This document shows positions 1 through 64,000 of a DNA stretch of 64,000 nucleotides, one piece after another. How positions within the stretch are numbered: the first letter of the stretch is position 1; every line of letters begins with the position of its first letter. Below the pieces are notes generated by a model that was given only the letters and a program-made list of their open reading frames with translations, had not been told where the DNA came from and ran no database searches. The translations under genes and the position numbers were made by a program. The DNA is taken from positions 62,001 to 126,000 of the IMG/VR virus record IMGVR_UViG_3300009184_000029; one strand, 5' to 3'.

Positions 1-1432
1 CATCGAATAATACAACTGAATATGGTTTTGTTTTAACTTGTTCAGTTAATTGACCACCTTCTTCATACCCAATATAACCAGGAGGTGAACCTATTAATCT
101 TGAAACACTGTGTTTTTCTTGGAATTCACTCATGTCAACCCTGATTAAATTATTATCACTTCCAAAAATTTGTTTTGCAAGTTCTTTGGCGAGTAATGTT
201 TTACCAACACCTGTCGAACCTAAAAATATGAATGAACCAATTGGTTTGTTAGGGTCTTTAATACCTAAACGATTTCTTCTTATCGATTTTGAAATTTTTT
301 GAATCGCTTCTTTTTGACCAATGACAGATTTATTTAATTCTTCTTCCAAATTAATTAAAGCATTTTTATCATCCAAAGTTAATTTTGTCAAAGGTATTTT
401 TGTCATCATTGATACTACCTCATAAACTAATTCATCTGAAATATCTTTTCTATTATTCAATAAATCCTGTTCAAATTTCTTTTTTTCAGTTTCTAATTGT
501 CCAATAATCTTTTTTTCTTTGTCCCTAAGACTTGCGGCCTCTTCATAATTTTGTTTCTTAACAACTGTTATTTTGAGTTGTCTAATTTCCTGAGCTTTCT
601 TTTTTAATTCCTCAATAATTTCAGGATTCTTAACATCAACCTGTGCTCTTGCTCCAACTTCGTCTAATATATCAAACGCTTTATCAGGAAATTCTCTATC
701 TGTAATATATCTTTCCGCTAAATCGACACAAATTTGTAAAATTTCATCAGAATATTTTACTTTATGGTAATTTTCATATTTGTCCCTAACATTTTTTAAT
801 ATTTGTAAAGTTTCATCTTTTGTGGATGAATTAACAATTACTTTTTGAAATCTTCTATCTAAAGCACCATCCTTTTCAATTTGTTTTTTGTATTCATCTA
901 AAGTTGTTGCACCAATACATTGAATTTCTCCTCTTGATAATGCAGGTTTTAAAATATTAGATGCGTCTAAGGTACCTGAAGCGTTACCCGCTCCAACTAT
1001 AGTATGAATCTCATCAATGAATAATATTACGTTTGGATTTGCTTGAATTTCCTCCAATATCACCTTCAATCTTTCTTCAAATTGTCCTCTATATTTAGTA
1101 CCGGCAACAACTGAATTTAATTCTAACGATAAAATTCTTTTATCTAATAGATTTCGTGGGCAATCTCCTTCAAATATTTTCATTGCCAATCCCTCAACAA
1201 TTGCGGTTTTACCACACCCTGGTTCTCCAATAATAATTGGGTTATTCTTTTTACGTCTAGATAAAATTTGCGCAATTCTAACTATTTCAGTCTCCCTACC
1301 AATTACAGGGTCCAATTTACCTTCTTCCGCAAGTTTGATTAAATCCTTACTGAAGTTATCTAAAACTGGTGTTTGTGAACCACTATCATTATTTTTTGAA
1401 GGTTTAGAACCTTCCCCGATTGAATCTGTCAT
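1..1432 (-). CDS. clpC: ClpC/ClpA-like AAA+ Clp ATPase, 3'-truncated by window edge, no N-terminal Clp-repeat domain
   Basis: Manual translation from ATG at 1432: [22 protein letters not shown], Walker A GEPGCGKT, Walker B IIFIDEIH, CIGATT, FPDKAFD, UVR-like [11 protein letters not shown], second Walker [18 protein letters not shown]. Missing from the ORF track because it lacks a stop in the window. Confidence 0.93.
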
Positions 1433-1521
1433 AAATATTTTTTTAAAATTTTAGTAATAAAATTCATAAAATTCAATGATTAACTTTCTTAAAAAAATTA
1501 TTATATTTAAAATAAAAAAGT

Positions 1522-1764
1522 ATGGCAATCAAAAGAGAAATAATCGAAGGGACAAAAATAATTTGTGAAATCGAATCATCGAACATTGAAAAGACTACCT
1601 ATGATACCCAATCTAAGAAATTAGTAGTCGAGTTTAAAAATAATGTTGAGTACGAATATGAGGACGTACCACATCAATTGTATACACAGTTTAGAATATC
1701 TGAATCTCAAGGGGCTTTTTTCAATAAAAACATTTCAAAAAATTTTAAATATAAAAGATTGTAA
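1522..1764 (+). CDS. KTSC-domain protein
   Basis: 80 aa with IESSNI..YD....L.VEF.N...YEYEDVP...Y..F..SESQGAFFNKNI, the typical KTSC pattern. Confidence 0.88.
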   Translation: MAIKREIIEGTKIICEIESSNIEKTTYDTQSKKLVVEFKNNVEYEYEDVPHQLYTQFRISESQGAFFNKNISKNFKYKRL

Positions 1765-1773
1765 TAAATCGTA

Positions 1774-1781
1774 TATTTATA
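1774..1781 (+). promoter_or_regulatory. TATTTATA upstream motif (putative late promoter)
   Basis: Exact motif 4 nt before GTG at 1786. Confidence 0.5.
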
Positions 1782-1785
1782 ATTT

Positions 1786-2517
1786 GTGAGTGATAACATT
1801 TTAAAAAGCTTCGAAGTTAAAGAAACACTTAATCCCAAAGTTTGGGATGACTATAAATCTTTGGATAATGCCAAATTAAAATCTGACATTAGAAAAAGTC
1901 TTCTTCAGGTTGCTGAAGAATTTATTTATTTTGTAGATGTTGATTTGGAAATTAGTGATATCGTACTAATGGGTTCATTAGTTAACTTTAATTGGTCCAA
2001 TTTCTCAGATTTTGATTTACATGTTATTGCCGATTTTAATCAGTTTTCAAAAGAACAAAAAGATTTATATGAGCAGTTTTTTGATATGAAAAAGACACTG
2101 TTTAATATAAAACATAATATTAAAATTTTGGGATTTGAAGTTGAACTTTATTTACAGGATAAAAACTCAGCCCATTTTAGTGACGGTGTATATTCATTAA
2201 TTGATGATGAGTTTATTAGTAAACCAAAAAAAATCACAAATAAGATTAATACAAAATTATTACAGGATAAAGCAAAACAATGGATGAGTATTATTGATGG
2301 GGCGATTGATAACGCTAAAGATGAAGAATTACATACGTCAATTGAAATACTTAAAAAATATTATAAAAAACTAAAAAAATATAGACAGTGTGGTCTTGAA
2401 AAGGGTGGAGAGTTTTCTTTAGAAAATTTAGTTTTTAAATATTTGAGACGAAACGGATATGTTGGTAAATTGTTAGATTTTAGAAACGAAATATTTGATA
2501 AAAAAGTTTCAGCATAA
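1786..2517 (+). CDS. DNA polymerase beta superfamily nucleotidyltransferase
   Basis: hGS motif (VLMGSL) followed by SDFDLHV (DxD) and a later acidic residue (EVELY); helical C-terminus; GTG start. Confidence 0.75.
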   Translation: MSDNILKSFEVKETLNPKVWDDYKSLDNAKLKSDIRKSLLQVAEEFIYFVDVDLEISDIVLMGSLVNFNWSNFSDFDLHVIADFNQFSKEQKDLYEQFFDMKKTLFNIKHNIKILGFEVELYLQDKNSAHFSDGVYSLIDDEFISKPKKITNKINTKLLQDKAKQWMSIIDGAIDNAKDEELHTSIEILKKYYKKLKKYRQCGLEKGGEFSLENLVFKYLRRNGYVGKLLDFRNEIFDKKVSA

Positions 2518-2567
2518 TTACTTTATAAAACATTTAAATAATAAATTAAAAAAGTGATTTATTACTA

Positions 2568-2575
2568 TATTTATA
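2568..2575 (+). promoter_or_regulatory. TATTTATA upstream motif
   Basis: Exact motif 13 nt before ATG at 2589. Confidence 0.55.
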
Positions 2576-2588
2576 TATAAAAACTTTT

Positions 2589-2759
2589 ATGGCAAATACT
2601 AGTGCAGGAACTGCTTATAATATAATAAACGTATCAACGGGTGCTTGTGCTACTTGCACATCAACTATATCACCACATCCAGTTTGGTCAGATAATACAG
2701 GAGGAACAATTGTTCAAATGAGTATGATTACAATTGGAGGGTCAGGATTAAATAGCTAA
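2589..2759 (+). CDS. small 56-aa hypothetical protein (not in ORF track)
   Basis: MANTSAGTAYNIINVSTGACATCTSTISPHPVWSDNTGGTIVQMSMITIGGSGLNS*; fills the intergenic gap, preceded by TATTTATA, stop 4 nt before next ATG. Confidence 0.7.
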   Translation: MANTSAGTAYNIINVSTGACATCTSTISPHPVWSDNTGGTIVQMSMITIGGSGLNS

Positions 2760-2763
2760 AAAA

Positions 2764-4038
2764 ATGAGTAAATTAAAACCAATCGGAAGCGAAAAATTAG
2801 AGGGAAAGGCTAAATTGCAAAGAATGTTAGAAATTGCAAAATACAATGAAACCCCAAAAGAATCAATTAATGAAGTAACTTCAAAAGACTATTCTATTCA
2901 GTTATCTGATGGAAATGTTTATGAAATATATAAAGAAAAGAATGGTTATATTCTAAAGAAAAAAATCAATGAGTCTACTTCAGAATATTTGGAGCCAATG
3001 AAGAATAGAAAATACTATTCGTCTTATTCACAGGCTTTGAAAAGGTTAAATCTTTTAACTAAAGAGATTAACACTTTGACTGAACATTCTGAAAATATTT
3101 CATTGTTTGGAGAGTCTAAGCGTTTTTTTTTAAAGAGAGCTAAGGGTGGATACAACGATGAAACACCTGAAGGTGAATTAGAAGAGCAACCTACTCCTCC
3201 GGCAGCCCCTGTGGCACCAACACCTCCTCCACCACCTGTTGAAGATGAAATGGGTCCTGAGGAACCAATTGAACCTGTATCTGATGAAATGGGTCCTGAA
3301 GAACCAATTGAACCGGCATCTGATGAAATGGGAGGGGAAAAAAATGACCAATTTAAATTAATTCAAAAACTTGTGGGTAAATTAACTCAAAAGTTAAGGT
3401 CTAGAAGTGAAAATGATTTATTAACAAGTAAGGAAATTAAATATGTTTTAAACTCAGTAATTTCTTCTTTAGAATTAGATAATTTAGATGAGGAAGACAA
3501 AGAAGAGATTTTAGCGAGATTTGAACCTAATGAAGAAGGTGATGAAATGGGAATGGAAAGTGAAGAAGATTTTGGTGGAGAAGAACCTGTATCACCTGAA
3601 GAAACTCCAGTTCCTCCAGCGCCTGAAGGTGAAATGGAAGAAGGTATGTTCCATTCTGATAGATTTGAAAAAATCTCTAGCAAGTATCCTGATATGGATG
3701 ACACTGACAGACGTTTTAGAAGTAAAATAATGGATTCAGTTTTTGCTGAGTCTAAAGTTGATAAAGTATTATCAAAATACTTTGTAGTTAGTGAACTTGA
3801 AGAGAACATTCAAAAAAACAAGAAGAGAATAAAAGAAGAATATTACAACCAAAGAAAAAAAGAGATTGTTAGTGAGATTAGAAAATATTCTTTAACTAAT
3901 AAGCAACGTAGATTATCTGAAGAATTTATTGACACATTACCAATGATTAATTTTGTAGGTAGAACAAACAAAGGAAACTTAGTTTTTGAACACAAAAATA
4001 ATCAAGTTAAAATAAGTCCTGAAGGTAGAATTTTATGA
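2764..4038 (+). CDS. acidic Pro-rich hypothetical protein, probable prohead/internal head protein
   Basis: 424-aa ORF, Pro/Glu low-complexity middle, several (I/L)xE motifs, in the head gene block. Confidence 0.55.
   Translation: MSKLKPIGSEKLEGKAKLQRMLEIAKYNETPKESINEVTSKDYSIQLSDGNVYEIYKEKNGYILKKKINESTSEYLEPMKNRKYYSSYSQALKRLNLLTKEINTLTEHSENISLFGESKRFFLKRAKGGYNDETPEGELEEQPTPPAAPVAPTPPPPPVEDEMGPEEPIEPVSDEMGPEEPIEPASDEMGGEKNDQFKLIQKLVGKLTQKLRSRSENDLLTSKEIKYVLNSVISSLELDNLDEEDKEEILARFEPNEEGDEMGMESEEDFGGEEPVSPEETPVPPAPEGEMEEGMFHSDRFEKISSKYPDMDDTDRRFRSKIMDSVFAESKVDKVLSKYFVVSELEENIQKNKKRIKEEYYNQRKKEIVSEIRKYSLTNKQRRLSEEFIDTLPMINFVGRTNKGNLVFEHKNNQVKISPEGRIL
3244..3333 (+). repeat. 39-bp in-frame tandem repeat (2.3 copies, DEMGPEEPIEP(V/A)S)
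   Basis: gatgaaatgggtcctga.gaaccaattgaacc.g.atct at 3244 and 3283, partial copy at 3322. Confidence 0.9.
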
Positions 4039-4430
4039 GTCACCTAATTTATGTCAATGGATTAGGTCCAAACTATAAAGGTAATAGAATATATGAATTT
4101 ATATTTTCAAAAACTGATGAGTATTGGCAAGATGATTGGGATGGGGATATTGCAAATGGAAATCCTACACCTCCTGAGATTGAATCCATTGAGTTTATTG
4201 GTACTTTAAATAAAGAAGATATAGAGTTGGAATTAATACAAAATTCCGACTTTTTTAGTATGAAAGACGGGGTTGATAATGTGGTAGCTTTGGCTTGGGA
4301 AAAGGATAAAGATATTGAGAAACGTTTGGTTTTTCACTTCGGAGATTCTTTAGAAAAAGTGAAAGATAAATTGTATGAGAAAGATTTAATTTTAGATATT
4401 AAAAAAAATGAATACCAACTTGAAAAATAA
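4035..4430 (+). CDS. hypothetical protein
   Basis: 131-aa ORF, ATGA overlap with the upstream stop. Confidence 0.8.
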   Translation: MSHLIYVNGLGPNYKGNRIYEFIFSKTDEYWQDDWDGDIANGNPTPPEIESIEFIGTLNKEDIELELIQNSDFFSMKDGVDNVVALAWEKDKDIEKRLVFHFGDSLEKVKDKLYEKDLILDIKKNEYQLEK

Positions 4431-5229
4431 AATTAGAAACTTGCAAATTGCGGGTTTCAGTAATAAGACATTATCTTTGATGTCTGAGAATGATATTAAA
4501 AATCTTCATGGTTTAGTTTGTGAAGCTACAATGACTTACGATATTAAAAACAATCCAAAAGACAGTGAAAGTTATAACGCTTTACCACCTGATGTTAAAT
4601 CAAAAGGTTCAGTTGGTTCAGATGGGAAAATTGTGGTTCAGACAGAGTCTGAATTACAAGAAAAAGAAGAGGATAACGCTTGGGGTATTTGTACAAAATC
4701 AATAGGTGATAAAGTAGGTACTACAAAACGTTCAAAGTGGGGTAAGAAAATATTAGACAAGTACGAAAGATGTGTTAAACAAGTTAAAAAAGATATTAAA
4801 GAGGGTAGAGACCCATATAGAACTATCTTTGAAGAAAGAATGGAATCAATAATTGAAAACAAACTTTCCGCCCAAATTTCAAAAAAAGAATTGGTTGATT
4901 TGGTTAAAAATTACACTAAGAAAATTACAAATGAGGCGGAAATGGCTGACCCAATCACAAAACCTAAACCTGGTGTTAAACCTGGTACTGATACTGATTT
5001 TGACCCATTCATTAACCCTGACCCAAATGACCAACCTGAAGCTAAAAGAAGAAATATTAAATTTGGGGGACCTGCAGTAAAACCTAAACCCGGTGTTAAA
5101 CCTGGTACTGACACTGATTTTGACCCATTCATTAATCCGGACCCAAATGACCAACCTGAAGCTCGTTCATTTAACGTTAATAAATTTATGTCATTAGTTA
5201 AAAAGGCAGGATTATTAAAAAAGAAGTAA
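4408..5229 (+). CDS. hypothetical protein with duplicated 28-aa Pro/Asp module
   Basis: 273-aa ORF containing KPKPGVKPGTDTDFDPFINPDPNDQPEA twice. Confidence 0.8.
   Translation: MNTNLKNKIRNLQIAGFSNKTLSLMSENDIKNLHGLVCEATMTYDIKNNPKDSESYNALPPDVKSKGSVGSDGKIVVQTESELQEKEEDNAWGICTKSIGDKVGTTKRSKWGKKILDKYERCVKQVKKDIKEGRDPYRTIFEERMESIIENKLSAQISKKELVDLVKNYTKKITNEAEMADPITKPKPGVKPGTDTDFDPFINPDPNDQPEAKRRNIKFGGPAVKPKPGVKPGTDTDFDPFINPDPNDQPEARSFNVNKFMSLVKKAGLLKKK
4960..5163 (+). repeat. 84-bp direct repeat (4960-5043, 5080-5163)
   Basis: Near-identical copies differing only at synonymous positions. Confidence 0.92.
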
Positions 5230-5230
5230 T

Positions 5231-6793
5231 ATGAAATTAAATAGAAGACAATTACAAGAGGTACAAAGTCAAAAAAAATTAATTAATAAACTTAAAGGTT
5301 TACTTAATGAAGCTCCTCCGATGAGTTTTGGACCTGAAGTTGGTGGAGGTAGACCCGCAGCAAAATTACAAGGTAAAATAGAAAAAGGTGAACTACCTTT
5401 AAGTAAATTTGGATTAACTCAACCACAAGTTGACTTTTTCACTTCTCAAGCATTTAAAGATTCAATAGTTAATTTAGAAAGATTATTTAACAGATATTCA
5501 GGAATTGATAGAAGATTAGTTGCGGGAAATCAATCATTAAAGAGAGATGCCGAAACTGCATTTAGAGGACTTTATGATTTAGTTGGTCAACTATTACAAG
5601 AATTAATCCAATTACAAAGTAGAAATAAAGTTGCGTTAGAGGAAATCGCAGCTGAATCTGTTGAAAGGGCTATGGGGATTGATAGAGAATTTTTTAGTAA
5701 TAAATTAAAACTTGATGGAGAATTCACTACAGGATTTTTGAATAAGTTGAAAGGTATGAAAGAAAGAGTTCAAAATATCTCTGATGAAGAAATAATGGAA
5801 AAATTTGCAGATGTTGATGAGGAAAAGAAAGAGAAGTTGGAACAAATGAGAGATGAATTTGAAAGTGAGGGGATTGAATTTGATGAAGAAAAGGCAAAGG
5901 AGGCAATTGAGTCTACCTTTAAAATATCTCCTGATACTGCGGAAAGGGCGAAGAAGGAATTTTCAGATGAAGTTTCAAGAAGAATGATTATTAATTTATT
6001 CAGAAGAGGAATGGCTTTAAACTACGCCAACGCTTATGACATATGTAGTGAAAAGATTGAGGAATTACCTAACGGAGCTAGAATTATACAGTTATCTAAT
6101 ATATTACAACCAATCATGTTACACATGTATTGGTTATTCCCTGACATTGGTTCAGTAGGAAATTCAGGTGGAGGACAAATTGGACAAATTGAAGTACAAC
6201 CACCGAGTAACCAACAATCTGGTGGAGGTAATGATGAAGATGGGGAAGAAGAAGATGAAGAAGAAGATTCTTCTGAAAATCAACCACAAACTCCACAACA
6301 ACAATCAGGACCATTTATCATTAAAGCAAGAGCAATGACTTTACCTTTATTGGTCCATGAATTGGTTAAAGGTGTTATAATGTTCTTCACATCTGCAGGT
6401 GGTGAAAAATCTGAAAAGGGTGTATTAGCAAAAAAACAAGCCAGTTCATTAGAAATTGAAGCGTATGATTTAGTTTATGGAGAAAAATTCTTTTTAGAAT
6501 TTTACAAAGAGTTTAATAAAATTGTTCCTGACAAACAAGAACAAAGAGATTTAACTCCATTTGTTTTAAAATATTTATCTGAAGAAAAATATGAAACTTT
6601 AGTTGAGTTAGCAAAATCATTGTTTACATTAGGTTTATCTGATGCGGATTATGCGAACAATTATATAACTAATTTAGTTGAGAAATCTAAAAAATTACAA
6701 AAACAAATGGAAAAAAATCCTTCATATATGAAGAAAAAATATAAGGATGATTTTGAAGGTGATGATGACTATTTGTCGAGTTTAGGACTATAA
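5231..6793 (+). CDS. large hypothetical protein upstream of terminase
   Basis: 520-aa ORF with acidic/Gln linker; no confident family. Confidence 0.8.
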   Translation: MKLNRRQLQEVQSQKKLINKLKGLLNEAPPMSFGPEVGGGRPAAKLQGKIEKGELPLSKFGLTQPQVDFFTSQAFKDSIVNLERLFNRYSGIDRRLVAGNQSLKRDAETAFRGLYDLVGQLLQELIQLQSRNKVALEEIAAESVERAMGIDREFFSNKLKLDGEFTTGFLNKLKGMKERVQNISDEEIMEKFADVDEEKKEKLEQMRDEFESEGIEFDEEKAKEAIESTFKISPDTAERAKKEFSDEVSRRMIINLFRRGMALNYANAYDICSEKIEELPNGARIIQLSNILQPIMLHMYWLFPDIGSVGNSGGGQIGQIEVQPPSNQQSGGGNDEDGEEEDEEEDSSENQPQTPQQQSGPFIIKARAMTLPLLVHELVKGVIMFFTSAGGEKSEKGVLAKKQASSLEIEAYDLVYGEKFFLEFYKEFNKIVPDKQEQRDLTPFVLKYLSEEKYETLVELAKSLFTLGLSDADYANNYITNLVEKSKKLQKQMEKNPSYMKKKYKDDFEGDDDYLSSLGL

Positions 6794-6801
6794 AAAATTC
6801 A

Positions 6802-6829
6802 AATAAACCCCTCAGAAGAGGGGTTTATT
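6802..6829 (+). terminator. intrinsic terminator hairpin
   Basis: AATAAACCCCTC-agaa-GAGGGGTTTATT perfect 12-bp inverted repeat just after the stop at 6793. Confidence 0.85.
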
Positions 6830-6838
6830 ATTTTAAAG

Positions 6839-6846
6839 TATTTATA
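6839..6846 (+). promoter_or_regulatory. TATTTATA upstream motif
   Basis: Exact motif 6 nt before terminase ATG, right after a terminator. Confidence 0.6.
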
Positions 6847-6852
6847 CAATAT

Positions 6853-8601
6853 ATGAGTTTAACAAAAGAACAAGTTTTATTAGAGTATAGTAAATGTATG
6901 AAATCAACACCATACGCTCTGAAAACGTATTTACAAACGTATGATAATACGGTATCTAAATACGTTCCTTTGGAGTTATTTCCTGACCAACATACATTGA
7001 TTGATGATTATGAAAATTTTAATGAAAATATTGCATTAAAATATAGACAGGCTGGGGTTTCTACAGTAACTGCCGCATGGGCATCCAAAAGATTAGTATT
7101 TGCTTCAAAAAGTAAACCTGAAAAAATATTGATAATTGCTAATAAATTGGACACTGCGGTTGAAATGGCAAATAAAGTAAGGGGATTTACTGAACAATGG
7201 CCAAAATGGGTTGGTGTTACATTCTCCGCAGAAAAAAACTCACAAAGACATTTTAAACTTTCAAATGGATGTGAAGTTAAAGCAGTTGCAACATCTAAAG
7301 ATGCACTGAGAGGATATACTCCAACAATATTAGTTTTTGATGAAGCTGCGTATATTGAAGCAGATGGGGATTTTTGGGCGGCTTGTATGGCGTCTTTATC
7401 TACAGGTGGTAAAGTAATCGTAATATCAACACCAAATGGTTACGACGCAATTTACTATGAAATTTATGACCAAGCAATCAGAGGTATGAATGAATTTAAA
7501 ATTTCTGAAATGGCTTGGTTTAAAGACCCAAGATATGCTAAGGACTTACATTTGGTCAAAGTAAAAGATATTATTCATTATTTTTTAAATCGAGATGAAT
7601 ATAAAGAAGTTGAAATTATTGAATATAAAGATAAGGAGAAAAATTTTGATGAAATAAAAAATTTAATCTCTGAAGGATACAAACCATGTTCTAGTTGGTA
7701 TGAGAAAATGGTTAAAAAACTTAAATACGATAAACGAAAAGTTAACCAAGAACTTGAGTGTCAATTTTTAGGTTCAGGGGATAACGTATTTGATTCCAAT
7801 GTACTTGACTCAATAAGGACAGATATGGTCAAAGACCCTTCATCTAAATTTATGGGGGGGAGTGTGTGGATTTGGAAAGAACCTGTTATGGGTAAAAAAT
7901 ATATAATGGGTGTTGACGTTTCAAGAGGAGACAGTGAAGATTATTCAACTTTTGAAATATTAGATTTTGAATCACGAGAACAAGTTGCAGAATACATAGG
8001 AAAAGTCCCTCCCGATATTTTAGCGGAAATTTGTTATAAATGGGGACAAATGTATAGTGCGTTTATTGTTGTCGATATAACCGGTGGAATGGGTGTCACT
8101 ACCTCAAGAAAATTACAAGAATTAGGTTATCGAGATTTATATGTTGATGGTATAGACGCCACCAACAGATGGAAGTATGACCCAAAAACACAAGATAAAA
8201 TTCCTGGAATTAATTTCAACTCAAAAAGAGTTCAAATAGTTGCATCGTTTGAAGAGTACATTAGACATGGATTGAAAATCTATTCATCAAGACTATTGAA
8301 TGAAATGAACACATTTGTTTATATAAATGGAAGACCTGACCATCAGAGAGGTCAACACGACGATTTAATCATGTCAATTGCAATGTGTTGTTATGTTGGT
8401 GAATCTTCTTTCACTCAATTAACAAAGGTTACCGAACAAGCAAAAGTTATGATAGATTCTTGGCAAGTTAATTCATCAGTACCTGAATCAAGAAGTAGAT
8501 TTTTTGACCCAGTATTTGAACAATACGGACAAGCAAAGAAAAATGAAGCAACAAAAAATGATTATGAAAACTATTTATGGTTATTCGGAGGACGTAGATA
8601 A
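6853..8601 (+). CDS. terL: terminase large subunit (T4 gp17-like)
   Basis: Deviant Walker A LKYRQAGVST, Walker B ILVFDEAAYI, ISTPNG coupling motif, QELECQFLGSG, RNase H-like MGVDVSRGD and HDDLIMS; adjacent to portal. Confidence 0.95.
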   Translation: MSLTKEQVLLEYSKCMKSTPYALKTYLQTYDNTVSKYVPLELFPDQHTLIDDYENFNENIALKYRQAGVSTVTAAWASKRLVFASKSKPEKILIIANKLDTAVEMANKVRGFTEQWPKWVGVTFSAEKNSQRHFKLSNGCEVKAVATSKDALRGYTPTILVFDEAAYIEADGDFWAACMASLSTGGKVIVISTPNGYDAIYYEIYDQAIRGMNEFKISEMAWFKDPRYAKDLHLVKVKDIIHYFLNRDEYKEVEIIEYKDKEKNFDEIKNLISEGYKPCSSWYEKMVKKLKYDKRKVNQELECQFLGSGDNVFDSNVLDSIRTDMVKDPSSKFMGGSVWIWKEPVMGKKYIMGVDVSRGDSEDYSTFEILDFESREQVAEYIGKVPPDILAEICYKWGQMYSAFIVVDITGGMGVTTSRKLQELGYRDLYVDGIDATNRWKYDPKTQDKIPGINFNSKRVQIVASFEEYIRHGLKIYSSRLLNEMNTFVYINGRPDHQRGQHDDLIMSIAMCCYVGESSFTQLTKVTEQAKVMIDSWQVNSSVPESRSRFFDPVFEQYGQAKKNEATKNDYENYLWLFGGRR

Positions 8602-8729
8602 TGGGATACATTGCAAGAAAAACATCAGGTAAATCAGTCGGAGGGTCAAAATTAAATGTCCCAGGACAAGGTATTTTAGCGGTTAAAAATAGTGATAGTA
8701 ATAAAAATATTACAAAACCTAAAAATTAA
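8601..8729 (+). CDS. small basic 42-aa protein (not in ORF track)
   Basis: TAATG overlap with the terL stop; MGYIARKTSGKSVGGSKLNVPGQGILAVKNSDSNKNITKPKN*. Confidence 0.6.
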   Translation: MGYIARKTSGKSVGGSKLNVPGQGILAVKNSDSNKNITKPKN

Positions 8730-8775
8730 TAAATTATATTCACAAATCTGCTAAAATAAATTATTTTTAAAATAT

Positions 8776-10605
8776 ATGCAAGACCAACAAAATAATAATT
8801 TGACAGTATGGCAGAAATTATCTTCGGTTTTTGGGCCAAATTCCCTAATGAACCAAGATTTTCCTACTTTTAAGTTCGATAAAAAAGAACTTTTAAAGAC
8901 TACGTCAAAACAGGAATATGAAAAAGAGAAATTACAAGCTCAACAAACATTTTATTTAGCCAACCAATGGCAAAAAATTGAGAGTAATTTATACACTCAG
9001 GCCACTTATTACGAACCAACTAGATTATCGGCATTTTATGATTATGAATCTATGGAGTTCACACCTGAAATTTCGGCAGCTTTGGATATATATGCCGAAG
9101 AGTCAACTACTCTAAATCAAGATGGATACATGATGCAGATTTATTCAGAGTCAAAAAGAATAAAATCTATACTTGTTGATTTATTTGAGAATGTTTTAGA
9201 TATAAACACTAACTTACCGATGTGGACAAGAAATACTTGTAAATACGGTGATAACTTTGTTTATTTAAAATTAGACCCTGAGAAAGGAATCATTGGAGTC
9301 AACCAATTACCAATCATTGAAATTGAGAGATTGGAAAGAGGAATGATGGCCAAAACCACAGAAGCGTCTCAAGATGTTGAAAAGAAACATATGAAGTTTA
9401 CATGGAAGCACAAAAGTATGGAATTTAATACTTGGGAAGTGGCGCATTTTAGATTACTTGGGGACGATAGAAGATTACCGTATGGAACATCTATGCTTGA
9501 GAAGGCAAGACGTATTTGGAAACAATTATTATTGTCAGAAGACGCGATGTTAATTTATAGAACATCAAGAGCTCCTGAAAGAAGGGTATTTAAGATATTT
9601 GTTGGAAATATGGATGACAAAGACGTTGAACCATATGTACAAAGGGTTGCCAACAAATTTAAAAGGTCTCAAGTTGTTGATGAAAAGACAGGTAATGTTG
9701 ATATGAGATTTAATCAAATGGCGGTAGACCAAGATTATTTTGTACCTGTTAGAGACCCGGCACAAACAATGCCGATTGATACTTTACCTGGTGCAACTAA
9801 CTTATCTGAAATTGCGGATATTGAATATATTCAGAAAAAATTAGTTACCGCTTTAAGAGTACCTAAAACATTTTTGGGATTTGAAGAAGCAATTGCTGAG
9901 GGAAAAGGATTGGCTTTACAAGATATAAGATTTGCAAGAACAATTAATAGGATACAAAAAAGTATGTTGCAAGAATTAAATAAAATTGCAATTGTACATT
10001 TATTCTTATTAGGATTTGAAGATGAATTAACCAACTTCAAACTATCACTAACAAATCCATCTACACAAGCTGATTTATTAAAAATTGATGTTTGGAAAGA
10101 GAAAGTTCTTTTATATAAAGATTTAACTGCTGACCCTGGAAGTGGTATTGCACCTGTTTCAGTTTCGTGGGCGAAGAAACATATTTTAGGATTTTCTGAT
10201 GATGAAATTAAGTTGGATTTACAACAACAAAGAATTGAACGAGCTGTCGGTGAGGAGTTAAAGAAAACTCAGGAAGTTATTAAGAGTACTGGATTATTTG
10301 ATAATATTGATAAACTTTATTCTGATAAAAAAGAAAAAGGTGACGATGGAGGTGAAGGTTCAGGAGGTTCTGAAACATCAGAACCACCAATGGGAGGAGG
10401 AGAAAGTACACCACCACCGGCTGAAGGAGGAGGGGGAGAACCTGAAGGTACACCACCACCAATTACAAGTTCAATAGATGATAGAAAAAGTAAATTAGTC
10501 ATCGAGAATCACATAAATAGAGAAGATGAAATTTACTTATCTGAACAAGCAAATAATCTATTTGCTCAAATGGATGAAAAAATAGAAAACTTACTTAAAC
10601 TATAA
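8776..10605 (+). CDS. portal protein (T4 gp20-like)
   Basis: PEISAALDIYAEES, EDAMLIYRTSRAPERRVFKIFVGN, DYFVPVR, IDTLPGATNL..I.DIEY..KKL..ALRVP. Confidence 0.95.
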   Translation: MQDQQNNNLTVWQKLSSVFGPNSLMNQDFPTFKFDKKELLKTTSKQEYEKEKLQAQQTFYLANQWQKIESNLYTQATYYEPTRLSAFYDYESMEFTPEISAALDIYAEESTTLNQDGYMMQIYSESKRIKSILVDLFENVLDINTNLPMWTRNTCKYGDNFVYLKLDPEKGIIGVNQLPIIEIERLERGMMAKTTEASQDVEKKHMKFTWKHKSMEFNTWEVAHFRLLGDDRRLPYGTSMLEKARRIWKQLLLSEDAMLIYRTSRAPERRVFKIFVGNMDDKDVEPYVQRVANKFKRSQVVDEKTGNVDMRFNQMAVDQDYFVPVRDPAQTMPIDTLPGATNLSEIADIEYIQKKLVTALRVPKTFLGFEEAIAEGKGLALQDIRFARTINRIQKSMLQELNKIAIVHLFLLGFEDELTNFKLSLTNPSTQADLLKIDVWKEKVLLYKDLTADPGSGIAPVSVSWAKKHILGFSDDEIKLDLQQQRIERAVGEELKKTQEVIKSTGLFDNIDKLYSDKKEKGDDGGEGSGGSETSEPPMGGGESTPPPAEGGGGEPEGTPPPITSSIDDRKSKLVIENHINREDEIYLSEQANNLFAQMDEKIENLLKL

Positions 10606-10613
10606 TATTTATT
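10606..10613 (+). promoter_or_regulatory. TATTTATT upstream motif
   Basis: Variant motif 15 nt before ATG at 10629. Confidence 0.5.
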
Positions 10614-10628
10614 AATAAAATAATAATT

Positions 10629-11342
10629 ATGAAATTTGGAATTTTAAAAACCGCTATTGAGAATAAAATGGTAAATTCATTTGCAAAAAATGAACTTACT
10701 GAAAATTTCAAAACGTTTAGGAAAACAATATTAGGTAATAGTAAATTAAAAAAACTATATTTTATATACGATAAACTTAACGAAAATTTAGGTGTTGACC
10801 AAACAACTGCAAGTATAATTTTAGAAGAGTTATCAAATGAGATTAAATCAATTAAATTGACTGAATCTGAAATTACTAAAATAAAGAAATGGGTTGGTAA
10901 CAGTTTAAATGAGAATAATTACTCAGATATTGATAACTATTTACACACAACATTAAGTGAGATTGAAAAAAAATCAGAATCTAAAATTAAAATTTTAGAA
11001 AACTTACAAAAAACTAAAAAAGTAATCTCTGAATCTAAATTACCTATCTCTTCTTTATTGAAAATTGCTAATAATAATGCTAATGAATTTTTGAAAAATT
11101 TAAGTGAAGGTGATAAAAAAGAAGTAATGTCACTTTTAAAAGAATCTGATACTGATATTAAAGAAAAATTTGAATCCTTAAAAACCGAGGCGACTGAAAA
11201 ATTAAATTCAATAATGAATGAATCTACTGACGAAAATTTAAAACAAACTATTAATGAAACTATAAAGAGTATCCAAAACAAAAAACCATCTACTGTTGAA
11301 CTTATTAAACTAAAAGAACTTTATAATAATATTTTACTTTAA
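10629..11342 (+). CDS. helical hypothetical protein, probable prohead-associated
   Basis: 237-aa ORF between portal and protease, many (L/I)xE motifs. Confidence 0.6.
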   Translation: MKFGILKTAIENKMVNSFAKNELTENFKTFRKTILGNSKLKKLYFIYDKLNENLGVDQTTASIILEELSNEIKSIKLTESEITKIKKWVGNSLNENNYSDIDNYLHTTLSEIEKKSESKIKILENLQKTKKVISESKLPISSLLKIANNNANEFLKNLSEGDKKEVMSLLKESDTDIKEKFESLKTEATEKLNSIMNESTDENLKQTINETIKSIQNKKPSTVELIKLKELYNNILL

Positions 11343-11367
11343 TTTTACATTTTATTTTTAAACAATT

Positions 11368-11394
11368 AAATCCCTGAATAAGGGATTTTTTTTT
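11368..11394 (+). terminator. intrinsic terminator
   Basis: AAATCCCT-gaata-AGGGATTT followed by a T run. Confidence 0.82.
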
Positions 11395-11453
11395 GACTTA
11401 AACATTATTTTTTCATAGATTTTATAAAAATAAACATGTTATGAAAATGTATA

Positions 11454-11903
11454 ATGAAAAAAGGGAAGTCGTGTGTTGTTAAGGGATATAAAAATTTTAA
11501 AGTTAATTACGGAACAGTAGATTCAAAAAGTTTTAAGTCAATTTATATAAACGTTCAGTCTTGGGTTTCACCCAAAAACTATGATGAGAGATGGGAAAGA
11601 GTTGTCTCAAATTTTAATAGAGAAATAAAACAAACAATTTCAGGTACATTAAATAATGATTTGTTTTCAAACAAATTCATGACTGATTTAGATTTAAGAT
11701 ACAGTGGTATTGAGTATGGTAAAAAATCATTTATGAATTTTGAGGTCACTTTATTTATTAATACGAATATAGATTTTAAATCTGAAGTTATAAAAACGGA
11801 GGTTAAAAAAATTGTAAACTCTGTAAATAAAGAAAATTTCTTACCTAATAAGAATTTTAGTTTTAGTCTTAAAAAAACAGTTTTAGAAAAGGTTTTAAAT
11901 TAA
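11454..11903 (+). CDS. hypothetical protein
   Basis: 149-aa ORF; possible TTGACT-N17-TAGATT promoter at 11393-11421. Confidence 0.75.
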   Translation: MKKGKSCVVKGYKNFKVNYGTVDSKSFKSIYINVQSWVSPKNYDERWERVVSNFNREIKQTISGTLNNDLFSNKFMTDLDLRYSGIEYGKKSFMNFEVTLFINTNIDFKSEVIKTEVKKIVNSVNKENFLPNKNFSFSLKKTVLEKVLN

Positions 11904-11917
11904 TCTGATTTGCATAA

Positions 11918-11925
11918 TATTTATA
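11918..11925 (+). promoter_or_regulatory. TATTTATA upstream motif
   Basis: Exact motif 14 nt before ATG at 11940; supports this start over the TTG at 11910. Confidence 0.55.
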
Positions 11926-11939
11926 AAATAAAAAATACT

Positions 11940-12659
11940 ATGCAAAATTATAAAATATTAGGACCCAAAGATACAGGTAAAGGGATTCTGATTGAGTGGG
12001 ATGCGGGTTATATATCACCTAGAGACGTTAACAATTCAAAATTTTTAAATGAAAATATAAATCCAGCAGATTATTCTAAACCATATGAATTTTATGCGGT
12101 TTTACAAAAATATAATGTACCAAATAGAAATGGTAGAATATATCCTGAAAGAGTATTAAAGAGAGAATCTGAAAATTATAAAAAGAATTACATCAATAAA
12201 GGTGTTGCTCTATCTGAGTTAAATCACCCTGAGTCATCTTTAATTGACTTAGATAGGGTCTCACATATCATTACAGACGTTTGGTGGGACACTAATGTAT
12301 TACTTGGTAAGATTAAATTATTAACTTCACCAGGGTATCATGAAAGAGGAATAGTATCAACCAAGGGTGACCAAGCGGCTAATTTGTTAAGACAAGGGGT
12401 AACATTAGGAATATCTTCAAGAGGAGTTGGGTCATTAAAAAAAGTGGGAGACCAAAACGAAGTTCAGGACGATTTTGAATTAATTTGTTTTGACTTGGTA
12501 TCCTCACCATCAACACCCGGAGCGTATCTGTTTAAAGAACCTGAAGAAAGATTTAATTTTGAAGAGAATATTAAAGAAGAGGAAGATACTCGTATAAAAA
12601 GAATGGGAAGTAAATCTTTATCTATGATGGATAAATTAACTTCATATTTAAATAAATAA
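11940..12659 (+). CDS. prohead core maturation protease (T4 gp21-like)
   Basis: NRNGRIYP, SELNHPE (His), LGISSRGVGS (Ser), FDLVSSPSTPGAY. Confidence 0.93.
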   Translation: MQNYKILGPKDTGKGILIEWDAGYISPRDVNNSKFLNENINPADYSKPYEFYAVLQKYNVPNRNGRIYPERVLKRESENYKKNYINKGVALSELNHPESSLIDLDRVSHIITDVWWDTNVLLGKIKLLTSPGYHERGIVSTKGDQAANLLRQGVTLGISSRGVGSLKKVGDQNEVQDDFELICFDLVSSPSTPGAYLFKEPEERFNFEENIKEEEDTRIKRMGSKSLSMMDKLTSYLNK

Positions 12660-12707
12660 TTTTCTTTACATTAACGTTTTTTTTTATCATATTTAGAAAA
12701 AAAAACT

Positions 12708-12923
12708 ATGGAAATGGACGAAAAATATTTTGTGGCTAAAATCCAATACGATTTGCCAGATGAGAACTCAGGAAAAATTAAAAAAGTAAGAGAAGAAAAA
12801 CTTGTTAAGGGTTATAATGTTACTGATGTTGAAGCTAAGGTAACTAAAGCCTATGAATCATTTAGTTATGATTGGAGAATCACTTCAGTTGCTGAAAGTA
12901 AAATTGACGAAGTATTTGACTGA
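12708..12923 (+). CDS. small protein, DUF4494-like
   Basis: YFVAKIQYD...GKIKKVREEKLVKGYNVTDVEAKV resembles the recalled Bacteroidota-associated DUF4494 pattern. Confidence 0.55.
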   Translation: MEMDEKYFVAKIQYDLPDENSGKIKKVREEKLVKGYNVTDVEAKVTKAYESFSYDWRITSVAESKIDEVFD

Positions 12924-12945
12924 GATTATTTTAAATAAATAAAAT

Positions 12946-12975
12946 AAAAAGGGGGGGGGGTTACCCCCTTTTTTT
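12946..12975 (+). terminator. intrinsic terminator containing a G10 tract
   Basis: AAAAA-G10-TTA-CCCCC-TTTTTTT after the stop at 12923. Confidence 0.75.
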
Positions 12976-13016
12976 ATTATGGGAATAAAAAAAATAGTTT
13001 TTTTTATTAATCTACA

Positions 13017-13024
13017 TATTTATT
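13017..13024 (+). promoter_or_regulatory. TATTTATT upstream motif
   Basis: Variant motif 16 nt before scaffold ATG, after a terminator. Confidence 0.55.
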
Positions 13025-13040
13025 TAGAAACAAACAATTA

Positions 13041-14546
13041 ATGGCAACAAAAAATTTAGTTGAAGATGCTTTAATCCAAATCAAGAATTTGGAAGAAGTA
13101 ATTAATGAAAACGCAAAAGAAATACTTCAATCTACCATGAAAGAAGAAATTAGCGAATTAGTAAAAGAGTCTATTAAAGAGGCTGATGAAGACGAGAAGG
13201 ACGAAGCTCCGGATGATGATGAATTAGAAATCGAAGACGAAGTCGAGGTTGATGATTTAGATTCTGACGAGAATGACGACCAAGATGGTATGGAATTCGG
13301 TGGAGGTATGGATTTCTCAAACGAGACACCTACAATCGATTTGACAAAAGGAGCAACAAATCAAGAAGTTGCCAATGTATTCAAAAGACTCAAGGACACA
13401 GATGAGGTTATTGTCGTTAGAGATGGTGACAATATTGACCTTACAGTTGGTGGTGAAGAGTATATCATTAAGTTAAATGAAGGTATGTACATGGATGAAG
13501 ACGAGGATGTAAATCCTGCGGATGACGCTATTCCTATGGAAGAAGAAGACGAATTCGACATGGAACTTACAGGTGACGAAGAATTAGAAGAAGATTTTGA
13601 TGATGAAGACATGGACCGAGAGGAAATGTATAGAAGAATCTTTGCCGAAATGGACGAAACCGAAGAAGATGATACTGAAACCGTTTATGAATTAGAAATG
13701 GACGGAGAAGAGTTACCATCAGGTGATGAATCACTTGAGGAAGATTTTGAAGACATGAATCTTGATAACATGAATTATGATGATGTTGCATCTGATGTTG
13801 CATCTTATGAAGATGAAGAATCTGATGAAGAATTCGAAGAAGGTTGGATGAATGAGGCTCGTAAAACAAACAAGAAAACTATGAAACCTGTAGGAAGAGG
13901 AACGGGTAAACCCAAATTCGAATACAAGAAGACAACTGGCGGATTTAAAGAAAAAATGAAGCAAGGAACTAAAGGTGTTGGAATGGGTAAAGCCAAATTT
14001 GAATACAAGGAATCAGATAACAAAATGAAAAAAGTTGAGACAAAAGAAGCGGCTCGTACTTATGGTTATGGTTCAAAAGATAAAAGTCGTGGATTGAGAA
14101 AAGGTATTACACCAAACAGAAATCTAACATTTGAATCTTATGAAAAATTGGTTGAAGAAATTTCTTCACTTAGACAAAAGAACGAAGAGTACAGAAAAGC
14201 TTTGAACTTGTTTAGAGAAAAATTAAATGAAGTGGCAATCTTTAATTCAAATTTAGCTTACGCTACAAGATTGTTTACTGAACATTCAACTTCAAAACAA
14301 GAAAAGATTAACATTTTGAGAAGATTCGACAGCGTTGATACAATCAAAGAATCTAAAAAATTGTACAAATTTATCAAAGAAGAACTTGATTCAAACAATG
14401 ATAAAGGAACAATTAACGAAGCATTCGATAGAGTTGTAAACGTTGAACCTCAAACTGGCTCAGCTGTGAATTTAATTGAATCAAAAACGTATGAGAATCC
14501 ACAATTCTTGAGAATGAAGGATTTGATGACAAAAATAATAAAATAA
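13041..14546 (+). CDS. prohead core scaffold protein (T4 gp22-like position)
   Basis: Very acidic, coiled-coil C-terminus, many (I/L)xE sites, between protease and MCP. Confidence 0.8.
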   Translation: MATKNLVEDALIQIKNLEEVINENAKEILQSTMKEEISELVKESIKEADEDEKDEAPDDDELEIEDEVEVDDLDSDENDDQDGMEFGGGMDFSNETPTIDLTKGATNQEVANVFKRLKDTDEVIVVRDGDNIDLTVGGEEYIIKLNEGMYMDEDEDVNPADDAIPMEEEDEFDMELTGDEELEEDFDDEDMDREEMYRRIFAEMDETEEDDTETVYELEMDGEELPSGDESLEEDFEDMNLDNMNYDDVASDVASYEDEESDEEFEEGWMNEARKTNKKTMKPVGRGTGKPKFEYKKTTGGFKEKMKQGTKGVGMGKAKFEYKESDNKMKKVETKEAARTYGYGSKDKSRGLRKGITPNRNLTFESYEKLVEEISSLRQKNEEYRKALNLFREKLNEVAIFNSNLAYATRLFTEHSTSKQEKINILRRFDSVDTIKESKKLYKFIKEELDSNNDKGTINEAFDRVVNVEPQTGSAVNLIESKTYENPQFLRMKDLMTKIIK

Positions 14547-14575
14547 ACTAAAAAATAATAAAAACCAAAAATAAA

Positions 14576-16378
14576 ATGGGAGCATTATTAGAAAGTGGAT
14601 TAGTTGGTAATATCGGTCTTAAGCACCTTAAAGTTATCAAGGAAGACACTATAAACAAATGGGACAAATTAGGGTTCCTAGAAGGTCTTAGAGGCCACCT
14701 AAAAGAAAATGTCGCTCAGTTGTATGAAAACCAAGCGTCACATTTGATTAACGAAGCTGCAACTACTGCTGACTCAGGTTCATTCGAAACTGTGGTATTC
14801 CCTATCATCAGACGTGTGTTCTCTAAATTGTTATCAAATGAAATCGTATCTGTACAAGCTATGAACTTACCAATCGGTAAATTGTTCTACTTCGTACCTC
14901 AAATCCAAGCGTATGATACTGCAAGTGGTGGAGCAAACCCTCACTACAAACCATATGGTGCACCAAGTGGTCCATCAACTCCTGGAGCTGGATATGATAA
15001 CAATTCAAAAAACCTTTATGACAGATTCTACGAAGGTGGTGAACCAGCGTTAGACCCACCTGGATTGTTTGACTATTCTAAAGGAGCTTATACTGCAACA
15101 ACTGCAAGTATTGTAACTGCAGTATGGTCTGGTGGAGATTTAGTACAAAATAACGTTACAGCGTCAACAGAATATAGAAAAGTATTATTAATTATGTCAG
15201 GTTTCAGTCAAGACGGACCTGGTAAATTAATTGGTCCTGATGGTAATACTTTGGATAGTGAAACTTTCTTATCTGATTTACAAGTTAGAGCGGCTTCTAC
15301 AGGGGTATTTAGTGGACTTACTAATAGCGGACCATTATTGTTTAGAGTTGTTACTCAAAGATATGGTTATGGTATTGTTCAAGGTTTAAATACTGAAACA
15401 TTTACTACATGGCCAGCGGGTAATGGTGGAGCTTATGATAACATTTGTAACACTGCAGGAAAAATCTATTTGGAAGTTGACTTACAAATACCAGCATGTA
15501 TTTCATGTGGAGCATCAACTCCTGATGGTTACTCAGGTTTAACAACTTCCGTTGGTGCAGGTTCTGTGTTATCAGCAGGAAATCAATTCACAGCTACTTA
15601 TAGACTTTATAAGAACTTAGAATTTGAAGATGCTATCGGTGAAGTTTCTTTTGACCTTCAATCTGTAACAGTTTCTGTAACTGAAAGAAAGTTAAGAGCA
15701 CAATGGTCACCTGAATTAGCTCAAGACGTTGCGGCTTTCCACAACATTGATGCTGAAGCTGAATTAACAGCATTATTGTCTGAACAAGTTGCAGCTGAAA
15801 TTGACCGTGAAATCTTACGTGACTTACGTAAAGGTGCAGCTTGGACATTACGTTGGGATTACAACGGATGGAAGAGACTGAACAACCAAGCTACTCCATA
15901 CACTCAAAAAGACTGGAACCAAACTTTGATTACTGCGATTAACCAAATCTCAGCTCAAATTCACAAGTCTACTTTAAGAGGTGGAGCTAACTGGATTGTT
16001 GTATCTTCTGAAATCAGTGCGATTTTTGATGATTTGGAATACTTCCACGTATCAAATGCGGCTCCTGAGCAAGACCAATTTAACATGGGTATTGAAAGAG
16101 TTGGTACTTTGAGTGGTCGTTACCAAGTATACCGTGACCCATACTTCCCACCAAACACTGTGTTGATTGGTCACAAAGGTACATCTTTATTGGATACTGG
16201 TTACATCTACGCTCCATACGTACCTCTACAATTAACTCCAACTATGTATAACCCATTCAACTTCACACCTATCAAAGGTATCATGACACGTTACGCTAAG
16301 AAGATGGTTAACAACCGTTTCTATGGTCGTATCATAGTTGATGGAGTACGTACATTTGACTTAAATGAATTAAGATAA
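14576..16378 (+). CDS. major capsid protein (T4 gp23-like) with large insertion
   Basis: VFPIIRRVF..L..NEIVSVQAMNLP.G..FY; SRKLRAQWSPELAQD-like segment; IDAEAELT.LLSEQVAAEIDREI; GYIYAPYVPL; GIMTRYA. Confidence 0.97.
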   Translation: MGALLESGLVGNIGLKHLKVIKEDTINKWDKLGFLEGLRGHLKENVAQLYENQASHLINEAATTADSGSFETVVFPIIRRVFSKLLSNEIVSVQAMNLPIGKLFYFVPQIQAYDTASGGANPHYKPYGAPSGPSTPGAGYDNNSKNLYDRFYEGGEPALDPPGLFDYSKGAYTATTASIVTAVWSGGDLVQNNVTASTEYRKVLLIMSGFSQDGPGKLIGPDGNTLDSETFLSDLQVRAASTGVFSGLTNSGPLLFRVVTQRYGYGIVQGLNTETFTTWPAGNGGAYDNICNTAGKIYLEVDLQIPACISCGASTPDGYSGLTTSVGAGSVLSAGNQFTATYRLYKNLEFEDAIGEVSFDLQSVTVSVTERKLRAQWSPELAQDVAAFHNIDAEAELTALLSEQVAAEIDREILRDLRKGAAWTLRWDYNGWKRLNNQATPYTQKDWNQTLITAINQISAQIHKSTLRGGANWIVVSSEISAIFDDLEYFHVSNAAPEQDQFNMGIERVGTLSGRYQVYRDPYFPPNTVLIGHKGTSLLDTGYIYAPYVPLQLTPTMYNPFNFTPIKGIMTRYAKKMVNNRFYGRIIVDGVRTFDLNELR

Positions 16379-16396
16379 TATTTCTTAATGTGTATA

Positions 16397-16426
16397 AAAA
16401 AAGGTCAGAGAAATCTGACCTTTTTT
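16397..16426. terminator. bidirectional intrinsic terminator
   Basis: AAAAAAGGTCAGA-gaaa-TCTGACCTTTTTT between convergent MCP and 16435..16689. Confidence 0.9.
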
Positions 16427-16434
16427 ATTTTTAA

Positions 16435-16689
16435 TTAATCCATTGTTATTTTCCGTAAACACTTGGATAACAATTCTGACTCAACTATGGTAAACACTCC
16501 TTTAGAGTAAGCGTGTTTTATACCTTCCATAATTAATACAAATGATTGTTCTTTATTTACATTCTGAATAAATAAATCTAAATCTTTATCAGATGCGTAA
16601 CTTAAATAATTTAATAATGTTCCTTTTGGTTCAATACTTTTTAAGTCGTTTTGTAATTCTTCTATTTTACTTTTGTCTTGTTCTGTCAT
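16435..16689 (-). CDS. hypothetical protein
   Basis: 84-aa ORF ending at the shared terminator. Confidence 0.75.
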   Translation of the reverse strand: MTEQDKSKIEELQNDLKSIEPKGTLLNYLSYASDKDLDLFIQNVNKEQSFVLIMEGIKHAYSKGVFTIVESELLSKCLRKITMD

Positions 16690-16695
16690 ATCAGA

Positions 16696-16709
16696 TATTT
16701 ATATTTATA
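16696..16709 (+). promoter_or_regulatory. tandem overlapping TATTTATA motifs in a divergent intergenic region
   Basis: TATTTATATTTATA, 17 nt before ATG at 16727. Confidence 0.55.
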
Positions 16710-16726
16710 AAATGTATTAATTATTA

Positions 16727-17389
16727 ATGAAAAAGTCAAATTTAAATGAAACAACAGGTACTAGTGGTTCAGGAACTTACAGAGCACCTGTAAGACCTGG
16801 TTTTAGACTTTGGGATGGAGATACTTTAAAACCATTTACTGAAAAACTTAACGGGTATATGAACGCCGAAGTTTATGTTGATTCATTAGATGGTAATATT
16901 AATACTAAGGATGTTGAGGAAAAAGAAAGAAAGGCTAAAAAACTTTCAAAATTTGATAAAAAACATCCGGTTCAAAATGATGATGACGGAGACAATTTAA
17001 ATAATGATAATACTAAACCTGAGTTAATTAAAAGACTTTTTAAATCCAATGTAAACGAAGATTTAGCCGTTTGGTTCGGCACAAAGAAAAAACCGAAGGG
17101 TAGTAAACAACCTAAAGGACCATGGGTTAATATTTGTAAAAAAGATAAGAACGGTAAACATCCTCCATGTGGTAGACCCGAAGCGTCGGATAAAGCGTAT
17201 CCAAAATGTAGAGCTGCGGGTGTTGCTGGAAAAATGACTGATTCCGAAAAAAAATCAGCGTGTCAACAAAAAAGAAGGGCTGAAAAGAAAGACACCCAAG
17301 TAGGTAAAGGTCAAAAACCTGTAATGACATCATATAAACCTAAGAATGAATCATTTATTATTGAATTGATTAGAAAAAGTTTATTATGA
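16727..17389 (+). CDS. hypothetical protein with Cys-containing basic module
   Basis: EDLAVWF...GPWVNIC...PPCGR....YPKC; recalled from T4-like phage hypothetical proteins. Confidence 0.7.
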   Translation: MKKSNLNETTGTSGSGTYRAPVRPGFRLWDGDTLKPFTEKLNGYMNAEVYVDSLDGNINTKDVEEKERKAKKLSKFDKKHPVQNDDDGDNLNNDNTKPELIKRLFKSNVNEDLAVWFGTKKKPKGSKQPKGPWVNICKKDKNGKHPPCGRPEASDKAYPKCRAAGVAGKMTDSEKKSACQQKRRAEKKDTQVGKGQKPVMTSYKPKNESFIIELIRKSLL

Positions 17390-17772
17390 AAGTATCTGTA
17401 GTTTTTAAGAAAAAAGTAAATGAAAAAAAACAAAAAATAACAAATGACTTTATTAAGTTGTTACAAGAAATTATGCCATTAAAAAATGACATAACAATTC
17501 ATTTTTTGGATAAGAGAAAAGGAAACATGACAACAGGGTTAGAAGTTAACCGAGAAATATATACATTATATGGAAATCGTGTTTTAGTTGACGTATTAAG
17601 AACTTTGTGTCATGAGTGGACACATTGTTACCAAGAAGAGAATATAGATGAAAAAAAGGACGTTAACATCCCTGGTAAACCTCTTGAGAATATGTCAAAT
17701 GTAATTGCCGGAGCTATCATTAGATACTTTACAAAAAGTAACCCCGAAATCGGGGATTACTTATTCGAATGA
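17386..17772 (+). CDS. putative zincin-type metallopeptidase
   Basis: HExxH (TLCHEWTH) plus downstream E (PLENMSN) in 128 aa. Confidence 0.65.
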   Translation: MKVSVVFKKKVNEKKQKITNDFIKLLQEIMPLKNDITIHFLDKRKGNMTTGLEVNREIYTLYGNRVLVDVLRTLCHEWTHCYQEENIDEKKDVNIPGKPLENMSNVIAGAIIRYFTKSNPEIGDYLFE

Positions 17773-18204
17773 TTTAGTCTGAACAATATTATTATATATT
17801 GTTGATAAAGAATCTTTAATTTGAATATCCAAGTCTTTTTCCATTTTTAAAGCCCTTTCTTCCATTTCTTTCTTAAAGAAATCTTTTAATTTTACCCAAT
17901 CAATATCTGGAAGTTTAATAAAATAACTGTAAGTATGATTTGTTATAGTTACCTCACCCTCTTCCATTGTTATGAAAATTCCACAATTTTCATTTTTAAT
18001 ATATTTTTTACGAGAAATTGGAGCAATTAACAATTCCGAATTTGGGTCGTGAATTAATTGTCTACAAATAGCACTACATTGGTTAAATCGAGTTCTTTGG
18101 ATTTTTCTCAATTCATTGTTGTGTAGATTTCTAAGAAATATTTTGTATTTCGCAATTAGTTTTTTGAATGGTGACATATTTGTTTTTTTTACAAATATAT
18201 ACAC
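17761..18204 (-). CDS. hypothetical protein
   Basis: 147-aa ORF; convergent 12-nt overlap with the peptidase gene. Confidence 0.7.
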   Translation of the reverse strand: MYIFVKKTNMSPFKKLIAKYKIFLRNLHNNELRKIQRTRFNQCSAICRQLIHDPNSELLIAPISRKKYIKNENCGIFITMEEGEVTITNHTYSYFIKLPDIDWVKLKDFFKKEMEERALKMEKDLDIQIKDSLSTIYNNIVQTKSFE

Positions 18205-18671
18205 TATTTCTTAGAACCACAATAGGGAGGGGAACATTTTTTATTTCCATCTAAACCTTTTATTTTCCCTTTACAAACTTGGACTGCGTATCCATTAGCA
18301 TATGCACTTGGGTAGACTTTAAATTTTGATTTTGCCGCTGATTTACCACGAGAACATAGTTTAGTACCAGTTTTTTTACCTTCCATCATCATATCTTTAT
18401 CATCAATATTCATAGATAATTCCATACCATCTTTTTTAGTTTCATTCATTAGAAAATCAAACACTTGGTCTAAATTATTTTTAGATTCTGCGATATGGTC
18501 CTGAGCCCAATCATGACCGTTAGATAGAATATTTTCAATCATATCTCTGTCCATATCTAATAGAATATCACATTGCCTCCTCATTTGTTCTAAATTACTA
18601 AAAAACATATATCTTTCTTCTGTTTCTTTTAGAACCTTTTTTAATAAAAATTTTAAATTATTTGTATCCAT
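18204..18671 (-). CDS. hypothetical protein with C-terminal KFKVYPSAYANG module (DUF5872-like)
   Basis: KLCSRGKSAAKSKFKVYPSAYANGYAVQVCKG; family name recalled, not searched. Confidence 0.6.
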   Translation of the reverse strand: MDTNNLKFLLKKVLKETEERYMFFSNLEQMRRQCDILLDMDRDMIENILSNGHDWAQDHIAESKNNLDQVFDFLMNETKKDGMELSMNIDDKDMMMEGKKTGTKLCSRGKSAAKSKFKVYPSAYANGYAVQVCKGKIKGLDGNKKCSPPYCGSKK

Positions 18672-18675
18672 ATTA

Positions 18676-19185
18676 TTAATTTTTTAAATCACCTTTTAAG
18701 TCATCACAAACTATTGATAAAAACGTTTCTATTTCTCTTTCAAGACCTTCAAAATCTTCAAATAGATTTACTCCGTCTTGAGATTCAAAATTACATAAAG
18801 AGTAATTACCGTCATTATCACAGTAAATTTCTCCATAATATAATTTGTCATTAACATTTAAATATCCTGTGTGTATTATTTCATCGATAGTTTCTTCAGT
18901 TGTTTCGTATTTAAATCTCATATCCGGAATTCCATGAGTTGAGTCAAATTTCCAAATTTCACCTGAAGGAACTTTATCTGACATCTTAATTACATCATCT
19001 TCATCATCTAAAAATTTATCAGTTTTAGAATAATGGTCAAGATATCGTCTTTCTTTATCTGATAATGAATCTAAACCTGATGAAGATATCTTTTCTAAAA
19101 TCTTATTAAGTTTGTCCCAGTCTTCATTAATTATATTTTTAATTAATTTAACTAATTGATTTTCTGTAAGTCTTATTTTTTTCAT
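18676..19185 (-). CDS. hypothetical protein with KIRLTE..L....INE leader
   Basis: 169-aa ORF. Confidence 0.75.
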   Translation of the reverse strand: MKKIRLTENQLVKLIKNIINEDWDKLNKILEKISSSGLDSLSDKERRYLDHYSKTDKFLDDEDDVIKMSDKVPSGEIWKFDSTHGIPDMRFKYETTEETIDEIIHTGYLNVNDKLYYGEIYCDNDGNYSLCNFESQDGVNLFEDFEGLEREIETFLSIVCDDLKGDLKN

Positions 19186-20678
19186 TTTTTATTAACTATT
19201 TGAAATGTTAGAGTTCTTTTATAAGTATTAATTTCACCAGAAGTTAATACCTTCATATCAACGTAGTATTCATTTGGTATTTTGTCTCTAGTGTCGAATA
19301 CAAAATAATATTGGTTTGAACTCCTGTTTACTTCAGTCCAATCTTGTACTTGAACCTCTGTTTGACCTTCTCTAACATATATTCTGTAATATGCTTTAAT
19401 GTTGTTTAATAACTCAGATGTAGAATATGCTTTTTTAATTATCACTCCAACCCTTCTAACATCCGTGTTTAATACTTTCTCATCTTGTTTAATACCATAA
19501 AAATCAAATCCGTATAAATCAGGGTCTTTACTTTCAGGTGAAATATTAAAACCATATTTAAATGGTAAAATAGTAAACATGTTTTCTATGTTAGGTAATG
19601 AATTACCATTGTAAGTTAACCCTACCCATACGTCAGAATATGTACAAGGTATTGTAGATGTAATTCCTGTAATTGTTACTTCATATACTCCTGTACTTAT
19701 TCTACAAGTTTGTAAATTACTTTTAATTAAACTATTGGAATTATTATATATGTTCACTAAAGGATTTGAATCTAAATTAGTTAAAGTACCGTCAATATAT
19801 GAATATAAATATAATTTATTAGTCGCATTGGAATAGAATGAATTTCTATTATCTTGTACTAAATCATCAAAAGATGTTTCTAAAAATGGTTGATAAAAAG
19901 TTTGAGTATACTTTGTAAAAAATCCAACGGAATACGTCTCAGTTAAACCTGTTAAATTTTCTATTTCAGGAACATACGCAACTCCCCATCCTGTGACACC
20001 TGTAGTACCTCCGGTCAATATTGAATTAATTTCATTTGTCATGTTAAATTCAATATCTTCATTACCTAATTCAAAATGTTGAGTATCAACTATAGTTAAT
20101 GCTGAATATTTAATTGATGTACTTGGACCACTATTTGTATTTAAATAAATTCCATTTGTACTCCACCCTGATACCGTAGTTTTTTGAAACCAATTTGATG
20201 GTCTACTTGAAAACGACTTATCCAATGGTGAAAATAGTGAAGTTAAACTTCCCTGAGAACTGTTCTGAGTACTTTGAAAATCAAAATAATCGTACCCTAC
20301 TCCTTCATCCCATGATTGAGGATTACCGGTTGAACCTGATGTTTTTGGTATTCTAAATAAAATTAAATCAAAAGAAGTTGCTCTTCTTCTACCTTCAGAA
20401 GTTGTTGAGTTAATTAATTCAGTATCAAATGAAGATGTGTTAGTCATCCTCAATGAGTGAGACATTGATGTACATGCGGTTGATATTATACCTGAAGATA
20501 TTTTTGTTTGTAAATCAGTTAAGTCCAAATCAAAAATAAATCTTGTGAATCCTTGTTGTGATATTTGATTTTCGGTTGCCCCAAAATTTAACTGCATTAC
20601 AGGATTTCTCGCAGTATTAACATATGATGAATATATTAAAGTATTGTTTTTGGAAAAATATGACCTGTGAATTGACAT
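19182..20678 (-). CDS. probable virion structural (tail/baseplate) protein
   Basis: 498 aa, Ser/Thr/Asn-rich beta-type composition, directly downstream of the gp5-like gene, own TATTTATA motif. Confidence 0.55.
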   Translation of the reverse strand: MSIHRSYFSKNNTLIYSSYVNTARNPVMQLNFGATENQISQQGFTRFIFDLDLTDLQTKISSGIISTACTSMSHSLRMTNTSSFDTELINSTTSEGRRRATSFDLILFRIPKTSGSTGNPQSWDEGVGYDYFDFQSTQNSSQGSLTSLFSPLDKSFSSRPSNWFQKTTVSGWSTNGIYLNTNSGPSTSIKYSALTIVDTQHFELGNEDIEFNMTNEINSILTGGTTGVTGWGVAYVPEIENLTGLTETYSVGFFTKYTQTFYQPFLETSFDDLVQDNRNSFYSNATNKLYLYSYIDGTLTNLDSNPLVNIYNNSNSLIKSNLQTCRISTGVYEVTITGITSTIPCTYSDVWVGLTYNGNSLPNIENMFTILPFKYGFNISPESKDPDLYGFDFYGIKQDEKVLNTDVRRVGVIIKKAYSTSELLNNIKAYYRIYVREGQTEVQVQDWTEVNRSSNQYYFVFDTRDKIPNEYYVDMKVLTSGEINTYKRTLTFQIVNKK

Positions 20679-20695
20679 TTATAAAGTTGTTTCTT

Positions 20696-20703
20696 TATAA
20701 ATA
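20696..20703 (-). promoter_or_regulatory. TATTTATA upstream motif (minus strand)
   Basis: Plus-strand TATAAATA, 17 nt upstream of ATG at 20678. Confidence 0.6.
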
Positions 20704-22284
20704 TCAATTTATTCGAATATTCTTATTCAAAATAGTTTGATTCGCCTGAGCAAGTTGTTGAGTGATGTCAGTAATTGATGTACCATCTAAAGATGTCGGT
20801 GTAGGAGGAGCTGGAACAACACAAGGATGTACGTGAGTCGCCATGAATCCAATTATTTTACTGAGTAACGCAATTAATTTTTCACCTCTAACCATTGAAT
20901 TTGTTTTATTTTCTAACGGAATACCATCATTTGATAAAAAGAATTTTGATTCTAATCCGTAAGATGTGTCAGAATATGAAATTTCACCTAAAGTATTTTC
21001 ATTATAAGATAGGAAATAAATCTTATCTGAACCCATAGATATATTTGTGTTATTTACAGGTAAATGTTTGTAGTCGTTAGATTTTATAATATTTGTTTTA
21101 AAACTATTTGGATTTCCGTTAGTCTTTACAACTCCATATCCCACTTGATTTGTAATATTATCATAGTTAGATATTGCCATTATTAAATTTATATTGTTAA
21201 CCTTAATAGCGTCATTAATGTCTCCAGTGTAATTTTTAATTATTTTATATAAATCAGGAGTAGGTCTATAATAGAATGGTAAAATATTTAAGTTACCATC
21301 ACCACTTTTTAAAGATAATGTACTATCGTCATTTATTTTAACAACACCATCATATACTTGTTTAATAAAATCACTAATAATTTTTCCTGTTTCATCTAAA
21401 GTTTTACCTTGGAAGTTTAGATTTGCCATGAAAATTTTATCAGTTTCGTCAATAACACTATCAACAACTAAAGTATCAGAATCATATTTTAATGTTTCAG
21501 ACGGTAATCTGTATAAAAATACTTGGCCTGTAAAAATTTTTGCAGGATTTTCTGGGTTCTGAATATTATACTCGACCAAATACTTTGTTGCTTGTGGAGT
21601 GTAAGAAACCTCAACTATTGGTTCTGCGGGTAAAGTAACAATTGTTGTGTCAAATTCTGTAATTTGTATAAATGATTTTTTATCATTTGCCGGGGTTTCA
21701 TTGTATTGGTTTAAATTATTTTTATCACATTTACCAACCCTTAATAAGATTTCACTTTCTTTTACTATAATATCTGAAGTACCTCTACCCTGAATTGCAA
21801 TATCATTATAATTTGGGAATAGACCTTTTTCTGATGGTTTTTGATAATCATTAGTATTTGGTACCAATATAAACTCATTTGCCCCTAATAATCTATCTCC
21901 TTCACCACTACTTAATTTTGATGAACGGTGGTCATCTTTATATATATTCTTAGCATTACTTAATGGATGTATAAAATAAAATTGGTTATTATAACCATCT
22001 CCATCTTCAGGTGCCGCATATATTAAACATACTCTTTCACCTGTTTTAGGTATAATGTTTAAAAAATTACCAAATAAAGGAGTGAACATTAAAGGGTCTT
22101 CATCCAACCATTTAAATTCAGGATATAAATCTTTAGTATTTGGGTCATAAGCGTCTTTATTACGTATTTTTATACTTTCAAGTTGCTCCTCAATTGCGTC
22201 CATTTCGGCAAAAACACGGATTCTACCTAATTTAGCCGGGTCATTATCACCTTTTACAATTCCGTAATAAATTACTCTTTTCAT
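20704..22284 (-). CDS. baseplate central spike/hub (gp5/VgrG-like)
   Basis: N-terminal OB-fold GIVKGDNDPAKLGRIRV and IPKTGERVCLIY; C-terminal THVHP metal-binding tip motif. Confidence 0.78.
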   Translation of the reverse strand: MKRVIYYGIVKGDNDPAKLGRIRVFAEMDAIEEQLESIKIRNKDAYDPNTKDLYPEFKWLDEDPLMFTPLFGNFLNIIPKTGERVCLIYAAPEDGDGYNNQFYFIHPLSNAKNIYKDDHRSSKLSSGEGDRLLGANEFILVPNTNDYQKPSEKGLFPNYNDIAIQGRGTSDIIVKESEILLRVGKCDKNNLNQYNETPANDKKSFIQITEFDTTIVTLPAEPIVEVSYTPQATKYLVEYNIQNPENPAKIFTGQVFLYRLPSETLKYDSDTLVVDSVIDETDKIFMANLNFQGKTLDETGKIISDFIKQVYDGVVKINDDSTLSLKSGDGNLNILPFYYRPTPDLYKIIKNYTGDINDAIKVNNINLIMAISNYDNITNQVGYGVVKTNGNPNSFKTNIIKSNDYKHLPVNNTNISMGSDKIYFLSYNENTLGEISYSDTSYGLESKFFLSNDGIPLENKTNSMVRGEKLIALLSKIIGFMATHVHPCVVPAPPTPTSLDGTSITDITQQLAQANQTILNKNIRIN

Positions 22285-22475
22285 TTTCTTTCGTTATATT
22301 CTTTAAGTAATAAATTATAGGTATTTTCCAATTTATCTAAATGCTCACTGAATTTTAAAATTGAATTTTTAGTAAATTCAAAGTCTTTAGAGATATGTTC
22401 CATCGCGATAACTAAATCCTTGTTACTTTTATTTTTATAATTTTTTATTATTTCTAAAATTTTATCAGATTCCAT
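22281..22475 (-). CDS. small coiled-coil protein
   Basis: 64-aa ORF coupled to both neighbours. Confidence 0.7.
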   Translation of the reverse strand: MESDKILEIIKNYKNKSNKDLVIAMEHISKDFEFTKNSILKFSEHLDKLENTYNLLLKEYNERK

Positions 22476-24433
22476 TACATTGATTTTCCAAATAATTTTA
22501 TCGATGGTGTAATACCTGGTATTTCAGGAAGTGCAATTTGAGCTTTTGAATTTTCAGCAGATTCTTTTTGTTGAGCGTTTAGCACTCCTTGTAAAGCTTG
22601 TAATCCCATATTAGGTGACCCATCAGGCATAGGACCTGTAGGAATACCTATTGCTTGCATCTCCTCAATTGTATTAGAAAACGCTCTTGTTGAATTGTAT
22701 CCCTCTAATAACGCACATGCGTTTAATAAAGGTAAAGGTATGTTTAATGGAACCCCAAATATACTTAAAAATTTAAGAATTTCATCAATAACACTTTTAC
22801 ATTGCCTATAATCTTGAACAAAAGTAACCCCAACAATTAGTACTTGTATAAGTTTTAAAATCATTATAGTTTGAATATCCTGTGATTTACTTTGAACATC
22901 TTTTGTAATTCTTTGTACTAAGAAAAATATATTTTTTTTAAGTTCCTCAACTAATTGTTTTACAAAATATGCAGCGATTCTACTAATAACATTGTAGATA
23001 AATTTTGACAATTTTTTAAAGAATTCTTGTACATCAGATATTGTATTTGTAATAGATTGACCAACTAATTGTAATGAAATTAAAACTCCTAAGATTACTT
23101 TAGGTGATAGAATTGCTCCCGCAATTGCGATTGGTATTTTTTTAAAAATATCATCATCAAACGATACTTTTATTTGTGGATATGGAAACAACAAACTCCA
23201 TTTTTTATTTTTAACAATATCGTCTAATGCCGAAATCAATGCATTTTCATTTTCTAAATCGACTTCAGTGATTCTAACTAATTCATTAATAATTGAATTT
23301 GAATCAACAGGTAACTCTACGTTATCACAATCTTTAAAAGTAATTACCTTATTAAAAATATTTTGTGACCTTTCTTGTAAAGCCCTTAAATCTAAATCAT
23401 CAATCTCAAAAAAGTCACTATTTATTTCACCTAATTCAGATACTTTGGCAGTACCCTGTACGTCAATTTCAGAAGGAGCTTGACAAAAACCAAGTATTCT
23501 TTGTATAAATCTACCAAATTTAGTTGTATCATCAATTTGGGCAGTACCTGAATTTATTTCCATTGAAACCGCTCCCGTTAAAGCGTCAATAAGTCTACCA
23601 ATCATGTTATTAGTGTCGATTGGGGACATTGAACCGTAATAATCAAATAAAAAATCTTGAATACCATTATTAATAATTGTAGGTGTTATACCCCCAACCC
23701 TTGCTTTCATGGTAATTTTTAAAAAATCACCTGCGACATTATTATTTGTTGTTATAGTTCCATCAGGCCCAATTGTTGTTACAGTACCAACCGCACTGTA
23801 TTGTATATCAAATAAATTTTGACCTGATTTACCCACAAGTAAAGTAGATGTTGAGTTATCTATTTTATCTTTAATTAAACGATTTATACTTGACGGAAAA
23901 ACTGAAGGTTGAAATGTATTTATTTCATAAAAAAGTTTTCCGGCGTTTTCAGTTGGTTTTAATTTTAAAGATTTAAATAAATCTATATCAGGTATTGAAA
24001 CATAAATTACTTGTCCGTCAGTATACTGTTGTTGTTGATTACACCCAACCAAATTTACAATTTCCTCAACTAATATTTCTTTAAATATTGGTTTTGCTTT
24101 ATATGCAATTTTAATAAATTTGTCTTTTAATAAAGTTACAGTTTCAGTTGGAACATTACTTTTATCTAAAGCCGAACTTTTGGCCTTTAATATTAGTTGT
24201 TTTATAAGTTCCATTTGATTATCAACCTCACTTTGAACTTTCTTTTTAAAATTCTCAGCCTTTTGCTTTGCAGCTATTATTTGGTCAACTATCTTTTCTT
24301 TTGAATTTTCAGCTTTATTACCTAAAGTTTTAAGTAAATTATCTTTATCAGACGCGACTTGATTATAGGTTGATACAGCATCAATTTTAGACGATGCCTG
24401 ATTGTAACTATCTTTTAAATCTGGAGATGCCAT
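22475..24433 (-). CDS. large hypothetical protein, possibly baseplate/tail associated
   Basis: 652-aa ORF in an operon with the gp5-like gene. Confidence 0.6.
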   Translation of the reverse strand: MASPDLKDSYNQASSKIDAVSTYNQVASDKDNLLKTLGNKAENSKEKIVDQIIAAKQKAENFKKKVQSEVDNQMELIKQLILKAKSSALDKSNVPTETVTLLKDKFIKIAYKAKPIFKEILVEEIVNLVGCNQQQQYTDGQVIYVSIPDIDLFKSLKLKPTENAGKLFYEINTFQPSVFPSSINRLIKDKIDNSTSTLLVGKSGQNLFDIQYSAVGTVTTIGPDGTITTNNNVAGDFLKITMKARVGGITPTIINNGIQDFLFDYYGSMSPIDTNNMIGRLIDALTGAVSMEINSGTAQIDDTTKFGRFIQRILGFCQAPSEIDVQGTAKVSELGEINSDFFEIDDLDLRALQERSQNIFNKVITFKDCDNVELPVDSNSIINELVRITEVDLENENALISALDDIVKNKKWSLLFPYPQIKVSFDDDIFKKIPIAIAGAILSPKVILGVLISLQLVGQSITNTISDVQEFFKKLSKFIYNVISRIAAYFVKQLVEELKKNIFFLVQRITKDVQSKSQDIQTIMILKLIQVLIVGVTFVQDYRQCKSVIDEILKFLSIFGVPLNIPLPLLNACALLEGYNSTRAFSNTIEEMQAIGIPTGPMPDGSPNMGLQALQGVLNAQQKESAENSKAQIALPEIPGITPSIKLFGKSM

Positions 24434-24795
24434 TAAATCTCAAACCTTTTTTCTTCGTTATTTATGTCTTTCTCAATTAAACTTTGAAGAACATTCTCAT
24501 CCATTGAAGTTATGTCAAAATCATCTTCTTTTGAATTTTGTTTTTCCCAAATTGAAGACTGTAATTTAGATAACTGTAATTTTTTTTCAACACAATCATT
24601 TATTATTTTTTGTTGTTTTTCAATTACAGGACCTATAAGAGTCATGTCCTCAGGTTCTTTCATCATTGCAACCATCTTATTTTGAATTCTTATAGCAGTT
24701 GACCTTTGTTCAACCAGTTCATTATAGATTTCTTGCATCAATGTGATTATAGAATCTTTAGTAAAATTAATTTCTTTTTTCTTTGGTTTACTCAT
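24433..24795 (-). CDS. small coiled-coil hypothetical protein
   Basis: 120-aa ORF. Confidence 0.75.
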   Translation of the reverse strand: MSKPKKKEINFTKDSIITLMQEIYNELVEQRSTAIRIQNKMVAMMKEPEDMTLIGPVIEKQQKIINDCVEKKLQLSKLQSSIWEKQNSKEDDFDITSMDENVLQSLIEKDINNEEKRFEI

Positions 24796-24799
24796 ATTC

Positions 24800-24807
24800 T
24801 ATAAATA
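24800..24807 (-). promoter_or_regulatory. TATTTATA upstream motif (minus strand)
   Basis: Plus-strand TATAAATA, 4 nt upstream of ATG at 24795. Confidence 0.55.
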
Positions 24808-24822
24808 GAAAATATTAGATTT

Positions 24823-25554
24823 TTATTCATCAACTACATTTGACAAACCAATATATAATTTTTTATATTTTTTAATTGATTGTCTAATTTCCTTAGTTGA
24901 AAGGTTAGTCATTTCCCTCAGAGATAAAAGAATAAGATTTTTATTAAACTTATTGTTTGATGACGATAAAAATATTGATTCATAATTTGAAAATATTTCA
25001 TGTAATGCCAATCCTAGTTTATATTCATTATCTGAAAGAGACGGTTCATCTAACACTATTCTAATCTCAACAATTAAATCATTTATTACTGATTTTTCAC
25101 CCCCTTCTTCAAATTGCATGTCGTATGACATTTTTGGATTGTTTTCCAAGTCTGAAGAAATATCTTCGTATGAAATTTTTCTGTTTGTTTCTTTTTGGTC
25201 TTTTAGTATTTGACCCATTAAATAATTTTTACAAATTGTCCCAAAATAGGAATAAGCCTTTTTTTCTTTTGACGGACTAAACTTGTCAATTTTTGTCATT
25301 AAAAAGGAATGGGTATCGGTATGTAAATCCAAAAAGTCCATGTCTTTTCTGTACAATTTATATCTCCTTATGATAGATGAAATCATCTTGTCTAAAGGAC
25401 TTCTGAGAAATTGATTGTATATTTTATTTTTCTCATTGAAAGTATCAGCGGTGAGAAACATCCTCACCGCTAACTCTTCTCGTTCCGCAAAATAATTTTC
25501 ATTCTTTTTTGGACGTTTTGTATCATCGAGAACAATTATTGTATCCCCAGTCAT
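24823..25554 (-). CDS. phage late-transcription sigma factor (gp55-like, sigma70 region 2)
   Basis: KMISSIIRRY...D......FLM.KIDKFSPSKEKKAYSYFGTICKNYL resembles region-2 FDPxKxxxxxYFxxI. Confidence 0.72.
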   Translation of the reverse strand: MTGDTIIVLDDTKRPKKNENYFAEREELAVRMFLTADTFNEKNKIYNQFLRSPLDKMISSIIRRYKLYRKDMDFLDLHTDTHSFLMTKIDKFSPSKEKKAYSYFGTICKNYLMGQILKDQKETNRKISYEDISSDLENNPKMSYDMQFEEGGEKSVINDLIVEIRIVLDEPSLSDNEYKLGLALHEIFSNYESIFLSSSNNKFNKNLILLSLREMTNLSTKEIRQSIKKYKKLYIGLSNVVDE

Positions 25555-26354
25555 TAAACACTTGGTTCATAATTTATTTCTCTATCTGATGTGAAAAAAT
25601 ATTCTTTTTTCGCAGATTCAACCCAAAATTTAACTTCTTTTTCATCTAATTTAGACTCACTATTTTTGTAATCCCAAAATAAAGATTGTTCTCTTAAATT
25701 AGTATGTTTATAACCAATCTTAGGAATTGTCATAATTTTAACTGAATTATAAGTCATTCTTAAAAGAAACTCATAAACAAATGTCAATTTTAAATTACTT
25801 TTAAATCCTCCAAATTCCTTAACAGTACTTTTTTTGATTACCATTCCTGAAGTTTGAAAATTTTGATACCCGTGTAATGTTTCATTAGTTAAGATACCAA
25901 CTTCTTGACTAAAATTAGCAGCAAATGTTGCTTCATTTGTGAATCCCGCAAAAACTGATTTATTATCCACATCAATTACTACTGGTAAAAACGCATCTAC
26001 ATCGGGATGATGTGTGGTATATTTTTGAACATTATTAAACCAAATTGATGAATACTCATCATCAAATTCAAAGAAACTTAACCATTCAGATGATGAATTT
26101 TCAATACCCATATTGATTTGAGATGAATAATTTGGTTCATCTTTAAATTCAACCATTTTAACATTTAAATCACCAAAATCAAAATTATTTAAATATTCTG
26201 TTAATTTTTCTTCATTTGATTTTACAATTACTAACTCATTGAATGGAGTTTTTTGAGTTTTTAAACTCTCAATACATTTTTTAAAATATTCATCAAAATC
26301 TCTAACTAGTGCCGATTTGATTGGTAATATTACTGATAAATTTAATTTTTCCAT
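25554..26354 (-). CDS. glycosyltransferase family 2
   Basis: SVILP start, NELVIV, FFEFDDEY (DxD-like). Confidence 0.8.
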   Translation of the reverse strand: MEKLNLSVILPIKSALVRDFDEYFKKCIESLKTQKTPFNELVIVKSNEEKLTEYLNNFDFGDLNVKMVEFKDEPNYSSQINMGIENSSSEWLSFFEFDDEYSSIWFNNVQKYTTHHPDVDAFLPVVIDVDNKSVFAGFTNEATFAANFSQEVGILTNETLHGYQNFQTSGMVIKKSTVKEFGGFKSNLKLTFVYEFLLRMTYNSVKIMTIPKIGYKHTNLREQSLFWDYKNSESKLDEKEVKFWVESAKKEYFFTSDREINYEPSV

Positions 26355-26358
26355 TTTC

Positions 26359-27414
26359 TTATACTGTTTGAAGTTTATTTAGTTGTGACTCAATCATTTC
26401 AATTCTAATGTCGAAATAATTTTGGAAATTTTCAATTACTGAATTTTCAAATTTTTCTTTACTTGAGAATAACGATGATGTTTCTTCCATTGATTCATAG
26501 AGTTTTTCAGAAATATTATCTTCCAACCAATTTTGAATGAAGTCAGCAATAAAATCAACAATTTTATTTTGTTCTTGAATCCAAATACCATTATGTTCAT
26601 TCATCCAAGACGGAGCCATGTTTGGAATTTTACCAATAACTGGTACACCACACTTCATTGATTCCAATGGGAATGTTCCAAATGAACTAATTGGGTCAAT
26701 CCACACACTCAAAAAACATTCTTGGAATGTTTCAGCAAATTGTTCTTCAGTCAAACCTCTCATATCTCTAAATGCGAACCATCTAAACTGAGGGTATTTT
26801 AAGTAAAAAGACTTAATTACATTCATTGAATCTCTTTGTTCTCTTGAATGAATTGCGATAATTGGTTTTGGTGGAATTGATTGTTTAACAAATCTTTCTG
26901 AGATGTAAGGTTCAATTACATCAGTCGGGGTATTTTTCATCATCCCTGAAACATAATTTTTTAATGATTCTGAGGTTGTAATACATTTATTAACATTCAA
27001 CTGAGACCAATTTGTACCAGGTTGTAATGTATCTAAAATGTAATCATAACATTGTGCCAATGAAATCTTGATACAAGGTAGATTAGAAATTTGTTGCATT
27101 ACGTACCCAAATAGTTCAGGAACAACAATCATATCTTCAGGTGACACCATCAATTGATTACCCTCAACAGATGAATGAGATAGTTCGTCCATATATTCGG
27201 AACCTAAACATTCTTTGACTCCAACATAGTCTGATTTTTCATGTAAAATCATTGAGTTAAATCCTGCTCTTTTTAAAGTTAGAGCCATTTGATAAATGAA
27301 TCTAACACTACCTGTTAAATTACCTTTTGTATCTTGTACAAAAAAATAAATTTTGGCAGATTTGTTTTTTAGATTTTCGATGGATACTTCTAATTTTTTA
27401 ATATTCTCGTCCAT
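26359..27414 (-). CDS. GT-B glycosyltransferase (GT4-like)
   Basis: SFGTFPLESMKCGVPVIG donor-binding motif. Confidence 0.75.
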   Translation of the reverse strand: MDENIKKLEVSIENLKNKSAKIYFFVQDTKGNLTGSVRFIYQMALTLKRAGFNSMILHEKSDYVGVKECLGSEYMDELSHSSVEGNQLMVSPEDMIVVPELFGYVMQQISNLPCIKISLAQCYDYILDTLQPGTNWSQLNVNKCITTSESLKNYVSGMMKNTPTDVIEPYISERFVKQSIPPKPIIAIHSREQRDSMNVIKSFYLKYPQFRWFAFRDMRGLTEEQFAETFQECFLSVWIDPISSFGTFPLESMKCGVPVIGKIPNMAPSWMNEHNGIWIQEQNKIVDFIADFIQNWLEDNISEKLYESMEETSSLFSSKEKFENSVIENFQNYFDIRIEMIESQLNKLQTV

Positions 27415-27415
27415 T

Positions 27416-27679
27416 TTAAATTTGTTTAATTATTTTATTATAAAGTAATGTATTAAATGCAATCTTAAAGGGAATACTAACATCACTTTTATCCCCTAAA
27501 GTTTCGTCAACTTCATCCTTTTCGGTTAAAATTGTCTCAATCATAATTTTTATTAACTCATAAGTGACCACACTTATTTGTTGCTCAGTTACACCAGATA
27601 CCGACTCAATCAAAACACTTTTACTGTTTATTTCTTCTAAGTCAATATAGTATAAATTATTGAATACTTTTAACATCAT
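27416..27679 (-). CDS. hypothetical protein
   Basis: 87-aa ORF. Confidence 0.7.
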   Translation of the reverse strand: MMLKVFNNLYYIDLEEINSKSVLIESVSGVTEQQISVVTYELIKIMIETILTEKDEVDETLGDKSDVSIPFKIAFNTLLYNKIIKQI

Positions 27680-28319
27680 CCTTTTTAATTTTATCTATTA
27701 TACTTTGCAGTTCTTTTAATTTTGTAATGGAATACTTTGACTCAGAATCTTCATTATATTGAGTGTTATATTTTATACAAGGTTTTTTACTTTTTTTAAT
27801 TAGTTCAGGATTTGAAGTCACTAATACATCAAAATTCCCCCAAATACTATCTTCTGTAATCTTACTATAAAAAATATATTTCTCAACTAAACATCCAAAC
27901 TTTGATAAGAAAAAAAGAGTTGCGGGTTTAGATTTACCGATTTCATCTGAAATTATTACTATTTCGTTATCGTCTCGGTTATTTAAATAAAATTCGTTTA
28001 AATCGTTAAACGTTGACATTTCAGTTGATGAGGCATGTCCAAATATCCCCATAGCAAAATCCTCATACATAAATGAGTACAATTCTTCTTCATTTCTAAA
28101 TTTAAAGTGATTTAATAAATTTAAACTTGTAACAGGTGATAAAACCTCATAATTAAATTTATCCTCAACAACTGATTCCAAATTGTTTTCATCGGTAATG
28201 TCAATTTTAACCAAAGTTTCTTCAGTTTCATTTTCATCAATCATATGTTTCTCATATAATTGAGTGAATTTTGCAATAGTATCCCTTAAAACTCCGTTAA
28301 CCTCAATCCCTATCTTCAT
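27657..28319 (-). CDS. HAD-fold 5'(3')-nucleotidase-like protein with altered motif I
   Basis: MKIGIEVNGVLRD (cf. MxIGIDxDGVL), later K and cap-like region. Confidence 0.6.
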   Translation of the reverse strand: MKIGIEVNGVLRDTIAKFTQLYEKHMIDENETEETLVKIDITDENNLESVVEDKFNYEVLSPVTSLNLLNHFKFRNEEELYSFMYEDFAMGIFGHASSTEMSTFNDLNEFYLNNRDDNEIVIISDEIGKSKPATLFFLSKFGCLVEKYIFYSKITEDSIWGNFDVLVTSNPELIKKSKKPCIKYNTQYNEDSESKYSITKLKELQSIIDKIKKDDVKSIQ

Positions 28320-29034
28320 ATCTTTTTAATAATTCAGTAATAATCGGATTTCTAACAACATCTCCATCTCCAAATTCATGGACACCAACTTCAGACATGT
28401 TTCTTAATCTTTCTAAAACGTCCCATAATCCTGAGTGTTTTTTATCTTTATATCTGTCAGTTTGTTCTAAGTCACCGGAAATAAAGAATTTACTATCAGT
28501 CCCAATACGAGTTAAAAGAAGTTTCATTTGTTTTGGTGTGGCATTTTGTGCTTCTTCAAAAATTAATATTGAGTTGTCAATATTCATACCTCTCATATAT
28601 GCCAAGGCAAAAACCTCAATAACCTCTAACTGTTTTAATTTTTCTCTAGCCTCCTTACCTATAATTTTGTTTAATAAATAATAAGATGGAAAAATATAAG
28701 GGTCCAATTTCTCTTCCACATTACCTGGTAATGAACCTAATTTCTCTTCAGCCTCGACCGCAGGTCGAACAATAATTATTTTCTCATATGGGGAATCATG
28801 TTCGGCCAATAAGTCAACTGCTGCCTTCATTGCAATAAAACTTTTACCAACACCCGCAGGTCCTGAACAAACAGTAATTTGGTTTCGTCTAAGTTTATCG
28901 TAATACTCCCTTTGACTTTGGGTTAAGAATTTATCCTTACCCTTTTTTATAATTCTACAAATTTGGTCTTTTTTTGAGACCTTAGTTTCTGACCCAAAAT
29001 CAATTGGGTCTTTAGTTGTTTTCTTTCTTGTCAT
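28303..29034 (-). CDS. phoH: PhoH-family ATPase
   Basis: GPAGVGKS, IIIVRPAVE, LGSLPG, LAYMRG, EEAQN, GDLEQTD, VVRNP. Confidence 0.95.
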   Translation of the reverse strand: MTRKKTTKDPIDFGSETKVSKKDQICRIIKKGKDKFLTQSQREYYDKLRRNQITVCSGPAGVGKSFIAMKAAVDLLAEHDSPYEKIIIVRPAVEAEEKLGSLPGNVEEKLDPYIFPSYYLLNKIIGKEAREKLKQLEVIEVFALAYMRGMNIDNSILIFEEAQNATPKQMKLLLTRIGTDSKFFISGDLEQTDRYKDKKHSGLWDVLERLRNMSEVGVHEFGDGDVVRNPIITELLKRYEDRD

Positions 29035-30008
29035 TATTTAATTGTATAATAATCCATCCAGTAGTCAATCATTTCATCTAACATTGACTCAAATGTATAG
29101 TCATGTAACCAACCTGTTTTAATTTTTAATTTTGAACAGTCTCCTTTTAAATCGTGTAATTCTTCAGGTCTTAAAAATTTTTCATCTTGTTTAACATATT
29201 CAGACCAATTTAGACTTAATCTTGTAAAAACATAATTGACAAGTTCTTTCACTGAATGAGATATTCCTGTTGAACAAACAAAATCATCGGGTTCATCTAA
29301 TTGTAATATTTCCCACATTGCCTTAACATAATCTTTAGCGTGTCCCCAGTCACGAGTAGCGTCAAGATTACCCAATTTAAGTTCATTGGATAGTCCTAAT
29401 TTAATCTTAACCGCTTCTTTACATACTTTATTAGTTACAAAGTTTGTTCCCCTTCTTGGGGATTCATGATTAAATAAAATCCCATTTGAAATAAACATTC
29501 CGTAAGAATTTCTATAATTACGACAAATGTTATAACTGAATACCTTAGCACACCCGTATGGGGACACAGGATTCATTGGAGTAGTTTCTCTTTGATATCC
29601 ATCTGAGTCAATTGAATTACCAAACATTTCTGAAGAAGATGCTTGATATATTTTTGTGTCAGGCTTAATTAATTTAACCGCCTCTAAAAGATTTAAAGTT
29701 CCTAATCCTGTTACATTTGTTGTGTAAATTGGTTGGTCAAATGAAATTCTAACATGTGATTGAGCAGCTAAATTATATATCTCATCTGGCATTATTTTCT
29801 GAACTACTGATATTAGTGAAGACATGTCAGTTAAGTCCGCATAGTGAAGTTTTATCTTAGTATAAACATTATCCAATCTTGATGTTTGGTTTTCGGCAAC
29901 TGAATTTCTTTTTAAAGTTCCGTGAACTTCATACCCTTTTTCTAATAAAAATTCACTCAAATATGACCCATCTTGGCCATTTATTCCTGTTATTAATGCT
30001 TTTTTCAT
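29034..30008 (-). CDS. gmd: GDP-mannose 4,6-dehydratase
   Basis: ALITGINGQDGSYL, YNLAAQSHV..SF, YQASSSEMFG, SPYGCAK, GILFNHESPRRG.NFVT, RDWGHAKDYV. Confidence 0.96.
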   Translation of the reverse strand: MKKALITGINGQDGSYLSEFLLEKGYEVHGTLKRNSVAENQTSRLDNVYTKIKLHYADLTDMSSLISVVQKIMPDEIYNLAAQSHVRISFDQPIYTTNVTGLGTLNLLEAVKLIKPDTKIYQASSSEMFGNSIDSDGYQRETTPMNPVSPYGCAKVFSYNICRNYRNSYGMFISNGILFNHESPRRGTNFVTNKVCKEAVKIKLGLSNELKLGNLDATRDWGHAKDYVKAMWEILQLDEPDDFVCSTGISHSVKELVNYVFTRLSLNWSEYVKQDEKFLRPEELHDLKGDCSKLKIKTGWLHDYTFESMLDEMIDYWMDYYTIK

Positions 30009-30874
30009 TGTTTAATATAATCTCTATAGTTTTCAATATTATTTAAAAGATACGATGGGTAAGTGTCGTCAATTGACACCTTTAAAAGTTTACCTCGAAA
30101 AAACGGGTCATTTTCCTCAACAATATTATTTTCAACACTTGATAATATATAAGGATTATTAAATTCTTGATGGGAATATGCATCAATTTTTGTTTTAACT
30201 CTTTCAGGACCTCCCATAAAACTAAAATGCCAACCACCACTCTCAACAATATTAGTCGTGTGTTTATTTTGTCTAATTAGATTAATCGATTTATTTTTTA
30301 AATTGCCGTAAGACAAACATTTAGTACCACTCCAATTATATTCTTTTAATAAATTAAAGTAATAATAATATGTGGTTTGTTTAAAATCGAAAATTGAATT
30401 TAAAATTGAATTTTTTAGTTTTAAAATTTCGTCAGGATTTGGTATTTCATCTAAATCTGATATTAATACTATATCGTCATCAGAACATCCAATCATACCA
30501 TAAAACATGGATTCTCTTTGGTAAGTTTCTCTACCCCATTGTTTTTCATGCCTTCCCCATCCTTCAGATGATTCTACATATTTTAAAATTCTGTTTTTAA
30601 CATTATCCACATCACTTAATGGATTTGATACATATGGTAAATTAATAAAATCATCAGGAGTGTCATTAACAATCACATGAATTATTTTATCTTCAAATTT
30701 TTTAAATTTGTCTTTATTTTCATTAAAAAATAATGGTTTTTCCTTACCTGAAAAAGTTACCGTAGATTCAACTATTACAAATTTATCAACAATATCATTA
30801 AGTATTTCTAATCTTAATTCCAATATATCTAATTCGTTAAAAAATAAAAAACAGTCGTATATTTTATTCATCAT
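30005..30874 (-). CDS. glycosyltransferase family 17-like (MGAT3-type)
   Basis: IYDCFLFFNELDILELRL, ISDLDEIP, GWHFSF. Confidence 0.88.
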   Translation of the reverse strand: MMNKIYDCFLFFNELDILELRLEILNDIVDKFVIVESTVTFSGKEKPLFFNENKDKFKKFEDKIIHVIVNDTPDDFINLPYVSNPLSDVDNVKNRILKYVESSEGWGRHEKQWGRETYQRESMFYGMIGCSDDDIVLISDLDEIPNPDEILKLKNSILNSIFDFKQTTYYYYFNLLKEYNWSGTKCLSYGNLKNKSINLIRQNKHTTNIVESGGWHFSFMGGPERVKTKIDAYSHQEFNNPYILSSVENNIVEENDPFFRGKLLKVSIDDTYPSYLLNNIENYRDYIKQ

Positions 30875-31782
30875 ATTAAATTTTTAGATTTATAATATTC
30901 TAATGCTTGGTTTTTACAGGTTTGATAATCAAACAATTGACCATCCCTATCCATATATGTAAATCCTCGAGTATACACATCACCAGTTGCCCAATAACCA
31001 TCACTAACATTATGTCTTGACCAATATTTTGGAGCAATCACTTTGTTTACATTTTGATTTAACCAAGCCGGCCACCAACCAAATGTTGAGTTAGAAATTA
31101 TTAACCATTTTGCTTTATAGATTAAATAAAAATCAAATCCTATTTCATCATGTATTGTAGGAATATCAAATGGCATATACATTCTTGCACAATTTGGGTC
31201 ATCAGTTACCACTAAAAATTTCATATTGGGGTTAATTGAGACCATATGGTTTATTGAGTCCCTCCAATATTCTCTTCTTAATATAACATTTGGTATATTT
31301 TGATATTCACCACCTCTAAAATTTAAAATACATAAATTATCATCAAGAACAATTGATAAATCATTTAATTTTTTTTCGTATTTATTTATATATTCTCGTT
31401 TAATTTTAAACCAATTCAGTATATCAGGTTTTTTTTCAATTAAGTAATCTTCACATTGATAAATTCCGCCTAATGCCCCATTATCTCCAATTAATTTAGT
31501 ATTATCACTAATCCCATAAACTCTTGGGTCAAACATTGTTATGTTTACATTATCATAGTGATGATATGTAATCCATCTTTCATGAAATTCGGTAAAGTCT
31601 CCAGTGACTTCTTTACCGAAATCAACATCCATAAAATACATTTGATTCATCCCGCCATAATAATCGTGACTTGGGGTTGGATTAATTCCCCACTCAAATC
31701 CTAATTTTTCGGCAACCGCTCTACAAACAGAATATTGCCACATATGGTTTCCAAAATTACCAGTTAAATTTGTAGTTATCAT
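30871..31782 (-). CDS. glycosyltransferase family 11 (alpha-1,2-fucosyltransferase-like)
   Basis: GNFGNHMWQY, NFRGGEY, IISNSTFGWWPAWL. Confidence 0.88.
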   Translation of the reverse strand: MITTNLTGNFGNHMWQYSVCRAVAEKLGFEWGINPTPSHDYYGGMNQMYFMDVDFGKEVTGDFTEFHERWITYHHYDNVNITMFDPRVYGISDNTKLIGDNGALGGIYQCEDYLIEKKPDILNWFKIKREYINKYEKKLNDLSIVLDDNLCILNFRGGEYQNIPNVILRREYWRDSINHMVSINPNMKFLVVTDDPNCARMYMPFDIPTIHDEIGFDFYLIYKAKWLIISNSTFGWWPAWLNQNVNKVIAPKYWSRHNVSDGYWATGDVYTRGFTYMDRDGQLFDYQTCKNQALEYYKSKNLI

Positions 31783-31783
31783 T

Positions 31784-32491
31784 CTAAATATTTCTATATT
31801 GTTCCTTAATTGTAAAATTATTACTGAACAAAGTAAACATTGCTCTCTCTAAAAGATATGCTTCTCCTGGTTGAACATGCCAAGACACATAATGTCTCAT
31901 AGTCTCATAAAAATGTTTATTATATTTTAGAATGTCTTTTTTTGGTATGATGTGGTTTCCACCAGGGGCGAACCTAATATATTCTCCAAATACAGGATTT
32001 TCAAATATACTGAGTAACATTTCTCGATAATTAAAAATATATTTACATTTATGAATTCTTGCAACAGTCGCATCAACCTCAATAGGTTTTTCATGATATG
32101 CGTCAGTCTCATCTACAAATGAATATATATTAGGACTGTGTCTCGGGTGGTCCCTTATATAGTTTTCAATTGTTGTAAATTCAGTGTTATTTATAATATT
32201 TTTAAATTTTTCAAATCCACAATGTCTGGGGATGACATTTCCTTTACAAAAAATAATTACTTCAGGTAAATTTTCATAATTTGTTACAATGAAATCAAAT
32301 ATGTCATAAATGTTTGCCCCGACATTAATTTGGTGTTTTATTTTTTCTGACGGTGTAAATCGGTGAGCTCTATCGTAAATTAAATAATTGTCAGTGTACT
32401 CCTCCACCCAAGATTGACTTAAATCTTCAGGTAAAAAATTAAAATCTGTAACTACTAAAAACGCTCCTGATGTTATAATTTTATTAGACAT
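31784..32491 (-). CDS. DUF3431-like protein
   Basis: NVGANIYD..DFIV.NY.NLP...IF; start moved to ATG 32491, just after the upstream stop. Confidence 0.65.
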   Translation of the reverse strand: MSNKIITSGAFLVVTDFNFLPEDLSQSWVEEYTDNYLIYDRAHRFTPSEKIKHQINVGANIYDIFDFIVTNYENLPEVIIFCKGNVIPRHCGFEKFKNIINNTEFTTIENYIRDHPRHSPNIYSFVDETDAYHEKPIEVDATVARIHKCKYIFNYREMLLSIFENPVFGEYIRFAPGGNHIIPKKDILKYNKHFYETMRHYVSWHVQPGEAYLLERAMFTLFSNNFTIKEQYRNI

Positions 32492-32492
32492 G

Positions 32493-33380
32493 TTATGAAA
32501 AATATTTAAAATTTGTTTTATCAAATTTTGTATATAGACCAAAACAGGTCATTTGTCCCCACAATGGAAGATGTACATCATCTGCAATACCGAAAAATAA
32601 TGAACTCAATGCAAAATTACTTCTTGATAATATTACAGTTTCTGAATTACATAAAAGAAATAAATCATAACATGGGTCATCATTTGAAATATATCGATAT
32701 GGTAATTCAGGAATATATTCACCTGGATTAGTTACAATAATGACTTCGTGATTTGGTTTATTTATTAATACCTCTTCAATAACTTTTTTTATTTTAATTG
32801 GGGGCAAAGGGGATTGATTATTAAATTCAGGATGAGTTTGTCTAAATTTAACATCGAATTCAACATCTGGGATTAAACCACTTTCAATATGATTTTTAAA
32901 ATGATTTGCACATACTGAACCATCGTAATCAGGTCGACCTTTAACATCCTCAAGTCTAAGATGAATTAAAATTGTTTTTTTTGGGTCAAATGGAATTTCA
33001 TAATTCATTGATTTCCCATACTCCATAAATTTTTGTTTAAACTCTTCCGAGTAAACATTGTTTTTAAAATATGTAAAAAAATCTGTTTCTAAATTTAATA
33101 ATGTCTTTGACCATACAGTATAATGTGTTGGGGCTGCCAAATCAATCTCTTGAGTAAAATCCTCTGAAGTAAGTTTACTATTATGTAAATCAATAATGTC
33201 AAATAATATTTGTAAAAAAATAGTAGTATTGTATGATTGATTATATGAGTTATATATTCTTAAATGTGTCCTATGATATTTTACATATATGTCATTATTT
33301 ATTGAGTATAAAATTTGAGAAATAATGTCCCCAATATTTCCACCTAACCTATCGCTAGACCCAAATAAATCTGTAAACAT
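32493..33380 (-). CDS. divergent GT11/GT23-like glycosyltransferase
   Basis: DRLGGNI N-terminus, IHLRLED, DLFLL...VILSRSNF. Confidence 0.6.
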   Translation of the reverse strand: MFTDLFGSSDRLGGNIGDIISQILYSINNDIYVKYHRTHLRIYNSYNQSYNTTIFLQILFDIIDLHNSKLTSEDFTQEIDLAAPTHYTVWSKTLLNLETDFFTYFKNNVYSEEFKQKFMEYGKSMNYEIPFDPKKTILIHLRLEDVKGRPDYDGSVCANHFKNHIESGLIPDVEFDVKFRQTHPEFNNQSPLPPIKIKKVIEEVLINKPNHEVIIVTNPGEYIPELPYRYISNDDPCYDLFLLCNSETVILSRSNFALSSLFFGIADDVHLPLWGQMTCFGLYTKFDKTNFKYFS

Positions 33381-33382
33381 AG

Positions 33383-34006
33383 TTATATCTTTTTAAAAAT
33401 TGCGGTTAAAATGTTAGGAGTTAAATTTTTATCAACTCTAATATTATCTTCTAAATTACAATAATTTAACATACTATATCCTTGTCGATTCATAAACTTT
33501 TCAAGAGATTTTTCATTAAAATGAAAAATATGTTCATTAGGTTTTCGATGTTTCCAATTAGTAAACCATTCATCGTCCAATCCATTATGACACCATGGTA
33601 AACTAATAACAACATATGTGCATTTTAAATTTTTAACAAATTCAATATCGTGAAAATGTTCTAAACAATCAAAAAATGTGATAACCTCTACTTCTTTATC
33701 TAATATATTTTTAACAAATTCAATTCCGTCAGGTAATGGATATGCGGGTTCAATATCATTACCGTATAAATTGTTTATTAAATTTTTACAAGAGTCTAAA
33801 AAATACCCGTTACCATATCCAACATCCATTAATGAATTTGGTACTTTACCAATTGAACCAATTATATATCCTAGTCTAAGATTTTCTATATTTCTAGTCT
33901 GATTAAACATACCATATCTATCACCATATGATTTGTCATAAATAAATTGTTCTTTTATTATTTGTTCAATAACACCATCTTGTGTTAGTCTGTAATTTTC
34001 AATCAT
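33383..34006 (-). CDS. class I SAM-dependent methyltransferase
   Basis: LMDVGYGNGYF motif I; TFFDCLEHF. Confidence 0.88.
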   Translation of the reverse strand: MIENYRLTQDGVIEQIIKEQFIYDKSYGDRYGMFNQTRNIENLRLGYIIGSIGKVPNSLMDVGYGNGYFLDSCKNLINNLYGNDIEPAYPLPDGIEFVKNILDKEVEVITFFDCLEHFHDIEFVKNLKCTYVVISLPWCHNGLDDEWFTNWKHRKPNEHIFHFNEKSLEKFMNRQGYSMLNYCNLEDNIRVDKNLTPNILTAIFKKI

Positions 34007-34007
34007 T

Positions 34008-34763
34008 TTAAATCATTATATATTTTATGTTATCATACCAATAGTATGATTTATTTGTTATTCCCCATCCTTCAGGACATTTGTCATCAATTATTTTTTT
34101 AAAACACTCAATATCCAAGTCATTTTTGTAGTAATTTTTTATTGATGACGATAAAATTGAACTTCCAGACCAAACACACATGAATTTTTTACATGAAAAA
34201 ATTAAATCAACATAATGAAAAATATTTTTAGTGGTAATAAATTCAACAACTAAATCAGAAAAAAAATCATCAGGGACTACTAAATTAGGGTAGTCATTTG
34301 TTAAAATAACTAAAAATTTTTCATTTTTATATGTTAATAAATGAGATTTTATTTTTTCATTATCATACTCTTTAACTGATACACTGTTTAAATCTAAAAC
34401 TATATAATCATTAAATTCATTTATATTATTTGGTTGGTAATATATTTTAGCGTATTTACTTTCATTATTTACCCCATAAATTAATTCGATATTTTTATGT
34501 GTTGTAAATTCTTTATTAAAATCGACCGTGTCAGAAACCCCCCAGTTATCTAAATGTCCACAGTTTGCGTTTTCAGAGGTAATACCAATAACATGTGGAT
34601 TGGTGCCCCATACTAAATCATAAATTTCCTGACTTCTAAATAATGATTTATCACTTATGTAAAATTCATACCCTAAATTTGTAAATATTTCGGGTAATGT
34701 TGAGAAAGATAAATGGTCCCCAAGTCCTCCCCAATTAACATATAATATTTTTTTTTCCATCAC
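34008..34763 (-). CDS. putative GT-B glycosyltransferase (GT9-like GGLGD)
   Basis: N-terminal WGGLGDHL; context. Confidence 0.5.
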   Translation of the reverse strand: MMEKKILYVNWGGLGDHLSFSTLPEIFTNLGYEFYISDKSLFRSQEIYDLVWGTNPHVIGITSENANCGHLDNWGVSDTVDFNKEFTTHKNIELIYGVNNESKYAKIYYQPNNINEFNDYIVLDLNSVSVKEYDNEKIKSHLLTYKNEKFLVILTNDYPNLVVPDDFFSDLVVEFITTKNIFHYVDLIFSCKKFMCVWSGSSILSSSIKNYYKNDLDIECFKKIIDDKCPEGWGITNKSYYWYDNIKYIMI

Positions 34764-35527
34764 TCTTTTGGATATAAAAAATCTTTAGCAAATGTATCTT
34801 CAATTTCATTATAATTGTTTTCGTTAAAAGTTTCAATTGGTTTTTTTATATTTATATTATCAACACCTCCTCTTTCTCTTTTAATTAAAAATTCAGGATA
34901 AGTTCTTATATAATAATGGTTTAGTTGGGCGATTTCATCGTTTGCAAAATAATTAAATGGCCCCGACCCTTGATTAAAATGAGTATCCATCCATAAATTA
35001 CCGCACCAATGAATGTGATGTTCAGTATGTGGGACTAATTTACAAATACTTTTAAACTGAGAATGTAATGTTTTTTTTCTTTTGGTAAATCGTTTAAGTT
35101 GACTTGTATAAGTTTCATCAAATGTATTTAATCCATTATCCCCAAACATTGCCCAATTTATTACTAAACAATTACAATTATCATAATTATTTATAAAATC
35201 TTGAACATTTTTATGTTTTTTTAATACTAAAAATTCGTCAATATCGAAAAACGCAGCCCATTCATATTCTTCGTAGTAATTTTCAGCAAATTCAGCAAAA
35301 CATTTAGATTGTATATTTCTTACCCATAACGGTTCATCACTCATGTAAGAAAAACCATCATATTCATGTAAATGAACATTTTTGTGTGAAGTATTATTTT
35401 CCCATCTCCAATTATTTTGAAATATGTGTATATCGTCAAATCCTAATTTAACATTATAATCAATCCATTCTTGAATATATAGTTCATCTTTATGTGCTAA
35501 AGTAACTAACGCAATTTTTTTTTTCAT
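34760..35527 (-). CDS. GT-A glycosyltransferase (GT92/GT2-like)
   Basis: EELYIQEWI-like start, FFDIDEFL, INWAMFG, FKSI, LNHYY. Confidence 0.85.
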   Translation of the reverse strand: MKKKIALVTLAHKDELYIQEWIDYNVKLGFDDIHIFQNNWRWENNTSHKNVHLHEYDGFSYMSDEPLWVRNIQSKCFAEFAENYYEEYEWAAFFDIDEFLVLKKHKNVQDFINNYDNCNCLVINWAMFGDNGLNTFDETYTSQLKRFTKRKKTLHSQFKSICKLVPHTEHHIHWCGNLWMDTHFNQGSGPFNYFANDEIAQLNHYYIRTYPEFLIKRERGGVDNINIKKPIETFNENNYNEIEDTFAKDFLYPKE

Positions 35528-35530
35528 TTT

Positions 35531-36190
35531 TTAAAATTTTGGATAACTTGAATTTGTCCCCATGTAGTTATGAAACGCGAATGGTTTAATTCCTTGTATT
35601 TCAGGTATCATACTTTCGTGTGAAAAATATTTTGCAATGTCTATGTCTGCAAACTTACATCCCTGTTCGATATATTTATGTCTGTAATGAGCACAAATAA
35701 AACCATCCTCATTTGTGTATCCATAAAATGATTTCCATTCTAAGTTAATATTGTTTGCAACATCAAGTAATTTTTTACTTCTTAATGAAACACTATTACC
35801 TTGTCTAATAATGTTCCCATGAATATCTCGATATGATATATCGTCAGTAGGTAGTGGAAATGGGGCACCAATATAATCGTAGTCTAAAAAATCATCTCTC
35901 CATGATTGGGGATTAACTATAAAACCATTATCATGAATTAAAATCGCATAATCAGTATCAACATGTTTCGGTAAATTATAAATTATATTATAATTCCACT
36001 CATCAATATTTGAACTTTTTTCTGTAAATTCATGTTTGATATATGTTGGTAAATTTTCAGGTTTAATATCTGAAGCAATTTTAACATCTCCAAATTTAAT
36101 ATTTCTACAACTATACTCTAAAGCTTGAATTGTTTGAGGTATTCTTACACTTGTTAGCGCAATTAAAGTTATATTACTTAGATTAATCAT
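35531..36190 (-). CDS. DUF5672-like putative glycosyltransferase
   Basis: ILIHDNGF...W.D.FL.YDYIGAP, GN..SLRSKKLL, NEDGF, FS.E, FAFH. Confidence 0.75.
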   Translation of the reverse strand: MINLSNITLIALTSVRIPQTIQALEYSCRNIKFGDVKIASDIKPENLPTYIKHEFTEKSSNIDEWNYNIIYNLPKHVDTDYAILIHDNGFIVNPQSWRDDFLDYDYIGAPFPLPTDDISYRDIHGNIIRQGNSVSLRSKKLLDVANNINLEWKSFYGYTNEDGFICAHYRHKYIEQGCKFADIDIAKYFSHESMIPEIQGIKPFAFHNYMGTNSSYPKF

Positions 36191-36197
36191 AATTTTA

Positions 36198-36830
36198 TTA
36201 TATTTGATTTACTCTTTCTAAAACAGTTAATCCATTATTATTTGTATAATGTTCTTTGATTACCCAATTTTTATTTCTATCTAAAAAATCCATCATTGCG
36301 GTATACAAACCTCTTTTAATAACTTTTTCGTTTGAAATTTTAGGAGAAATTTGACCGTTTTGATAAAAATCTTCATCAGTATAACCAAAAGTTACGGTAT
36401 CATGTAAAATTATCCATTTTTTAACTTTTATTTCATGCTTATCCAACTCTTTGCTTAATTGGTTATATGTGTGTAAAGTATCAATAAATAATAAATCAGT
36501 TTCATCTATCTCAATAGAAAGTACATCTCCTAAAATAAATTCAAAATCACAATTACAATTTTTTGCAAATTCATTTGTCTCATTTTCATATGGTTTGAAA
36601 AAATGATAATTTAAATCTATTGATTTAACTTTTTTTGGTTTTCCAAGTATTAAGGCTAAAGTTGAAATTGCAAATCTAGTGCCCATTTCTGTAACTACTT
36701 CACATTTTGAGGAATACTCTTTTAATGTTGGTAGATGTTCATTAATATCAACCATACCTCTACCGTATAATATATGGTTAGGAAATTGTAACTTACAAAT
36801 TTTGTCAAAATGAATTTCTGGTGTCTCCAT
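36198..36830 (-). CDS. class I SAM methyltransferase (Methyltransf_24-like)
   Basis: INEHLPTL, EMGTR, DLLFIDTLHTY, ILHDT, NNNGLTVL. Confidence 0.85.
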   Translation of the reverse strand: METPEIHFDKICKLQFPNHILYGRGMVDINEHLPTLKEYSSKCEVVTEMGTRFAISTLALILGKPKKVKSIDLNYHFFKPYENETNEFAKNCNCDFEFILGDVLSIEIDETDLLFIDTLHTYNQLSKELDKHEIKVKKWIILHDTVTFGYTDEDFYQNGQISPKISNEKVIKRGLYTAMMDFLDRNKNWVIKEHYTNNNGLTVLERVNQI

Positions 36831-36835
36831 TGTTT

Positions 36836-37540
36836 TTATGAATTATATTTTTTATTTACTATATTTAAATCTTTTATTTTTCTGTCTTCTTTAATTGTTG
36901 TGGTTAATTGGTCAGAACTTGTTCTATTTACGACTGTAATTGATTCAGAAATCAACGGCTCACCGTAAAGTAAATAAAGTTTCTGATAAAAATCACAATC
37001 CATTAACCAAATTAAATTTTCATCAAATAATGGAATATTTTTATTTTTCACAGTAAGTCCGCTGGGACCACCTAAAGAGTTATTACCTGACCAAACTGAT
37101 TCATTCCATCTTGGGGTATATAAATTATATAAATTTACCCCATCTTTTGTATGATAAAATTTTGTAAAAAACCAAAATATATTTTTATTTTGCATTATAA
37201 AATTATATTGATTTTCTAATGAAGAATAGTCATACAAAAAATCATCCTGAAACAAAATTTTAATCCATTCACCTGAACAATTTGCAATTGCGTTATTAAT
37301 ATTTGGAGAATGTGAATTAAAACTATGTTCGTTATTTTTTACATATTTAATATGTAATTTTTTTGACCACAATTCACAAAATTTTTGAATTTCATTATTT
37401 TTGCTATCATCAGATATCACCACTTCAAAGTTTTTAAAAGTTTGCTCATTAAGTAATTCAAAATTTTTATTTAAATACTCAATTCCTTTATCATTAAACT
37501 CATATGTTGGTATTGCAATTGAAAAGAAAAAAACACTCAT
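36836..37540 (-). CDS. glycosyltransferase family 2
   Basis: SIAIPTYE, EVVISDDS, KILFQDDF. Confidence 0.88.
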   Translation of the reverse strand: MSVFFFSIAIPTYEFNDKGIEYLNKNFELLNEQTFKNFEVVISDDSKNNEIQKFCELWSKKLHIKYVKNNEHSFNSHSPNINNAIANCSGEWIKILFQDDFLYDYSSLENQYNFIMQNKNIFWFFTKFYHTKDGVNLYNLYTPRWNESVWSGNNSLGGPSGLTVKNKNIPLFDENLIWLMDCDFYQKLYLLYGEPLISESITVVNRTSSDQLTTTIKEDRKIKDLNIVNKKYNS

Positions 37541-37546
37541 ATTAAA

Positions 37547-38233
37547 TTATAATATTTTTTTTAATTTTTGTAAACCCATTGTAGTATCTGAGGGTACATT
37601 TAATGGTTTAAGAATTGGTACAACAATTGAAGTTTTTATTGCCAAATCGTAAATTGATTTTGATTCCGTACCCACATTATAAACTCCATTTTCATTTTTT
37701 AAAATTAATCTAATGACAAGTGATGAAATAATGTCAACATAATCACAATTTGTTTTAATGTCTGTCCAAGCTTTATCGTATGGGAATGGATTTGGTTTAT
37801 GTGATAATCTACAAATTAAATAATTATTACATTTTAATTGGACATGCCCGTCAGATAAAAGTTTTGTATAACCATACCATGTATTTAAATGTGATGGTAC
37901 ATCTTCTTCTGACGCATTCGGCACTGAATTAGCGTAAATATAATCAGTAGATATTTGAATTAATTTTTTATTAGTCTTATTACAATATTCGACTAACTCA
38001 TCAACAAATTTATAATTTATTAACCAATTAGAATTTTTATCATCGGAATAAGTTTTAGTAAATGCAATACAATTTAAAATTACACTATAATTTTCCATAT
38101 ATGGAATTAATGTTTCAAAATTTAAAACATCAATATTATTTTTTTTCCTTGAAATAAAATCCCAATTAGTTTGTCTGTAAATTTCAGACCCAAGTAACCC
38201 GTCTCCTAAAATTAATACTTTTAATTTATCCAT
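37547..38233 (-). CDS. RmlD-like NDP-4-keto-6-deoxysugar reductase (SDR)
   Basis: ILGDGLLGS, ISTDYIY, YGYTK (YxxxK). Confidence 0.85.
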   Translation of the reverse strand: MDKLKVLILGDGLLGSEIYRQTNWDFISRKKNNIDVLNFETLIPYMENYSVILNCIAFTKTYSDDKNSNWLINYKFVDELVEYCNKTNKKLIQISTDYIYANSVPNASEEDVPSHLNTWYGYTKLLSDGHVQLKCNNYLICRLSHKPNPFPYDKAWTDIKTNCDYVDIISSLVIRLILKNENGVYNVGTESKSIYDLAIKTSIVVPILKPLNVPSDTTMGLQKLKKIL

Positions 38234-39525
38234 TTTTGTTTAAATATATTTTCTACATATTCAAAAATATCTTCGTCATAATGAGGTGCAGCCCCTAAGA
38301 AAAAAACTCTATCCAAGACCATATTTGAATTTGGGTATTTATTAAAATCATCTAAATGAAAGTATCCCGGATGATATAAAATGTTGCCTGCAAAATAATT
38401 TCTAGTTTGTATTTTATTATCCTCAAGAAATTTAACTAAGGTGTCTTTTAATTCTTTATTTTCACAAATAAAAGGTGTTCCAAACCAGCATGTTTCAGAT
38501 TTAGTTAAAGAATTAACTCCTTTTACTCCTGTAACATATTTTACAATAATGTCCTGAATTCTTCTTTTACTATTTTTTCTTTTTGAATCTATTTCCTCAA
38601 ATTTTGATAACTGTACTAATCCAATTGACCCTTGTAAATCCATTGGCTTTAAATTATAACCCATGTTAGTAAAGACATATTTATGGTCAATAATTCCATT
38701 ATATGACTCTAACCAATTATCGAATCTATTTTTACAAGTACCACAAGACAACAAATTTGCAGAACCAACACAATAACAATCTCTTCCCCACCATGAGATA
38801 CTAACAAATAGTTTTTTTAAATCTTCAATATTAGTACAAATCATCCCACCTTCCCCTGTTGAAATGTGGTGAGCGGGATAAAAAGAACATGACCATGCAA
38901 TATAATAATCTGATATTGGTTTATTATCCCATTTTGTGCCTAATGTATCACAACTATCCCCTACTAATTTTAAATTATATTTTTCACATAATTCTTTTAA
39001 AAAATCCATATCAGGAGGATTCCCTAATACAGGAGAAACAAATATTGCTTTAGTTTTATCCGTAATCTTCTCTTCAATCTTTGTTACATCAAAATTTAAA
39101 GTTTCCCACTCAATATCAATAAAAACAGGTTTTAATCCATTTTGGACTATAGGAGCAATTGTTGTTGGAAATCCTACAGGAGAAACAATAATTTCATCCC
39201 CATCTTCCCATTTAAAAAACTTTTTAAGTGCGGTGATTAATACCAAATTTGCGGAACTACCTGAGTTCACCATATGAGAATACTTTACTCCAAATATTTT
39301 TGAAAACATATTTTCAAACTTGTGAACATTTTCACCTGCAACAATCCATTTTCCTGAAATTAAAGTGTTAATCGCTGAAAGTATTTCTTCATGGTCCCAA
39401 TAAGGTCCTGAATATAAAACTTGGCTTTTTCCTGGCACAAATTTTTGATTGTATAGATACTTAGGATTATTTAATATGATGTAATCCTTAATATCGTTTA
39501 ATAAATCTTCTATTTTTTTTGACAT
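38221..39525 (-). CDS. rfbH: RfbH/DdhC-type (E1) NDP-4-keto-6-deoxyhexose 3-dehydratase
   Basis: VNSGSSANL, SFYPAHHISTGEGG (His replaces the aminotransferase Lys), C-x57-C-x-C cluster ligands, YNLKP, LFAGN-like YFAGN. Confidence 0.88.
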   Translation of the reverse strand: MSKKIEDLLNDIKDYIILNNPKYLYNQKFVPGKSQVLYSGPYWDHEEILSAINTLISGKWIVAGENVHKFENMFSKIFGVKYSHMVNSGSSANLVLITALKKFFKWEDGDEIIVSPVGFPTTIAPIVQNGLKPVFIDIEWETLNFDVTKIEEKITDKTKAIFVSPVLGNPPDMDFLKELCEKYNLKLVGDSCDTLGTKWDNKPISDYYIAWSCSFYPAHHISTGEGGMICTNIEDLKKLFVSISWWGRDCYCVGSANLLSCGTCKNRFDNWLESYNGIIDHKYVFTNMGYNLKPMDLQGSIGLVQLSKFEEIDSKRKNSKRRIQDIIVKYVTGVKGVNSLTKSETCWFGTPFICENKELKDTLVKFLEDNKIQTRNYFAGNILYHPGYFHLDDFNKYPNSNMVLDRVFFLGAAPHYDEDIFEYVENIFKQKWIN

Positions 39526-39548
39526 ATTAAAATATATGTAATTCGTAG

Positions 39549-40313
39549 TTAATTATCAATAGAGACCCATTCATTTGGAATTATGTCTTGAGTATCTTTT
39601 GGTCCGGTTGGTCCAAACCATTTTTTTGGTGTAATTATTTTACCATTATTATCATTAAGATATGACCCCCACCAACTGAATGAACTATTAGATATTATAA
39701 CATTTTTACACATAGTAATTAATGTAAAATCTAAAATTTCATCATCAAAATCTGAGTATAAAAAATTATCAGATTTAAAGTTTAATTTAACCCAATCCAT
39801 ATCATCTGACACAAATATAAATTTTGTGTCATTGATTAACTCAATTGCCTTTTGGTAATAATTTAAATCACAGGTAAAATGAAAATCTTTAAATTTTAAA
39901 TAATCACCTCTTCTTATATGAACACAAGTTAAATTTTTAATATCATATTTACTTGATATTACTTTAATATTTTTATCACTAATAAAAAATAATTTTTTAA
40001 TATCATTTATATTATTTTTAAAATATTTTTCACTTTGGAAATACCCATTTAACAATAAATTTTTTTCATAAGGTATATTAGAAAACGAAAACTTTGGTTC
40101 ATTATATTTTTTTTCAAATTCATAGTTATTGTGATTTGGAATATTTTTAAAAATATTATCTATATATTTGATAGATTGATTACCTTGATTTGGTGTGTAA
40201 CATTGATGAAAATTAAATGAATAGGTATCATCATTAGACAATGCTAATGACACTGTTGCTGCAATTTGGAACATTTGATTACCAAGACCTCCCTGTAAAT
40301 TACAACTTATCAT
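39549..40313 (-). CDS. glycosyltransferase family 11
   Basis: GGLGNQMFQ, GYFQSEKYF, VHIRRGDY, ISNSSFSWWG. Confidence 0.95.
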   Translation of the reverse strand: MISCNLQGGLGNQMFQIAATVSLALSNDDTYSFNFHQCYTPNQGNQSIKYIDNIFKNIPNHNNYEFEKKYNEPKFSFSNIPYEKNLLLNGYFQSEKYFKNNINDIKKLFFISDKNIKVISSKYDIKNLTCVHIRRGDYLKFKDFHFTCDLNYYQKAIELINDTKFIFVSDDMDWVKLNFKSDNFLYSDFDDEILDFTLITMCKNVIISNSSFSWWGSYLNDNNGKIITPKKWFGPTGPKDTQDIIPNEWVSIDN

Positions 40314-41016
40314 ATGGTTTTTTATTTCTTATTTTGGTGGCGTGGTCATTGACCATATCCATATTTACTTTATGCTCGTTGATAGGATTATTTTCGTTAT
40401 ATATATAATTTATTTCACTCATAAAACGATAATGTTCCTCACCTGACATTTCTAACATCGGAAACATAAAACACAGGTCCCCACTCCATTGCCAGTAATT
40501 ACCATTTTCATCTCTTAAATCTTCTTCTTTGATTTTTCTCCACAAAAAGGTTCTCCAAGTTCGAATATGAGATGCGGTAAATCTACTTTTTCGTAAATTT
40601 GAAAAATTTGTTTGAGGTTGTGAAAATCCTGGTGTTCCATTTGAGTATTTAAAACTTCCATTTGCAATCCAAATGTTTTCATCTTCATATAATTTATTAA
40701 TTCTTGTTAACACATTTGAGTCGGATAACCAATCATCCCCATCAACTTCAACAATTACTTCATTGTCTGATATATTTTCATTATATCTAATTATTTTATC
40801 AAAATTACCCGCTTGATATAATTTTTTATCATTATCGTCGACTAAAATAAATCTATTATCATCTTTAATTAAATCTTTAACTATCGATACTGATTTATCA
40901 GTTGATAAATCATGAGTAATGTAACATTTAAAATCTTTAAACCTTTGTCCCATAATAGACAATATTGATTTTTCAATGTAATTTTCCGCATTATAAAAAC
41001 CTGTTAAAACTACCAT
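40300..41016 (-). CDS. glycosyltransferase family 2
   Basis: EVDGDDWL, HIRTWR, DLCFMFPMLEM. Confidence 0.85.
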   Translation of the reverse strand: MVVLTGFYNAENYIEKSILSIMGQRFKDFKCYITHDLSTDKSVSIVKDLIKDDNRFILVDDNDKKLYQAGNFDKIIRYNENISDNEVIVEVDGDDWLSDSNVLTRINKLYEDENIWIANGSFKYSNGTPGFSQPQTNFSNLRKSRFTASHIRTWRTFLWRKIKEEDLRDENGNYWQWSGDLCFMFPMLEMSGEEHYRFMSEINYIYNENNPINEHKVNMDMVNDHATKIRNKKPYDKL

Positions 41017-41017
41017 A

Positions 41018-41698
41018 TTATTTAATATATTTTTTTAAAATTTTATCATTATACCCCTCTCTGTTGATTTGTAAAAAATCTATACTTTGATTAATTAAAA
41101 TATCATTTTCTGTATCCCAATTTAAATTTAATAAATGTGTTTCTTCTTTTATTTTCGGATTTTTATGTAGTAAACCATATATTTTATTTGATAACTCCAT
41201 GACACTTATTTTCTCAACTCCTGATAAAAATAATAAACTATTATTTGTTTTATCAATACAATATAGAACAATATTTACCAAATCTTCAATATCAATCAGA
41301 GAACGATAAACATTTTTATAAATTAATATTTCATTTTCATTTTTAACAGATTCTTTTAAAAAATTAACAATATTATTTTTATTTCCGTTAAATCCAACTA
41401 TTTGAGGAATTCTAAATATTATATAATTTTTACAATTGTTTTTGATAATTTCCTCGACTTGTAATTTATGTCTATAGTAATCATTATCAATTATTCCTGT
41501 TAATACGCTGCTAAAATAAATTAATTTTAAATTTTGATTGTTATTAATTAAATTAATTAATAATTTTTTTTCTCGTTCAAAATTATTGATGTTTGTTTCT
41601 TTAGAGTTAGATACACCTGAAGCAAAAATTAAAAAATTCTCTAATGACTCGGAAAATTTTTTAAACTCTGAGGATAATAAACCTGAGCCAACAATCAT
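41018..41698 (-). CDS. short NAD-dependent epimerase/dehydratase-like protein
   Basis: MIVGSGLLS, IFASGVSNS, YFSS, YYRHK (YxxxK). Confidence 0.78.
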   Translation of the reverse strand: MIVGSGLLSSEFKKFSESLENFLIFASGVSNSKETNINNFEREKKLLINLINNNQNLKLIYFSSVLTGIIDNDYYRHKLQVEEIIKNNCKNYIIFRIPQIVGFNGNKNNIVNFLKESVKNENEILIYKNVYRSLIDIEDLVNIVLYCIDKTNNSLLFLSGVEKISVMELSNKIYGLLHKNPKIKEETHLLNLNWDTENDILINQSIDFLQINREGYNDKILKKYIK

Positions 41699-43557
41699 AA
41701 TTCAAATAATTTAATCCATTTATCAATTACTTCTTGATTAGTTAGTATACTAACCTCAGTTTTTGTTGATTCGGTTCCTAAAAATTCTGTATTAGTTAAA
41801 TAACATTCATCTTTAACCAAACACGCCACTTCACTTATTGATGAGTGGTAAACTTTACCAATCATATTATACATTTCTTGTTTATTTGTATGTGTTCCAT
41901 AAAAAATTACACGAATACCGTCAATTAAAGGTTTTACGTAATTTTCATAATATATTTGGTCCGTAACATTACCAAATACATATATTTTTTCACAATTATC
42001 ATTTAATGCTCGTTTAATTGATACGTGAGTTTGTTTATTTTCATCAATACTGCCAATAATACCCACAGTATTTGAAAGATGAGATTTATTAATAGAAATT
42101 AAGTTTTCTTTTAAATTTGGAATTATGTTAAAGTCTCCATTGTATTGCTTATGATAATTTCTCTGTTCATCATTTATAAACACTACTGTGTCCCAAAATT
42201 GTTTTTTTTCTCCAACTTTATATAGATTTTTTTCATGACAAGATAATATTACTTTTTTTGCAGGAGGTCTTGATGGTAAATCTAAAAAATGACAAATTAA
42301 AATATCAGATTCGGTAACCGATAAATATTGAATTAATGATGATTTACATTTATCTAAATGCCAATTATGTGGTCCATAAAATGTACAATCAATACCATTT
42401 TTATTTAGAGTATTTGTTAAGTTAATAAATGCTGTTGTTGAGCCACCTTTTTCTGAAAAACCTGAAACAATTTTGACTTTAAGACCATCATAGGGTTTAA
42501 ATTCATTTAATAATGATATTAAATCTTCTTTTTGGATAGAATCATTAATTGTTATAATTTTTTTAACATTACGATAATCTGAAATTATATTAAGATTATT
42601 GTCTGTTGTATTATTATAAATTTGTAAAACATTTGGATATAATAATTCACACATCCTAACTTCATCTAAGTTAGATGGAATAATAACATCAATCTTATGT
42701 TCGGATGTTTTATAATACTGACCAATTTGTGATGTTTGAGGTCCATTTTGAGTGTTAATCATAAATGTACCGTCTCCTATTTTAAACCCAATAGGGTTAG
42801 TAATACTAAAATTAGTTAATTTCTCACTTTTAAATTTTGAAGACACATTTGACAAACTAGAAATTATAACATTTAATTCTTCATTTGGTAAGTACCCAAT
42901 TTTAGATGGTAAATTATTTGAGTATTTTTCACTAAAAAGTTTTCTGTTTTTTTCCCATTGCTCGTTTGTCATCCCGATAGATTTATGGGTGACTCTAATA
43001 TTTGTTATAACCCCAATTTTAACCCCATCTAAAAAATTTCTATAGCAAAAATTAACATCGTACATGTGAAACCCTGGAACTGAATCATCGTATCCTTTGC
43101 TTATTTTAGTTTTATTAATTGCGGTAAATAAACCGTCAACTAAAATTACTTCTTTTATGTTATTTTGTAATGAGTCAGAATATCTTGATTCCCATTTTTT
43201 ACCTTCATGTTCATGGTTTACAATACCCCACATTTTTGACCTATCTTCCCACCACATACCACTTTTTGGTAAAAGTGTAGAACCCGCAACTCCTAAAATT
43301 GCAAAATCAGAATTTCTATCAAATAACTTTTTCAATTTTTGGCCCCAATTATTGGTATCAAAATAGATGTCATCATGACATAAAACAACTATATCATATT
43401 CTGACTCTGATATAATTTCATTATAAACTTGAGATAAATTTTTTTCTCCGTTATTAATCTTTTCAATAATTTGAACTTTAGGATTACCTACTGACTTTTT
43501 AAGATATTCTTGAAAATTTTTATTACAACTTTTTGTACTATATCCTATCGTTATCAT
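41695..43557 (-). CDS. two-domain glycosyltransferase (GT-A N-terminus plus GT-B-like C-terminus)
   Basis: YN..I.ES.YDIVVLCHDDI, GFHMYDVNFC; C-terminal GGSTTAF and VGIIGSIDENKQ. Confidence 0.75.
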   Translation of the reverse strand: MITIGYSTKSCNKNFQEYLKKSVGNPKVQIIEKINNGEKNLSQVYNEIISESEYDIVVLCHDDIYFDTNNWGQKLKKLFDRNSDFAILGVAGSTLLPKSGMWWEDRSKMWGIVNHEHEGKKWESRYSDSLQNNIKEVILVDGLFTAINKTKISKGYDDSVPGFHMYDVNFCYRNFLDGVKIGVITNIRVTHKSIGMTNEQWEKNRKLFSEKYSNNLPSKIGYLPNEELNVIISSLSNVSSKFKSEKLTNFSITNPIGFKIGDGTFMINTQNGPQTSQIGQYYKTSEHKIDVIIPSNLDEVRMCELLYPNVLQIYNNTTDNNLNIISDYRNVKKIITINDSIQKEDLISLLNEFKPYDGLKVKIVSGFSEKGGSTTAFINLTNTLNKNGIDCTFYGPHNWHLDKCKSSLIQYLSVTESDILICHFLDLPSRPPAKKVILSCHEKNLYKVGEKKQFWDTVVFINDEQRNYHKQYNGDFNIIPNLKENLISINKSHLSNTVGIIGSIDENKQTHVSIKRALNDNCEKIYVFGNVTDQIYYENYVKPLIDGIRVIFYGTHTNKQEMYNMIGKVYHSSISEVACLVKDECYLTNTEFLGTESTKTEVSILTNQEVIDKWIKLFEL

Positions 43558-44129
43558 ATTCCTGTACTCCCAAAACCATTTTCGTTTCTATCTTTATTAT
43601 TGATTTTATCTATTTTAACAAGATTCACCCATTTACCTCCAGTGCATCTTGATACAACCCCCTGAGCAATTTTCATTCCTTTAGTGATTGTAAATGGGGT
43701 TGAATTAACGTTAAAAATTATAACTTTAACTTCTCCTGTATATCCTTGGTCAACTGTTCCTGGACTATTTAAAACCATTAACCCTTGGTTAATTGCTAAA
43801 CCGCTTTTTGACCTTACTTGGATTTCAAAATCTTCAGGAATATCAAATTTAATCCCTGTTGGAATTAGGGCTCTACCTAAAGGTGGTAATGTAATTTCTT
43901 CAGATGAATATAAATCAAACCCACTATCACTTAGATAATTGTACTTTAATTCATAATCTTCATCTGAAGTATATTTTACTAAAACTTTACCTGAATTTTC
44001 ATCTATGTCATCCTCAAGTCCTTGGATGTCAATACCAAATGAATCTTTTAATTTATTAATCAATAAGTCATACTGATTATTTTCAATTAATGATTCTAAT
44101 TCGTTCATTTCATCACTAAAATCGTTCAT
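43554..44129 (-). CDS. dut: trimeric dUTPase
   Basis: SGFDL, QVRSKSGL, GTVDQGYTGEV, KIAQG, RNENGFGSTG. Confidence 0.96.
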   Translation of the reverse strand: MNDFSDEMNELESLIENNQYDLLINKLKDSFGIDIQGLEDDIDENSGKVLVKYTSDEDYELKYNYLSDSGFDLYSSEEITLPPLGRALIPTGIKFDIPEDFEIQVRSKSGLAINQGLMVLNSPGTVDQGYTGEVKVIIFNVNSTPFTITKGMKIAQGVVSRCTGGKWVNLVKIDKINNKDRNENGFGSTGI

Positions 44130-44824
44130 AAAGATGTTATTTTTTTGACTACATTTATTAATACTTCTACATCTTTCTCACAATATTCTTTAATCTCATC
44201 ATACTTATTTTCATTCCAAAACGAGTTATGAACTTTACTACCTGTGATTTCCATATTTTTAGAACTCTCAATACCTAAAGAAATACACATTAATTCTAAA
44301 GAACTGATTGCCCCAAATTGACCGTATTGCCATATTTCTTTTGTATCAATCGCCTTAATCTCCCAAGGTTTAGTATCATATGATGGTAAAATACCTGATG
44401 GTAAAACTCCATTAATCATCATTCGTTTCGCCAATACAGGTATGTCAAAATTCTTTAAATTATGACCACATAAAACAAAACCTAATTTATCGACTCTATT
44501 CAGTAATTGGTTAACTTCTGTTAATAGAACTTTTTCATCTGAATTAAAAAAAGTTTGTTTTTTAACTTCACCCTTAGGGTCTAAAAATCCAACAGATACA
44601 CAAATTATTTTACAAAATTCAGGTATTAAAGCGGCTCTTAATTCAAATATTTCTTCAATCGATTTTCCTGAATCTTCAGTAAATCTTTTTAAAAACCAAT
44701 CTTGATAATTAGTGAACTGAAATAACAACTCGGGATAGTCTTTTTTGAAGTTTTCAAAATTACTTGATACTCCTACTGTCTCAATGTCAATAAATAAAAT
44801 TTTGTTTATTGGATGTTTTATCAT
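44126..44824 (-). CDS. DEDD 3'-5' exonuclease (PolB-exo-like)
   Basis: FIDIET, GHNLKNFDIP, YCEKDV. Confidence 0.9.
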   Translation of the reverse strand: MIKHPINKILFIDIETVGVSSNFENFKKDYPELLFQFTNYQDWFLKRFTEDSGKSIEEIFELRAALIPEFCKIICVSVGFLDPKGEVKKQTFFNSDEKVLLTEVNQLLNRVDKLGFVLCGHNLKNFDIPVLAKRMMINGVLPSGILPSYDTKPWEIKAIDTKEIWQYGQFGAISSLELMCISLGIESSKNMEITGSKVHNSFWNENKYDEIKEYCEKDVEVLINVVKKITSL

Positions 44825-46035
44825 ACTATGGATTTATAAAATTCTTGTCTTGCTTTTGTAACTATATTTAAATCATATTTTGCGGAAACTGTTTCATATA
44901 ATCTTTCACCCATATCCTTAACTAAATTAGGATTTTGTTGTAATTTCTTAATATGTTTCGCCCAATCACTGTGGTTTCTTGAGTCCCCAACAAGTAATGC
45001 GTTCCCGTCTACAAAGTTACCATTTTTTAAACAATGTTTCAAGTCTATTGTATAAGGACCAAAATCACTTGCGATTAATGCTTTTTTATAAAATCCTGAT
45101 TCTATCACCTTTAATTGTGATTTAACTTTGTTAAACATATGTTGTTTAACAGGTGCTAACGAAACATCAAATTTTGAATAATTTTTAGCATAGGATGTTA
45201 CAGGTTTTGTCCAAACTCTCAAATAAGGTTGCTCGGATTCGTTCTCATACATCGTATCTTTAAATCTTTCAAGATGTAATTTATATTCAGGTGTAACAAT
45301 AGAATAATTGTCAGTAAAAATCTTTTCATACAGGTACCAAACAGTTTCGTTAGGTTTGATTGGTCTTTGTTTTTTCTCACCTGTTTGTTGATTTATTTCA
45401 GTCATTACTCCTCTTGTGTCAAACCCACATAATACAAATTGTAAGTTGTCTTTAATATCTTTTAACTTACTAACCATACCATCTAACAACATTAAATCGT
45501 GTAAATGTGATGAACCACCTAACCACCCAACTCTTAATTTATCTGATTCGGGAGTTACTTCTTTAAATTGTGCCTCATTAGGGTCAATCGCATTAGGGAA
45601 TATAAAAACATTTGGATTGAATTTTTTAATCTCGTCCGCAAAAATAGTAGTTGTTGTAGTTACATATTTTGATAATTTTAAATTTGCTACAATCTTTTCA
45701 TGAATTTTGTCCTGTTTAATTAAATCATGAAGAGGATGTTCTTTAGTAGGTAACCAATAATCATCAATATCACATACAGTGATAATACCTAGTTTATTTA
45801 AAACAGGGATAAATTCTATTGACGCATCCAAATTAGGGGAAACTGAACGATGGTAATGTACAATATGGTATTGTTTCCAAAATGAAATGTCATTCAAATC
45901 GGGTTCAAATACAATATCTACGTGAAAATCTTCAGAATAATTATTTTGTAAGAATATGTGGGGGTCAATTGACCTGAATTTTCCAACACCTGTACGGTCT
46001 GATGGTACTACTAGTAATTTAATTTTTTCTTTCAT
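44821..46035 (-). CDS. GT-B glycosyltransferase (GT4-like)
   Basis: DIDDYW, VGWLGGSSH..DL, DVSLAPV, KSQLKVIESG....IASDFGPY. Confidence 0.85.
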   Translation of the reverse strand: MKEKIKLLVVPSDRTGVGKFRSIDPHIFLQNNYSEDFHVDIVFEPDLNDISFWKQYHIVHYHRSVSPNLDASIEFIPVLNKLGIITVCDIDDYWLPTKEHPLHDLIKQDKIHEKIVANLKLSKYVTTTTTIFADEIKKFNPNVFIFPNAIDPNEAQFKEVTPESDKLRVGWLGGSSHLHDLMLLDGMVSKLKDIKDNLQFVLCGFDTRGVMTEINQQTGEKKQRPIKPNETVWYLYEKIFTDNYSIVTPEYKLHLERFKDTMYENESEQPYLRVWTKPVTSYAKNYSKFDVSLAPVKQHMFNKVKSQLKVIESGFYKKALIASDFGPYTIDLKHCLKNGNFVDGNALLVGDSRNHSDWAKHIKKLQQNPNLVKDMGERLYETVSAKYDLNIVTKARQEFYKSIV

Positions 46036-46041
46036 TTAAGA

Positions 46042-46070
46042 ATAATAGTAATATATTAACCATTATTCAA
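46042..46070 (-). promoter_or_regulatory. sigma70-like promoter candidate at the head of the glycan cassette
   Basis: Minus strand TTGAAT-N17-TATTAT; chance matches are common in AT-rich DNA. Confidence 0.4.
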
Positions 46071-46083
46071 TAAAGAATTTAAA

Positions 46084-46674
46084 TTATTGCTGTAATTTTT
46101 TAATTTTTGAAATCTTACCTACGAACAAATGTTGACCAACTTTAATTTGAATTGTGTCACTTGCTTTTGTTTCAGATTCAACCATTAATCCTTGTTCACT
46201 CAAAACTTCTTCCATAGTTTCTCTTACAATTTTTTTAATATCATTTGCGGATAATCCTCCTTGCGAATATGAAACTTGTTGATTTGGAACTCCTGACTTT
46301 TCTTTGTCTTTTTTCATTAATCTAGATGCTGCTTCAATTACATCATCTGAAATTGTTGGTTCCATTGGTTTAACTTGAGCAATGGGGTGTTCAATCATTA
46401 ATTTTTTGATTGCGTCAGGTAATTTTGAATTTTGAATTCTATCTAATGGGTTTCCCTGAGGTATTTTTTGAACTGGTTGTTGAGCCGGAGCGTATTCCTC
46501 GGGGATATTATATTTTGCGATTGGTGATGAAAATTCTTGTAATTGAACATTTTGTGAAAATCCACCTCCATTGTCATAATTAGAGCCTGAACTACCAACT
46601 GAACCTCTTGAGATTTGGTCACTTTTTTCCATGATTTTCTTAGAAATCATTAATTTTTCCATTAAACTATTCAT
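46084..46674 (-). CDS. hypothetical protein
   Basis: 196-aa ORF. Confidence 0.75.
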   Translation of the reverse strand: MNSLMEKLMISKKIMEKSDQISRGSVGSSGSNYDNGGGFSQNVQLQEFSSPIAKYNIPEEYAPAQQPVQKIPQGNPLDRIQNSKLPDAIKKLMIEHPIAQVKPMEPTISDDVIEAASRLMKKDKEKSGVPNQQVSYSQGGLSANDIKKIVRETMEEVLSEQGLMVESETKASDTIQIKVGQHLFVGKISKIKKLQQ

Positions 46675-47059
46675 TTTCTCCTTGTTTGAAAATTTTAAGT
46701 ATCTTACTAAACTTTTTATGCCCGTTAGGGTTAAAACCTGGTTTTGGTTCTGAAAAACTATTTAGAGTTGGTTTATATGTTTGTATTCTATCAAGTCTAA
46801 AAGTTCTCCATCCTGGTAAAGGTTGTGTTCCATCGGAAGCTGTTTTAGAAGAGCCATCTAATTGATATGCACTAATAACTTTATTTCCCCTTGTTGAAAC
46901 CCCAAAAGTATAGATTTCAATGTCTCTATACCCTCTACCCTCATTCTCATCACCTAAATAATAAATTGTTACAATTTTTTTATTTCTTATTGCGTCGGTG
47001 ATGTTTTCGTCCGCCACCATTTCTAAAATAAGAGTTTTAAATGAATTGTAAAGTTTCAT
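46667..47059 (-). CDS. stand-alone WYL-domain protein
   Basis: AI.NKKIVTIYY, R.IE.Y..G, AYQ, WRTFRLDRI. Confidence 0.82.
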   Translation of the reverse strand: MKLYNSFKTLILEMVADENITDAIRNKKIVTIYYLGDENEGRGYRDIEIYTFGVSTRGNKVISAYQLDGSSKTASDGTQPLPGWRTFRLDRIQTYKPTLNSFSEPKPGFNPNGHKKFSKILKIFKQGENE

Positions 47060-47349
47060 TACGCTGAAGGTGTTGTATAAGGTTTGTTTGGTTGATACTC
47101 ATTAATTTTAATCTCCGCCTTTCTCTCTATAATATCACTATTAGAACCTCCGTTCTGAGTATCTAAGAATGAACCGGTACCTTTACCCATATCATCACCA
47201 TCAGATAGTGCATCTTTATTAGTTTGAGAATATTTGTTTGCGGTTGAGAAAGTATTTTTAGAGAATAACTTTCTTCTTTCTGCTTCGGCAATTGCACTTA
47301 AATCATTTTTTGGTTGTGATAAGTCAATTGGTTCAATTTGTTCTGCCAT
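47059..47349 (-). CDS. hypothetical protein
   Basis: 96-aa ORF. Confidence 0.75.
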   Translation of the reverse strand: MAEQIEPIDLSQPKNDLSAIAEAERRKLFSKNTFSTANKYSQTNKDALSDGDDMGKGTGSFLDTQNGGSNSDIIERKAEIKINEYQPNKPYTTPSA

Positions 47350-47803
47350 AATTTATTTCATTTATAAGTTTATTAATTCTATCTATTTGTTCGCTTAATC
47401 TTGGGAAGTGTTTGTCAACACCCGTTCTATGACTTTTTGACGGTCTAAGGTCATTTGAAAAATTACTTCCTTTTATTAGATTAACTCCTGAGTCCTCACG
47501 TCTTTTGTTTTTAGATTTACTATAAACCCTTTGACTATTTAACGTGTATTCTACAAATTTTTTCATTTCATCCCCACCGTTTAATTCATACTCAACTTCA
47601 TTATCTTTTTTTTCAGTCTTATCAAAAAAATTTTTAATTCTTTTTAAAGATTGGTAAGTCGCCTTTTTTTCCTTTCTTAATTCCTTATTTCTTTTATACC
47701 CTTGTGAATCCTCATTGTCTTTATGAGCATTAAATTTTTCCTTTAGAGTATCTAATAGATGTTTTGGAATATCAAAAGTCTTATCGTATAAATTCTTATT
47801 CAT
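47333..47803 (-). CDS. basic hypothetical protein
   Basis: 156-aa ORF. Confidence 0.75.
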   Translation of the reverse strand: MNKNLYDKTFDIPKHLLDTLKEKFNAHKDNEDSQGYKRNKELRKEKKATYQSLKRIKNFFDKTEKKDNEVEYELNGGDEMKKFVEYTLNSQRVYSKSKNKRREDSGVNLIKGSNFSNDLRPSKSHRTGVDKHFPRLSEQIDRINKLINEINYGRTN

Positions 47804-48641
47804 ACTTTAATTTTTTTACAAGTTCTTTAAAAGAAATACCTTCTTTTTTTGCTTTTAACTTTAATTTCTCAATTATTTTTTCAATTTGGTTATCTGAATA
47901 TATTTCGTTATCGTTATTTTTATTATTCAACAAAATATCCTCAACCATTTTAATTGCTCTTTTTTTTCTTATCTCTTCTATTTTATCTTTTTCAAAAAGG
48001 TTCATTCTATCAATAAATCCTTTCATTTTTCTAATTTTTTTAGGAGCTCTTTTTGTTCTTTTACCTGTTGGGTCCTTACCAAAATCTACAGTTCTTTCAT
48101 ATGCGTCTTTGGGATTTAAATCCATTTTGTCTTTTAAAAACTTGTAGGTTTTTTTACCGTCCATATCCTTAGTTTCATCATAACCAAAGGCTGGGTCAAA
48201 ATTCACCTCAGAAACGACATCTTCTGATTTTTCTTCAGATTCTCCCCAATAAACTCGATACCCTCTTGTTAAAGGATTATTAGTCTGTCTACTCATCGTA
48301 ACATAAACGTCGGTTGTATATTTTGGTGATAATGATAAACCTAATGGAATTCTTGAAGATAAAAATGTACCATCAGAGTCAACTAACTCACCCAACTCTT
48401 CTTTCTTTGAATCAAATTTTTTCTTTAATTCTGACTGAGTTTTTGGTTTTTTATCTTTTATTAAATCTTTAATTAATTTTTCAAATTCTTTTTTATTTTC
48501 TTTTTTGAATTTGATTATCTCATCATTTTTTCTTGCCTCGGTCAATGTATTATTAATTGAATAATACAAGTCAATATGATTTTTTCTTTCCTTCATGAAA
48601 AAATAATAAGGATTTAAAAAATATTCTTTATCAAAATGCAT
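47796..48641 (-). CDS. hypothetical protein
   Basis: 281-aa ORF, first gene of the minus block. Confidence 0.78.
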   Translation of the reverse strand: MHFDKEYFLNPYYFFMKERKNHIDLYYSINNTLTEARKNDEIIKFKKENKKEFEKLIKDLIKDKKPKTQSELKKKFDSKKEELGELVDSDGTFLSSRIPLGLSLSPKYTTDVYVTMSRQTNNPLTRGYRVYWGESEEKSEDVVSEVNFDPAFGYDETKDMDGKKTYKFLKDKMDLNPKDAYERTVDFGKDPTGKRTKRAPKKIRKMKGFIDRMNLFEKDKIEEIRKKRAIKMVEDILLNNKNNDNEIYSDNQIEKIIEKLKLKAKKEGISFKELVKKLKYE

Positions 48642-48657
48642 AATAGAGTTTTTTATA

Positions 48658-48685
48658 TATAAATACTTTATAATAACTATTTATT
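48658..48685. promoter_or_regulatory. divergent pair of TATTTAT(A/T) motifs
   Basis: TATAAATA at 48658-65 (sense for the minus gene at 48641) and TATTTATT at 48678-85 (sense for the plus gene at 48692). Confidence 0.62.
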
Positions 48686-48691
48686 TGAAAA

Positions 48692-50899
48692 ATGGCTCAA
48701 CAGAATATAAACCAATATAATTTTAAAAAATGGTACATCAAACCTATACAAAATACGTTTGATATATCGTTAGCTTCAGATGAGATTGATTACCAAGAAG
48801 AGGTGTTATTTTCAAATAAAATAATATCAAGTTCTGACGGTAATAAATTACCAATTTATTTTGATTTAAACTCATATTACAGTAGTCAAAAACTACAATT
48901 AAATTACGGAGAGTTTAAGAGTGGTAACACCTTAATATCTATTAATTATTATAACCCAAATGGGGATAATTTAAATTGTTATTCCTCAACAACTTTATGT
49001 GATATTGGATTAACAGGTATTGATAACGGACTTGTAGATAGTATGTCTGGACAATCGATAAGTTATATGATGGGGTTGTTACCTTTAACTGAACAATTTA
49101 AAAGAGACAAATTCGATAGAAGATTAAAATTATCACAAATTACAGGATATACTTCTTTACCAAATATTAGATTTTCCGCAAATACTGCAACGACATTATA
49201 TGATGTTGTATCTAAATCATCAAGTAGTATTGGTTATTATAATCAATTATATGGTGGATTTTATCAGGGATTTTATAAATTATTTGGATATGATTATGAG
49301 GTTTTTCCTGAAAGAACAAATAAAGGATGGTCTGTTGAGATGTTACTTAGACCAAGACAAGAGTCTCAGTATTCTCCAAATGAGGACCAAACAACATTAA
49401 ATCAGGTTTATCCTTATAATAAAAATACTTTCTTTTATTTTGGGTCAAGAGCTGAAAATAAATTTTATCATTATGCATCAGGTTCACCATCTTCAGATAG
49501 TGGATATACAAGAGTTACTGAAAGTTTAGTTGATTTAAAAACTTGTGCTTGTTCAAACACAGGAGTTACAAATTCGAGATGTATTAATGTATACGAACCT
49601 GTAACTTATGAACCGCAATATAACACAAATTGTTCTTGTTGCGGAACCACAGAAGTTGCTCGTCCTGAAAAAGACCCATTATTTGACAGTATGTCAAATT
49701 CATTATCTTTTAGATTATCAGGAGACCCAGCAAATCCAAAAATATGTGTTAAAGTTTTAAAATTCACAGGTGATTGTTCAGTAACAGGTACTTGTCCAAA
49801 TACAGGAATAACATATACCACAGGATACACGATTACTGAATATTGTTCGACTAAAACAATATATGAATATTGTGAGGTTGAGAATCCTTTATATTTGAAT
49901 AAGGAACACTGGTTCCATTTAACTGCGGTTTGGAGTAGAAACGCTTATTTTGATAAGTGTGATTTAGTATATAAAGGAGGGTTAGGTACAATATCTAAAG
50001 AATATTTTGCGGATAGTTTATCTAATGATACGGTGTTATTAATTGAACCTCCAATAACCTCAGGTCAAAAAGTTGCAGAAAAAGTTGAGATAGTTAATTT
50101 AAATGAAGAATGGTTAATACAAAAAGATAGTAGATTAGGTGCATTAAAATTATATGTTAATGGTGAATTATTTTACGTTATAAATGGATTTGAGGAGGTA
50201 ATACCAAGAGGACTTAATACTGAAAAGGAAAAACAACTTGGAGTACCTTTTAACATATCTTGGGGAGGAGGGACTCAAGGACTTAGGGAGAACCTTACAT
50301 TTTCAGGTGTCAATTCTTCAATTTATATCCAAGACCCTGAATTATTTCCAAATAGTACTTTATCAGCGTCTACATTATCAGGGATAACAACTAATATATT
50401 AATCGAAGAAAATTTTGGTGGTAGTTTTGATGGAGCAATTTCACAATTTAGAATGTATAGTGAACCTCTTAACTATCCTGAAATTATTCACAATTTTGAG
50501 ATATTAAAAAATAAATTTAATCTTTTTGATTACAGATGTCCTGATTGTAATGATGACTTGGTTAATGATATTACAAGTTCAGTTAGTGACTTAGGATTTA
50601 TTTCATTCTCATCTAATACATTTTCAGCATTAACGTATACGTTGTATTTCATACCTGAAGATGAAGTAAATAGAATTACAATATCTGAAGAAACATCAAT
50701 ACCGACATTTCCATCATCTTACGATATAACACAACCACCAATATCCCCATTTTTAGGGGCTGGCGACTATTATTTTTATTTTGACTTAATAGACCAAACA
50801 CTAAAAGTTACAAATCCAACAAACTACTTTGGTGAAGCAATCTTAATCGGTGGTGATTTTTATTTAGTTGACGGAAATGGGGATTACATTATAATTTAA
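48692..50899 (+). CDS. virion protein with LamG/concanavalin-like domain
   Basis: WFHLTAVW, LKLYVNGEL, FDGAISQFRMYSEPL; Cys-rich inserts. Confidence 0.65.
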   Translation: MAQQNINQYNFKKWYIKPIQNTFDISLASDEIDYQEEVLFSNKIISSSDGNKLPIYFDLNSYYSSQKLQLNYGEFKSGNTLISINYYNPNGDNLNCYSSTTLCDIGLTGIDNGLVDSMSGQSISYMMGLLPLTEQFKRDKFDRRLKLSQITGYTSLPNIRFSANTATTLYDVVSKSSSSIGYYNQLYGGFYQGFYKLFGYDYEVFPERTNKGWSVEMLLRPRQESQYSPNEDQTTLNQVYPYNKNTFFYFGSRAENKFYHYASGSPSSDSGYTRVTESLVDLKTCACSNTGVTNSRCINVYEPVTYEPQYNTNCSCCGTTEVARPEKDPLFDSMSNSLSFRLSGDPANPKICVKVLKFTGDCSVTGTCPNTGITYTTGYTITEYCSTKTIYEYCEVENPLYLNKEHWFHLTAVWSRNAYFDKCDLVYKGGLGTISKEYFADSLSNDTVLLIEPPITSGQKVAEKVEIVNLNEEWLIQKDSRLGALKLYVNGELFYVINGFEEVIPRGLNTEKEKQLGVPFNISWGGGTQGLRENLTFSGVNSSIYIQDPELFPNSTLSASTLSGITTNILIEENFGGSFDGAISQFRMYSEPLNYPEIIHNFEILKNKFNLFDYRCPDCNDDLVNDITSSVSDLGFISFSSNTFSALTYTLYFIPEDEVNRITISEETSIPTFPSSYDITQPPISPFLGAGDYYFYFDLIDQTLKVTNPTNYFGEAILIGGDFYLVDGNGDYIII

Positions 50900-50902
50900 A
50901 AG

Positions 50903-50910
50903 TATTTATA
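50903..50910 (+). promoter_or_regulatory. TATTTATA upstream motif
   Basis: Exact motif 4 nt before tail fibre ATG. Confidence 0.55.
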
Positions 50911-50914
50911 AAAT

Positions 50915-53900
50915 ATGGCACAAGGAAAAACAATAACACAATTACCCTTAATATTAAGTGCGGATAGTTCGTCTAGCACAATTATCGTAAAAGATGGAGT
51001 TACAAGTCAAATACAGTACTCGGCTTTAACAGTTAGTCCTGAAGTATTTCAGACTACAGTTGATTCTAAACTTGGTTTAACAGGAGGTACAGTTGACGGA
51101 CAGGTACAAATAGTATCATCTTTAAGTTCTGAAGTACCGGGACAATCTTCACAATTACTACCAACAACAGGATGGACATCAAATGGATGGACTGGTAATT
51201 TTACAACAGGATTTACTCATACAACAGGTAATACTACAACATTAGTAAGTACATATTCAGCAAGTCCTGCTACAACATATGTACTTAAATACGATATAAT
51301 ACCCACAAACACAACATATGATATATATTTTGGACAAAATGGAGAGTATTTAAATACTAGTTTAAACGTTACAAATACAGTCGGATGCTCAAGTAATAAA
51401 GAAGTAAACGCTGGATTTATATGTTACGATGGTTTCCAAGTAAAATATTTTATTACTAATGATGCCAAATCAGGTACTCAATGTATTAATGGAAATTGTC
51501 CAAAAGGATTTAAATGTGAAGGTGGGGAATGTGTTGTTGATTTAGATTCGGGCGTGTGGTCTGAAAAATATGTTGGGTATGATTGTGCAAAAGTTGTTGC
51601 AAGTCCTTGTACATACGCAACTGCAGTTAATATAGGATGTCATACTTGTTGTAATGCGAGACCAATACCTGTAATATGTGACGGACAACAACAAATTATT
51701 GGATACGTTAATGAGTGTGCATTATACGGACCTTCTAAAAGTACAACATACTCAGGTCCAAATGGTATAATATATACCGAATTACTTGAGGAATTTATTG
51801 ATAATATAACTTTTAATGACACATTTAGAGGACGTATAAATTACGGTTCTTCTTGTGACGGTAACGCCGATTGCGGACCGGGTTATGTTTGTCTAAACGG
51901 ATATTGTGTTAGACAAATTATAACATCATCAATGATTTCAGGATTAGAATGTGCTTCAAGTACTTATTGTCCACAAGGATTTACATGTAATAATGGTAAT
52001 TGTGAACCTGATTTAGCATCAGGATTTTGGATTGAAATTGGAGAAAAACCGGGAGGATATCCAATATACCAAGGACCAGGTGGAGTTGAACTTCACACAG
52101 GATGGGATGAAGGGGAAGGATATGCATTATATGAAAATCCAAATAGTTATGTTGGAGAATATAGACAAACTTGTTCAATAAATAACGATTGTCCAAAAGG
52201 TTTTATATGTGTTGATGGATATTGTGTTAAATTAATACAAACATCAAACTTGTTCAATGGAATGAGTAACAAAGGGGTTTGTGGATGTCCAACAGGATAT
52301 AAAACCAATCCTGTTTATCCATATACAGCAACAACATCTTGTTTTGCGGATTTAGAAAGTGGTTATTGGACAAATGTTGGCACAAGTTCAAATAACGCAA
52401 ATGGAACAGTAACAATAAGTTTTGGTGGAATATCTGCAACAACAAATACTTCAGGAAGTATTGGAGTTTATGCTAAAGATTATTCACCATTAAGAGTCAC
52501 TCCGACCAGTAATTTTGACGGTTTATTATTGACGTACTTGAGAGAAGTTACGGGAACAACAACGTCAACATTTACATTGTCTGATGGAAACTCCGCAAAT
52601 GTTACACAACTTAGAGGTGGTACCGCAAATTTATATAATAATTTTATAGGTGTTGATTCAGGTAATCAAAATATAAGTGGACAAAGAAATTTATCTTTAG
52701 GACAAAACACATTAACAAGTAATGTTAGTGGAAGTAAAAACGTATCAATTGGAGTTGATAGTTTAAAATCAATAGTTGCGTCTGATTCTAATATTGCAAT
52801 CGGTGACTCGGCATTATTAAATAATGGATATGGTTCCAATAACGTCGCAATAGGTACAAATTCAATGTTGGTGGATAAAGACCCTAATTGTTCAGTGGCA
52901 ATAGGGGATAATTCATTAGCAAATAACTCAGAAATTGATGGTAATGTTGCAATAGGATGTTCTGCAGGTGAAAAAAGTAATGTACCAAACACTGTTTATA
53001 TTGGAGCAAGGTCAGGACTTATTGATTTGGGAGAAGGGTCAACATTTGTTGGTTATGAAAGTGGTTTAAATAACATAGGAAATTATAACACTTTTTTAGG
53101 TAATTTAGCCGGATATAGTAATACATCGGGAGACAATCTAACATTTATAGGATATAATTCGGGATTAAATAATACTTCGGGGTCTGAAAATACATTTATC
53201 GGTTCTGAATCAGGAGTTTATAATCAAGACGGAATTCGTAATGTTGCTATAGGTTCTTATGCCGGGGCATTTACATTGGATGGGGTTACTGAAAACACGT
53301 CACCAAACCGTTCGGTTTATATTGGTAGTAATACAAAATCATTTAATGTTAATGATACAAATTCAATAGTAATTGGTTTTGGAGCTGAAAGTCAGGGTGA
53401 TAATACTGTTGTTATTGGTAATGACAATACTGAAACAATATATTTAAATGGTGATTTAAATGTTACCGGAGCAGACTCAACATCATTTAATGTTAATGAC
53501 TTTGGAATAAATTCAACTGATGTAATAACATTAGTCACCGATTCTTTATCTATTCAAGATAGTCAGGGTGACGGTTATCATTTAACAACAAATAGTGGTC
53601 AAAATGGTCAAGTTTTAACATATACTAACGGAAATGCCATTTGGCAAAACACATCTGGAGATGGAAATGTTACAGGCTCAGGCACTTTAAATTATATACC
53701 AAAATGGTCAGGTTCAACTGGGTTACGTAATAGTGTAATTTTTGATAATGGTTCATTTGTCAGTGTCGGATATAACAATTTACTTACTTCATTTATAGTA
53801 TCCGCAAACACATTTAACATAGGAAAAGGTGGTAGCACTTCATCAAGAGCATTATTCATGGGAAAATCAATCCCATCAACATGGCTAGGTTCAGATAGTT

Positions 53901-55045
53901 GTGGTCAGTTTGATTTTAACAATCCTGGTGGTGACCAAGGAGTTGTTATTAGAACAAATGCGGGATATGTTGGCACCGGAGGAACACCTGTTGCAGGAGG
54001 AATTATTTCAGTTCAGGGTAATGCTAAAGGTTTAATATTTGCGGGTAATCCTATAGAGGAAAACCATTTAGTTATTGATAGTTTTGGTAAAGTTGGTATT
54101 GGTACAAATATACCAGTTTCTAAATTAGACGTTAGTGTTACGGCAAATACTATCGGTGTGAGAATATCAGGTAATAGTGACTCAGAGATGTTAAGAATTA
54201 CACAGACAGGTAATGGGAACGCATTTGTGGTCGAAGATTCCTCAAATCCTGACTCAACTCCATTTGTTATAACATCGGGAGGTACTGTGGGTATTGGTAT
54301 TGATTCACCATTACATGGATATAAATTACATGTCAGGGACGGAGCTGCAACAAATAGTATTGGAATTAGCGGTACAATGTCCGTATTTGAAAGTACTGGA
54401 AATACATATGTGAGTATTTTAAGTCCAAATGCAAATACCTCAGGTATTGCATTTGGTACTGATGAGTTACGTAGTGCGTCCTATCTTAGATGGAGTTACA
54501 CTAATAACCAAATGTCTTTATCTACTAATAGAACGGGGGCAACTTTATCTTTTTCTACCGATAACGAACAGCAGAGAATGTTAATAACATCAGGAGGAAG
54601 TGTGGGTATCGGAACTTCATCACCATCAACAACTTTACATGTTTCGGCAAGTACAAACCCTGTTAGATTTGAAGGTTTACAAACAAACACAGGAGCAACT
54701 AAAACAGTAATTGCAGATAATAACGGAGTTCTTTATACTGAAACCAAACCTAAAAAATATGTTGCGTTATTAACACAAACAGGTACAAGTGCTCCAACCG
54801 CGATTGTTTTAGAAAATACATTAGGTAATATCACATTTAGTTATTTTCAAACTGGCAAATATACAGTAACCGCAACTGGATTGTTAACATTAAATAAAAC
54901 AACAGTTATTACAGGAGGAGCGGTTTGTGCTATAGATACATTAACTGCGAATGGGTTTAATTTATCATCATACAGTATGCCACCAGTTGCTAACGCTAAT
55001 GGAATACTGAATAACTCAACTATTGAGATTAGCGTTTATCCGTAA
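50915..55045 (+). CDS. long tail fibre / adhesin with Cys-rich repeats and YadA-head-like repeats
   Basis: Gly/Thr/Asn-rich; N..IG..S repeats at about 52640-53450; VGIGT motifs; C-terminal KKYVALLTQTGTSAP domain. Confidence 0.82.
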   Translation: MAQGKTITQLPLILSADSSSSTIIVKDGVTSQIQYSALTVSPEVFQTTVDSKLGLTGGTVDGQVQIVSSLSSEVPGQSSQLLPTTGWTSNGWTGNFTTGFTHTTGNTTTLVSTYSASPATTYVLKYDIIPTNTTYDIYFGQNGEYLNTSLNVTNTVGCSSNKEVNAGFICYDGFQVKYFITNDAKSGTQCINGNCPKGFKCEGGECVVDLDSGVWSEKYVGYDCAKVVASPCTYATAVNIGCHTCCNARPIPVICDGQQQIIGYVNECALYGPSKSTTYSGPNGIIYTELLEEFIDNITFNDTFRGRINYGSSCDGNADCGPGYVCLNGYCVRQIITSSMISGLECASSTYCPQGFTCNNGNCEPDLASGFWIEIGEKPGGYPIYQGPGGVELHTGWDEGEGYALYENPNSYVGEYRQTCSINNDCPKGFICVDGYCVKLIQTSNLFNGMSNKGVCGCPTGYKTNPVYPYTATTSCFADLESGYWTNVGTSSNNANGTVTISFGGISATTNTSGSIGVYAKDYSPLRVTPTSNFDGLLLTYLREVTGTTTSTFTLSDGNSANVTQLRGGTANLYNNFIGVDSGNQNISGQRNLSLGQNTLTSNVSGSKNVSIGVDSLKSIVASDSNIAIGDSALLNNGYGSNNVAIGTNSMLVDKDPNCSVAIGDNSLANNSEIDGNVAIGCSAGEKSNVPNTVYIGARSGLIDLGEGSTFVGYESGLNNIGNYNTFLGNLAGYSNTSGDNLTFIGYNSGLNNTSGSENTFIGSESGVYNQDGIRNVAIGSYAGAFTLDGVTENTSPNRSVYIGSNTKSFNVNDTNSIVIGFGAESQGDNTVVIGNDNTETIYLNGDLNVTGADSTSFNVNDFGINSTDVITLVTDSLSIQDSQGDGYHLTTNSGQNGQVLTYTNGNAIWQNTSGDGNVTGSGTLNYIPKWSGSTGLRNSVIFDNGSFVSVGYNNLLTSFIVSANTFNIGKGGSTSSRALFMGKSIPSTWLGSDSCGQFDFNNPGGDQGVVIRTNAGYVGTGGTPVAGGIISVQGNAKGLIFAGNPIEENHLVIDSFGKVGIGTNIPVSKLDVSVTANTIGVRISGNSDSEMLRITQTGNGNAFVVEDSSNPDSTPFVITSGGTVGIGIDSPLHGYKLHVRDGAATNSIGISGTMSVFESTGNTYVSILSPNANTSGIAFGTDELRSASYLRWSYTNNQMSLSTNRTGATLSFSTDNEQQRMLITSGGSVGIGTSSPSTTLHVSASTNPVRFEGLQTNTGATKTVIADNNGVLYTETKPKKYVALLTQTGTSAPTAIVLENTLGNITFSYFQTGKYTVTATGLLTLNKTTVITGGAVCAIDTLTANGFNLSSYSMPPVANANGILNNSTIEISVYP
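51482..52370 (+). repeat. protein-level C-x4/5-C-x5-C-x4-C repeats (4 full plus 1 variant)
   Basis: CINGNCPKGFKCEGGEC; CDGNADCGPGYVCLNGYC; CASSTYCPQGFTCNNGNC; CSINNDCPKGFICVDGYC. Confidence 0.88.
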
Positions 55046-55098
55046 AATCTATTTATTAGTTTTGTTGTAATTGTATATTATATTCATAATTTAAAATT

Positions 55099-56343
55099 AT
55101 GAAAATTTTTATACAAGTCGCGTCTTATCGTGACCCTCAGTTATTACCTACAATTAATTCTGCGATAGAAAATGCAAAAAAACCAAATAATTTGGTATTT
55201 GGAATCGCTAGACAATTTAAAGAAGACGATGGTTTTGATAACTTAGATGAGTATTCTAAAGATAAAAGATTTAGAATTTTAAACATACCATATAATGAAT
55301 CAAAGGGTGCGTGTTGGGCTAGAAATCAAATCCAACAATTACATAAGGGTGAAAAATATACATTACAGATTGATTCTCATATGAGATTCGCCCCTAATTG
55401 GGACGAAGAAATGATAAAAATGGTTAAATCTTTACAAAAAAAAGGTCACAAAAAACCATTATTAACGGGATATGTTTCATCATTTGACCCTGAAAATGAC
55501 CCTGAAAGTAGAGTTAAAGAACCATGGAGAATGGTTTTTGATAGGTTTATTCCTGAAGGGGCTGTATTCTTTTTACCCGAAACAATACCAAATTACCAAG
55601 ATTTAACTGAACCAATTCCCGCTAGATTTTATTCTGCACATTTTTGTTTTACATTAGGGGAGTTTGCAAAAGAGGTCCAACACGACCCTGAATTTTATTT
55701 TCATGGTGAAGAAATCTCAATATCTGCTAGAGCATATACCCATGGTTATGACTTATTTCACCCTCATAAAACATTAATTTGGCACGAATATACTAGAAAA
55801 GGTAGGACAAAACAGTGGGATGATGACGGTAAATGGGTTGAAAAAAATAACCATTGTCATAAAAAGAATAGGTCTTTATTTGGAATGGATGATGAAAATG
55901 AAATGGAACATGGGATTTATGGGTTTGGAAAAGATAGAAGTTTAAGGGATTATGAAAAATATTCAGGGTTACTTTTTTCAAAAAGAGCGGTACAACAATA
56001 TACATTAGATAAGAATTATCCTCCAAATCCTTATAATTTTGATAATGAAGACGATTGGTTAAATTCATTCTCATCAATATTCAAGCATTGTATAGACGTA
56101 CAATATTCAAGTGTACCTGAAAGAGATTATGATTTTTGGGCAGTTGCATTTCATGGTGATAATGATGATACAATATATCGTAAAGATTGTGATGAAAGAG
56201 AGATTCAATCTTTCTTTAGAGACCCTGATGGGTATTGTAAAATATGGAGAGAATTCCCAACTCTAACTAAACCAAAATATTGGGTAGTTTGGCCACATTC
56301 TAAATCAAAAGGATGGGGTGAAAGATTAACAGGTAATTTATAA
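55099..56343 (+). CDS. GT60-type polypeptide/hydroxyproline alpha-GlcNAc transferase-like
   Basis: IFIQVASYRD, GACWAR, LQIDSHMRF..NWD, GEEI..SARAYTHGYD.FHP, WHEYTR. Confidence 0.85.
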   Translation: MKIFIQVASYRDPQLLPTINSAIENAKKPNNLVFGIARQFKEDDGFDNLDEYSKDKRFRILNIPYNESKGACWARNQIQQLHKGEKYTLQIDSHMRFAPNWDEEMIKMVKSLQKKGHKKPLLTGYVSSFDPENDPESRVKEPWRMVFDRFIPEGAVFFLPETIPNYQDLTEPIPARFYSAHFCFTLGEFAKEVQHDPEFYFHGEEISISARAYTHGYDLFHPHKTLIWHEYTRKGRTKQWDDDGKWVEKNNHCHKKNRSLFGMDDENEMEHGIYGFGKDRSLRDYEKYSGLLFSKRAVQQYTLDKNYPPNPYNFDNEDDWLNSFSSIFKHCIDVQYSSVPERDYDFWAVAFHGDNDDTIYRKDCDEREIQSFFRDPDGYCKIWREFPTLTKPKYWVVWPHSKSKGWGERLTGNL

Positions 56344-56347
56344 TTTT

Positions 56348-57067
56348 ATGAAAAAAGTAATATGTTTTAGTTTATGGGGTAATGATTATAGGTATTTGGG
56401 GGGTGCGTTACAAAATGTGGAACTTGCCAAATATTATTATCCTGATTGGATTTGCAGATTTTATCTTGGTAAATCAACAAATGAAAAATTTAAAAATATT
56501 TTAAAAGGTTTTGATAATGTTGAAATAATTGAAATGGATGAGGATGGTGATTGGAGAGGAATGTTTTGGAGATTCTTTGCTGCTTCAGATGATTCAGTTG
56601 ATGTTATGATGTCAAGAGATGCTGATAGTAGAATACATAAAAGAGAAGTCGAAGCGGTTAAAGAATGGTTAAATTCGGATAAACAATTTCATATCATGAG
56701 AGACCACCAATATCATAGTGTACCATTACTTGGTGGAATGTGGGGAGTTAAGAAAGGAGTTTTAAATGGTATTGTCGATGAAATAAAAGAATACAATGGA
56801 GGTGACTTTTGGCAAGTTGACCAAAATTTCCTTAGAGAGAAAATTTTTGATAAAGTAGTTAATGATTCTTTTGTACACGATGAAATGCATAGATATGTTG
56901 TTGATTCAAATAGATATCCAAATACTACAAGAAATCCAAGTCATTTTGTGGGTCAAGCATATAATGGTGATGGGAAGATATTAGATGCTCCTGAACATTT
57001 TAATGATTTTCTTTTCGAATTAGAAAATTTTAAATTAAAAATTTATGAGGAGTCAGAATTAAAATGA
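56348..57067 (+). CDS. putative GT-A-like protein (FSLWG / RDADSR family)
   Basis: CFSLWG, MFWRF, SRDADSR, HIMRDH, LLGGMWG. Confidence 0.55.
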   Translation: MKKVICFSLWGNDYRYLGGALQNVELAKYYYPDWICRFYLGKSTNEKFKNILKGFDNVEIIEMDEDGDWRGMFWRFFAASDDSVDVMMSRDADSRIHKREVEAVKEWLNSDKQFHIMRDHQYHSVPLLGGMWGVKKGVLNGIVDEIKEYNGGDFWQVDQNFLREKIFDKVVNDSFVHDEMHRYVVDSNRYPNTTRNPSHFVGQAYNGDGKILDAPEHFNDFLFELENFKLKIYEESELK

Positions 57068-58008
57068 TAAAAATTAAATTAGAGTGCTGGTGGACTAATT
57101 CTTCAACACTTAAAGATAGATTCATTAAACAGTTTGTCCCAAACTCAGACCTTTCATTATATGAGTTTGTTGATAACAATCCTGATTTTACAATAGTTTT
57201 TGGTAAAACTGAGTTTGATAAAATTGAGACTCCAAAAAGTAGAACTTTTTATATATCTCAAGAACCATTATGGTCACCAAATGAAAAAAGAGATGTTTGG
57301 GATTATTGTTCAAAAATATTAATATCTGACAAGTCAATATTTGAAAATAGAGAAGAATACATTGAAATTTTATTACCGATGTTTTATGCGGGTCATGGTG
57401 AATATCATGAAGATAAAAACTATGACTGGGGTATGTTTTTAAAGGATGAAAAATTTAATAAGACAAAATCAACATCAGTTATTGTTAGAAAAGACTATGC
57501 TAGTTATTGGGACCATTTAGAAATTAAAGACGTTTCAAAAATTATATATAAATTAAGAACTGATTTAGGTGTTAAATTATCTGAAAATAAAGAAATAGAT
57601 ATATTTGGAACTCATTGGGAAAACAATGGTGAAAATATATTTGGGGCGGCTTGGAACAAAAGAGTTGCTCTCAATGAATATAGATTTTCTTTCTGTTCTG
57701 AAAATTCAATACAAAAAAACTATATAAGTGAAAAATTTTGGGATTCGGTTCTTGTTAATACTGTACCAATTTATTTAGGGTGTTCAAATATTGATGAATA
57801 TATCCCTAACGATTATTATATTAATTTAAATCAATACGGGGATGATATTGATGTTATGTATGATTTAATATCAGATATTACAAAAAATTCAGATACTCTT
57901 TATAAGATATACGAACCAAAAATCAAAGAATTAAAAAATATGTTTTTCACTGACCAAAGGTTTAATTTATGGATAAAAATTAAAAATTTAATACATGGTA
58001 TCAATTAG
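57064..58008 (+). CDS. glycosyltransferase family 10 (alpha-1,3-fucosyltransferase-like)
   Basis: YRFSFCSENS...NYISEKFWDS......PIYLG. Confidence 0.88.
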   Translation: MIKIKLECWWTNSSTLKDRFIKQFVPNSDLSLYEFVDNNPDFTIVFGKTEFDKIETPKSRTFYISQEPLWSPNEKRDVWDYCSKILISDKSIFENREEYIEILLPMFYAGHGEYHEDKNYDWGMFLKDEKFNKTKSTSVIVRKDYASYWDHLEIKDVSKIIYKLRTDLGVKLSENKEIDIFGTHWENNGENIFGAAWNKRVALNEYRFSFCSENSIQKNYISEKFWDSVLVNTVPIYLGCSNIDEYIPNDYYINLNQYGDDIDVMYDLISDITKNSDTLYKIYEPKIKELKNMFFTDQRFNLWIKIKNLIHGIN

Positions 58009-58708
58009 TTTAAATATGAAGTTTTGGGATGACGGAAAGGAGGATTCAACAAGAGTTAGAAACGTCTTATTTTCGTGGGGGGAATTAAAAAAATTATCAT
58101 CATTTCTTTTTGAGAATGGTGTGTTACCTAAATCAACCCTTTATGATTTTTCAGAAAAAAGAATTATCCCTGACTCAACACACATACCATATCCTTTAGG
58201 CGTTTATAAAAAGGCAGAAAAAACAAACATAATTTTAAACCAACGAGTTGGGTATGATTTTTTTATGATGATTGATTGTGACGCTTTTTTTCACGAGGAT
58301 GATTATCCAAAATTATTAGATGTTATATTAAATTTAAAAAAAGGAGACGTGATTACTTTTGATTTGGCTAAATTACACAATAATGTTTCTGATTATTTAA
58401 TTGACAATAAATTTATTAAAGATAAATCAGATTGGGATTTTGCATATTCTGGTGATAAATCTAATGGTCCATTAAATGGAAGAATTGGTGGGTTAGGTGG
58501 TGTCTATATTTGTGATACTGATTTACTACGAAACTTAGGGGGATTTGACTCTAAATTTGAGACGTGGGGTGGTGAAGATGGAGAAATGATGGATAGAATT
58601 TTAACATCAGATATGGTAAAAAATGTAATTCCTATTAGAGATTTTTTCCCATTTCATTTACCACATTTTATCGATTGGGGTAATAAAAATTACAACAAAA
58701 ACGCATGA
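57995..58708 (+). CDS. GT7/GT2-type glycosyltransferase
   Basis: MIDCDAF (DxD), LGGFDSKFETWGGED. Confidence 0.82.
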   Translation: MVSISLNMKFWDDGKEDSTRVRNVLFSWGELKKLSSFLFENGVLPKSTLYDFSEKRIIPDSTHIPYPLGVYKKAEKTNIILNQRVGYDFFMMIDCDAFFHEDDYPKLLDVILNLKKGDVITFDLAKLHNNVSDYLIDNKFIKDKSDWDFAYSGDKSNGPLNGRIGGLGGVYICDTDLLRNLGGFDSKFETWGGEDGEMMDRILTSDMVKNVIPIRDFFPFHLPHFIDWGNKNYNKNA

Positions 58709-59580
58709 AAAAAATTAAGTTTATAACCGCAATATATAATGACCTTTTTGGTAGTGAATTTGGGGGTAGGATTAACCGACAACATCACTATAAATGGAGT
58801 TTGATTTCATTATTAAGAATGACAGACGCCGATTTTGTATGTTATACATCAAAAAGAGAACTTGATGATTTACGTAGTTTCTTCTATGAAAAGAATAACA
58901 TACCAGAAAGTCAACTTAAATTTATTGAGTTTGAATTATCAGATAAAAAAAATTTCAGTTTTATTGATGAATATAAAAATATTGAGGAAATTCGCAAATC
59001 AGACAGATGTTATGAAATACAATACAATAAGTTTTTTTGGTTCTTAAATGAGGATTTGTCTTATGAATATTATTATTGGTTAGATGCAGGATTGTCTCAT
59101 TGTGGGTTATTACCTGATAAGTACTTAACGTATTGTGATGAATATAGAGGATATTATGATTCTTATTTTTTTGATAATAATTTTTTAAATAATCTATTAG
59201 AAAAAACAAAAGAAAACATAGTTGTATTTTCAAAGGACAACCATAGAAATTTTTGGAGTGGAACAGTTCCACCTCAATATTATAATGAATACGATTCTTC
59301 AGTTCATATTATTGGTGGGTTATTTGGTGGTAAAAAAGAAAATATGAAGTGGTTTGTTGACGAATTTGATAAGATGTTAAATCTAATAACCAACGAACAA
59401 AAAAAGATATATAGTGAAGAACAAATAATGTCATTAATTTATCAAAACAATAAAAGTAAATTTAAAACATTTGATTTTGATGTATGGTGGCATGAGACAA
59501 ATGGCCCCAAAGGACTACCTGAAGATTTTTTTGTAGTTAATAAAAGTTTTTATAAATCATTAGAAGACGTTAATATATGA
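58705..59580 (+). CDS. HtrL/WlaTC-like protein
   Basis: YEIQYNKF.FL, YWLDAG, IIGGLFGG, EEQIMS. Confidence 0.75.
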   Translation: MKKIKFITAIYNDLFGSEFGGRINRQHHYKWSLISLLRMTDADFVCYTSKRELDDLRSFFYEKNNIPESQLKFIEFELSDKKNFSFIDEYKNIEEIRKSDRCYEIQYNKFFWFLNEDLSYEYYYWLDAGLSHCGLLPDKYLTYCDEYRGYYDSYFFDNNFLNNLLEKTKENIVVFSKDNHRNFWSGTVPPQYYNEYDSSVHIIGGLFGGKKENMKWFVDEFDKMLNLITNEQKKIYSEEQIMSLIYQNNKSKFKTFDFDVWWHETNGPKGLPEDFFVVNKSFYKSLEDVNI

Positions 59581-61256
59581 GTTTTACTTTAGTTACTGGT
59601 TTATGGGATATTGGAAGAGGAGAACTTAATGAAGGATGGTCAAGAAGTTTTAATCACTACTTAGATAAATTTGAGGAGTTATTAAAAATAGAAGAAAATT
59701 TAATAATTTTTGGAGATTCAGAGTTAGAAAAATTTGTAAGTGAAAGAAGAAATCCAAAAAATACTCAATTTATAATTAGAAATTTAGATTGGTTTAAAAA
59801 TAACGATTACTATGAAAAAATTCAAAATATAAGAAATAGTTCGGAGTGGAAACATCAATCAGGATGGTTAAAGGATTCCACTCAAAGTAGGTTAGAAATG
59901 TATAACCCTTTGGTTATGTCAAAAATGTTTTTATTAAATGACGCTAGAATTTTTGACAAGTTTAACTCTCAATTTTTATTTTGGATTGATGCAGGTATTA
60001 CCAACACAATCCATCCTGGATATTTTACTCACGATAAAGTATTTGATAAATTACCTAAAGAAATTAAAAAGTTTACATTTGTTTGTTTCCCATATAATGC
60101 GTCCAATGAAATTCACGGATTTGAATATCCTGAAATAAATAAATGGGCGGAAGGTAATGTTAAAAAAGTTGCCAGAGGAGGATTTTTTGGAGGTCCTAAA
60201 GAAACTATATCTGAAATAAACTCACAGTATTATAACTATTTAATTAACACATTAAGTGAGGGATTAATGGGAACTGAAGAGTCAATATTCTCAATAATGG
60301 TATATTCCAAATCAGAATTAATTGATTATTACGAAATCGAAGAGAATGGACTGATGGGTAAGTTTTTTGAGGACATTAAGGAAAATAGTTTGGATAAAAA
60401 AAGTGAATATAAACCAAAATCAACGTACCTTACAAAATACGATAAGAATAATGTCGGTTTATATGTAATAACTTTTAATAGTCCAAATCAATTTAAAACT
60501 TTAATTAATTCAATGTTAGAATATGATTCGGACTTTGTTAATTCCCCAAAAAGAAAAATATTATTAAATAACTCTACCGATTTATCGACCACGGATGAAT
60601 ATGTTAGATTGTGTGAAGAATTTGGATTTGAACACATAAAAAAAGATAACATAGGTATTACAGGTGGAAGACAATTCATTGCGGAACACTTCAATGAAAC
60701 TGAATTAGATTACATGTTCTTTTTTGAGGATGATATGTTTTTTTATAATAAAAAGGGGGAAGTTTGTAATAATGGATTTAACAGATATACCCCAAATTTA
60801 TATAAAAAATCTTTAAGTATTATTCATGAAGAAGATTTTGATTTTTTAAAATTAAATTTCACCGAATTTTATGGTGATAATTCAACACAGTGGAGTTGGT
60901 ATAATGTACCCCAAAATTTTAGAGAAACTCATTGGCCTAAAAACAAAAAATTACCTGTACAAGGATTAGACAAGAATGCTCCAAGAACAAAGTTTAATGA
61001 AATAAAATCATATAATGGATTACCATATGCTTCAGGGGAAGTATACATATGTAATTGGCCGATTCTCCTATCAAAAGAAGGTAGTTATAAATGTTATGTC
61101 GAAACAAAATATGCAAGTCCATTTGAACAAACAATAATGTCTCACAATTACCAAGAGATGGTTAAAGGTAATTTAAACCCAGGATTACTATTAATTACTC
61201 CTACTGAACATAATAGATTTGAACATTATGAATCAAGTTTAAGGAAAGAATGTTAA
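59577..61256 (+). CDS. HtrL/WlaTC-like domain fused to GT-A-like domain
   Basis: TLVTGLWDIGR, YNPLVMSK, FWIDAG, RGGFFGG, TEESIFS; C-terminal YVITFNSP and FFEDDMF. Confidence 0.78.
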   Translation: MSFTLVTGLWDIGRGELNEGWSRSFNHYLDKFEELLKIEENLIIFGDSELEKFVSERRNPKNTQFIIRNLDWFKNNDYYEKIQNIRNSSEWKHQSGWLKDSTQSRLEMYNPLVMSKMFLLNDARIFDKFNSQFLFWIDAGITNTIHPGYFTHDKVFDKLPKEIKKFTFVCFPYNASNEIHGFEYPEINKWAEGNVKKVARGGFFGGPKETISEINSQYYNYLINTLSEGLMGTEESIFSIMVYSKSELIDYYEIEENGLMGKFFEDIKENSLDKKSEYKPKSTYLTKYDKNNVGLYVITFNSPNQFKTLINSMLEYDSDFVNSPKRKILLNNSTDLSTTDEYVRLCEEFGFEHIKKDNIGITGGRQFIAEHFNETELDYMFFFEDDMFFYNKKGEVCNNGFNRYTPNLYKKSLSIIHEEDFDFLKLNFTEFYGDNSTQWSWYNVPQNFRETHWPKNKKLPVQGLDKNAPRTKFNEIKSYNGLPYASGEVYICNWPILLSKEGSYKCYVETKYASPFEQTIMSHNYQEMVKGNLNPGLLLITPTEHNRFEHYESSLRKEC

Positions 61257-61262
61257 GGTTGA

Positions 61263-61270
61263 TATTTATT
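61263..61270 (+). promoter_or_regulatory. TATTTATT upstream motif
   Basis: 12 nt before ATG at 61283, where structural genes resume. Confidence 0.55.
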
Positions 61271-61282
61271 TAAAAAATATCA

Positions 61283-61651
61283 ATGGAGTTTACTATTGCA
61301 AAAAATTCTAATTTACCTGTTTTAAAAATGCAACTTGTTAATGATGGTATAACTGACCCGTCAAAATTTAGTTCATTTATTGAAAATTCTTTGATTTATT
61401 TTTCTATGAAGGACTCTAGTAACGGGTCGTATAAGATTCAAAGTGCTCCTGCAGGATTTGTTAATAAAACATTTGTTAATCCTGATGCAACACCTGAATA
61501 TTATATTTTTTACAAATTTACAAAAACGAATACAAATAAATCGGGAATTTATGAAGGTGAGTTCAAATTTATAAATGATGAAGGTACCACAATTTTACCG
61601 ATAAGAGAAAAATTAATAATAAAAGTTATTGATAGTTATGTTTATTTTTAA
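61283..61651 (+). CDS. BppU-N-like baseplate/tail adaptor domain protein
   Basis: F.I.KNS.LP.L...L, G.YEGEF, ILPI...L.I.V.DS. Confidence 0.6.
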   Translation: MEFTIAKNSNLPVLKMQLVNDGITDPSKFSSFIENSLIYFSMKDSSNGSYKIQSAPAGFVNKTFVNPDATPEYYIFYKFTKTNTNKSGIYEGEFKFINDEGTTILPIREKLIIKVIDSYVYF

Positions 61652-61653
61652 TT

Positions 61654-62655
61654 ATGGAATGGTTTATTAAAAAAAATTCAACACAACCTATTTTACAACT
61701 TGAGTTTTCTCTCAATGGTAGGAGTGATTTTAATAAGAATGAAAATTTAACAAATTTCCCATCTGTTTATATATCTTTTTTAGATGTTAATAAGGGGAAA
61801 TATTTATCAACTTCAAAAACGTGTTACATAACAAAAAGTGGGTTAACCACAAATCCTACCGTTGAGAAGTATTATGTTAATTATCAATTTACGAATAAAG
61901 AAACTAAAAATATTGGTAGATATGAAGCTCAATTATCTATGATAGGTACTGACGGTACAAATATACTACCAATATCTGAAAAATTATATATTAATGTGAT
62001 TGATAGTTTTTCAGCTGATTATTATGGGTTTGATACAAATTATAAATTAGAAAGACCTTGTTGTAATGGTAAAGGAATTACTCCCGAACCTGAACCTGAA
62101 CCATTACCCGACGCTTTATTATTTATTGAGCCGGTTTCAAAATCTTCTTTTGTTTCAAATTATATGGTATCTCAGGGAGTGAATTTTTACGGTTTTAATT
62201 ATGGAATACCTCCAACATCTGATGATGATATTTTAAACTATATGGAAATGTATGCCAATTATGGTGACGATAATAATTTACCAATAGTTATACGACAAAC
62301 AATACCCCAAACTAATGGAGGTTATGATGATTTTAACAATCCTATAACAAAATATAATTTTTTAACAACCGAGATTGATTTAGGAACAATAAATGAAGAC
62401 GCTTGGTATACTTGGGTTATACCCATGGATTCTTTAGGAGGAGGTAAACAAACTAAAATATCTTATAGTACATCATCCCCAAATGACCTATTAACTGAAA
62501 ATATGAACAATCTAATATATCAATACGATGTTGTTTATAATGGTGTGAGCTTTAATTCGGGAAAATATTCAGTTTATACAACTTTTCAAAGTCATAATTT
62601 TAGGTTGAATAATAATAATAGATATATTTATTTTAAAGGTCATACTGTAGAATAA
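61654..62655 (+). CDS. BppU-N-like paralogue with PEPEP linker and C-terminal domain
   Basis: N-terminus parallels the previous ORF (WFIKKNSTQPIL, GRYEAQL, ILPISEKLYINVIDS). Confidence 0.6.
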   Translation: MEWFIKKNSTQPILQLEFSLNGRSDFNKNENLTNFPSVYISFLDVNKGKYLSTSKTCYITKSGLTTNPTVEKYYVNYQFTNKETKNIGRYEAQLSMIGTDGTNILPISEKLYINVIDSFSADYYGFDTNYKLERPCCNGKGITPEPEPEPLPDALLFIEPVSKSSFVSNYMVSQGVNFYGFNYGIPPTSDDDILNYMEMYANYGDDNNLPIVIRQTIPQTNGGYDDFNNPITKYNFLTTEIDLGTINEDAWYTWVIPMDSLGGGKQTKISYSTSSPNDLLTENMNNLIYQYDVVYNGVSFNSGKYSVYTTFQSHNFRLNNNNRYIYFKGHTVE

Positions 62656-62656
62656 A

Positions 62657-64000
62657 ATGAGTTTCAATTATAAAAATCCATTATCATCAACACAATTAGA
62701 CGGTACTAATTCGGTATCAAGAACATCAGTTTTTGGTACAAATTTTTCGGTTTTACAGACTGGTGGTTATATGGAAATATACCATTTAAGTGGTCTAACA
62801 TTTACAATACCTAACGGAAGTACAGGTTTAACTGAATATAGTGGTAATACAATACCTATTCAGTTTACTGTTTCAAATAATGTTAATGTACCAAATGTAC
62901 TAACATTAAATTCTGATAATATATCTTCAGGGAGACAAAGGTTGGGAATGTTGGTTTATGTTTATGAAAACAATACAACCTATCAATTAAGAATTCCTAA
63001 TTATGATGAATTATTTACTAGTGCAGTTACTACCAATGACGTTACCCAAACACAATTTGGTACTGCTGTAACTTATTCAGGACAAGGTGGGGTATCATTA
63101 ATTAACGCTTGGACGGCGAACACTATTGATGGTGTTGGTGGATATACAAAGGATGATGCTAAATGGGTAGTATATGTTGGGGATGGTGGAGGCGCGTCTT
63201 TAGTGAGTGGAACCACATCAGCAGGTACGGGTTCAACAACCGCAATCACTTTAAATTTAGTTGAGAATAATGGCACGAGTGGAATTACTGTAGATTTATC
63301 TAATGCGTTAACCTACATAAATCCTGACCCTGTTAAAAAAACTGTTGGAGGTATAGAAATACCTAACGCACCATTTGTTAGTGGGATGACTTTTCAACAA
63401 ATAATTGATGAGATTTTTTATCCTAAATTACCTCCCACAATTTTATTTAATAGATTTAATAGTTTTTTAATTGGTGGGACCGGACTTTTTGATACAAACC
63501 AAGTTTATGAAGTGGGCACGATTGGTGGGGTACAAATGACCGCAGGAATTATTCAAGGACAATCAACGGCAACTGGACAACCAATAAAATATATGGGTTT
63601 ACCAAACACATATACATTTACAGGAAACGGATTTACAACACAAACATTTAGTACTGCCGATTTAAGTAGAGCAACAACAGAAGTAAGCTATACAGGTTCG
63701 GTAGGTACAAACACATTTTACGTTAAAGTTGATTATAATTCAGGTGACATTCCTGTTTATGATGATGGTAGTCCATATAATAATGCCACATTTATTAATG
63801 CTGGTAGCATTTCAACAACAACAAGTTTTAATTGTAACTATCCATTTTTTGCAAATACTTTAGATATAACAGACTCTGACGGAACAAAATTAACATTAGC
63901 GGCAAGCACTGTATCTGAATACGTTTTTGAATACTTTCAAACAGAAATTAACGACCCAACAGGATTTGGAGTTTTTAAAAATTATATTGATATTGCCCAA
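62657..64000 (+). CDS. tail fibre/structural protein, 3'-truncated by window edge
   Basis: Manual translation MSFNYKNPLSSTQLDGTNSVSRTSVFG...RQRLGMLVYVYENNTTYQL; Thr/Gly-rich; no stop noticed while reading to the end. Confidence 0.72.
   Translation, partial: MSFNYKNPLSSTQLDGTNSVSRTSVFGTNFSVLQTGGYMEIYHLSGLTFTIPNGSTGLTEYSGNTIPIQFTVSNNVNVPNVLTLNSDNISSGRQRLGMLVYVYENNTTYQLRIPNYDELFTSAVTTNDVTQTQFGTAVTYSGQGGVSLINAWTANTIDGVGGYTKDDAKWVVYVGDGGGASLVSGTTSAGTGSTTAITLNLVENNGTSGITVDLSNALTYINPDPVKKTVGGIEIPNAPFVSGMTFQQIIDEIFYPKLPPTILFNRFNSFLIGGTGLFDTNQVYEVGTIGGVQMTAGIIQGQSTATGQPIKYMGLPNTYTFTGNGFTTQTFSTADLSRATTEVSYTGSVGTNTFYVKVDYNSGDIPVYDDGSPYNNATFINAGSISTTTSFNCNYPFFANTLDITDSDGTKLTLAASTVSEYVFEYFQTEINDPTGFGVFKNYIDIAQ

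What the first reader, a model, noticed from the sequence alone, without database searches (positions are those of the whole stretch)
1774..61270. Recurrent sense-strand TATTTAT(A/T) motif is the reverse complement of the T4 late promoter
Seen: motif just upstream of starts at 1774, 2568, 6839, 10606, 11918, 13017, 16696/16702, 48678, 50903 and 61263 on the plus strand, and 20696, 24800 and 48658 on the minus strand. At these sites it flips with gene direction and often follows a terminator, mostly before structural genes. Spacing to the start codon is bimodal (4-6 nt or 12-17 nt). Known: T4 gp55 recognises TATAAATA on the sense strand. Inference: the gp55-like sigma here reads an inverted late promoter, and the 4-6 nt class may give leaderless or near-leaderless mRNAs.
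Basis: partly seen in the sequence, partly recalled or inferred. Interest (0 to 1): 0.62.

Follow-up and report, generated by a model that had tools for sequence, protein, structure and literature searches.

The report
Conserved phage promoter box TATTTAT(A/T)
The short DNA word TATTTAT(A/T) sits just ahead of about a quarter of the genes of this uncultured lake phage and its relatives; it is best read as the phage's own promoter signal, often so close to the start codon that the message would have no leader.

Summary
All 13-14 listed sites exist at the stated coordinates, strands and spacings. The word is not enriched in the window overall (38 vs 43 expected). It is about 17 times denser in non-coding DNA, 73 of 80 intergenic copies point at the next gene, and TATTTATA is the commonest 8-mer upstream of starts (38 vs 1.3 expected). 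The spacing is bimodal: 3-6 nt and 10-17 nt.

The octamer is conserved before orthologous genes in 80 related contigs while the flanks diverge. It also precedes the terminase, portal and sheath genes of the cultured Flavobacterium phage immuto. Lake metatranscriptome contigs from three studies begin 17-25 nt after the box at 13017 and stop at the terminator after the capsid gene.

Best reading: a -10-like promoter box with no -35 element, probably read by the gp55-like factor (24823-25554). That factor's best structural match is T4 gp55. Host-type TAnnTTTG boxes lie at the same 4-nt distance from ATGs, so the short-spacing class is predicted leaderless.

The "inverted promoter" idea is unnecessary: in the same orientation the box matches T4's TATAAATA at 6 of 8 positions. 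Late timing is unproven, and a second, SigA-like sigma exists outside the window. No start site was mapped.

The parts
1774..1781 (+). TATTTATA box, 4 nt before GTG 1786 (243-aa nucleotidyltransferase-like ORF); short-spacing class
   Evidence: the GTG is the only standard start ahead of the weak Polbeta-type nucleotidyltransferase match (residues 54-114)
2568..2575 (+). TATTTATA box, 13 nt before ATG 2589
6839..6846 (+). TATTTATA box, 6 nt before ATG 6853 (large terminase); follows the hairpin at 6802-6829
8572..8579 (+). variant box TATTTATG inside the 3' end of the terminase gene, 21 nt before a 42-aa ORF that precedes the portal gene; 21 of 22 relatives have TATTTATW before the portal gene
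10606..10613 (+). TATTTATT box directly after the portal stop codon, 15 nt before ATG 10629; conserved in 25 of 26 orthologous regions
11918..11925 (+). TATTTATA box, 14 nt before ATG 11940 (prohead protease); TATTTA conserved in 33 of 33 orthologous regions, with eighth base A, T or C
12946..12973 (+). terminator-like hairpin plus T-run ahead of the 13017 box
13017..13024 (+). TATTTATT box, 16 nt before ATG 13041; conserved in 22 of 25 orthologous regions; RNA-library contigs begin at 13041-13049
13041..16378 (+). two-gene unit (501-aa protein plus Gp23 major capsid protein) with no box before the capsid gene (1 of 60 relatives); an RNA contig spans the junction
16397..16426 (+). terminator-like hairpin after the capsid gene; no RNA-library contigs in the 16390-16580 bin in four runs
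16696..16709 (+). two overlapping TATTTATA boxes, 23 and 17 nt before ATG 16727; box conserved in 33 of 36 orthologous regions at varying distance (3-31 nt)
18192..18199 (-). host-type Bacteroidota -7 box TATATTTG, 14 nt before the start at 18177 (a different promoter class, for comparison)
20696..20703 (-). TATTTATA box, 17 nt before the start at 20678 (498-aa protein); conserved in 24 of 27 orthologous regions
24800..24807 (-). TATTTATA box, 4 nt before the start at 24795 (120-aa protein); 16 of 16 orthologous regions have the box exactly 3 nt before ATG while the 3 nt vary
24823..25554 (-). gp55-like sigma region-2 factor, 243 aa, candidate reader of the box
48658..48665 (-). TATTTATA box, 16 nt before the start at 48641; heads the 23-kb minus-strand glycan-synthesis gene array; back to back with the 48678 box
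48678..48685 (+). TATTTATT box, 6 nt before ATG 48692 (735-aa protein)
50903..50910 (+). TATTTATA box, 4 nt before ATG 50915 (1376-aa protein); short-spacing class
55050..55057 (+).
61263..61270 (+). TATTTATT box, 12 nt before ATG 61283

Best explanation
TATTTAT(A/T) is the core, -10-like element of a phage-specific promoter class. The base before it is rarely T, and there is no -35 or -33 partner. The class is used by this uncultured freshwater T4-superfamily phage, a large clade of relatives, and the cultured Flavobacterium phage immuto. It is read in the ordinary orientation on the non-template strand, most probably by host RNA polymerase carrying the phage's gp55-like sigma region-2 factor (24823-25554). 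By analogy with the host -7 box TAnnTTTG, which lies at -12 to -5 with 4-5 nt to the start site, transcription should begin 4-6 nt after the octamer. Sites 3-6 nt from the start codon would then give leaderless mRNAs that start at the A of AUG. Sites 10-17 nt away would give leaders of about 6-13 nt. The dip between the two modes fits the fact that very short leaders serve neither initiation route. Shown: motif, strand, position, conservation, fold of the factor, and co-occurrence of factor and motif. Inferred: start-site position, which sigma reads the box, and late timing.
For: Position and strand statistics. No information upstream of the octamer in 64 aligned sites. Footprinting in 80 related contigs (capsid protein 75-88% identical) shows the octamer kept while flanks and distances vary: portal 21/22, g10629 25/26, g13041 22/25, g16727 33/36, g19182 24/27, g24433 16/16. 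It is absent before internal operon genes, including the capsid gene (1/60). Flavobacterium phage immuto has the same word before terminase, portal, sheath and structural genes; it is the top 7-mer there, 13 occurrences in the 40 nt upstream of 45 starts. True host-type TTTG-N20-TAnnTTTG promoters in this genome sit exactly 4 nt before ATGs at five places, the same geometry as the short-spacing class. The literature gives 4-5 nt from that box to the start site (PMC6847099, PMC9723704). Exact-match contigs from lake RNA libraries of three studies begin at 13041, 13049 and 13048, downstream of the box at 13017-13024. Bins upstream are empty in three of four runs, a contig spans the g13041/capsid junction, and there are no contigs in the bin beyond the terminator at 16397-16426. 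The factor gets three weak but concordant sigma region-2 sequence hits, repeated independently in four orthologs. Nearly all top Foldseek hits are sigma factors. The best match in an exhaustive structural search is T4 gp55, 7d7d_F, Z 9.6, rmsd 2.7 over 98 residues. The complete immuto genome has a homolog of this factor (E 3.7e-13) but no Sigma70_r2 gene, so this factor, not the SigA-like one, travels with the motif. Boxes precede terminase, protease, adaptor, baseplate wedge and sheath genes. They are absent before the DNA polymerase, ribonucleotide reductase, SbcC-like and Lon-like genes. None of six promoter motifs mapped in a Flavobacterium host resembles the box.
Against: No start site was mapped. 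The RNA evidence is assembled contigs from one locus; they cannot fix a 5' end or exclude processing, and RNA libraries may contain DNA. The sigma assignment is indirect. The sequence match to gp55 is weak (hhalign E 0.006, probability 6%). Structural Z values of other sigma region-2 domains are within 1 unit of the gp55 value. The genome encodes a second, complete SigA-like sigma. No gp45 match was found and gp33 was barely probed, though the phage is too far from T4 for that to mean much. Microcystis phage Mel-JY01 has a homolog of the factor but shows no enrichment of the word in 40 kb. About half of the sites precede genes of unknown function, and one heads a glycan-synthesis array, so 'late' is unproven. 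The sigma-like gene itself lies inside an array with no visible early promoter.
Confidence: 0.72

Rival explanations
1. The box is a promoter element, but it is read by another sigma: the phage's own SigA-like factor (genome 207897-208697) or host SigA treating it as a variant -7 box.
For: A complete sigma with regions 1.2, 2 and 4 is encoded; its best solved relative is SigA at E 2e-45. The box shares T1, A2, T5 and T7 with TAnnTTTG and the same distance to ATG. In Flavobacterium the -33 element is weak anyway (PMC6847099), so the lack of an upstream element does not exclude a SigA-type reader.
Against: Complete phage immuto has the motif but no Sigma70_r2 gene. Host promoters have nearly invariant T-6 and G-5, which the box lacks, and no host motif class resembles it.
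Confidence: 0.17
2. One reading: the gp55-like factor reads an inverted T4 late promoter, that is, it recognises TATAAATA on the template strand.
For: TATTTATA is the exact reverse complement of TATAAATA. Template-strand promoter recognition is known from memory (not checked here) for phage AR9's non-virion polymerase, whose holoenzyme appears in the fold list at Z 7.8.
Against: In the same orientation 6 of 8 bases already match T4's box, so no inversion is needed. Sigma region 2 binds the non-template strand with fixed polarity (established knowledge), and the template strand runs the other way along a different path. The box starts with TA, as do all -10 and -7 elements. The T4 word in sense orientation is the minority: 17 sense against 38 antisense.
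Confidence: 0.03
3. The word acts in the RNA, not the DNA: an AU-rich translation enhancer or ribosome landing site in a Shine-Dalgarno-less host, or an endonuclease processing site that frees downstream cistrons.
For: It lies close to start codons. Bacteroidota lack Shine-Dalgarno sequences (PMC6847099). It often abuts the preceding stop codon. Contig ends cannot tell primary ends from processed ends.
Against: It is absent before internal operon genes, including the most translated one, the capsid gene (1/60). The distance to the ATG varies from 3 to 31 nt among orthologs while the word stays invariant. RNA-library contigs start downstream of it. Bona fide host promoter boxes occupy the same position. 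It sits after terminators more often than other genes do.
Confidence: 0.07
4. Chance product of AT-rich intergenic DNA.
For: The total count in the window equals expectation; the genome is 31% G+C.
Against: Intergenic excess over dinucleotide shuffles, strand bias p = 6e-15, sharp spacing modes, and conservation across 80 diverged contigs and a cultured phage.
Confidence: 0.01

Closest known systems
Phage T4 late promoter TATAAATA, read by gp55 with gp33 and the gp45 clamp (established knowledge; structure 7d7d)
   Same: A single AT-rich octamer near -10 with no -35 element. It precedes head, tail and packaging genes in a genome with T4-type capsid, portal and terminase. A phage factor whose region-2 domain best matches gp55 is encoded. 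6 of 8 bases are identical in the same orientation.
   Different: The central AA is TT here, and the T4 word itself is not used in sense orientation. The factor is 243 aa with an extra C-terminal helical domain. gp33 and gp45 were not found. Many sites abut the start codon. The box also precedes many ORFans and a glycan-synthesis array.
Bacteroidota SigA promoter, -33 TTTG / -7 TAnnTTTG (PMC6847099, PMC9723704)
   Same: It starts with TA, has T at positions 5 and 7, and has the same modal distance to the ATG as true host-type boxes in this genome. This implies the same -12 to -5 placement.
   Different: It lacks the nearly invariant T-6 and G-5 and has no -33 element. It is not among the six motif classes mapped in a Flavobacterium host.
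Far T4-superfamily phages with altered late machinery, e.g. Sinorhizobium phage PhiM9: gp55 present, gp33 absent, plus a canonical RpoE-type sigma (PMC4621102)
   Same: A distant T4 relative with a gp55-like gene, no recognisable gp33, and an additional canonical sigma gene.
   Different: The extra sigma here is SigA-like, not ECF-type. A defined and different late-type box is visible here.
Leaderless mRNAs (common in Actinobacteria, Deinococcus and archaea; about 5.5% of mapped mRNAs in Flavobacterium psychrophilum, PMC9723704)
   Same: Promoter box a fixed few nucleotides before an ATG, so the predicted start site is the A of the start codon.
   Different: About 33 phage-box sites plus about 6 host-type sites in one 223-kb genome have this geometry. 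That is a far higher share of transcription units than in the hosts. Not yet shown experimentally.

Membership tests
T4-type late transcription system (late promoter plus gp55/gp33/gp45) | Single AT-rich octamer near -10, no -35 element | tested here: met
   64 aligned sites carry information only in the octamer and the base before it.
T4-type late transcription system (late promoter plus gp55/gp33/gp45) | Consensus TATAAATA on the non-template strand | tested here: not met
   The sense strand reads TATTTATW. TATAAATA upstream of genes is 17 sense against 38 antisense. 6 of 8 positions are shared.
T4-type late transcription system (late promoter plus gp55/gp33/gp45) | Phage-encoded gp55-type sigma region-2 factor | tested here: met
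   Best structural match is T4 gp55 (7d7d_F, Z 9.6). Weak sequence hits: Sigma70_r2, PHROG 'late sigma', TIGR02937. Family-level sequence membership stays weak (hhalign E 0.006).
T4-type late transcription system (late promoter plus gp55/gp33/gp45) | gp33 co-activator | tested here: inconclusive
   The only probe was the 120-aa ORF next to the factor, which has no match among solved-structure sequences. gp33 itself was never used as a query, and the other T4 proteins tried find almost nothing in this genome.
T4-type late transcription system (late promoter plus gp55/gp33/gp45) | gp45 sliding clamp | tested here: inconclusive
   PF09116 and PF02916 give no match in the 223-kb record, which is estimated 76% complete.
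T4-type late transcription system (late promoter plus gp55/gp33/gp45) | Precedes late (virion) genes, absent before replication genes | tested here: inconclusive
   True for annotated genes. About half of the sites precede ORFans and one heads a glycan-synthesis array. No timing data.
T4-type late transcription system (late promoter plus gp55/gp33/gp45) | Start site about 5-7 nt downstream of the box | not testable with these tools
   Only assembled RNA-library contigs were available. They begin 17-25 nt after one box, which is compatible but not precise.
Bacteroidota SigA promoter (-33 TTTG / -7 TAnnTTTG) | Invariant T-6 and G-5 in the -7 box | tested here: not met
   Position 6 is always A. 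Position 8 is A 38, T 22, C 2, G 2.
Bacteroidota SigA promoter (-33 TTTG / -7 TAnnTTTG) | -33 TTTG partner | tested here: not met
   No information upstream of the box. True host-type sites in the same genome do show TTTG-N20.
Leaderless mRNA | Primary 5' end at the start codon | not testable with these tools
   Predicted from the 3-6 nt spacing at 33 sites and from host-type boxes at 4 nt. No 5'-end data.

The most novel reading that the evidence does not exclude
A whole, abundant clade of freshwater and brackish T4-superfamily phages of Bacteroidota has re-specified the T4-type late box (centre AA changed to TT) for a diverged gp55-like factor. It also places both this box and its host-type early boxes directly against start codons. 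Roughly 40% of its transcription units would then be leaderless, in hosts where only about 5% of mRNAs are. That would be a phage-specific translation strategy in a phylum without Shine-Dalgarno initiation.
Probability: 0.45. Interest if true: 0.7.

Novelty: new variant of a known kind. Interest (0 to 1): 0.55.

Why it matters
T4-type late promoters are described as nearly invariant (TATAAATA, or NATAAATA in cyanophages; from memory) across very different hosts. A clade-wide, sharply defined alternative box with its own diverged gp55-like factor would show how promoter and sigma specificity co-evolve. It would also give a simple sequence marker for transcription units in thousands of uncultured lake phage contigs; the factor family has more than 8000 members. 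The tight coupling of promoter boxes to start codons predicts heavy use of leaderless translation in Bacteroidota phages. This can be tested directly in the cultured immuto / Flavobacterium sp. LMO8 pair. I found no description of this motif in the searchable literature.

Tried and rejected
- Whole-window enrichment: not enriched. Only position and strand carry the signal.
- E. coli-type -35/-10 promoters: 73 found against 76 expected, so not used.
- Sequence search of the factor against solved structures, single sequence and profile: nothing significant. Foldseek E-values are weak, though the top hits are nearly all sigma factors. Only the exhaustive structural search put gp55 first.
- Pfam gp45 families in the genome: no match.
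- phmmer and blastp of nine T4 proteins (gp55, gp45, gp44, gp62, gp43, RegA, RpbA, gp46, gp47) against all 237 predicted proteins: no usable hits, with even the DNA polymerase at E 0.009. Absence of the T4 late-transcription partners is therefore uninformative; gp33 was not among the queries.
- Polymerase-like domains in the six largest unannotated proteins: none.
- Host-type promoter ahead of the sigma-like gene inside the minus-strand array: none with a -33 partner.
- Microcystis phage Mel-JY01, which has a homolog of the factor: no enrichment or strand bias of the word in 40 kb, so the factor family does not always go with this box.
- Rfam over the window and one flank, and tRNA scans: nothing relevant.
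- Strand imbalance of the word inside genes (22 sense, 37 antisense): rejected as selection, because I judge that the A-over-T skew of coding strands visible accounts for it (my own estimate, not a tool result).

Full report
**What the window is.** The window is bases 62001-126000 of a single 222,829-bp IMG/VR virus record with 30.7% G+C, estimated 76% complete. It encodes a Gp23-type major capsid protein (14576-16378), a T4-type portal (8776-10605), a large terminase (6853-8601) and a prohead protease (11940-12659). The nearest cultured DNA is Flavobacterium phage vB_FspM_immuto, about 70% identical over part of the capsid gene. Start codons have no Shine-Dalgarno signal. Canonical Bacteroidota promoters (TTTG-N20-TAnnTTTG) occur in the genome. 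Near-identical sequence occurs in lake-water RNA libraries. The phage is therefore an uncultured freshwater T4-superfamily phage of a Bacteroidota host. It is very far from T4 itself: T4 DNA polymerase finds its counterpart only at E 0.009.

- The count of TATTTATW in the whole window is not above chance: 38 against 43 +/- 7.
- Genome-wide, 79-80 of 139 copies lie in the 6.8% of non-coding DNA. That is 5.05 per kb against 0.29 per kb in coding DNA.
- Intergenic copies number 79 against 25.3 +/- 5.3 in dinucleotide shuffles of the intergenic DNA itself. In the window alone the figures are 16 against 4.9 +/- 2.2.
- 73 of 80 intergenic copies point toward the next gene (p = 6e-15).
- TATTTATA is the commonest 8-mer in the 40 nt before starts: 38 against 1.3 expected, with 17 in antisense, which I attribute mainly to divergent gene pairs.
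- 64 of 237 predicted genes have TATTTATN within 30 nt upstream. Aligned, they carry information only in the 7-mer core, the eighth base (A 38, T 22, C 2, G 2) and the base before the core, which is rarely T. Nothing is visible where a -35 or -33 element would lie.
- The distance to the ATG is bimodal: 3-6 nt at 33 sites and 10-17 nt at 22 sites.
- 'Follows a terminator' holds for a minority: 9 of 64 sites against 5 of 173 other genes. In the window it holds at 6839 and 13017.

**Conservation.** Eighty related viral contigs, with capsid protein 75-88% identical, were fetched. Upstream of orthologous genes the octamer stands as an island in diverged sequence:
- portal 21/22
- gene after the portal 25/26
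- g13041 22/25
- g16727 33/36
- g19182 24/27
- g24433 16/16, always exactly 3 nt before ATG while those 3 nt vary
- protease 33/33 for TATTTA, with A, T or C at position 8

The box is absent before internal operon genes: capsid 1/60, the sigma-like gene 0/9, g20704 0/22. The distance to the start varies among orthologs of one gene (3-31 nt for g16727) while the word does not change. Pooled, the relatives reproduce the two spacing modes, 3-5 nt (53) and 11-17 nt (107), with a dip at 6-9. In the cultured phage immuto (35% G+C) the same word precedes the terminase, portal, sheath, tail-fibre and structural genes. It is the top upstream 7-mer there.

**What it is.** The anatomy is that of a promoter. 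The box lies between terminator and gene, is strand-specific, stands at the head of operons and is absent inside them. Three further points support this.
1. True host-type boxes TAnnTTTG, some with a TTTG 20 nt upstream, lie exactly 4 nt before ATGs at five places in this genome. In Flavobacterium that box occupies -12 to -5, with 4-5 nt to the start site (PMC6847099, PMC9723704). The phage box has the same modal distance (4-5 nt), so it most simply occupies the same promoter position.
2. Exact-match contigs from RNA libraries of three studies begin at 13041, 13049 and 13048, that is 17-25 nt after the box at 13017-13024. Bins upstream are empty in three of four runs. A contig spans the g13041/capsid junction, and no contigs lie in the bin beyond the terminator at 16397-16426. 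Contigs cannot fix a 5' end, so this is compatible evidence, not proof.
3. None of the six promoter motif classes mapped in a Flavobacterium host resembles the word, and E. coli-type promoters are not enriched. The box is therefore phage-specific.

**Who reads it.** ORF 24823-25554 (243 aa) gets weak but concordant sigma region-2 hits from three libraries over the same residues: Pfam Sigma70_r2 at E 0.008, PHROG 'late sigma transcription factor' at E 8.5e-4, and TIGR02937 at E 1.2e-4. Four orthologs repeat the weak Sigma70_r2 hit independently. A model built from 20 homologs (pLDDT 67) matches almost only sigma factors in Foldseek. In an exhaustive structural search its best match is T4 gp55 in the gp45-dependent activation complex: 7d7d_F, Z 9.6, rmsd 2.7 over 98 residues. 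Other sigma region-2 domains follow within one Z unit. Profile comparison with T4 gp55 aligns 42 columns at 31% identity, E 0.006. The C-terminal 90 residues have no clear region-4 match.

The genome also encodes, outside the window (207897-208697), a complete SigA-like sigma with regions 1.2, 2 and 4. The two candidates can be separated by co-occurrence. The complete immuto genome has the motif, has a homolog of the gp55-like profile (E 3.7e-13), and has no Sigma70_r2 gene at all. This favours the gp55-like factor. A caveat is Microcystis phage Mel-JY01, which has a homolog of the factor but shows no enrichment of the word in 40 kb.

**The 'inverted promoter' idea.** TATTTATA is the reverse complement of TATAAATA only because the T4 box is nearly palindromic. 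In the same orientation the two share 6 of 8 positions (TAT..ATA). The box also starts with TA, as every -10 or -7 element does. Sigma region 2 binds the non-template strand with fixed polarity (established knowledge), so a flipped box would drive transcription the other way. The data need only a change of specificity at the two central bases. Template-strand reading cannot be excluded from sequence alone, but nothing supports it.

**Leaderless class.** If the octamer lies at -12 to -5, sites with 3-6 nt spacing start at or within a base of the A of the ATG. This applies to 33 phage-box sites and about 6 host-type sites, by rough count some 40% of transcription units. In Flavobacterium hosts leaderless mRNAs are about 5.5% of mapped mRNAs, and 87% of leaders exceed 10 nt. 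The invariant 3-nt spacing before g24433 orthologs, with free sequence in the gap, argues for a constraint on distance. The dip at 6-9 nt fits the known poor translation of very short leaders (established knowledge). Site 1774 would give a leaderless GUG. All of this is inference until start sites are mapped.

**Is it 'late'?** In the window and the right arm the box precedes terminase, protease, head-tail adaptor-like, baseplate wedge, sheath and very large virion-type genes. The DNA polymerase, ribonucleotide reductase, SbcC-like and Lon-like protease genes lack it. But about 35 sites in the left arm precede genes with no recognisable function, and the site at 48658 heads a 23-kb array of sugar-metabolism genes. 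There are no timing data. 'Phage-specific, probably late' is as far as the evidence goes.

**Novelty.** Searches of the held literature for the word with late promoters, for gp55 or late promoters in Flavobacterium or Bacteroidetes phages, for the immuto phages, and for leaderless mRNAs in Flavobacterium phages found no description of this motif. Far T4 relatives with gp55, without gp33 and with an extra canonical sigma are known, for example PhiM9 (PMC4621102). I class this as a new variant of a known kind: a T4-type late promoter with changed specificity and unusually tight coupling to start codons.

Noticed in passing
outside the window: genome 207897-208697 (+), L094:6897-7697: A second, complete sigma factor of 266 aa with regions 1.2, 2 and 4. 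Its best solved relatives are SigA/RpoD at E 2e-45. It is short, like the region-1.1-less primary sigma of Bacteroidota. The gene ahead of it has a host-type TATATTTG box. Which promoters it reads is unknown.
   Followed up: partly
window 25554-48641 (-): About 30 tightly packed co-oriented genes form a glycan-biosynthesis island inside the structural region: GT2-like, GT11-like and GT1 glycosyltransferases, a DegT aminotransferase and a GDP-mannose 4,6-dehydratase. Only one TATTTATA box is visible, at its head (48658). The gp55-like gene lies directly downstream at 24823-25554.
   Followed up: partly
outside the window: genome 25693(-), 27949(+), 32297(+), 33605(+), 60550(+) (L083-L086): Canonical Bacteroidota promoters, several with TTTG 20 nt upstream of TAnnTTTG, lie exactly 4 nt before ATGs. 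Presumed early genes would therefore also be leaderless.
   Followed up: partly
outside the window: genome 57633-57646 (L086:13633-13646): Two divergent genes are separated by a perfectly palindromic 14-bp spacer, ATATTTATAAATAT. It holds one box on each strand, overlapping by 4 bp, each 5 nt from its ATG. This is a minimal bidirectional promoter pair. Similar back-to-back pairs lie at genome 15251/15265 and 24747/24761, and at window 48658/48678.
   Followed up: no
window 11368-11453: Inside the head-gene cluster, g11454 (149 aa) lacks the phage box. It has a terminator followed by TTTTGACT-N-TAGATTTT (host-like -33/-7) and an ATAAAC word. The arrangement recurs in most of the 14 orthologous upstream regions printed (none of 30 has the phage box), so this may be a differently timed gene among late genes.
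   Followed up: no
outside the window: left arm, e.g. genome 14844-15245(-), 24409-24741(-), 30703-31014(+): A family of small paralogous genes whose reading frames open with near-identical nucleotide sequence. Each has its own box 4-5 nt before the ATG. No function was found.
   Followed up: no
L101 (Microcystis phage Mel-JY01, record positions 138806-179441): This phage, recorded as infecting a cyanobacterium, encodes a homolog of the gp55-like factor. Several of its upstream regions carry Bacteroidota-style TAnnTTTG words (TAAGTTTG, TATATTTG, TATGTTTG), but TATTTAT is not enriched.
   Followed up: partly
window 24823-25554 (-) and upstream to 48641: The sigma-like gene has no box and no host-type promoter of its own in this phage or in 9 relatives. 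How it is first expressed is unexplained if the only promoter of the array depends on it.
   Followed up: partly
outside the window: genome 56830-56906 (+), L086:12830-12906: The only tRNA gene found in the searched stretches, which together cover the whole record: tRNA-Arg(TCT).
   Followed up: no
outside the window: genome 25689-27960 (L083:14689-16960): A 2.3-kb stretch without confidently called genes, flanked by divergent host-type leaderless promoters and containing several more TAnnTTTG boxes. No Rfam family or tRNA was found. ORFs of 130 and 173 aa with atypical codon usage are present.
   Followed up: partly

What the first reader, a model, noticed from the sequence alone, without database searches (positions are those of the whole stretch)
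25554..46035. Roughly 20-kb phage glycan-biosynthesis supercluster
Seen: about 24 contiguous co-oriented genes, including three GT2, two GT4-like, a two-domain GT, GT17-like, three GT11-like, GT92-like, GT9-like, DUF5672- and DUF3431-like proteins, two methyltransferases and four sugar-nucleotide enzymes. No flippase, Wzy polymerase, ABC exporter or initiating phosphoglycosyl transferase was recognised, and these proteins look soluble. Known: bacterial O-antigen loci need export and polymerisation genes. Inference: the products are cytoplasmic glycans built on proteins, DNA or particles, as in giant-virus glycosylation, probably methylated and complex.
Basis: partly seen in the sequence, partly recalled or inferred. 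Interest (0 to 1): 0.75.

Follow-up and report, generated by a model that had tools for sequence, protein, structure and literature searches.

The report
Jumbo phage fibre-glycosylation gene supercluster
A freshwater jumbo phage, probably of Flavobacteriales, carries about twenty soluble sugar-adding enzymes in two swappable clusters around its tail-fibre genes, one of them resembling the enzymes that start protein O-glycosylation, so the phage most likely coats its own fibres with variable, methylated deoxy-sugar glycans.

Summary
Window 25554-46035 is a gap-free, co-oriented operon with at least 14 glycosyltransferase (GT) domains, 2 methyltransferases and 4 sugar-nucleotide enzymes. The contig is a phage of a very abundant freshwater jumbo lineage that fits the published 'moraphages'; it is not a chimera.

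No cluster protein has a transmembrane segment. Neither this 223-kb record nor a complete 321-kb relative encodes a flippase, polymerase, ABC exporter or initiating phosphoglycosyl transferase.

- **Frame and cassette.** Conserved genes bracket a 12.7-kb hypervariable cassette (29034-41698). In 70 relatives it holds 260 protein families, none membrane-bound, and its content does not track backbone relatedness.
- **Second block.** A glycan block at 55099-62655 lies outside the finding, directly after the fibre genes. Its first gene is as conserved as the capsid protein. It is a GT60-type enzyme whose closest structural matches are Dictyostelium Skp1 GlcNAc-transferase and mucin-type polypeptide GalNAc-transferases.

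Best reading (about 0.55): cytoplasmic O-glycosylation of the phage's S/T-rich fibres. Host-envelope remodelling through host carriers remains a real rival. This is a new variant of a known kind.

The parts
24823..25554 (-). Conserved sigma-like gene at the downstream end of the operon (possible late sigma factor)
   Evidence: Only weak hits: Sigma70_r2, TIGR02937 and phrog_234 'late sigma' at 8.5e-4. 67-68% identical in relatives.
25554..27414 (-). Left conserved frame: GT2 (266 aa) and GT4-like GT-B (351 aa)
   Evidence: Pfam GT2 4e-9. ESM Atlas places the 351-aa protein in the GT-B fold, in virus-only clusters. 55-68% identical in G001-G003.
27416..29034 (-). Conserved non-glycan genes inside the cluster: 87-aa ORF, HAD/NT5C-like 220-aa ORF, PhoH
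   Evidence: PhoH 2.9e-62. The HAD-like call is by eye from the translation. All three are conserved in relatives.
29034..41698 (-). Hypervariable cassette of 16 genes: GMD, GT17, GT11, DUF3431, GT11-like, methyltransferase, unknown, GT92, DUF5672, MTase-like, GT2, short SDR, E1-type 3-dehydrase, GT11, GT2, short SDR
   Evidence: Pfam and NCBIfam and PDB 3bcx at 1.9e-79 with the His-for-Lys change. Absent or different in relatives. GC is 26.6% against 30.7% for the genome.
41695..43557 (-). Bifunctional 620-aa GT: N-terminal GT-A (Glyco_tranf_2_5) plus C-terminal GT4-type GT-B. Begins the right conserved frame.
   Evidence: Pfam 7.5e-24. AF2 model pLDDT 89.9. Foldseek matches majastridin for the N-terminus and BshA, PimA and WbnH for the C-terminus.
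43554..44824 (-). Dut (dUTPase) and PolB-exonuclease-like gene, conserved, not glycan-related
   Evidence: NF001862 scores 133.6 against a cut-off of 103. DNA_pol_B_exo2 5.5e-12.
44821..46035 (-). Conserved GT4-like GT (404 aa), right edge of the finding
   Evidence: phrog_7162 4e-42. ESM Atlas: RfaG-like, virus-only clusters. 63-69% identical in relatives.
46084..48641 (-). Five conserved small genes at the head of the same operon (one with a WYL domain); unknown function
   Evidence: The only upstream TATTTAT motif of the 24-kb unit sits before 48641.
48692..55045 (+). Two fibre-like genes (735 aa and 1376 aa), transcribed divergently from cluster 1; candidate acceptors
   Evidence: Weak Laminin_G_3 hit. 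The 1376-aa protein is 22% S+T and has Cys-knot and YadA-like repeats. It has no homologue in G001.
55099..56343 (+). Lineage-core GT60-type putative polypeptide HexNAc-transferase (proposed initiating enzyme)
   Evidence: PF11397 5.7e-70 and phrog_24687 3e-168. AF2 pLDDT 95.8. Top Swiss-Prot match is Gnt1 (Q8T1C6) at 1.5e-26, followed by 29 ppGalNAc-transferases. PDB top 40 are ppGalNAc-transferases. Invariant D92-x-H94 and H229. 74% identical in G001, rank 18 of 145.
56348..62655 (+). Second glycan block: 239-aa unknown, GT10, Glyco_transf_7C-like, 291-aa unknown, HtrL_YibB-like (559 aa), 122-aa and 333-aa unknowns
   Evidence: Pfam. The GT60-like and HtrL pair is conserved with variable genes between them.

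Best explanation
This is a phage-encoded, wholly cytoplasmic protein-glycosylation system aimed at the phage's own S/T-rich fibre proteins.

Proposed steps:
1. A lineage-core GT60-type enzyme (55099-56343), encoded directly after the fibre genes, transfers a first HexNAc onto Ser/Thr of fibre proteins. This step is inferred from family and fold.
2. The conserved frame GTs (25554, 26359, 41695, 44821 and the HtrL-like 59577) build a common inner glycan. This is inferred.
3. The cassette GTs (GT11 x2-3, GT17, GT92, GT2 x2, DUF3431 and DUF5672 in cluster 1; GT10 and GT7C-like in cluster 2) add a strain-specific outer part.
4. The sugar supply starts from host GDP-mannose. GMD makes GDP-4-keto-6-deoxymannose. 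The E1-type PMP 3-dehydrase and the two short reductases would then yield 6-deoxy and/or 3,6-dideoxy hexoses, which are substrates for the fucosyltransferase-like GT11 and GT10 enzymes. Enzyme identities are shown; substrates and products are inferred.
5. SAM methyltransferases cap or decorate the glycan.

The cassettes are exchanged between phages by recombination within the conserved frame genes. This produces O-antigen-like diversity of the virion surface.
For: **No route out of the cytoplasm.**
- 0 TM segments in the cluster ORFs.
- No ORF with more than 3 TM segments in the complete 321-kb relative.
- 0 of 726 island ORFs in 70 relatives have 2 or more TM segments.
- No Bac_transf, ABC_tran or Wzx.

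**The GT60-like gene points to a polypeptide acceptor.**
- PF11397 at 5.7e-70.
- Model pLDDT 95.8.
- Best Swiss-Prot fold match is Skp1-hydroxyproline GlcNAc-transferase, E 1.5e-26, TM 0.65. The next 29 matches are all polypeptide GalNAc-transferases, and so are the top 40 PDB chains.
- AFDB clusters name GT60 proteins and procollagen-lysine dioxygenase fusions.
- Invariant DxH plus His.

**The GT60-like gene is core to the lineage.**
- It is 74% identical between G000 and G001, against 73% for the capsid protein and 71% for the large terminase.
- 7103 homologues were found.

**Position next to the fibres.**
- It directly follows the fibre genes here, in L279 (after SprB, Laminin_G_3 and PA14 fibre-like genes) and in G001. 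In G001 both clusters bracket 34 kb of ORFs with 18-30% S+T.
- Cluster 1 and the fibre genes share a 50-bp divergent control region with back-to-back copies of the genome's enriched start motif.

**Conserved frame with a swappable cassette.**
- Four or more GTs are conserved at 55-74% while the cassette turns over.
- Conserved soluble GTs argue for a conserved, phage-supplied acceptor.
- The published moraphage study also lists four GT orthogroups among core genes (PMC12619734).

**Precedent.** Virion O-glycosylation by phage GTs is demonstrated in mycobacteriophages (Freeman 2023, as cited in PMC12363180 and PMC12619734).
Against: - No experimental or proteomic evidence exists that any virion protein is glycosylated.
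- GT family and fold do not prove the acceptor, and no member of this phage clade has been assayed.
- S/T-rich composition is common in phage fibres anyway.
- The cassette gene set (GT2, GT4, GT11, GMD, E1-type dehydrase) is exactly what bacterial O-antigen loci contain. 3,6-Dideoxyhexoses are known mainly from LPS.
- Similar islands in pelagimyophages and cyanophages have been read as host O-chain modification (PMC7029224, PMC12801897).
- The complex prediction of the GT60-like enzyme with the fibre N-terminus gave no answer.
- No RNA run was listed, so expression timing is unknown.
- The window's own record is only about 76% complete.
Confidence: 0.55

Rival explanations
1. The clusters remodel the host envelope. 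The soluble phage GTs and sugar-nucleotide enzymes would act on host undecaprenyl-linked O-antigen, capsule or O-glycan precursors at the inner face of the membrane. Host flippases or ABC transporters would export the altered glycan. The changed surface would block superinfection, or stop progeny being lost on cell debris.
For: - The gene families are those of O-antigen and capsule loci: GT2, GT4, GT10, GT11, GMD, an RfbH/E1-type dehydrase, FkbM methyltransferases, hexapeptide acyltransferases.
- Low GC and cassette-like hypervariability mirror bacterial O-antigen loci.
- HtrL_YibB is an LPS-core-region family.
- This is the published reading for analogous islands in pelagimyophages and cyanophages (PMC7029224, PMC12801897).
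- The predicted hosts, Flavobacteriales, have rich surface glycans (PMC12619734).
Against: - Not one of 726 island ORFs, nor any ORF of a complete 321-kb genome, is an integral membrane protein, initiating transferase, flippase, polymerase or ligase.
- Host Wzx and Wzy enzymes are usually specific for their own repeat unit (own knowledge), so about 15 added transferases would be hard to accommodate.
- Four to five GTs are lineage-core although host surfaces differ.
- The core GT60-like enzyme belongs to a family whose characterised members glycosylate polypeptides (own knowledge of CAZy GT60 and GT27).
- The clusters sit in the fibre module rather than among early genes.
Confidence: 0.27
2. 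The GTs hypermodify phage DNA with glycans to evade restriction.
For: - Dut and an exonuclease lie inside the cluster.
- The 44821-type GT has homologues in Phapecoctavirus as four tandem GTs next to primase, DNA methylase and DNA polymerase.
- DNA glycan hypermodification by viral GTs is known (Pyle 2024, as cited in PMC12619734).
Against: - The only thymidylate-synthase-family protein is a canonical ThyA that passes its equivalog cut-off, and Dut is canonical. No dCMP or dUMP hydroxymethylase is evident.
- About 20 GTs, with fucosyltransferase-type families, deoxy-sugar synthesis and O-methyltransferases, far exceed any known DNA glycan.
- The cassette varies between near-identical backbones.
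Confidence: 0.05
3. The cluster has mixed or other targets. One part, the GT60-like block, would glycosylate phage or host proteins. Cluster 1 would make a free or lipid-linked cytoplasmic glycan, or a glycosylated small molecule, or would modify host cytoplasmic proteins for takeover.
For: - The two clusters are separate transcription units with separate conserved frames.
- Nothing links cluster 1's GTs directly to a protein acceptor.
- GT-B relatives include BshA- and MshA-type small-molecule GTs.
Against: - The two clusters share fucosyltransferase-type chemistry (GT10, GT11) and a common position around the fibres.
- One G001 island gene is homologous to a cluster-2 gene, which suggests a single gene pool.
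Confidence: 0.13

Closest known systems
Mycobacteriophage virion O-glycosylation (Che8, Corndog, Myrna; Freeman et al. 2023, cited in PMC12363180 and PMC12619734)
   Same: Phage-encoded soluble GTs, located near structural genes, glycosylate virion proteins in the host cytoplasm. The GT sets vary between phages.
   Different: Those systems have 2-4 GTs, other GT families, an actinobacterial host, and capsid or tail-tube C-termini as acceptors. Here there are about 20 GT domains, dedicated deoxy-sugar synthesis, methyltransferases, a GT60-type initiator and fibres as the presumed acceptor. Nothing here has been shown experimentally.
Giant-virus autonomous glycosylation (chlorovirus PBCV-1 capsid glycans; Megavirinae fibril glycan clusters)
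   Same: Cytoplasmic, virus-encoded GTs together with GMD-type sugar-nucleotide enzymes and sugar methyltransferases. Multi-domain GTs. Clade-specific gene clusters. GT11-like and GT60-like relatives occur in Nucleocytoviricota.
   Different: This is a bacterial virus with a tailed-phage backbone. There is no evidence of shared descent of whole clusters, and the acceptors and linkages are unknown. The comparison rests partly on my own knowledge of that literature.
Hypervariable 'host recognition cluster' of pelagimyophages and LPS-gene clusters of large cyanomyophages (PMC7029224; PMC12801897; P-SSM2, S-SCSM1)
   Same: Large aquatic myophages carry a non-syntenic island in the structural region that mixes tail-fibre genes with many GTs and sugar-nucleotide enzymes.
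   Different: Those islands were interpreted as host O-chain modification. GT8 dominates in pelagimyophages, and 13 GTs was reported as a possible record for a marine phage. Here there are at least 19 GT domains, a defined 'conserved frame plus cassette' anatomy, lineage-wide absence of membrane proteins, and a polypeptide-type initiating GT.
'Moraphages' (PMC12619734), the probable lineage
   Same: Aquatic jumbo phages of about 300 kb. Predicted Flavobacteriia hosts. GlnII-type glutamine synthetase and DnaK in some members. Four GT orthogroups among the core genes.
   Different: That paper did not describe the clusters, the cassette turnover, the sugar pathway or the GT60-like enzyme. Membership is inferred from shared traits and not from a tree that includes their genomes.
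Bacterial O-antigen and capsule loci (Wzx/Wzy or ABC-dependent)
   Same: Content of GTs and sugar-nucleotide genes, low GC, conserved flanks with a hypervariable centre, and exchange by recombination.
   Different: The defining initiating phosphoglycosyl transferase, flippase or ABC transporter, polymerase and chain-length regulator are all missing, in every one of the 70 loci examined.
Dictyostelium Skp1 glycosylation pathway (Gnt1, GT60) and mucin-type O-glycosylation (GT27)
   Same: The GT-A fold with a DxH motif is the best structural match. Gnt1 is a cytoplasmic enzyme acting on a protein. In the Skp1 pathway a galactosyl- and a fucosyltransferase follow, which parallels the GT7C-like and GT10 genes here (own knowledge of that pathway).
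   Different: Only 26% identity. No prolyl hydroxylase is present, so a Hyp acceptor is unlikely. A different C-terminal beta domain replaces the ricin lectin domain. Donor and acceptor have not been tested.

Membership tests
Bacterial Wzx/Wzy- or ABC-dependent O-antigen or capsule locus | Initiating phosphoglycosyl transferase (WbaP/Bac_transf or WecA type) | tested here: not met
   No PF02397 hit in the record. No multi-TM protein in G000, the complete G001 or 726 island ORFs.
Bacterial Wzx/Wzy- or ABC-dependent O-antigen or capsule locus | Flippase with polymerase, or ABC transporter | tested here: not met
   No PF01943 hit. PF00005 gives only sub-threshold P-loop hits. The maximum is 3-4 TM segments in any ORF of either genome.
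Bacterial Wzx/Wzy- or ABC-dependent O-antigen or capsule locus | GTs plus dedicated sugar-nucleotide genes in one co-oriented, low-GC, hypervariable block | tested here: met
CAZy GT60 / Pfam PF11397 (polypeptide alpha-GlcNAc transferases) | Sequence membership above the curated threshold | tested here: met
   237 bits against a cut-off of 21, E 5.7e-70.
CAZy GT60 / Pfam PF11397 (polypeptide alpha-GlcNAc transferases) | GT-A fold with DxH metal motif, closest to Gnt1 and ppGalNAc-transferases | tested here: met
   Model pLDDT 95.8. Gnt1 at E 1.5e-26. Invariant D92, H94 and H229.
CAZy GT60 / Pfam PF11397 (polypeptide alpha-GlcNAc transferases) | Transfers HexNAc to a polypeptide Ser/Thr/Hyp | not testable with these tools
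   Needs an enzyme assay. The complex prediction gave no answer.
Phage virion glycosylation systems (mycobacteriophage type) | Phage-encoded soluble GTs adjacent to structural genes | tested here: met
Phage virion glycosylation systems (mycobacteriophage type) | Glycan demonstrably attached to virion proteins | not testable with these tools
   There is no isolate and no proteome; only metagenomic DNA.
Phage DNA glycosylation systems (T4-type and hypermodifying) | Hydroxymethyl-pyrimidine synthesis (dCMP or dUMP hydroxymethylase) to create the acceptor base | tested here: not met
   There is a single PF00303 protein. It passes the ThyA equivalog cut-offs (333 against 325; 328 against 108). Dut is canonical.
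E1/ColD-type PMP-dependent NDP-hexose 3-dehydrases | His replaces the Schiff-base Lys of DegT aminotransferases | tested here: met
   SFYPAHHIS aligns with E1 SFYPAHHIT. The H220K mutant entry 3bb8 shows AKH at that position.
E1/ColD-type PMP-dependent NDP-hexose 3-dehydrases | E1 subtype: Fe-S cysteines plus a partner E3 reductase | tested here: inconclusive
   The DCYC...TCK cysteines are kept, but no NAD_binding_1-type reductase exists in G000 or G001. A host reductase could serve.
'Moraphage' lineage (PMC12619734) | Aquatic jumbo phage of about 300 kb, Flavobacteriia-like DnaK and/or GS, core GTs, T4-like capsid protein and terminase but a distinct clade | tested here: inconclusive
   GS in G000. 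DnaK in G001 is 71-80% identical to Flavobacteriales. Core GTs are present. No phylogeny with the published genomes was possible.

The most novel reading that the evidence does not exclude
An abundant lineage of freshwater jumbo phages runs a mucin-type-like O-glycosylation pathway of its own in the bacterial cytoplasm. A GT60/GT27-like polypeptide HexNAc-transferase would initiate the glycan, and recombining GT cassettes would elaborate it. The result would be serotype-like glycan coats on tail fibres, a viral counterpart of bacterial O-antigen diversity that shares part of its gene pool with giant viruses.
Probability: 0.4. Interest if true: 0.85.

Novelty: new variant of a known kind. Interest (0 to 1): 0.68.

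Why it matters
If the fibres are glycosylated, tailed phages of Gram-negative hosts would have a complex, self-encoded protein glycosylation system. So far this is demonstrated only in a few mycobacteriophages and in giant viruses. Here it would be on a much larger scale, with about 20 GTs, its own deoxy-sugar synthesis and methylation.

The cassette turnover implies strong diversifying selection on the virion surface. Possible agents are host receptors or lectins, grazers, enzymes, or adhesion to particles. That would add a hidden layer to phage host-range and persistence in lakes.

It would also change how the common 'LPS genes' of large aquatic phages are read. They are usually assumed to alter the host. 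The conserved GT60-like enzyme offers a single, directly testable entry point.

The pan-island gene pool is also a large reservoir of soluble, uncharacterised GTs and sugar-modifying enzymes: 260 families in 70 loci.

Tried and rejected
- **Split RmlD gene.** The two RmlD-like ORFs looked like halves of one gene. Rejected: both are complete short SDRs with GxxGxxG and YxxxK.
- **DegT as aminotransferase (perosamine route).** Rejected in favour of a 3-dehydrase, because His replaces the catalytic Lys.
- **Chimera with bacterial DNA.** Rejected for three reasons. The flanks are phage core genes conserved in more than 70 IMG/VR contigs. The same arrangement was assembled independently in three samples. 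The DNA is held in at least 20 metagenome runs.
- **DNA glycosylation.** Disfavoured by the canonical ThyA and Dut.
- **Hydroxyproline-linked (Skp1-style) acceptor.** No P4H-type oxygenase was found.
- **Megablast against phage records.** No close relative.
- **The three large conserved ORFs at 19182-24433.** Pfam, PHROGs and PDB sequence searches gave nothing usable, so I could not show that the operon ends in structural genes.
- **Late-promoter test.** T4-type TATAAATA is not systematically upstream of structural genes. The enriched TATTTAT motif marks gene starts of all classes, so it cannot time the cluster.
- **Complex prediction of the GT60-like enzyme with the fibre N-terminus.** No answer.
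- **Metatranscriptome search.** No RNA run was listed.
- **Last unknowns.** PHROGs and Pfam at lax thresholds gave no hits for 34008-34763, 27416-27679 and several cluster-2 ORFs.

Full report
**1. What the window is**

The window is bases 62001-126000 of a single 222,829-bp IMG/VR virus record. The record has 30.7% GC, is linear, and CheckV estimates it at 76% complete.

- PHROGs identify a large terminase (6853-8601), a portal (8776-10605) and a gp23-like major head protein (14576-16378) upstream of the finding.
- No phage in GenBank is close at the DNA level.
- The capsid protein is 42-46% identical to those of an uncultured 484-kb phage, Microcystis phage Mel-JY01 and Flavobacterium phage immuto.
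- IMG/VR holds at least 449 contigs with a terminase 70-100% identical and at least 598 with a related PhoH. One of them is a complete 321,403-bp genome with terminal repeats, called G001 here.
- The DNA itself is held in at least 20 freshwater or estuarine metagenome runs. The fibre and cluster-2 arrangement was assembled independently in three samples. The contig is therefore not a chimera.

The traits fit the recently described 'moraphages' (PMC12619734). Those are aquatic jumbo phages of up to 307 kb, with predicted Flavobacteriia hosts, four core glycosyltransferase (GT) orthogroups, and glutamine synthetase or DnaK in some members.

- G000 has a GlnII-type glutamine synthetase.
- G001 has a DnaK that is 71-80% identical to DnaK of freshwater Flavobacteriales MAGs.
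- Membership is probable but not proven.

**2. Check of the observation**

Twenty-five minus-strand ORFs fill 25554-46035. The whole block 48641->24823 has 31 genes, with gaps of at most 48 bp and many 4-bp overlaps.

|---|---|---|
| Three GT2 | 25554-26354, 36836-37540, 40300-41016 | confirmed |
| Two GT4-like GT-B | 26359-27414, 44821-46035 | confirmed |
| Two-domain GT (620 aa) | 41695-43557 | confirmed: GT-A plus GT4-type GT-B |
| GT17 | 30005-30874 | confirmed |
| GT11 | 30871-31782, 39549-40313 | confirmed |
| Third GT11-like | 32493-33380 | lead only (Atlas features) |
| GT92 | 34760-35527 | confirmed |
| DUF5672, DUF3431 | 35531-36190, 31784-32542 | confirmed |
| Methyltransferases | 33383-34006, 36198-36830 | one clear, one weak |
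| Four sugar-nucleotide enzymes | 29034-30008, 37547-38233, 38221-39525, 41018-41698 | confirmed, one reassigned |
| GT9-like | not located | not confirmed |

Corrections and additions:

- The 'DegT' protein is not an aminotransferase. It aligns with CDP-4-keto-6-deoxyglucose 3-dehydrase E1 (PDB 3bcx, 1.9e-79). It carries His where aminotransferases have the Schiff-base Lys, and it keeps the E1 Fe-S cysteines. No E3-type reductase is encoded.
- The two RmlD-like ORFs are complete short SDRs, not halves of a split gene.
- Five genes inside the coordinates are not glycan genes: an 87-aa ORF, a HAD-like ORF, PhoH, a bona fide Dut and a PolB-exonuclease-like protein.

**3. Soluble, and no export machinery**

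- A Kyte-Doolittle scan finds no TM segment in any cluster ORF and no protein with more than 4 TM segments in the record.
- Because the record is incomplete, I repeated the scan on the complete relative G001. No ORF there has more than 3 TM segments.
- Profile searches find no Bac_transf, no Wzx and no ABC ATPase above threshold.

**4. Anatomy: a conserved frame around a swappable cassette**

I compared the window's proteins with three large relatives by tblastn. Two conserved stretches appear:

- A left frame at 24823-29034: the sigma-like gene, GT2, GT-B, two small ORFs and PhoH, at 47-76% identity.
- A right frame from 41695 to 48641: the GT-A domain of the 620-aa GT, Dut, the exonuclease, the 404-aa GT and five small genes.

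Between them, 29034-41698 (12.7 kb, 26.6% GC) is replaced by other genes in the relatives.

Anchoring on PhoH gave 80 more loci.

- Where both anchors fall within the stretch read, the interval from the start of the GT-A gene to PhoH runs from 1.5 kb to 10 kb (27 loci). In 36 loci the right anchor was not reached within the 10 kb read.
- The 709 ORFs upstream of PhoH in 70 loci fall into 260 families at 35% identity, 131 of them singletons.
- A Pfam tally of the 129 non-singleton representatives is dominated by glycan functions: GT2, GT10, GT11, GT2_5, RXYLT1_C, SDR epimerases and reductases, GMD, DegT, FdtA, hexapeptide acyltransferases, UDP-GlcNAc 2-epimerase, and FkbM and other methyltransferases.
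- None of the 726 ORFs (window included) has 2 or more TM segments.

Cassette content is uncoupled from the backbone.

- Loci whose PhoH is 96% identical share only GMD with the window.
- Loci at 86% share 13 of the 16 cassette genes at 71-93%.
- This indicates cassette exchange by recombination in the frame genes.

**5. A second glycan block and a protein-type initiating enzyme**

Cluster 1 is transcribed divergently from two fibre-like genes.

- The first is 48692-50899 (735 aa).
- The second is 50915-55045 (1376 aa). It is 22% S+T, has Cys-knot and YadA-like repeats, and has no homologue in G001.

Directly after them, outside the finding, lies a second block:

| Coordinates | Assignment |
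|---|---|
| 55099-56343 | PF11397 'Glycosyltransferase (GlcNAc)', E 5.7e-70; phrog_24687, 3e-168 |
| 57064-58008 | GT10 |
| 57995-58708 | Glyco_transf_7C-like |
| 59577-61256 | HtrL_YibB-like |
| four further ORFs | unknown |

Beyond the block come five ORFs with 20-29% S+T, against a genome mean of 14.7%.

PF11397 corresponds to CAZy GT60. Its characterised members are polypeptide GlcNAc-transferases; this is my own knowledge, and it agrees with the names returned.

- An AF2 model built on 41 homologues has pLDDT 95.8.
- Its best Swiss-Prot match is Dictyostelium Skp1-hydroxyproline GlcNAc-transferase Gnt1, at E 1.5e-26, 26% identity and TM 0.65.
- The next 29 matches are all polypeptide GalNAc-transferases, and so are the top 40 PDB chains.
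- D92-x-H94 and H229 are invariant, which is the metal-site pattern of these families.
- AFDB clusters add GT60 proteins and fusions to procollagen-lysine dioxygenase.
- BFVD adds 'GlcNAc' GTs of uncultured Caudovirales, Megaviridae and Pandoravirus.

The gene is as conserved as the capsid protein. It is 74% identical between G000 and G001, rank 18 of 145 shared proteins, against 73% for the capsid protein and 71% for the terminase. It has 7103 homologues at E <= 1e-5.

Its context is also conserved.

- In a relative at 79% identity it follows SprB, Laminin_G_3 and PA14/GLEYA fibre-like genes. After it come variable genes and then HtrL_YibB.
- A marine scaffold carries two copies, plus an FkbM methyltransferase, a sulfotransferase and HtrL_YibB.
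- In G001 the two GT clusters bracket 34 kb of ORFs with 18-30% S+T.
- No P4H-type prolyl hydroxylase is present, so Ser/Thr is a likelier acceptor than hydroxyproline.

**6. Sugar supply**

- GMD scores 397.6 bits on the TIGR01472 equivalog, just under its cut-off of 415. It would convert host GDP-mannose to GDP-4-keto-6-deoxymannose.
- The E1-type dehydrase and the two short reductases could then give 6-deoxy and 3,6-dideoxy hexoses.
- GT11 and GT10 families use GDP-fucose-type donors.
- Which nucleotide the dehydrase accepts cannot be told from sequence.
- An orphan, bona fide RmlA lies far away at G000:6434-7303.
- GMD is the most widely shared cassette gene, present in 38 of 70 loci. At 88.5% it is more conserved between G000 and G001 than the backbone.

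**7. Weighing the acceptors**

*Virion protein, my best explanation (0.55).* It rests on five points:

- The lineage-wide absence of any membrane step.
- The polypeptide-type, core, fibre-adjacent GT60-like enzyme.
- Conserved soluble frame GTs, which imply a conserved phage-supplied acceptor.
- The position of both clusters around the fibre array.
- The shared 50-bp divergent control region.

*Host-envelope remodelling through host lipid carriers and exporters (0.27).* This remains plausible. The gene families are those of O-antigen loci, and it is the published reading of similar islands (PMC7029224, PMC12801897).

*DNA glycosylation (0.05).* This is disfavoured. The only thymidylate-synthase-family protein is a canonical ThyA, and Dut is canonical.

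*Mixed or other targets (0.13).* This takes the remainder.

None of these readings is tested by experiment. The complex prediction gave no answer and no RNA run was listed.

**8. Comparison and novelty**

Several things are already known:

- Virion glycosylation by a few GTs in mycobacteriophages.
- Autonomous glycosylation in giant viruses.
- GT-rich hypervariable islands in pelagimyophages and cyanomyophages.
- Four core GT orthogroups in moraphages.

A 2025 cyanophage paper suggested that 13 GTs may be the highest number in a marine phage (PMC12801897). This incomplete genome has at least 19 GT domains: 14 in cluster 1, at least 4 in cluster 2, and one more at G000:22663-23400.

The new elements are these:

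- The explicit frame-and-cassette anatomy.
- Its extreme diversity across the lineage.
- The complete absence of membrane components in 70 loci and in a complete genome.
- The E1-type dideoxy-sugar step.
- A conserved GT60/GT27-like initiating enzyme next to the fibres.

I rate the finding a new variant of a known kind, with interest 0.68.

Noticed in passing
window 55099-62655 (+): A second glycan gene block lies outside the finding, directly after the fibre genes. It holds a GT60-like gene, GT10, a Glyco_transf_7C-like gene, an HtrL_YibB-like gene and four unknown ORFs.
   Followed up: yes
window 50915-55045 (+): A 1376-aa fibre-like protein with repeated Cys-knot modules (CPxGFxCxxGxC), YadA-like NVAIG repeats, 22% S+T and 35 N-x-S/T sequons. 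It has no homologue in the complete relative, so it is hypervariable in its own right.
   Followed up: partly
whole genome G000; in the window e.g. upstream of 6853, 13041, 16727, 48641(-), 48692, 50915, 61283: The heptamer TATTTAT is 14-fold enriched within 50 nt upstream of ORF starts (61 of 260 ORFs against 4.3 expected), mostly 4-18 nt before the ATG. Only one copy heads the 24-kb minus-strand unit. Two copies sit back-to-back in the 50-bp gap 48641-48692. It may be a phage promoter or start element.
   Followed up: partly
window 24823-25554 (-): A conserved 243-aa protein with weak sigma-70 region 2, ECF and 'late sigma factor' (phrog_234) hits, co-transcribed at the end of cluster 1.
   Followed up: partly
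window 14576-16378 (+): The 600-aa major head protein aligns to T4-like capsid proteins over only about 55% of its length, in two pieces. The middle of the protein is lineage-specific and may be an insertion or decoration domain.
   Followed up: no
window 19182-24433 (-): Three large conserved ORFs (498, 526 and 652 aa) have no family match. The first is 23% S+T with a weak WD40/beta-propeller hit. The last has three hydrophobic segments near its C-terminus.
   Followed up: partly
G000:12000-25500 (outside the window): Two families of multi-copy small ORFs, starting MNLQE(H/Q)I(R/S)R.. and MKYLITESQL.., are interleaved on opposite strands. They are reminiscent of the repeated antitoxin and homing-endonuclease modules reported for moraphages.
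   Followed up: no
G000:3864-8848 and 22663-24107 (outside the window): A canonical ThyA with an insertion of about 54 aa, an orphan bona fide RmlA, a GlnII-type glutamine synthetase, and a further GT2 next to an LpxH-like phosphoesterase.
   Followed up: partly
window 38221-39525 (-): The E1-type 3-dehydrase keeps the Fe-S cluster cysteines, yet no E3-type reductase exists in this genome or the complete relative. It would have to use a host reductase.
   Followed up: partly
L100 (Escherichia phage tuntematon 48463-51607) and L275 (Xanthomonas phage XacN1): Homologues of the 404-aa GT form four tandem GTs next to primase and DNA polymerase in Phapecoctavirus. The GT60-like gene of jumbo phage XacN1 sits with a carbamoyltransferase, a GT9 and a fibre-like ORF of about 3300 aa.
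   Followed up: no
window 12990-13040: A G10...C5 hairpin followed by a T-run precedes gene 13041, and similar GC-rich hairpins precede 6853 and 11454. These look like intrinsic terminators between the head-module genes.
   Followed up: no

What the first reader, a model, noticed from the sequence alone, without database searches (positions are those of the whole stretch)
29034..41698. Hybrid 3,6-dideoxyhexose route: Gmd plus Fe-S E1 (RfbH) plus RmlD-like reductase, with GT11 enzymes
Seen: gmd; an E1-type enzyme with SFYPAHH (His for Lys) and C-x57-C-x-C followed by further Cys at +9 and +12; two SDR reductase/epimerase-like genes; three GT11-like genes. No fcl, rfbF/rfbG or E3 reductase was recognised in the window. 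Known: E1 normally acts on CDP-4-keto-6-deoxyglucose with E3; GDP-colitose is normally made by Gmd, ColD (no Fe-S) and ColC; GT11 includes the colitosyltransferase WbgN. Inference: a non-canonical GDP-linked dideoxy-sugar pathway, or dependence on host CDP-sugar enzymes.
Basis: partly seen in the sequence, partly recalled or inferred. Interest (0 to 1): 0.62.

Follow-up and report, generated by a model that had tools for sequence, protein, structure and literature searches.

The report
Phage sugar island with Fe-S 3-dehydrase
A large T4-like phage carries a gene island for building a complex sugar coat; its iron-sulfur sugar-deoxygenating enzyme belongs to an uncharacterised branch that is linked to dTDP-sugar genes, not to the neighbouring GDP-mannose dehydratase or to the classical CDP pathway.

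Summary
All the genes listed are there, all on the minus strand, in a T4-like myovirus record of 222.8 kb (about 28% GC, 76% complete). No fcl, rfbF, rfbG or E3 was found in the held 222.8-kb (76%) record.

The proposed Gmd-to-E1 hybrid route is not the best reading. The E1-like enzyme (434 aa) keeps the catalytic His and all four [2Fe-2S] cysteines. It belongs to a third deep clade, about 35% identical to both Salmonella RfbH (CDP) and a Streptomyces SpnQ-like enzyme (dTDP).

In 80 related viral loci and 48 bacterial loci, E1 forms a fixed pair with a reductase, and in at least 8 loci that reductase is fused to the next GT2. Of the viral loci, 61 of 80 have the pair with no Gmd or Fcl nearby.

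Where a nucleotide-specific gene sits beside the pair, it is of the Rml (dTDP) type. Examples are the operons RmlB-RmlA-SDR-E1 and RmlA-E1-SDR-RmlB, an RmlB-like gene or true RmlC in close phage relatives, and the RmlD fold of the partner. This phage also encodes RmlA and an RmlC-family protein outside the window.

Best reading: two separate branches. Gmd feeds fucosyltransferase-like GTs. E1 plus reductase plus GT2 makes and transfers a 3,6-dideoxyhexose, probably dTDP-linked, with host-supplied electrons. The nucleotide remains unproven.

The parts
38221..39525 (-). E1-like PMP/[2Fe-2S] NDP-4-keto-6-deoxyhexose 3-dehydrase (434 aa), member of a third deep clade of the E1/SpnQ family
   Evidence: PF01041 E = 6.5e-70. 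NF011936 RfbH gives 360 bits (cut-off 423). Yersinia E1 3BCX E = 2e-79. H219/H220 and C192, C250, C252, C264 are invariant in 112 homologues. It is 34.7% identical to Salmonella RfbH and 35.4% to a Streptomyces SpnQ-like enzyme. All 67 viral sequences in the tree form one clade.
37547..38233 (-). Short RmlD-fold SDR (228 aa), the fixed partner of E1; inferred 4-ketoreductase
   Evidence: PF04321 E = 2e-17. It carries GDGLLG and YGYTK. It lies immediately downstream of E1 in 36 of about 80 viral loci. The AF2 model has pLDDT 94 and its top PDB folds are all RmlD, TM 0.79-0.83.
36836..37540 (-). GT2 glycosyltransferase, probable transferase for the E1/SDR product
   Evidence: PF00535 E = 1e-12. 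It is fused in frame to the SDR in at least 8 related loci, where residues 1-228 match the SDR and 232-460 match this GT2.
29034..30008 (-). GDP-mannose 4,6-dehydratase (Gmd)
   Evidence: TIGR01472 gives 397.6 bits, full length. PF16363 E = 3e-117. It is 47-53% identical to cyanophage and mycobacterial Gmd.
39549..40313 (-). GT11 (alpha-1,2-fucosyltransferase family) glycosyltransferase
   Evidence: PF01531 E = 4.9e-31; HIRRGD motif.
30871..31782 (-). GT11-like glycosyltransferase (divergent)
   Evidence: PF01531 E = 5.6e-9. It is 26% identical to the GT11 at 39549-40313.
32493..33380 (-). Probable third GT11-like protein (weak evidence)
   Evidence: No Pfam hit. It has an HLRLED motif. Its Atlas feature neighbours are viral clusters, one of which carries PF01531 in 20% of members.
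41018..41698 (-). Second short SDR (226 aa) of unassigned specificity
   Evidence: GSGLLS and YYRHK motifs. Weak PF04321 match. The AF2 model has pLDDT 88 and resembles generic extended SDRs. It is conserved between GT2_5 and GT2 in 10 viral loci.
30005..30874 (-). GT17-like glycosyltransferase
   Evidence: PF04724 E = 2e-31.
31784..32542 (-). DUF3431 protein
   Evidence: PF11913 E = 9e-6.
33383..34006 (-). SAM methyltransferase
   Evidence: PF13489 E = 3e-13.
34760..35527 (-). GT2_4/GT92-like glycosyltransferase
   Evidence: PF13704 and PF01697.
35531..36190 (-). DUF5672 protein, conserved downstream of the E1 module
   Evidence: PF18922 E = 6e-10. Present in 41 related loci.
40300..41016 (-). 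GT2 glycosyltransferase
   Evidence: PF00535 E = 1.4e-13.
41695..43557 (-). 620-aa GT2_5-family glycosyltransferase, upstream end of the island
   Evidence: PF13712 E = 7.5e-24.
25554..27414 (-). Two further glycosyltransferases (GT2, GT1-like) beyond PhoH, part of the same island
   Evidence: PF00535 and PF00534.
55099..61256 (+). Second glycosyltransferase cluster (PF11397 GlcNAc-T, GT10 fucosyltransferase-like, GT7C-like, HtrL_YibB)

Best explanation
The region is the core of a phage glycan-building island: about a dozen soluble glycosyltransferases, a methyltransferase and nucleotide-sugar enzymes, in an uncultivated T4-like myovirus. It holds two separate nucleotide-sugar branches, not one hybrid route.

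Branch 1. Gmd makes GDP-4-keto-6-deoxymannose. This most likely feeds a GDP-fucose-type donor for the GT11 and GT10 fucosyltransferase-like enzymes. The epimerase/reductase step would come from the host or from an unassigned phage SDR.

Branch 2 is a conserved three-gene module.
- The E1-like PMP/[2Fe-2S] enzyme removes the 3-hydroxyl of an NDP-4-keto-6-deoxyhexose.
- The adjacent short RmlD-fold SDR reduces C4 to give an NDP-3,6-dideoxyhexose.
- The next gene, a GT2, transfers that sugar.

The nucleotide is most likely dTDP. dTDP-glucose would come from the phage's own RmlA, and the 4,6-dehydration from a host RmlB. Electrons would come from general host ferredoxin or flavodoxin reductases, as for SpnQ, because no E3 exists.

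What is shown: gene identities, the conserved catalytic and cluster residues, the fixed E1-reductase pairing, the reductase-GT2 fusion, the absence of CDP-pathway genes, and the Rml-type neighbours.

What is inferred: the chemistry of each step, the dTDP nucleotide, the electron source, and the acceptor (a cell-surface glycan or virion proteins).
For: The host record is a phage: Gp23, Gp20, TerL and PhoH.

E1 features: the catalytic His and four Cys are invariant.

Fixed E1-SDR pair:
- An SDR lies immediately downstream of E1 in about 68 of 80 viral loci.
- An SDR lies beside E1 in 28 of 48 bacterial loci.
- The SDR is fused to the GT2 in at least 8 loci.

Independence from Gmd:
- 61 of 80 viral loci have no Gmd or Fcl near the pair.
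- Only 13 of 40 long viral contigs have Gmd.
- Gmd usually sits next to an Fcl-like gene.

No CDP route:
- 0 of 40 viral contigs have a true RfbG.
- No RfbF, RfbG or RfbI was found by tblastn in the genome or in any E1 locus.
- The Nitrospirales chromosome G064 has E1 plus SDR but no RfbF or RfbG.

dTDP context in bacteria, all above NCBIfam cut-offs and with no RmlD nearby:
- L118: RmlB>RmlA>SDR>E1.
- L116: RmlA>E1>SDR>RmlB.
- L117 and L138: RmlB<RmlA<|SDR>E1.
- L124: SDR>E1>RmlC>RmlB.
- Overall, RmlA or RmlB lies within 8 kb in 10 of 48 loci, against Gmd in 2 of 48 and RfbF/RfbG in 0 of 48.

dTDP context in phages:
- L010 (E1 82% identical, same gene order) has an RmlB-like gene (TIGR01181 304 bits) in the slot of the short SDR.
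- L051 has a true RmlC between E1 and the short SDR, and a true RmlB on the same contig.
- The cultured cyanophage clusters have true RmlB and RmlC.
- RmlB-like genes occur in 8 of 40 and RmlC-family genes in 5 of 40 viral contigs.
- This phage has RmlA and an RmlC-family gene.

Partner fold: the short SDR models as RmlD.

Tree: the sister of the viral E1 clade is a Chitinophagales locus with RmlA-like>E1>SDR.

Precedent: SpnQ is an Fe-S 3-dehydrase on a dTDP sugar without a dedicated E3 (review PMC8987622).
Against: - No enzyme assay exists, so nucleotide specificity rests on gene context only.
- The held genome has no RmlB, so a host enzyme must be assumed. RmlA lies about 94 kb from E1 and could serve another purpose.
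- Gmd (with Fcl-like) does sit next to E1-SDR in several viral loci (L025-27, L042; L061/66/71/83 with a DUF3431 gene between), and this phage's Gmd has no recognisable Fcl partner.
- RmlC-type cupins and RmlD-fold reductases also exist for GDP- and CDP-sugars.
- CDP- and dTDP-specific E1 homologues are 52% identical to each other, so specificity switches easily in this family.
- RfbF is present somewhere in 14 of 38 bacterial genomes that carry this clade.
- The virus record is only 76% complete.
Confidence: 0.5

Rival explanations
1. The phage Gmd product, GDP-4-keto-6-deoxymannose, is the substrate of the Fe-S E1-like enzyme. One of the short SDRs then reduces it to a GDP-3,6-dideoxyhexose (a colitose- or tyvelose-like sugar), which GT11-type enzymes transfer.
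For: - Gmd is the only 4,6-dehydratase in the held genome, and it has no Fcl, Rmd or ColC partner.
- Gmd and Fcl-like (ColC is an Fcl homologue) lie directly beside E1-SDR in L025-27 and L042, and one DUF3431 gene away in L061/66/71/83.
- Gmd is present in 13 of 40 E1-bearing viral contigs.
- A window-type Gmd lies 3-4 kb from E1 in two Nitrospirota loci.
Against: - 61 of 80 viral loci, and the near-complete genomes G017 and G028, have E1-SDR without Gmd.
- Where Gmd is adjacent it brings its own Fcl-like reductase, which already makes a complete fucose branch. The locus then holds two reductases for two pathways.
- The apparent Gmd next to E1 in L022 is really GalE-like.
- Bacterial operons place E1 between RmlA and RmlB.
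- The partner has an RmlD fold.
- No Fe-S E1 acting on a GDP sugar is described.
Confidence: 0.2
2. Classical chemistry with borrowed parts. E1 acts on CDP-4-keto-6-deoxyglucose made by host RfbF and RfbG, with host E3 or another reductase. The phage SDR plays the role of CDP-paratose or CDP-abequose synthase.
For: - The best solved relative and the best NCBIfam model are the CDP-type E1/RfbH.
- The E1>SDR gene order mirrors Salmonella rfbH>CDP-paratose synthase.
- RfbF occurs in 14 of 38 and RfbG in 7 of 38 bacterial genomes with this clade.
Against: - No RfbF, RfbG or E3 lies within 8-10 kb of E1 in any of about 130 loci, nor in any of 40 viral contigs.
- The Nitrospirales chromosome G064 has E1 plus SDR but neither RfbF nor RfbG.
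- The protein scores below the RfbH equivalog cut-off and is as far from Salmonella RfbH (34.7%) as from the dTDP-type enzyme (35.4%).
- The partner SDRs are at best 21-27% identical to CDP-paratose synthase.
Confidence: 0.15
3. The E1-like protein does not deoxygenate in the phage setting. Without a dedicated reductase it acts as a 4-aminotransferase or has another role, as SpnQ does in vitro with PLP and glutamate.
For: - No E3, ferredoxin or flavodoxin is present in the held genome.
- SpnQ shows transaminase activity without a reductase (review PMC8987622).
Against: - The four cluster cysteines are invariant across 112 sequences, and Lys is replaced by His. Both argue for selection on the reductive Fe-S mechanism.
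- The constant pairing with a ketoreductase fits a 4-keto product.
- General host reductases suffice for SpnQ.
Confidence: 0.05

Closest known systems
SpnQ (dTDP-4-keto-2,6-dideoxyglucose 3-dehydrase, spinosyn forosamine pathway) and actinomycete 'RfbH' homologues
   Same: PMP-dependent, His in place of Lys, four-Cys [2Fe-2S]. No dedicated E3 gene. Sits among dTDP-sugar (Rml-type) genes.
   Different: Only about 35% identical. No 2,3-dehydratase or 3-ketoreductase lies nearby, so the substrate would be a 6-deoxy rather than a 2,6-dideoxy sugar. The setting is a glycan island of a phage, not an antibiotic cluster. The partner is a 4-ketoreductase, not an aminotransferase.
E1 / DdhC / AscC / RfbH (CDP-6-deoxy-L-threo-D-glycero-4-hexulose 3-dehydrase) with E3
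   Same: Same fold, length (434 against 437 aa), catalytic His and cluster cysteines. The gene order E1>4-reductase matches rfbH>rfbS.
   Different: About 35% identical and below the RfbH equivalog cut-off. No rfbF, rfbG or E3 lies in the genome or near any clade member. There is a four-residue insertion with an extra Cys between C252 and the fourth ligand.
ColD/ColC colitose pathway (Gmd, ColD, ColC)
   Same: Gmd is present. The overall logic is the same: 4,6-dehydratase, then 3-dehydratase, then reductase. GT11 enzymes are present.
   Different: ColD has no Fe-S cluster, is about 390 aa and matches much more weakly (E = 3e-48 against 2e-79 for E1). No ColC/Fcl homologue is in this genome. 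E1 occurs mostly without Gmd.
LPS/glycan auxiliary gene clusters of T4-like cyanophages (P-SSM2, S-SCSM1, S-B05, S-B43, S-H68, RN05-S) and huge phages (LR756502)
   Same: Islands of gmd, SDRs, GT11, GT17, GT2 and methyltransferases in T4-like phages. S-B05-type phages and LR756502 carry E1 homologues (53% and 77% identical).
   Different: The cyanophage E1 belongs to another subclade, with Prochlorococcus. This phage is a distant T4 relative: its MCP is only 42-46% identical to huge-phage, Microcystis-phage and Flavobacterium-phage proteins.

Membership tests
E1/RfbH-type Fe-S 3-dehydrase (broad family including SpnQ) | DegT/aspartate-aminotransferase fold with His replacing the PLP lysine | tested here: met
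   PF01041 E = 6.5e-70. SFYPAHH aligns with E1 His220. H219 and H220 are invariant in 112 sequences.
E1/RfbH-type Fe-S 3-dehydrase (broad family including SpnQ) | Four-cysteine [2Fe-2S] motif (C-x57-C-x-C-x7-C in Yersinia E1) | tested here: met
   C192, C250, C252 and C264 align with the E1 ligands and are invariant. The last spacing is x11 because of a four-residue insertion. Cluster binding itself was not tested.
CDP-specific E1 (RfbH/DdhC/AscC equivalog) | Score above the curated equivalog cut-off | tested here: not met
   NF011936 gives 360.4 bits against a cut-off of 423. It is 34.7% identical to Salmonella RfbH.
CDP-specific E1 (RfbH/DdhC/AscC equivalog) | Genomic association with rfbF, rfbG and the E3 reductase | tested here: not met
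   None in the held genome, 80 viral loci or 49 bacterial loci. True RfbG in 0 of 40 viral contigs.
CDP-specific E1 (RfbH/DdhC/AscC equivalog) | Activity on CDP-4-keto-6-deoxyglucose | not testable with these tools
   Needs an enzyme assay.
SpnQ-type (dTDP-sugar Fe-S 3-dehydrase using general reductases) | No dedicated E3; dTDP-sugar gene neighbourhood | tested here: met
   No E3 anywhere. RmlA, RmlB and RmlC are adjacent in bacterial and phage relatives, and RmlA plus an RmlC-family gene are in this genome. In the window itself only the RmlD-fold partner is adjacent.
SpnQ-type (dTDP-sugar Fe-S 3-dehydrase using general reductases) | 2,6-dideoxy substrate supplied by a 2,3-dehydratase and 3-ketoreductase | tested here: not met
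   No such genes were recognised among the window ORFs scanned against Pfam/NCBIfam or the neighbours sampled in related loci. The Streptomyces reference locus has them.
ColD (GDP-4-keto-6-deoxymannose 3-dehydratase) | No Fe-S cluster, about 390 aa, PLP/glutamate-recycled mechanism | tested here: not met
   Four invariant cluster cysteines; 434 aa. The match to ColD is far weaker than to E1.
Gmd (GDP-mannose 4,6-dehydratase) | Full-length match to the Gmd equivalog with the SDR catalytic motif | tested here: met
   TIGR01472 gives 397.6 bits over 1-340 of 342, just below the cut-off of 415. Rival dehydratase models give about 100 bits. YGCAK is present. The same sub-cut-off type recurs in bacteria and phages.
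RmlD (dTDP-4-dehydrorhamnose reductase) for the 228-aa SDR | RmlD fold with Rossmann motif and YxxxK | tested here: met
   AF2 model pLDDT 94. The top dozen PDB folds are RmlD, TM 0.79-0.83. GDGLLG and YGYTK are present.
RmlD (dTDP-4-dehydrorhamnose reductase) for the 228-aa SDR | Equivalog-level sequence score and full length (about 290 aa) | tested here: not met
   TIGR01214 gives 49 bits against a cut-off of 224. It is 228 aa, a length conserved in 26 aligned homologues. It is RmlD-like, not RmlD.
GT11 fucosyltransferase family | Pfam PF01531 match with the HxRRxD motif | tested here: met
   Met for 39549-40313. Partial for 30871-31782. Inconclusive for 32493-33380.

The most novel reading that the evidence does not exclude
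This clade is a third, uncharacterised type of Fe-S 3-dehydrase, found in hundreds of phage contigs and in at least nine bacterial phyla. It would define a new nucleotide-sugar pathway: dTDP-glucose to dTDP-4-keto-6-deoxyglucose to dTDP-4-keto-3,6-dideoxyglucose to a dTDP-3,6-dideoxyhexose, run on general cellular reductases. In these phages the module would be hard-wired to its own GT2 inside a membrane-free set of about a dozen glycosyltransferases. That set would decorate virion proteins rather than host LPS, much as giant viruses glycosylate their capsids.
Probability: 0.2. Interest if true: 0.75.

Novelty: new variant of a known kind. Interest (0 to 1): 0.5.

Why it matters
3,6-Dideoxyhexoses are strong antigenic determinants. 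They are known from only two activated forms: CDP (abequose, paratose, tyvelose, ascarylose) and GDP (colitose). A widespread dTDP-linked route run by a distinct E1 clade would add a new entry to the map of nucleotide-sugar biosynthesis. It would also show that automatic labels such as 'RfbH' or 'CDP-4-dehydro-6-deoxyglucose 3-dehydratase' on many phage and bacterial genes name the wrong substrate.

For phage biology, the conserved E1-reductase-GT2 module gives a concrete handle on what these large glycan islands make. The open question is whether they remodel the host surface during infection or glycosylate the virion. If the ordinary reading holds, this is one more phage glycan auxiliary cluster with an unassigned sugar.

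Tried and rejected
- Megablast of the region against cultured phages found nothing.
- The idea that the genes just upstream of E1 (220-230 aa) were nucleotidyltransferases was rejected. They are DUF3431, a galactosyltransferase-like protein, or have no Pfam hit.
- My first loose BLAST labelling overcalled Gmd. The 'GMD' next to E1 in L022 is GalE-like. Those in L033 and L069 score only about 125 bits on the Gmd model.
- I first assumed L102 had RfbF and RfbG beside E1. Direct tblastn with Salmonella references found none in any E1 locus.
- True RfbG genes found in five bacterial genomes lie on other contigs or 14-17 kb from E1, not beside it.
- Homology could not assign the nucleotide. The clade is equidistant from the CDP- and dTDP-type references, and those two are 52% identical to each other.
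- Structure of the second short SDR gave only a generic extended-SDR fold, so its role stays open.
- The two primary papers on the E1 structure and on SpnQ are not held.
- Literature searches found no description of a dTDP- or GDP-linked Fe-S 3-dehydrase for 3,6-dideoxyhexoses, and none of this phage module.

Full report
**Setting.** The window is bases 62001-126000 of a 222.8-kb IMG/VR virus record, which CheckV rates 76% complete. GC is about 28%. It encodes a T4-type major capsid protein, portal, large terminase and PhoH, so it is a T4-like myovirus. Its capsid protein is only 42-46% identical to those of a huge phage, a Microcystis phage and Flavobacterium phages.

The finding lies in a run of tightly packed, often overlapping minus-strand genes.

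**Check of the observation.** Every item was found. Full residue and score details are in the observation check.
- Gmd (29034-30008) matches the Gmd equivalog over its full length at 397.6 bits. It scores about 100 bits on the dTDP- and CDP-glucose dehydratase models.
- The 434-aa protein at 38221-39525 is E1-like. It contains SFYPAHH and cysteines at 192, 250, 252, 261 and 264. It aligns end to end with Yersinia E1 (3BCX, E = 2e-79) and far less well with ColD (E = 3e-48).
- In 112 aligned homologues, H219, H220, C192, C250, C252 and C264 never vary. C261 does vary.
- Two short SDRs carry Rossmann and YxxxK motifs.
- Two GT11 genes are clear and a third is only probable.
- No fcl, rfbF, rfbG, E3, ferredoxin, flavodoxin or rmlB was found in the held genome.
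- Outside the window the genome does hold a bona fide RmlA and an RmlC-family gene.

**What the E1-like gene travels with.** IMG/VR holds 530 viral stretches that encode a relative. I examined the 80 best.
- In these, E1 is followed immediately by an SDR in about 68 cases. The SDR is either the short RmlD-like type seen here (36) or a roughly 272-aa extended SDR (32).
- The two SDR types are only 22% identical to each other, so one has replaced the other in the same slot.
- In at least eight loci the short SDR is fused in frame to the GT2 that follows it in the window. This ties E1, reductase and GT2 into one functional module.
- By contrast, 61 of 80 loci have the pair with no Gmd or Fcl within 10 kb.
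- Only 13 of 40 long contigs have Gmd anywhere.
- The near-complete genomes G017 (174 kb, terminal repeats) and G028 carry E1 plus reductase without Gmd.
- Where Gmd occurs it usually sits beside an Fcl-like gene, which is the normal two-gene fucose branch.

**Which nucleotide.** Homology does not decide it. The window protein is 34.7% identical to Salmonella RfbH (CDP) and 35.4% to a Streptomyces SpnQ-like enzyme (dTDP). Those two references are 52% identical to each other. This is therefore a third deep clade, and specificity switches easily in the family.

Gene context is more informative.

- *CDP.* True CDP-glucose dehydratase is absent from all 40 viral contigs. Salmonella RfbF, RfbG and RfbI find nothing in the genome or in any E1 locus. 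A single-chromosome Nitrospirales assembly (2.99 Mb) has E1 plus SDR but no RfbF or RfbG.
- *dTDP in bacteria.* In bacteria the E1-SDR pair sits in operons with RmlA and RmlB, all scoring above the NCBIfam equivalog cut-offs and with no RmlD nearby:
  - RmlB>RmlA>SDR>E1 in an Oligoflexales genome.
  - RmlA>E1>SDR>RmlB in a Verrucomicrobiota genome.
  - RmlB<RmlA divergent from SDR>E1 in Bacteriovoracales.
  - SDR>E1>RmlC>RmlB in a MAG labelled Clavibacter.
  - Overall, RmlA or RmlB lies within 8 kb in 10 of 48 bacterial loci, Gmd in 2 and RfbF/RfbG in none.
- *dTDP in phages.*
  - The close relative L010 (E1 82% identical, same gene order) has an RmlB-like gene in the slot of the short SDR.
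  - L051 has a true RmlC between E1 and the short SDR, and a true RmlB on the same contig.
  - G020 has RmlA, RmlB-like, RmlC, E1 and the short SDR.
  - The cultured cyanophages with an E1 homologue have true RmlB and RmlC in the cluster.
- *Partner fold.* The short SDR models with pLDDT 94 and its top dozen structural matches are RmlD.
- *Tree.* All 67 viral E1 sequences in the tree, the window's among them, form one clade. Its sister is a Chitinophagales locus with RmlA-like>E1>SDR.

**Mechanism proposed.** There are two branches.
- Gmd supplies a GDP-6-deoxyhexose, probably fucose, to the GT11 and GT10-type transferases. GT10 lies in a second cluster at 55099-61256.
- Separately, the E1-like enzyme deoxygenates C3 of an NDP-4-keto-6-deoxyhexose through the PMP/[2Fe-2S] mechanism. 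The short SDR reduces C4, and the GT2 transfers the 3,6-dideoxyhexose.
- The nucleotide is most likely dTDP, with dTDP-glucose from the phage RmlA and the dehydration from a host RmlB.
- Electrons would come from general host reductases, as documented for SpnQ (review PMC8987622).

None of the island's proteins has a membrane-spanning segment, and no flippase, polymerase or initiating transferase was recognised. The acceptor could therefore be a lipid-linked host intermediate at the cytoplasmic face or phage proteins. This remains open.

**Weak points.**
- There is no biochemistry.
- The held genome has no RmlB.
- RmlA is far from the island.
- Gmd here lacks a recognisable Fcl partner, and some viral loci do place Gmd and Fcl-like next to E1.
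- RmlC- and RmlD-type folds also serve other nucleotides.

I put the dTDP reading near 0.5, the GDP hybrid near 0.2 and the CDP route near 0.15.

**Comparison and novelty.** According to a 2022 review, only three 3-dehydratases are characterised: E1 (CDP, Fe-S, E3), ColD (GDP, no Fe-S) and SpnQ (dTDP-2,6-dideoxy, Fe-S, general reductases). My searches found no description of this clade or module. Phage glycan and LPS islands with gmd and glycosyltransferases are well known.

The finding is best filed as a new variant of a known kind. It is a distinct, widespread E1-family clade in a fixed E1-reductase-GT2 module whose substrate is probably not the textbook one.

**Limits of the work.** As a result no reads were laid, and I have no data on environment or expression.

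Noticed in passing
window 36836-38233; L007:11293-12672, L008, L015, L018, L020, L023, L024, L096: The short reductase and the following GT2 are separate genes here but form a single fused ORF of about 460 aa in at least eight related loci. This is a natural fusion linking sugar synthesis to its transferase.
   Followed up: yes
window 14576-16378: The Gp23-type major capsid protein is 600 aa. It matches relatives in two pieces covering only about 55% of its length, which suggests a large insertion domain.
   Followed up: no
own genome 3864-9288 (L005), outside the window: A thymidylate-synthase-like protein with an insert (368 aa), RmlA, a GlnII-type glutamine synthetase and a YciA-like thioesterase lie together. 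This is an unusual set of auxiliary genes for a phage.
   Followed up: partly
own genome 47086-47586 (L150:7086-7586), outside the window: An RmlC-family cupin (PF00908 104 bits; below the RmlC equivalog cut-off) lies far from the glycan island. Relatives G005 and G007 have the same gene plus an RmlB-like gene.
   Followed up: partly
window 55099-61256 (+ strand): A second glycosyltransferase cluster holds PF11397 GlcNAc-transferase, GT10 fucosyltransferase-like, GT7C-like and HtrL_YibB-like proteins. Several families are typical of eukaryotes and giant viruses.
   Followed up: partly
L096 (PLXT01000052.1) and L144 (BPGB01000006.1): Contigs binned into a Methanobacterium MAG and a Woesearchaeota MAG carry the phage-type E1-reductase-GT island (E1 75% and 62% identical). 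They are probably viral contigs mis-binned into archaeal genomes.
   Followed up: no
L006 (LR756502.1, 642-kb huge phage) and L031: There are two E1-like copies in one phage locus. The huge phage's copy is 77% identical to the window's.
   Followed up: no
L102, L103, L105, L108, L110, L112, L137 (Bacteroidia, Fibrobacteria): A bacterial subclade has E1 followed by conserved proteins of about 578 aa and 650 aa instead of an SDR. This is reminiscent of branched-chain (yersiniose-type) sugar pathways. It was not annotated.
   Followed up: no
window 22475-24433: A 652-aa ORF at the edge of the island is the only protein nearby with weak membrane-like segments. It has no informative family match.
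   Followed up: no
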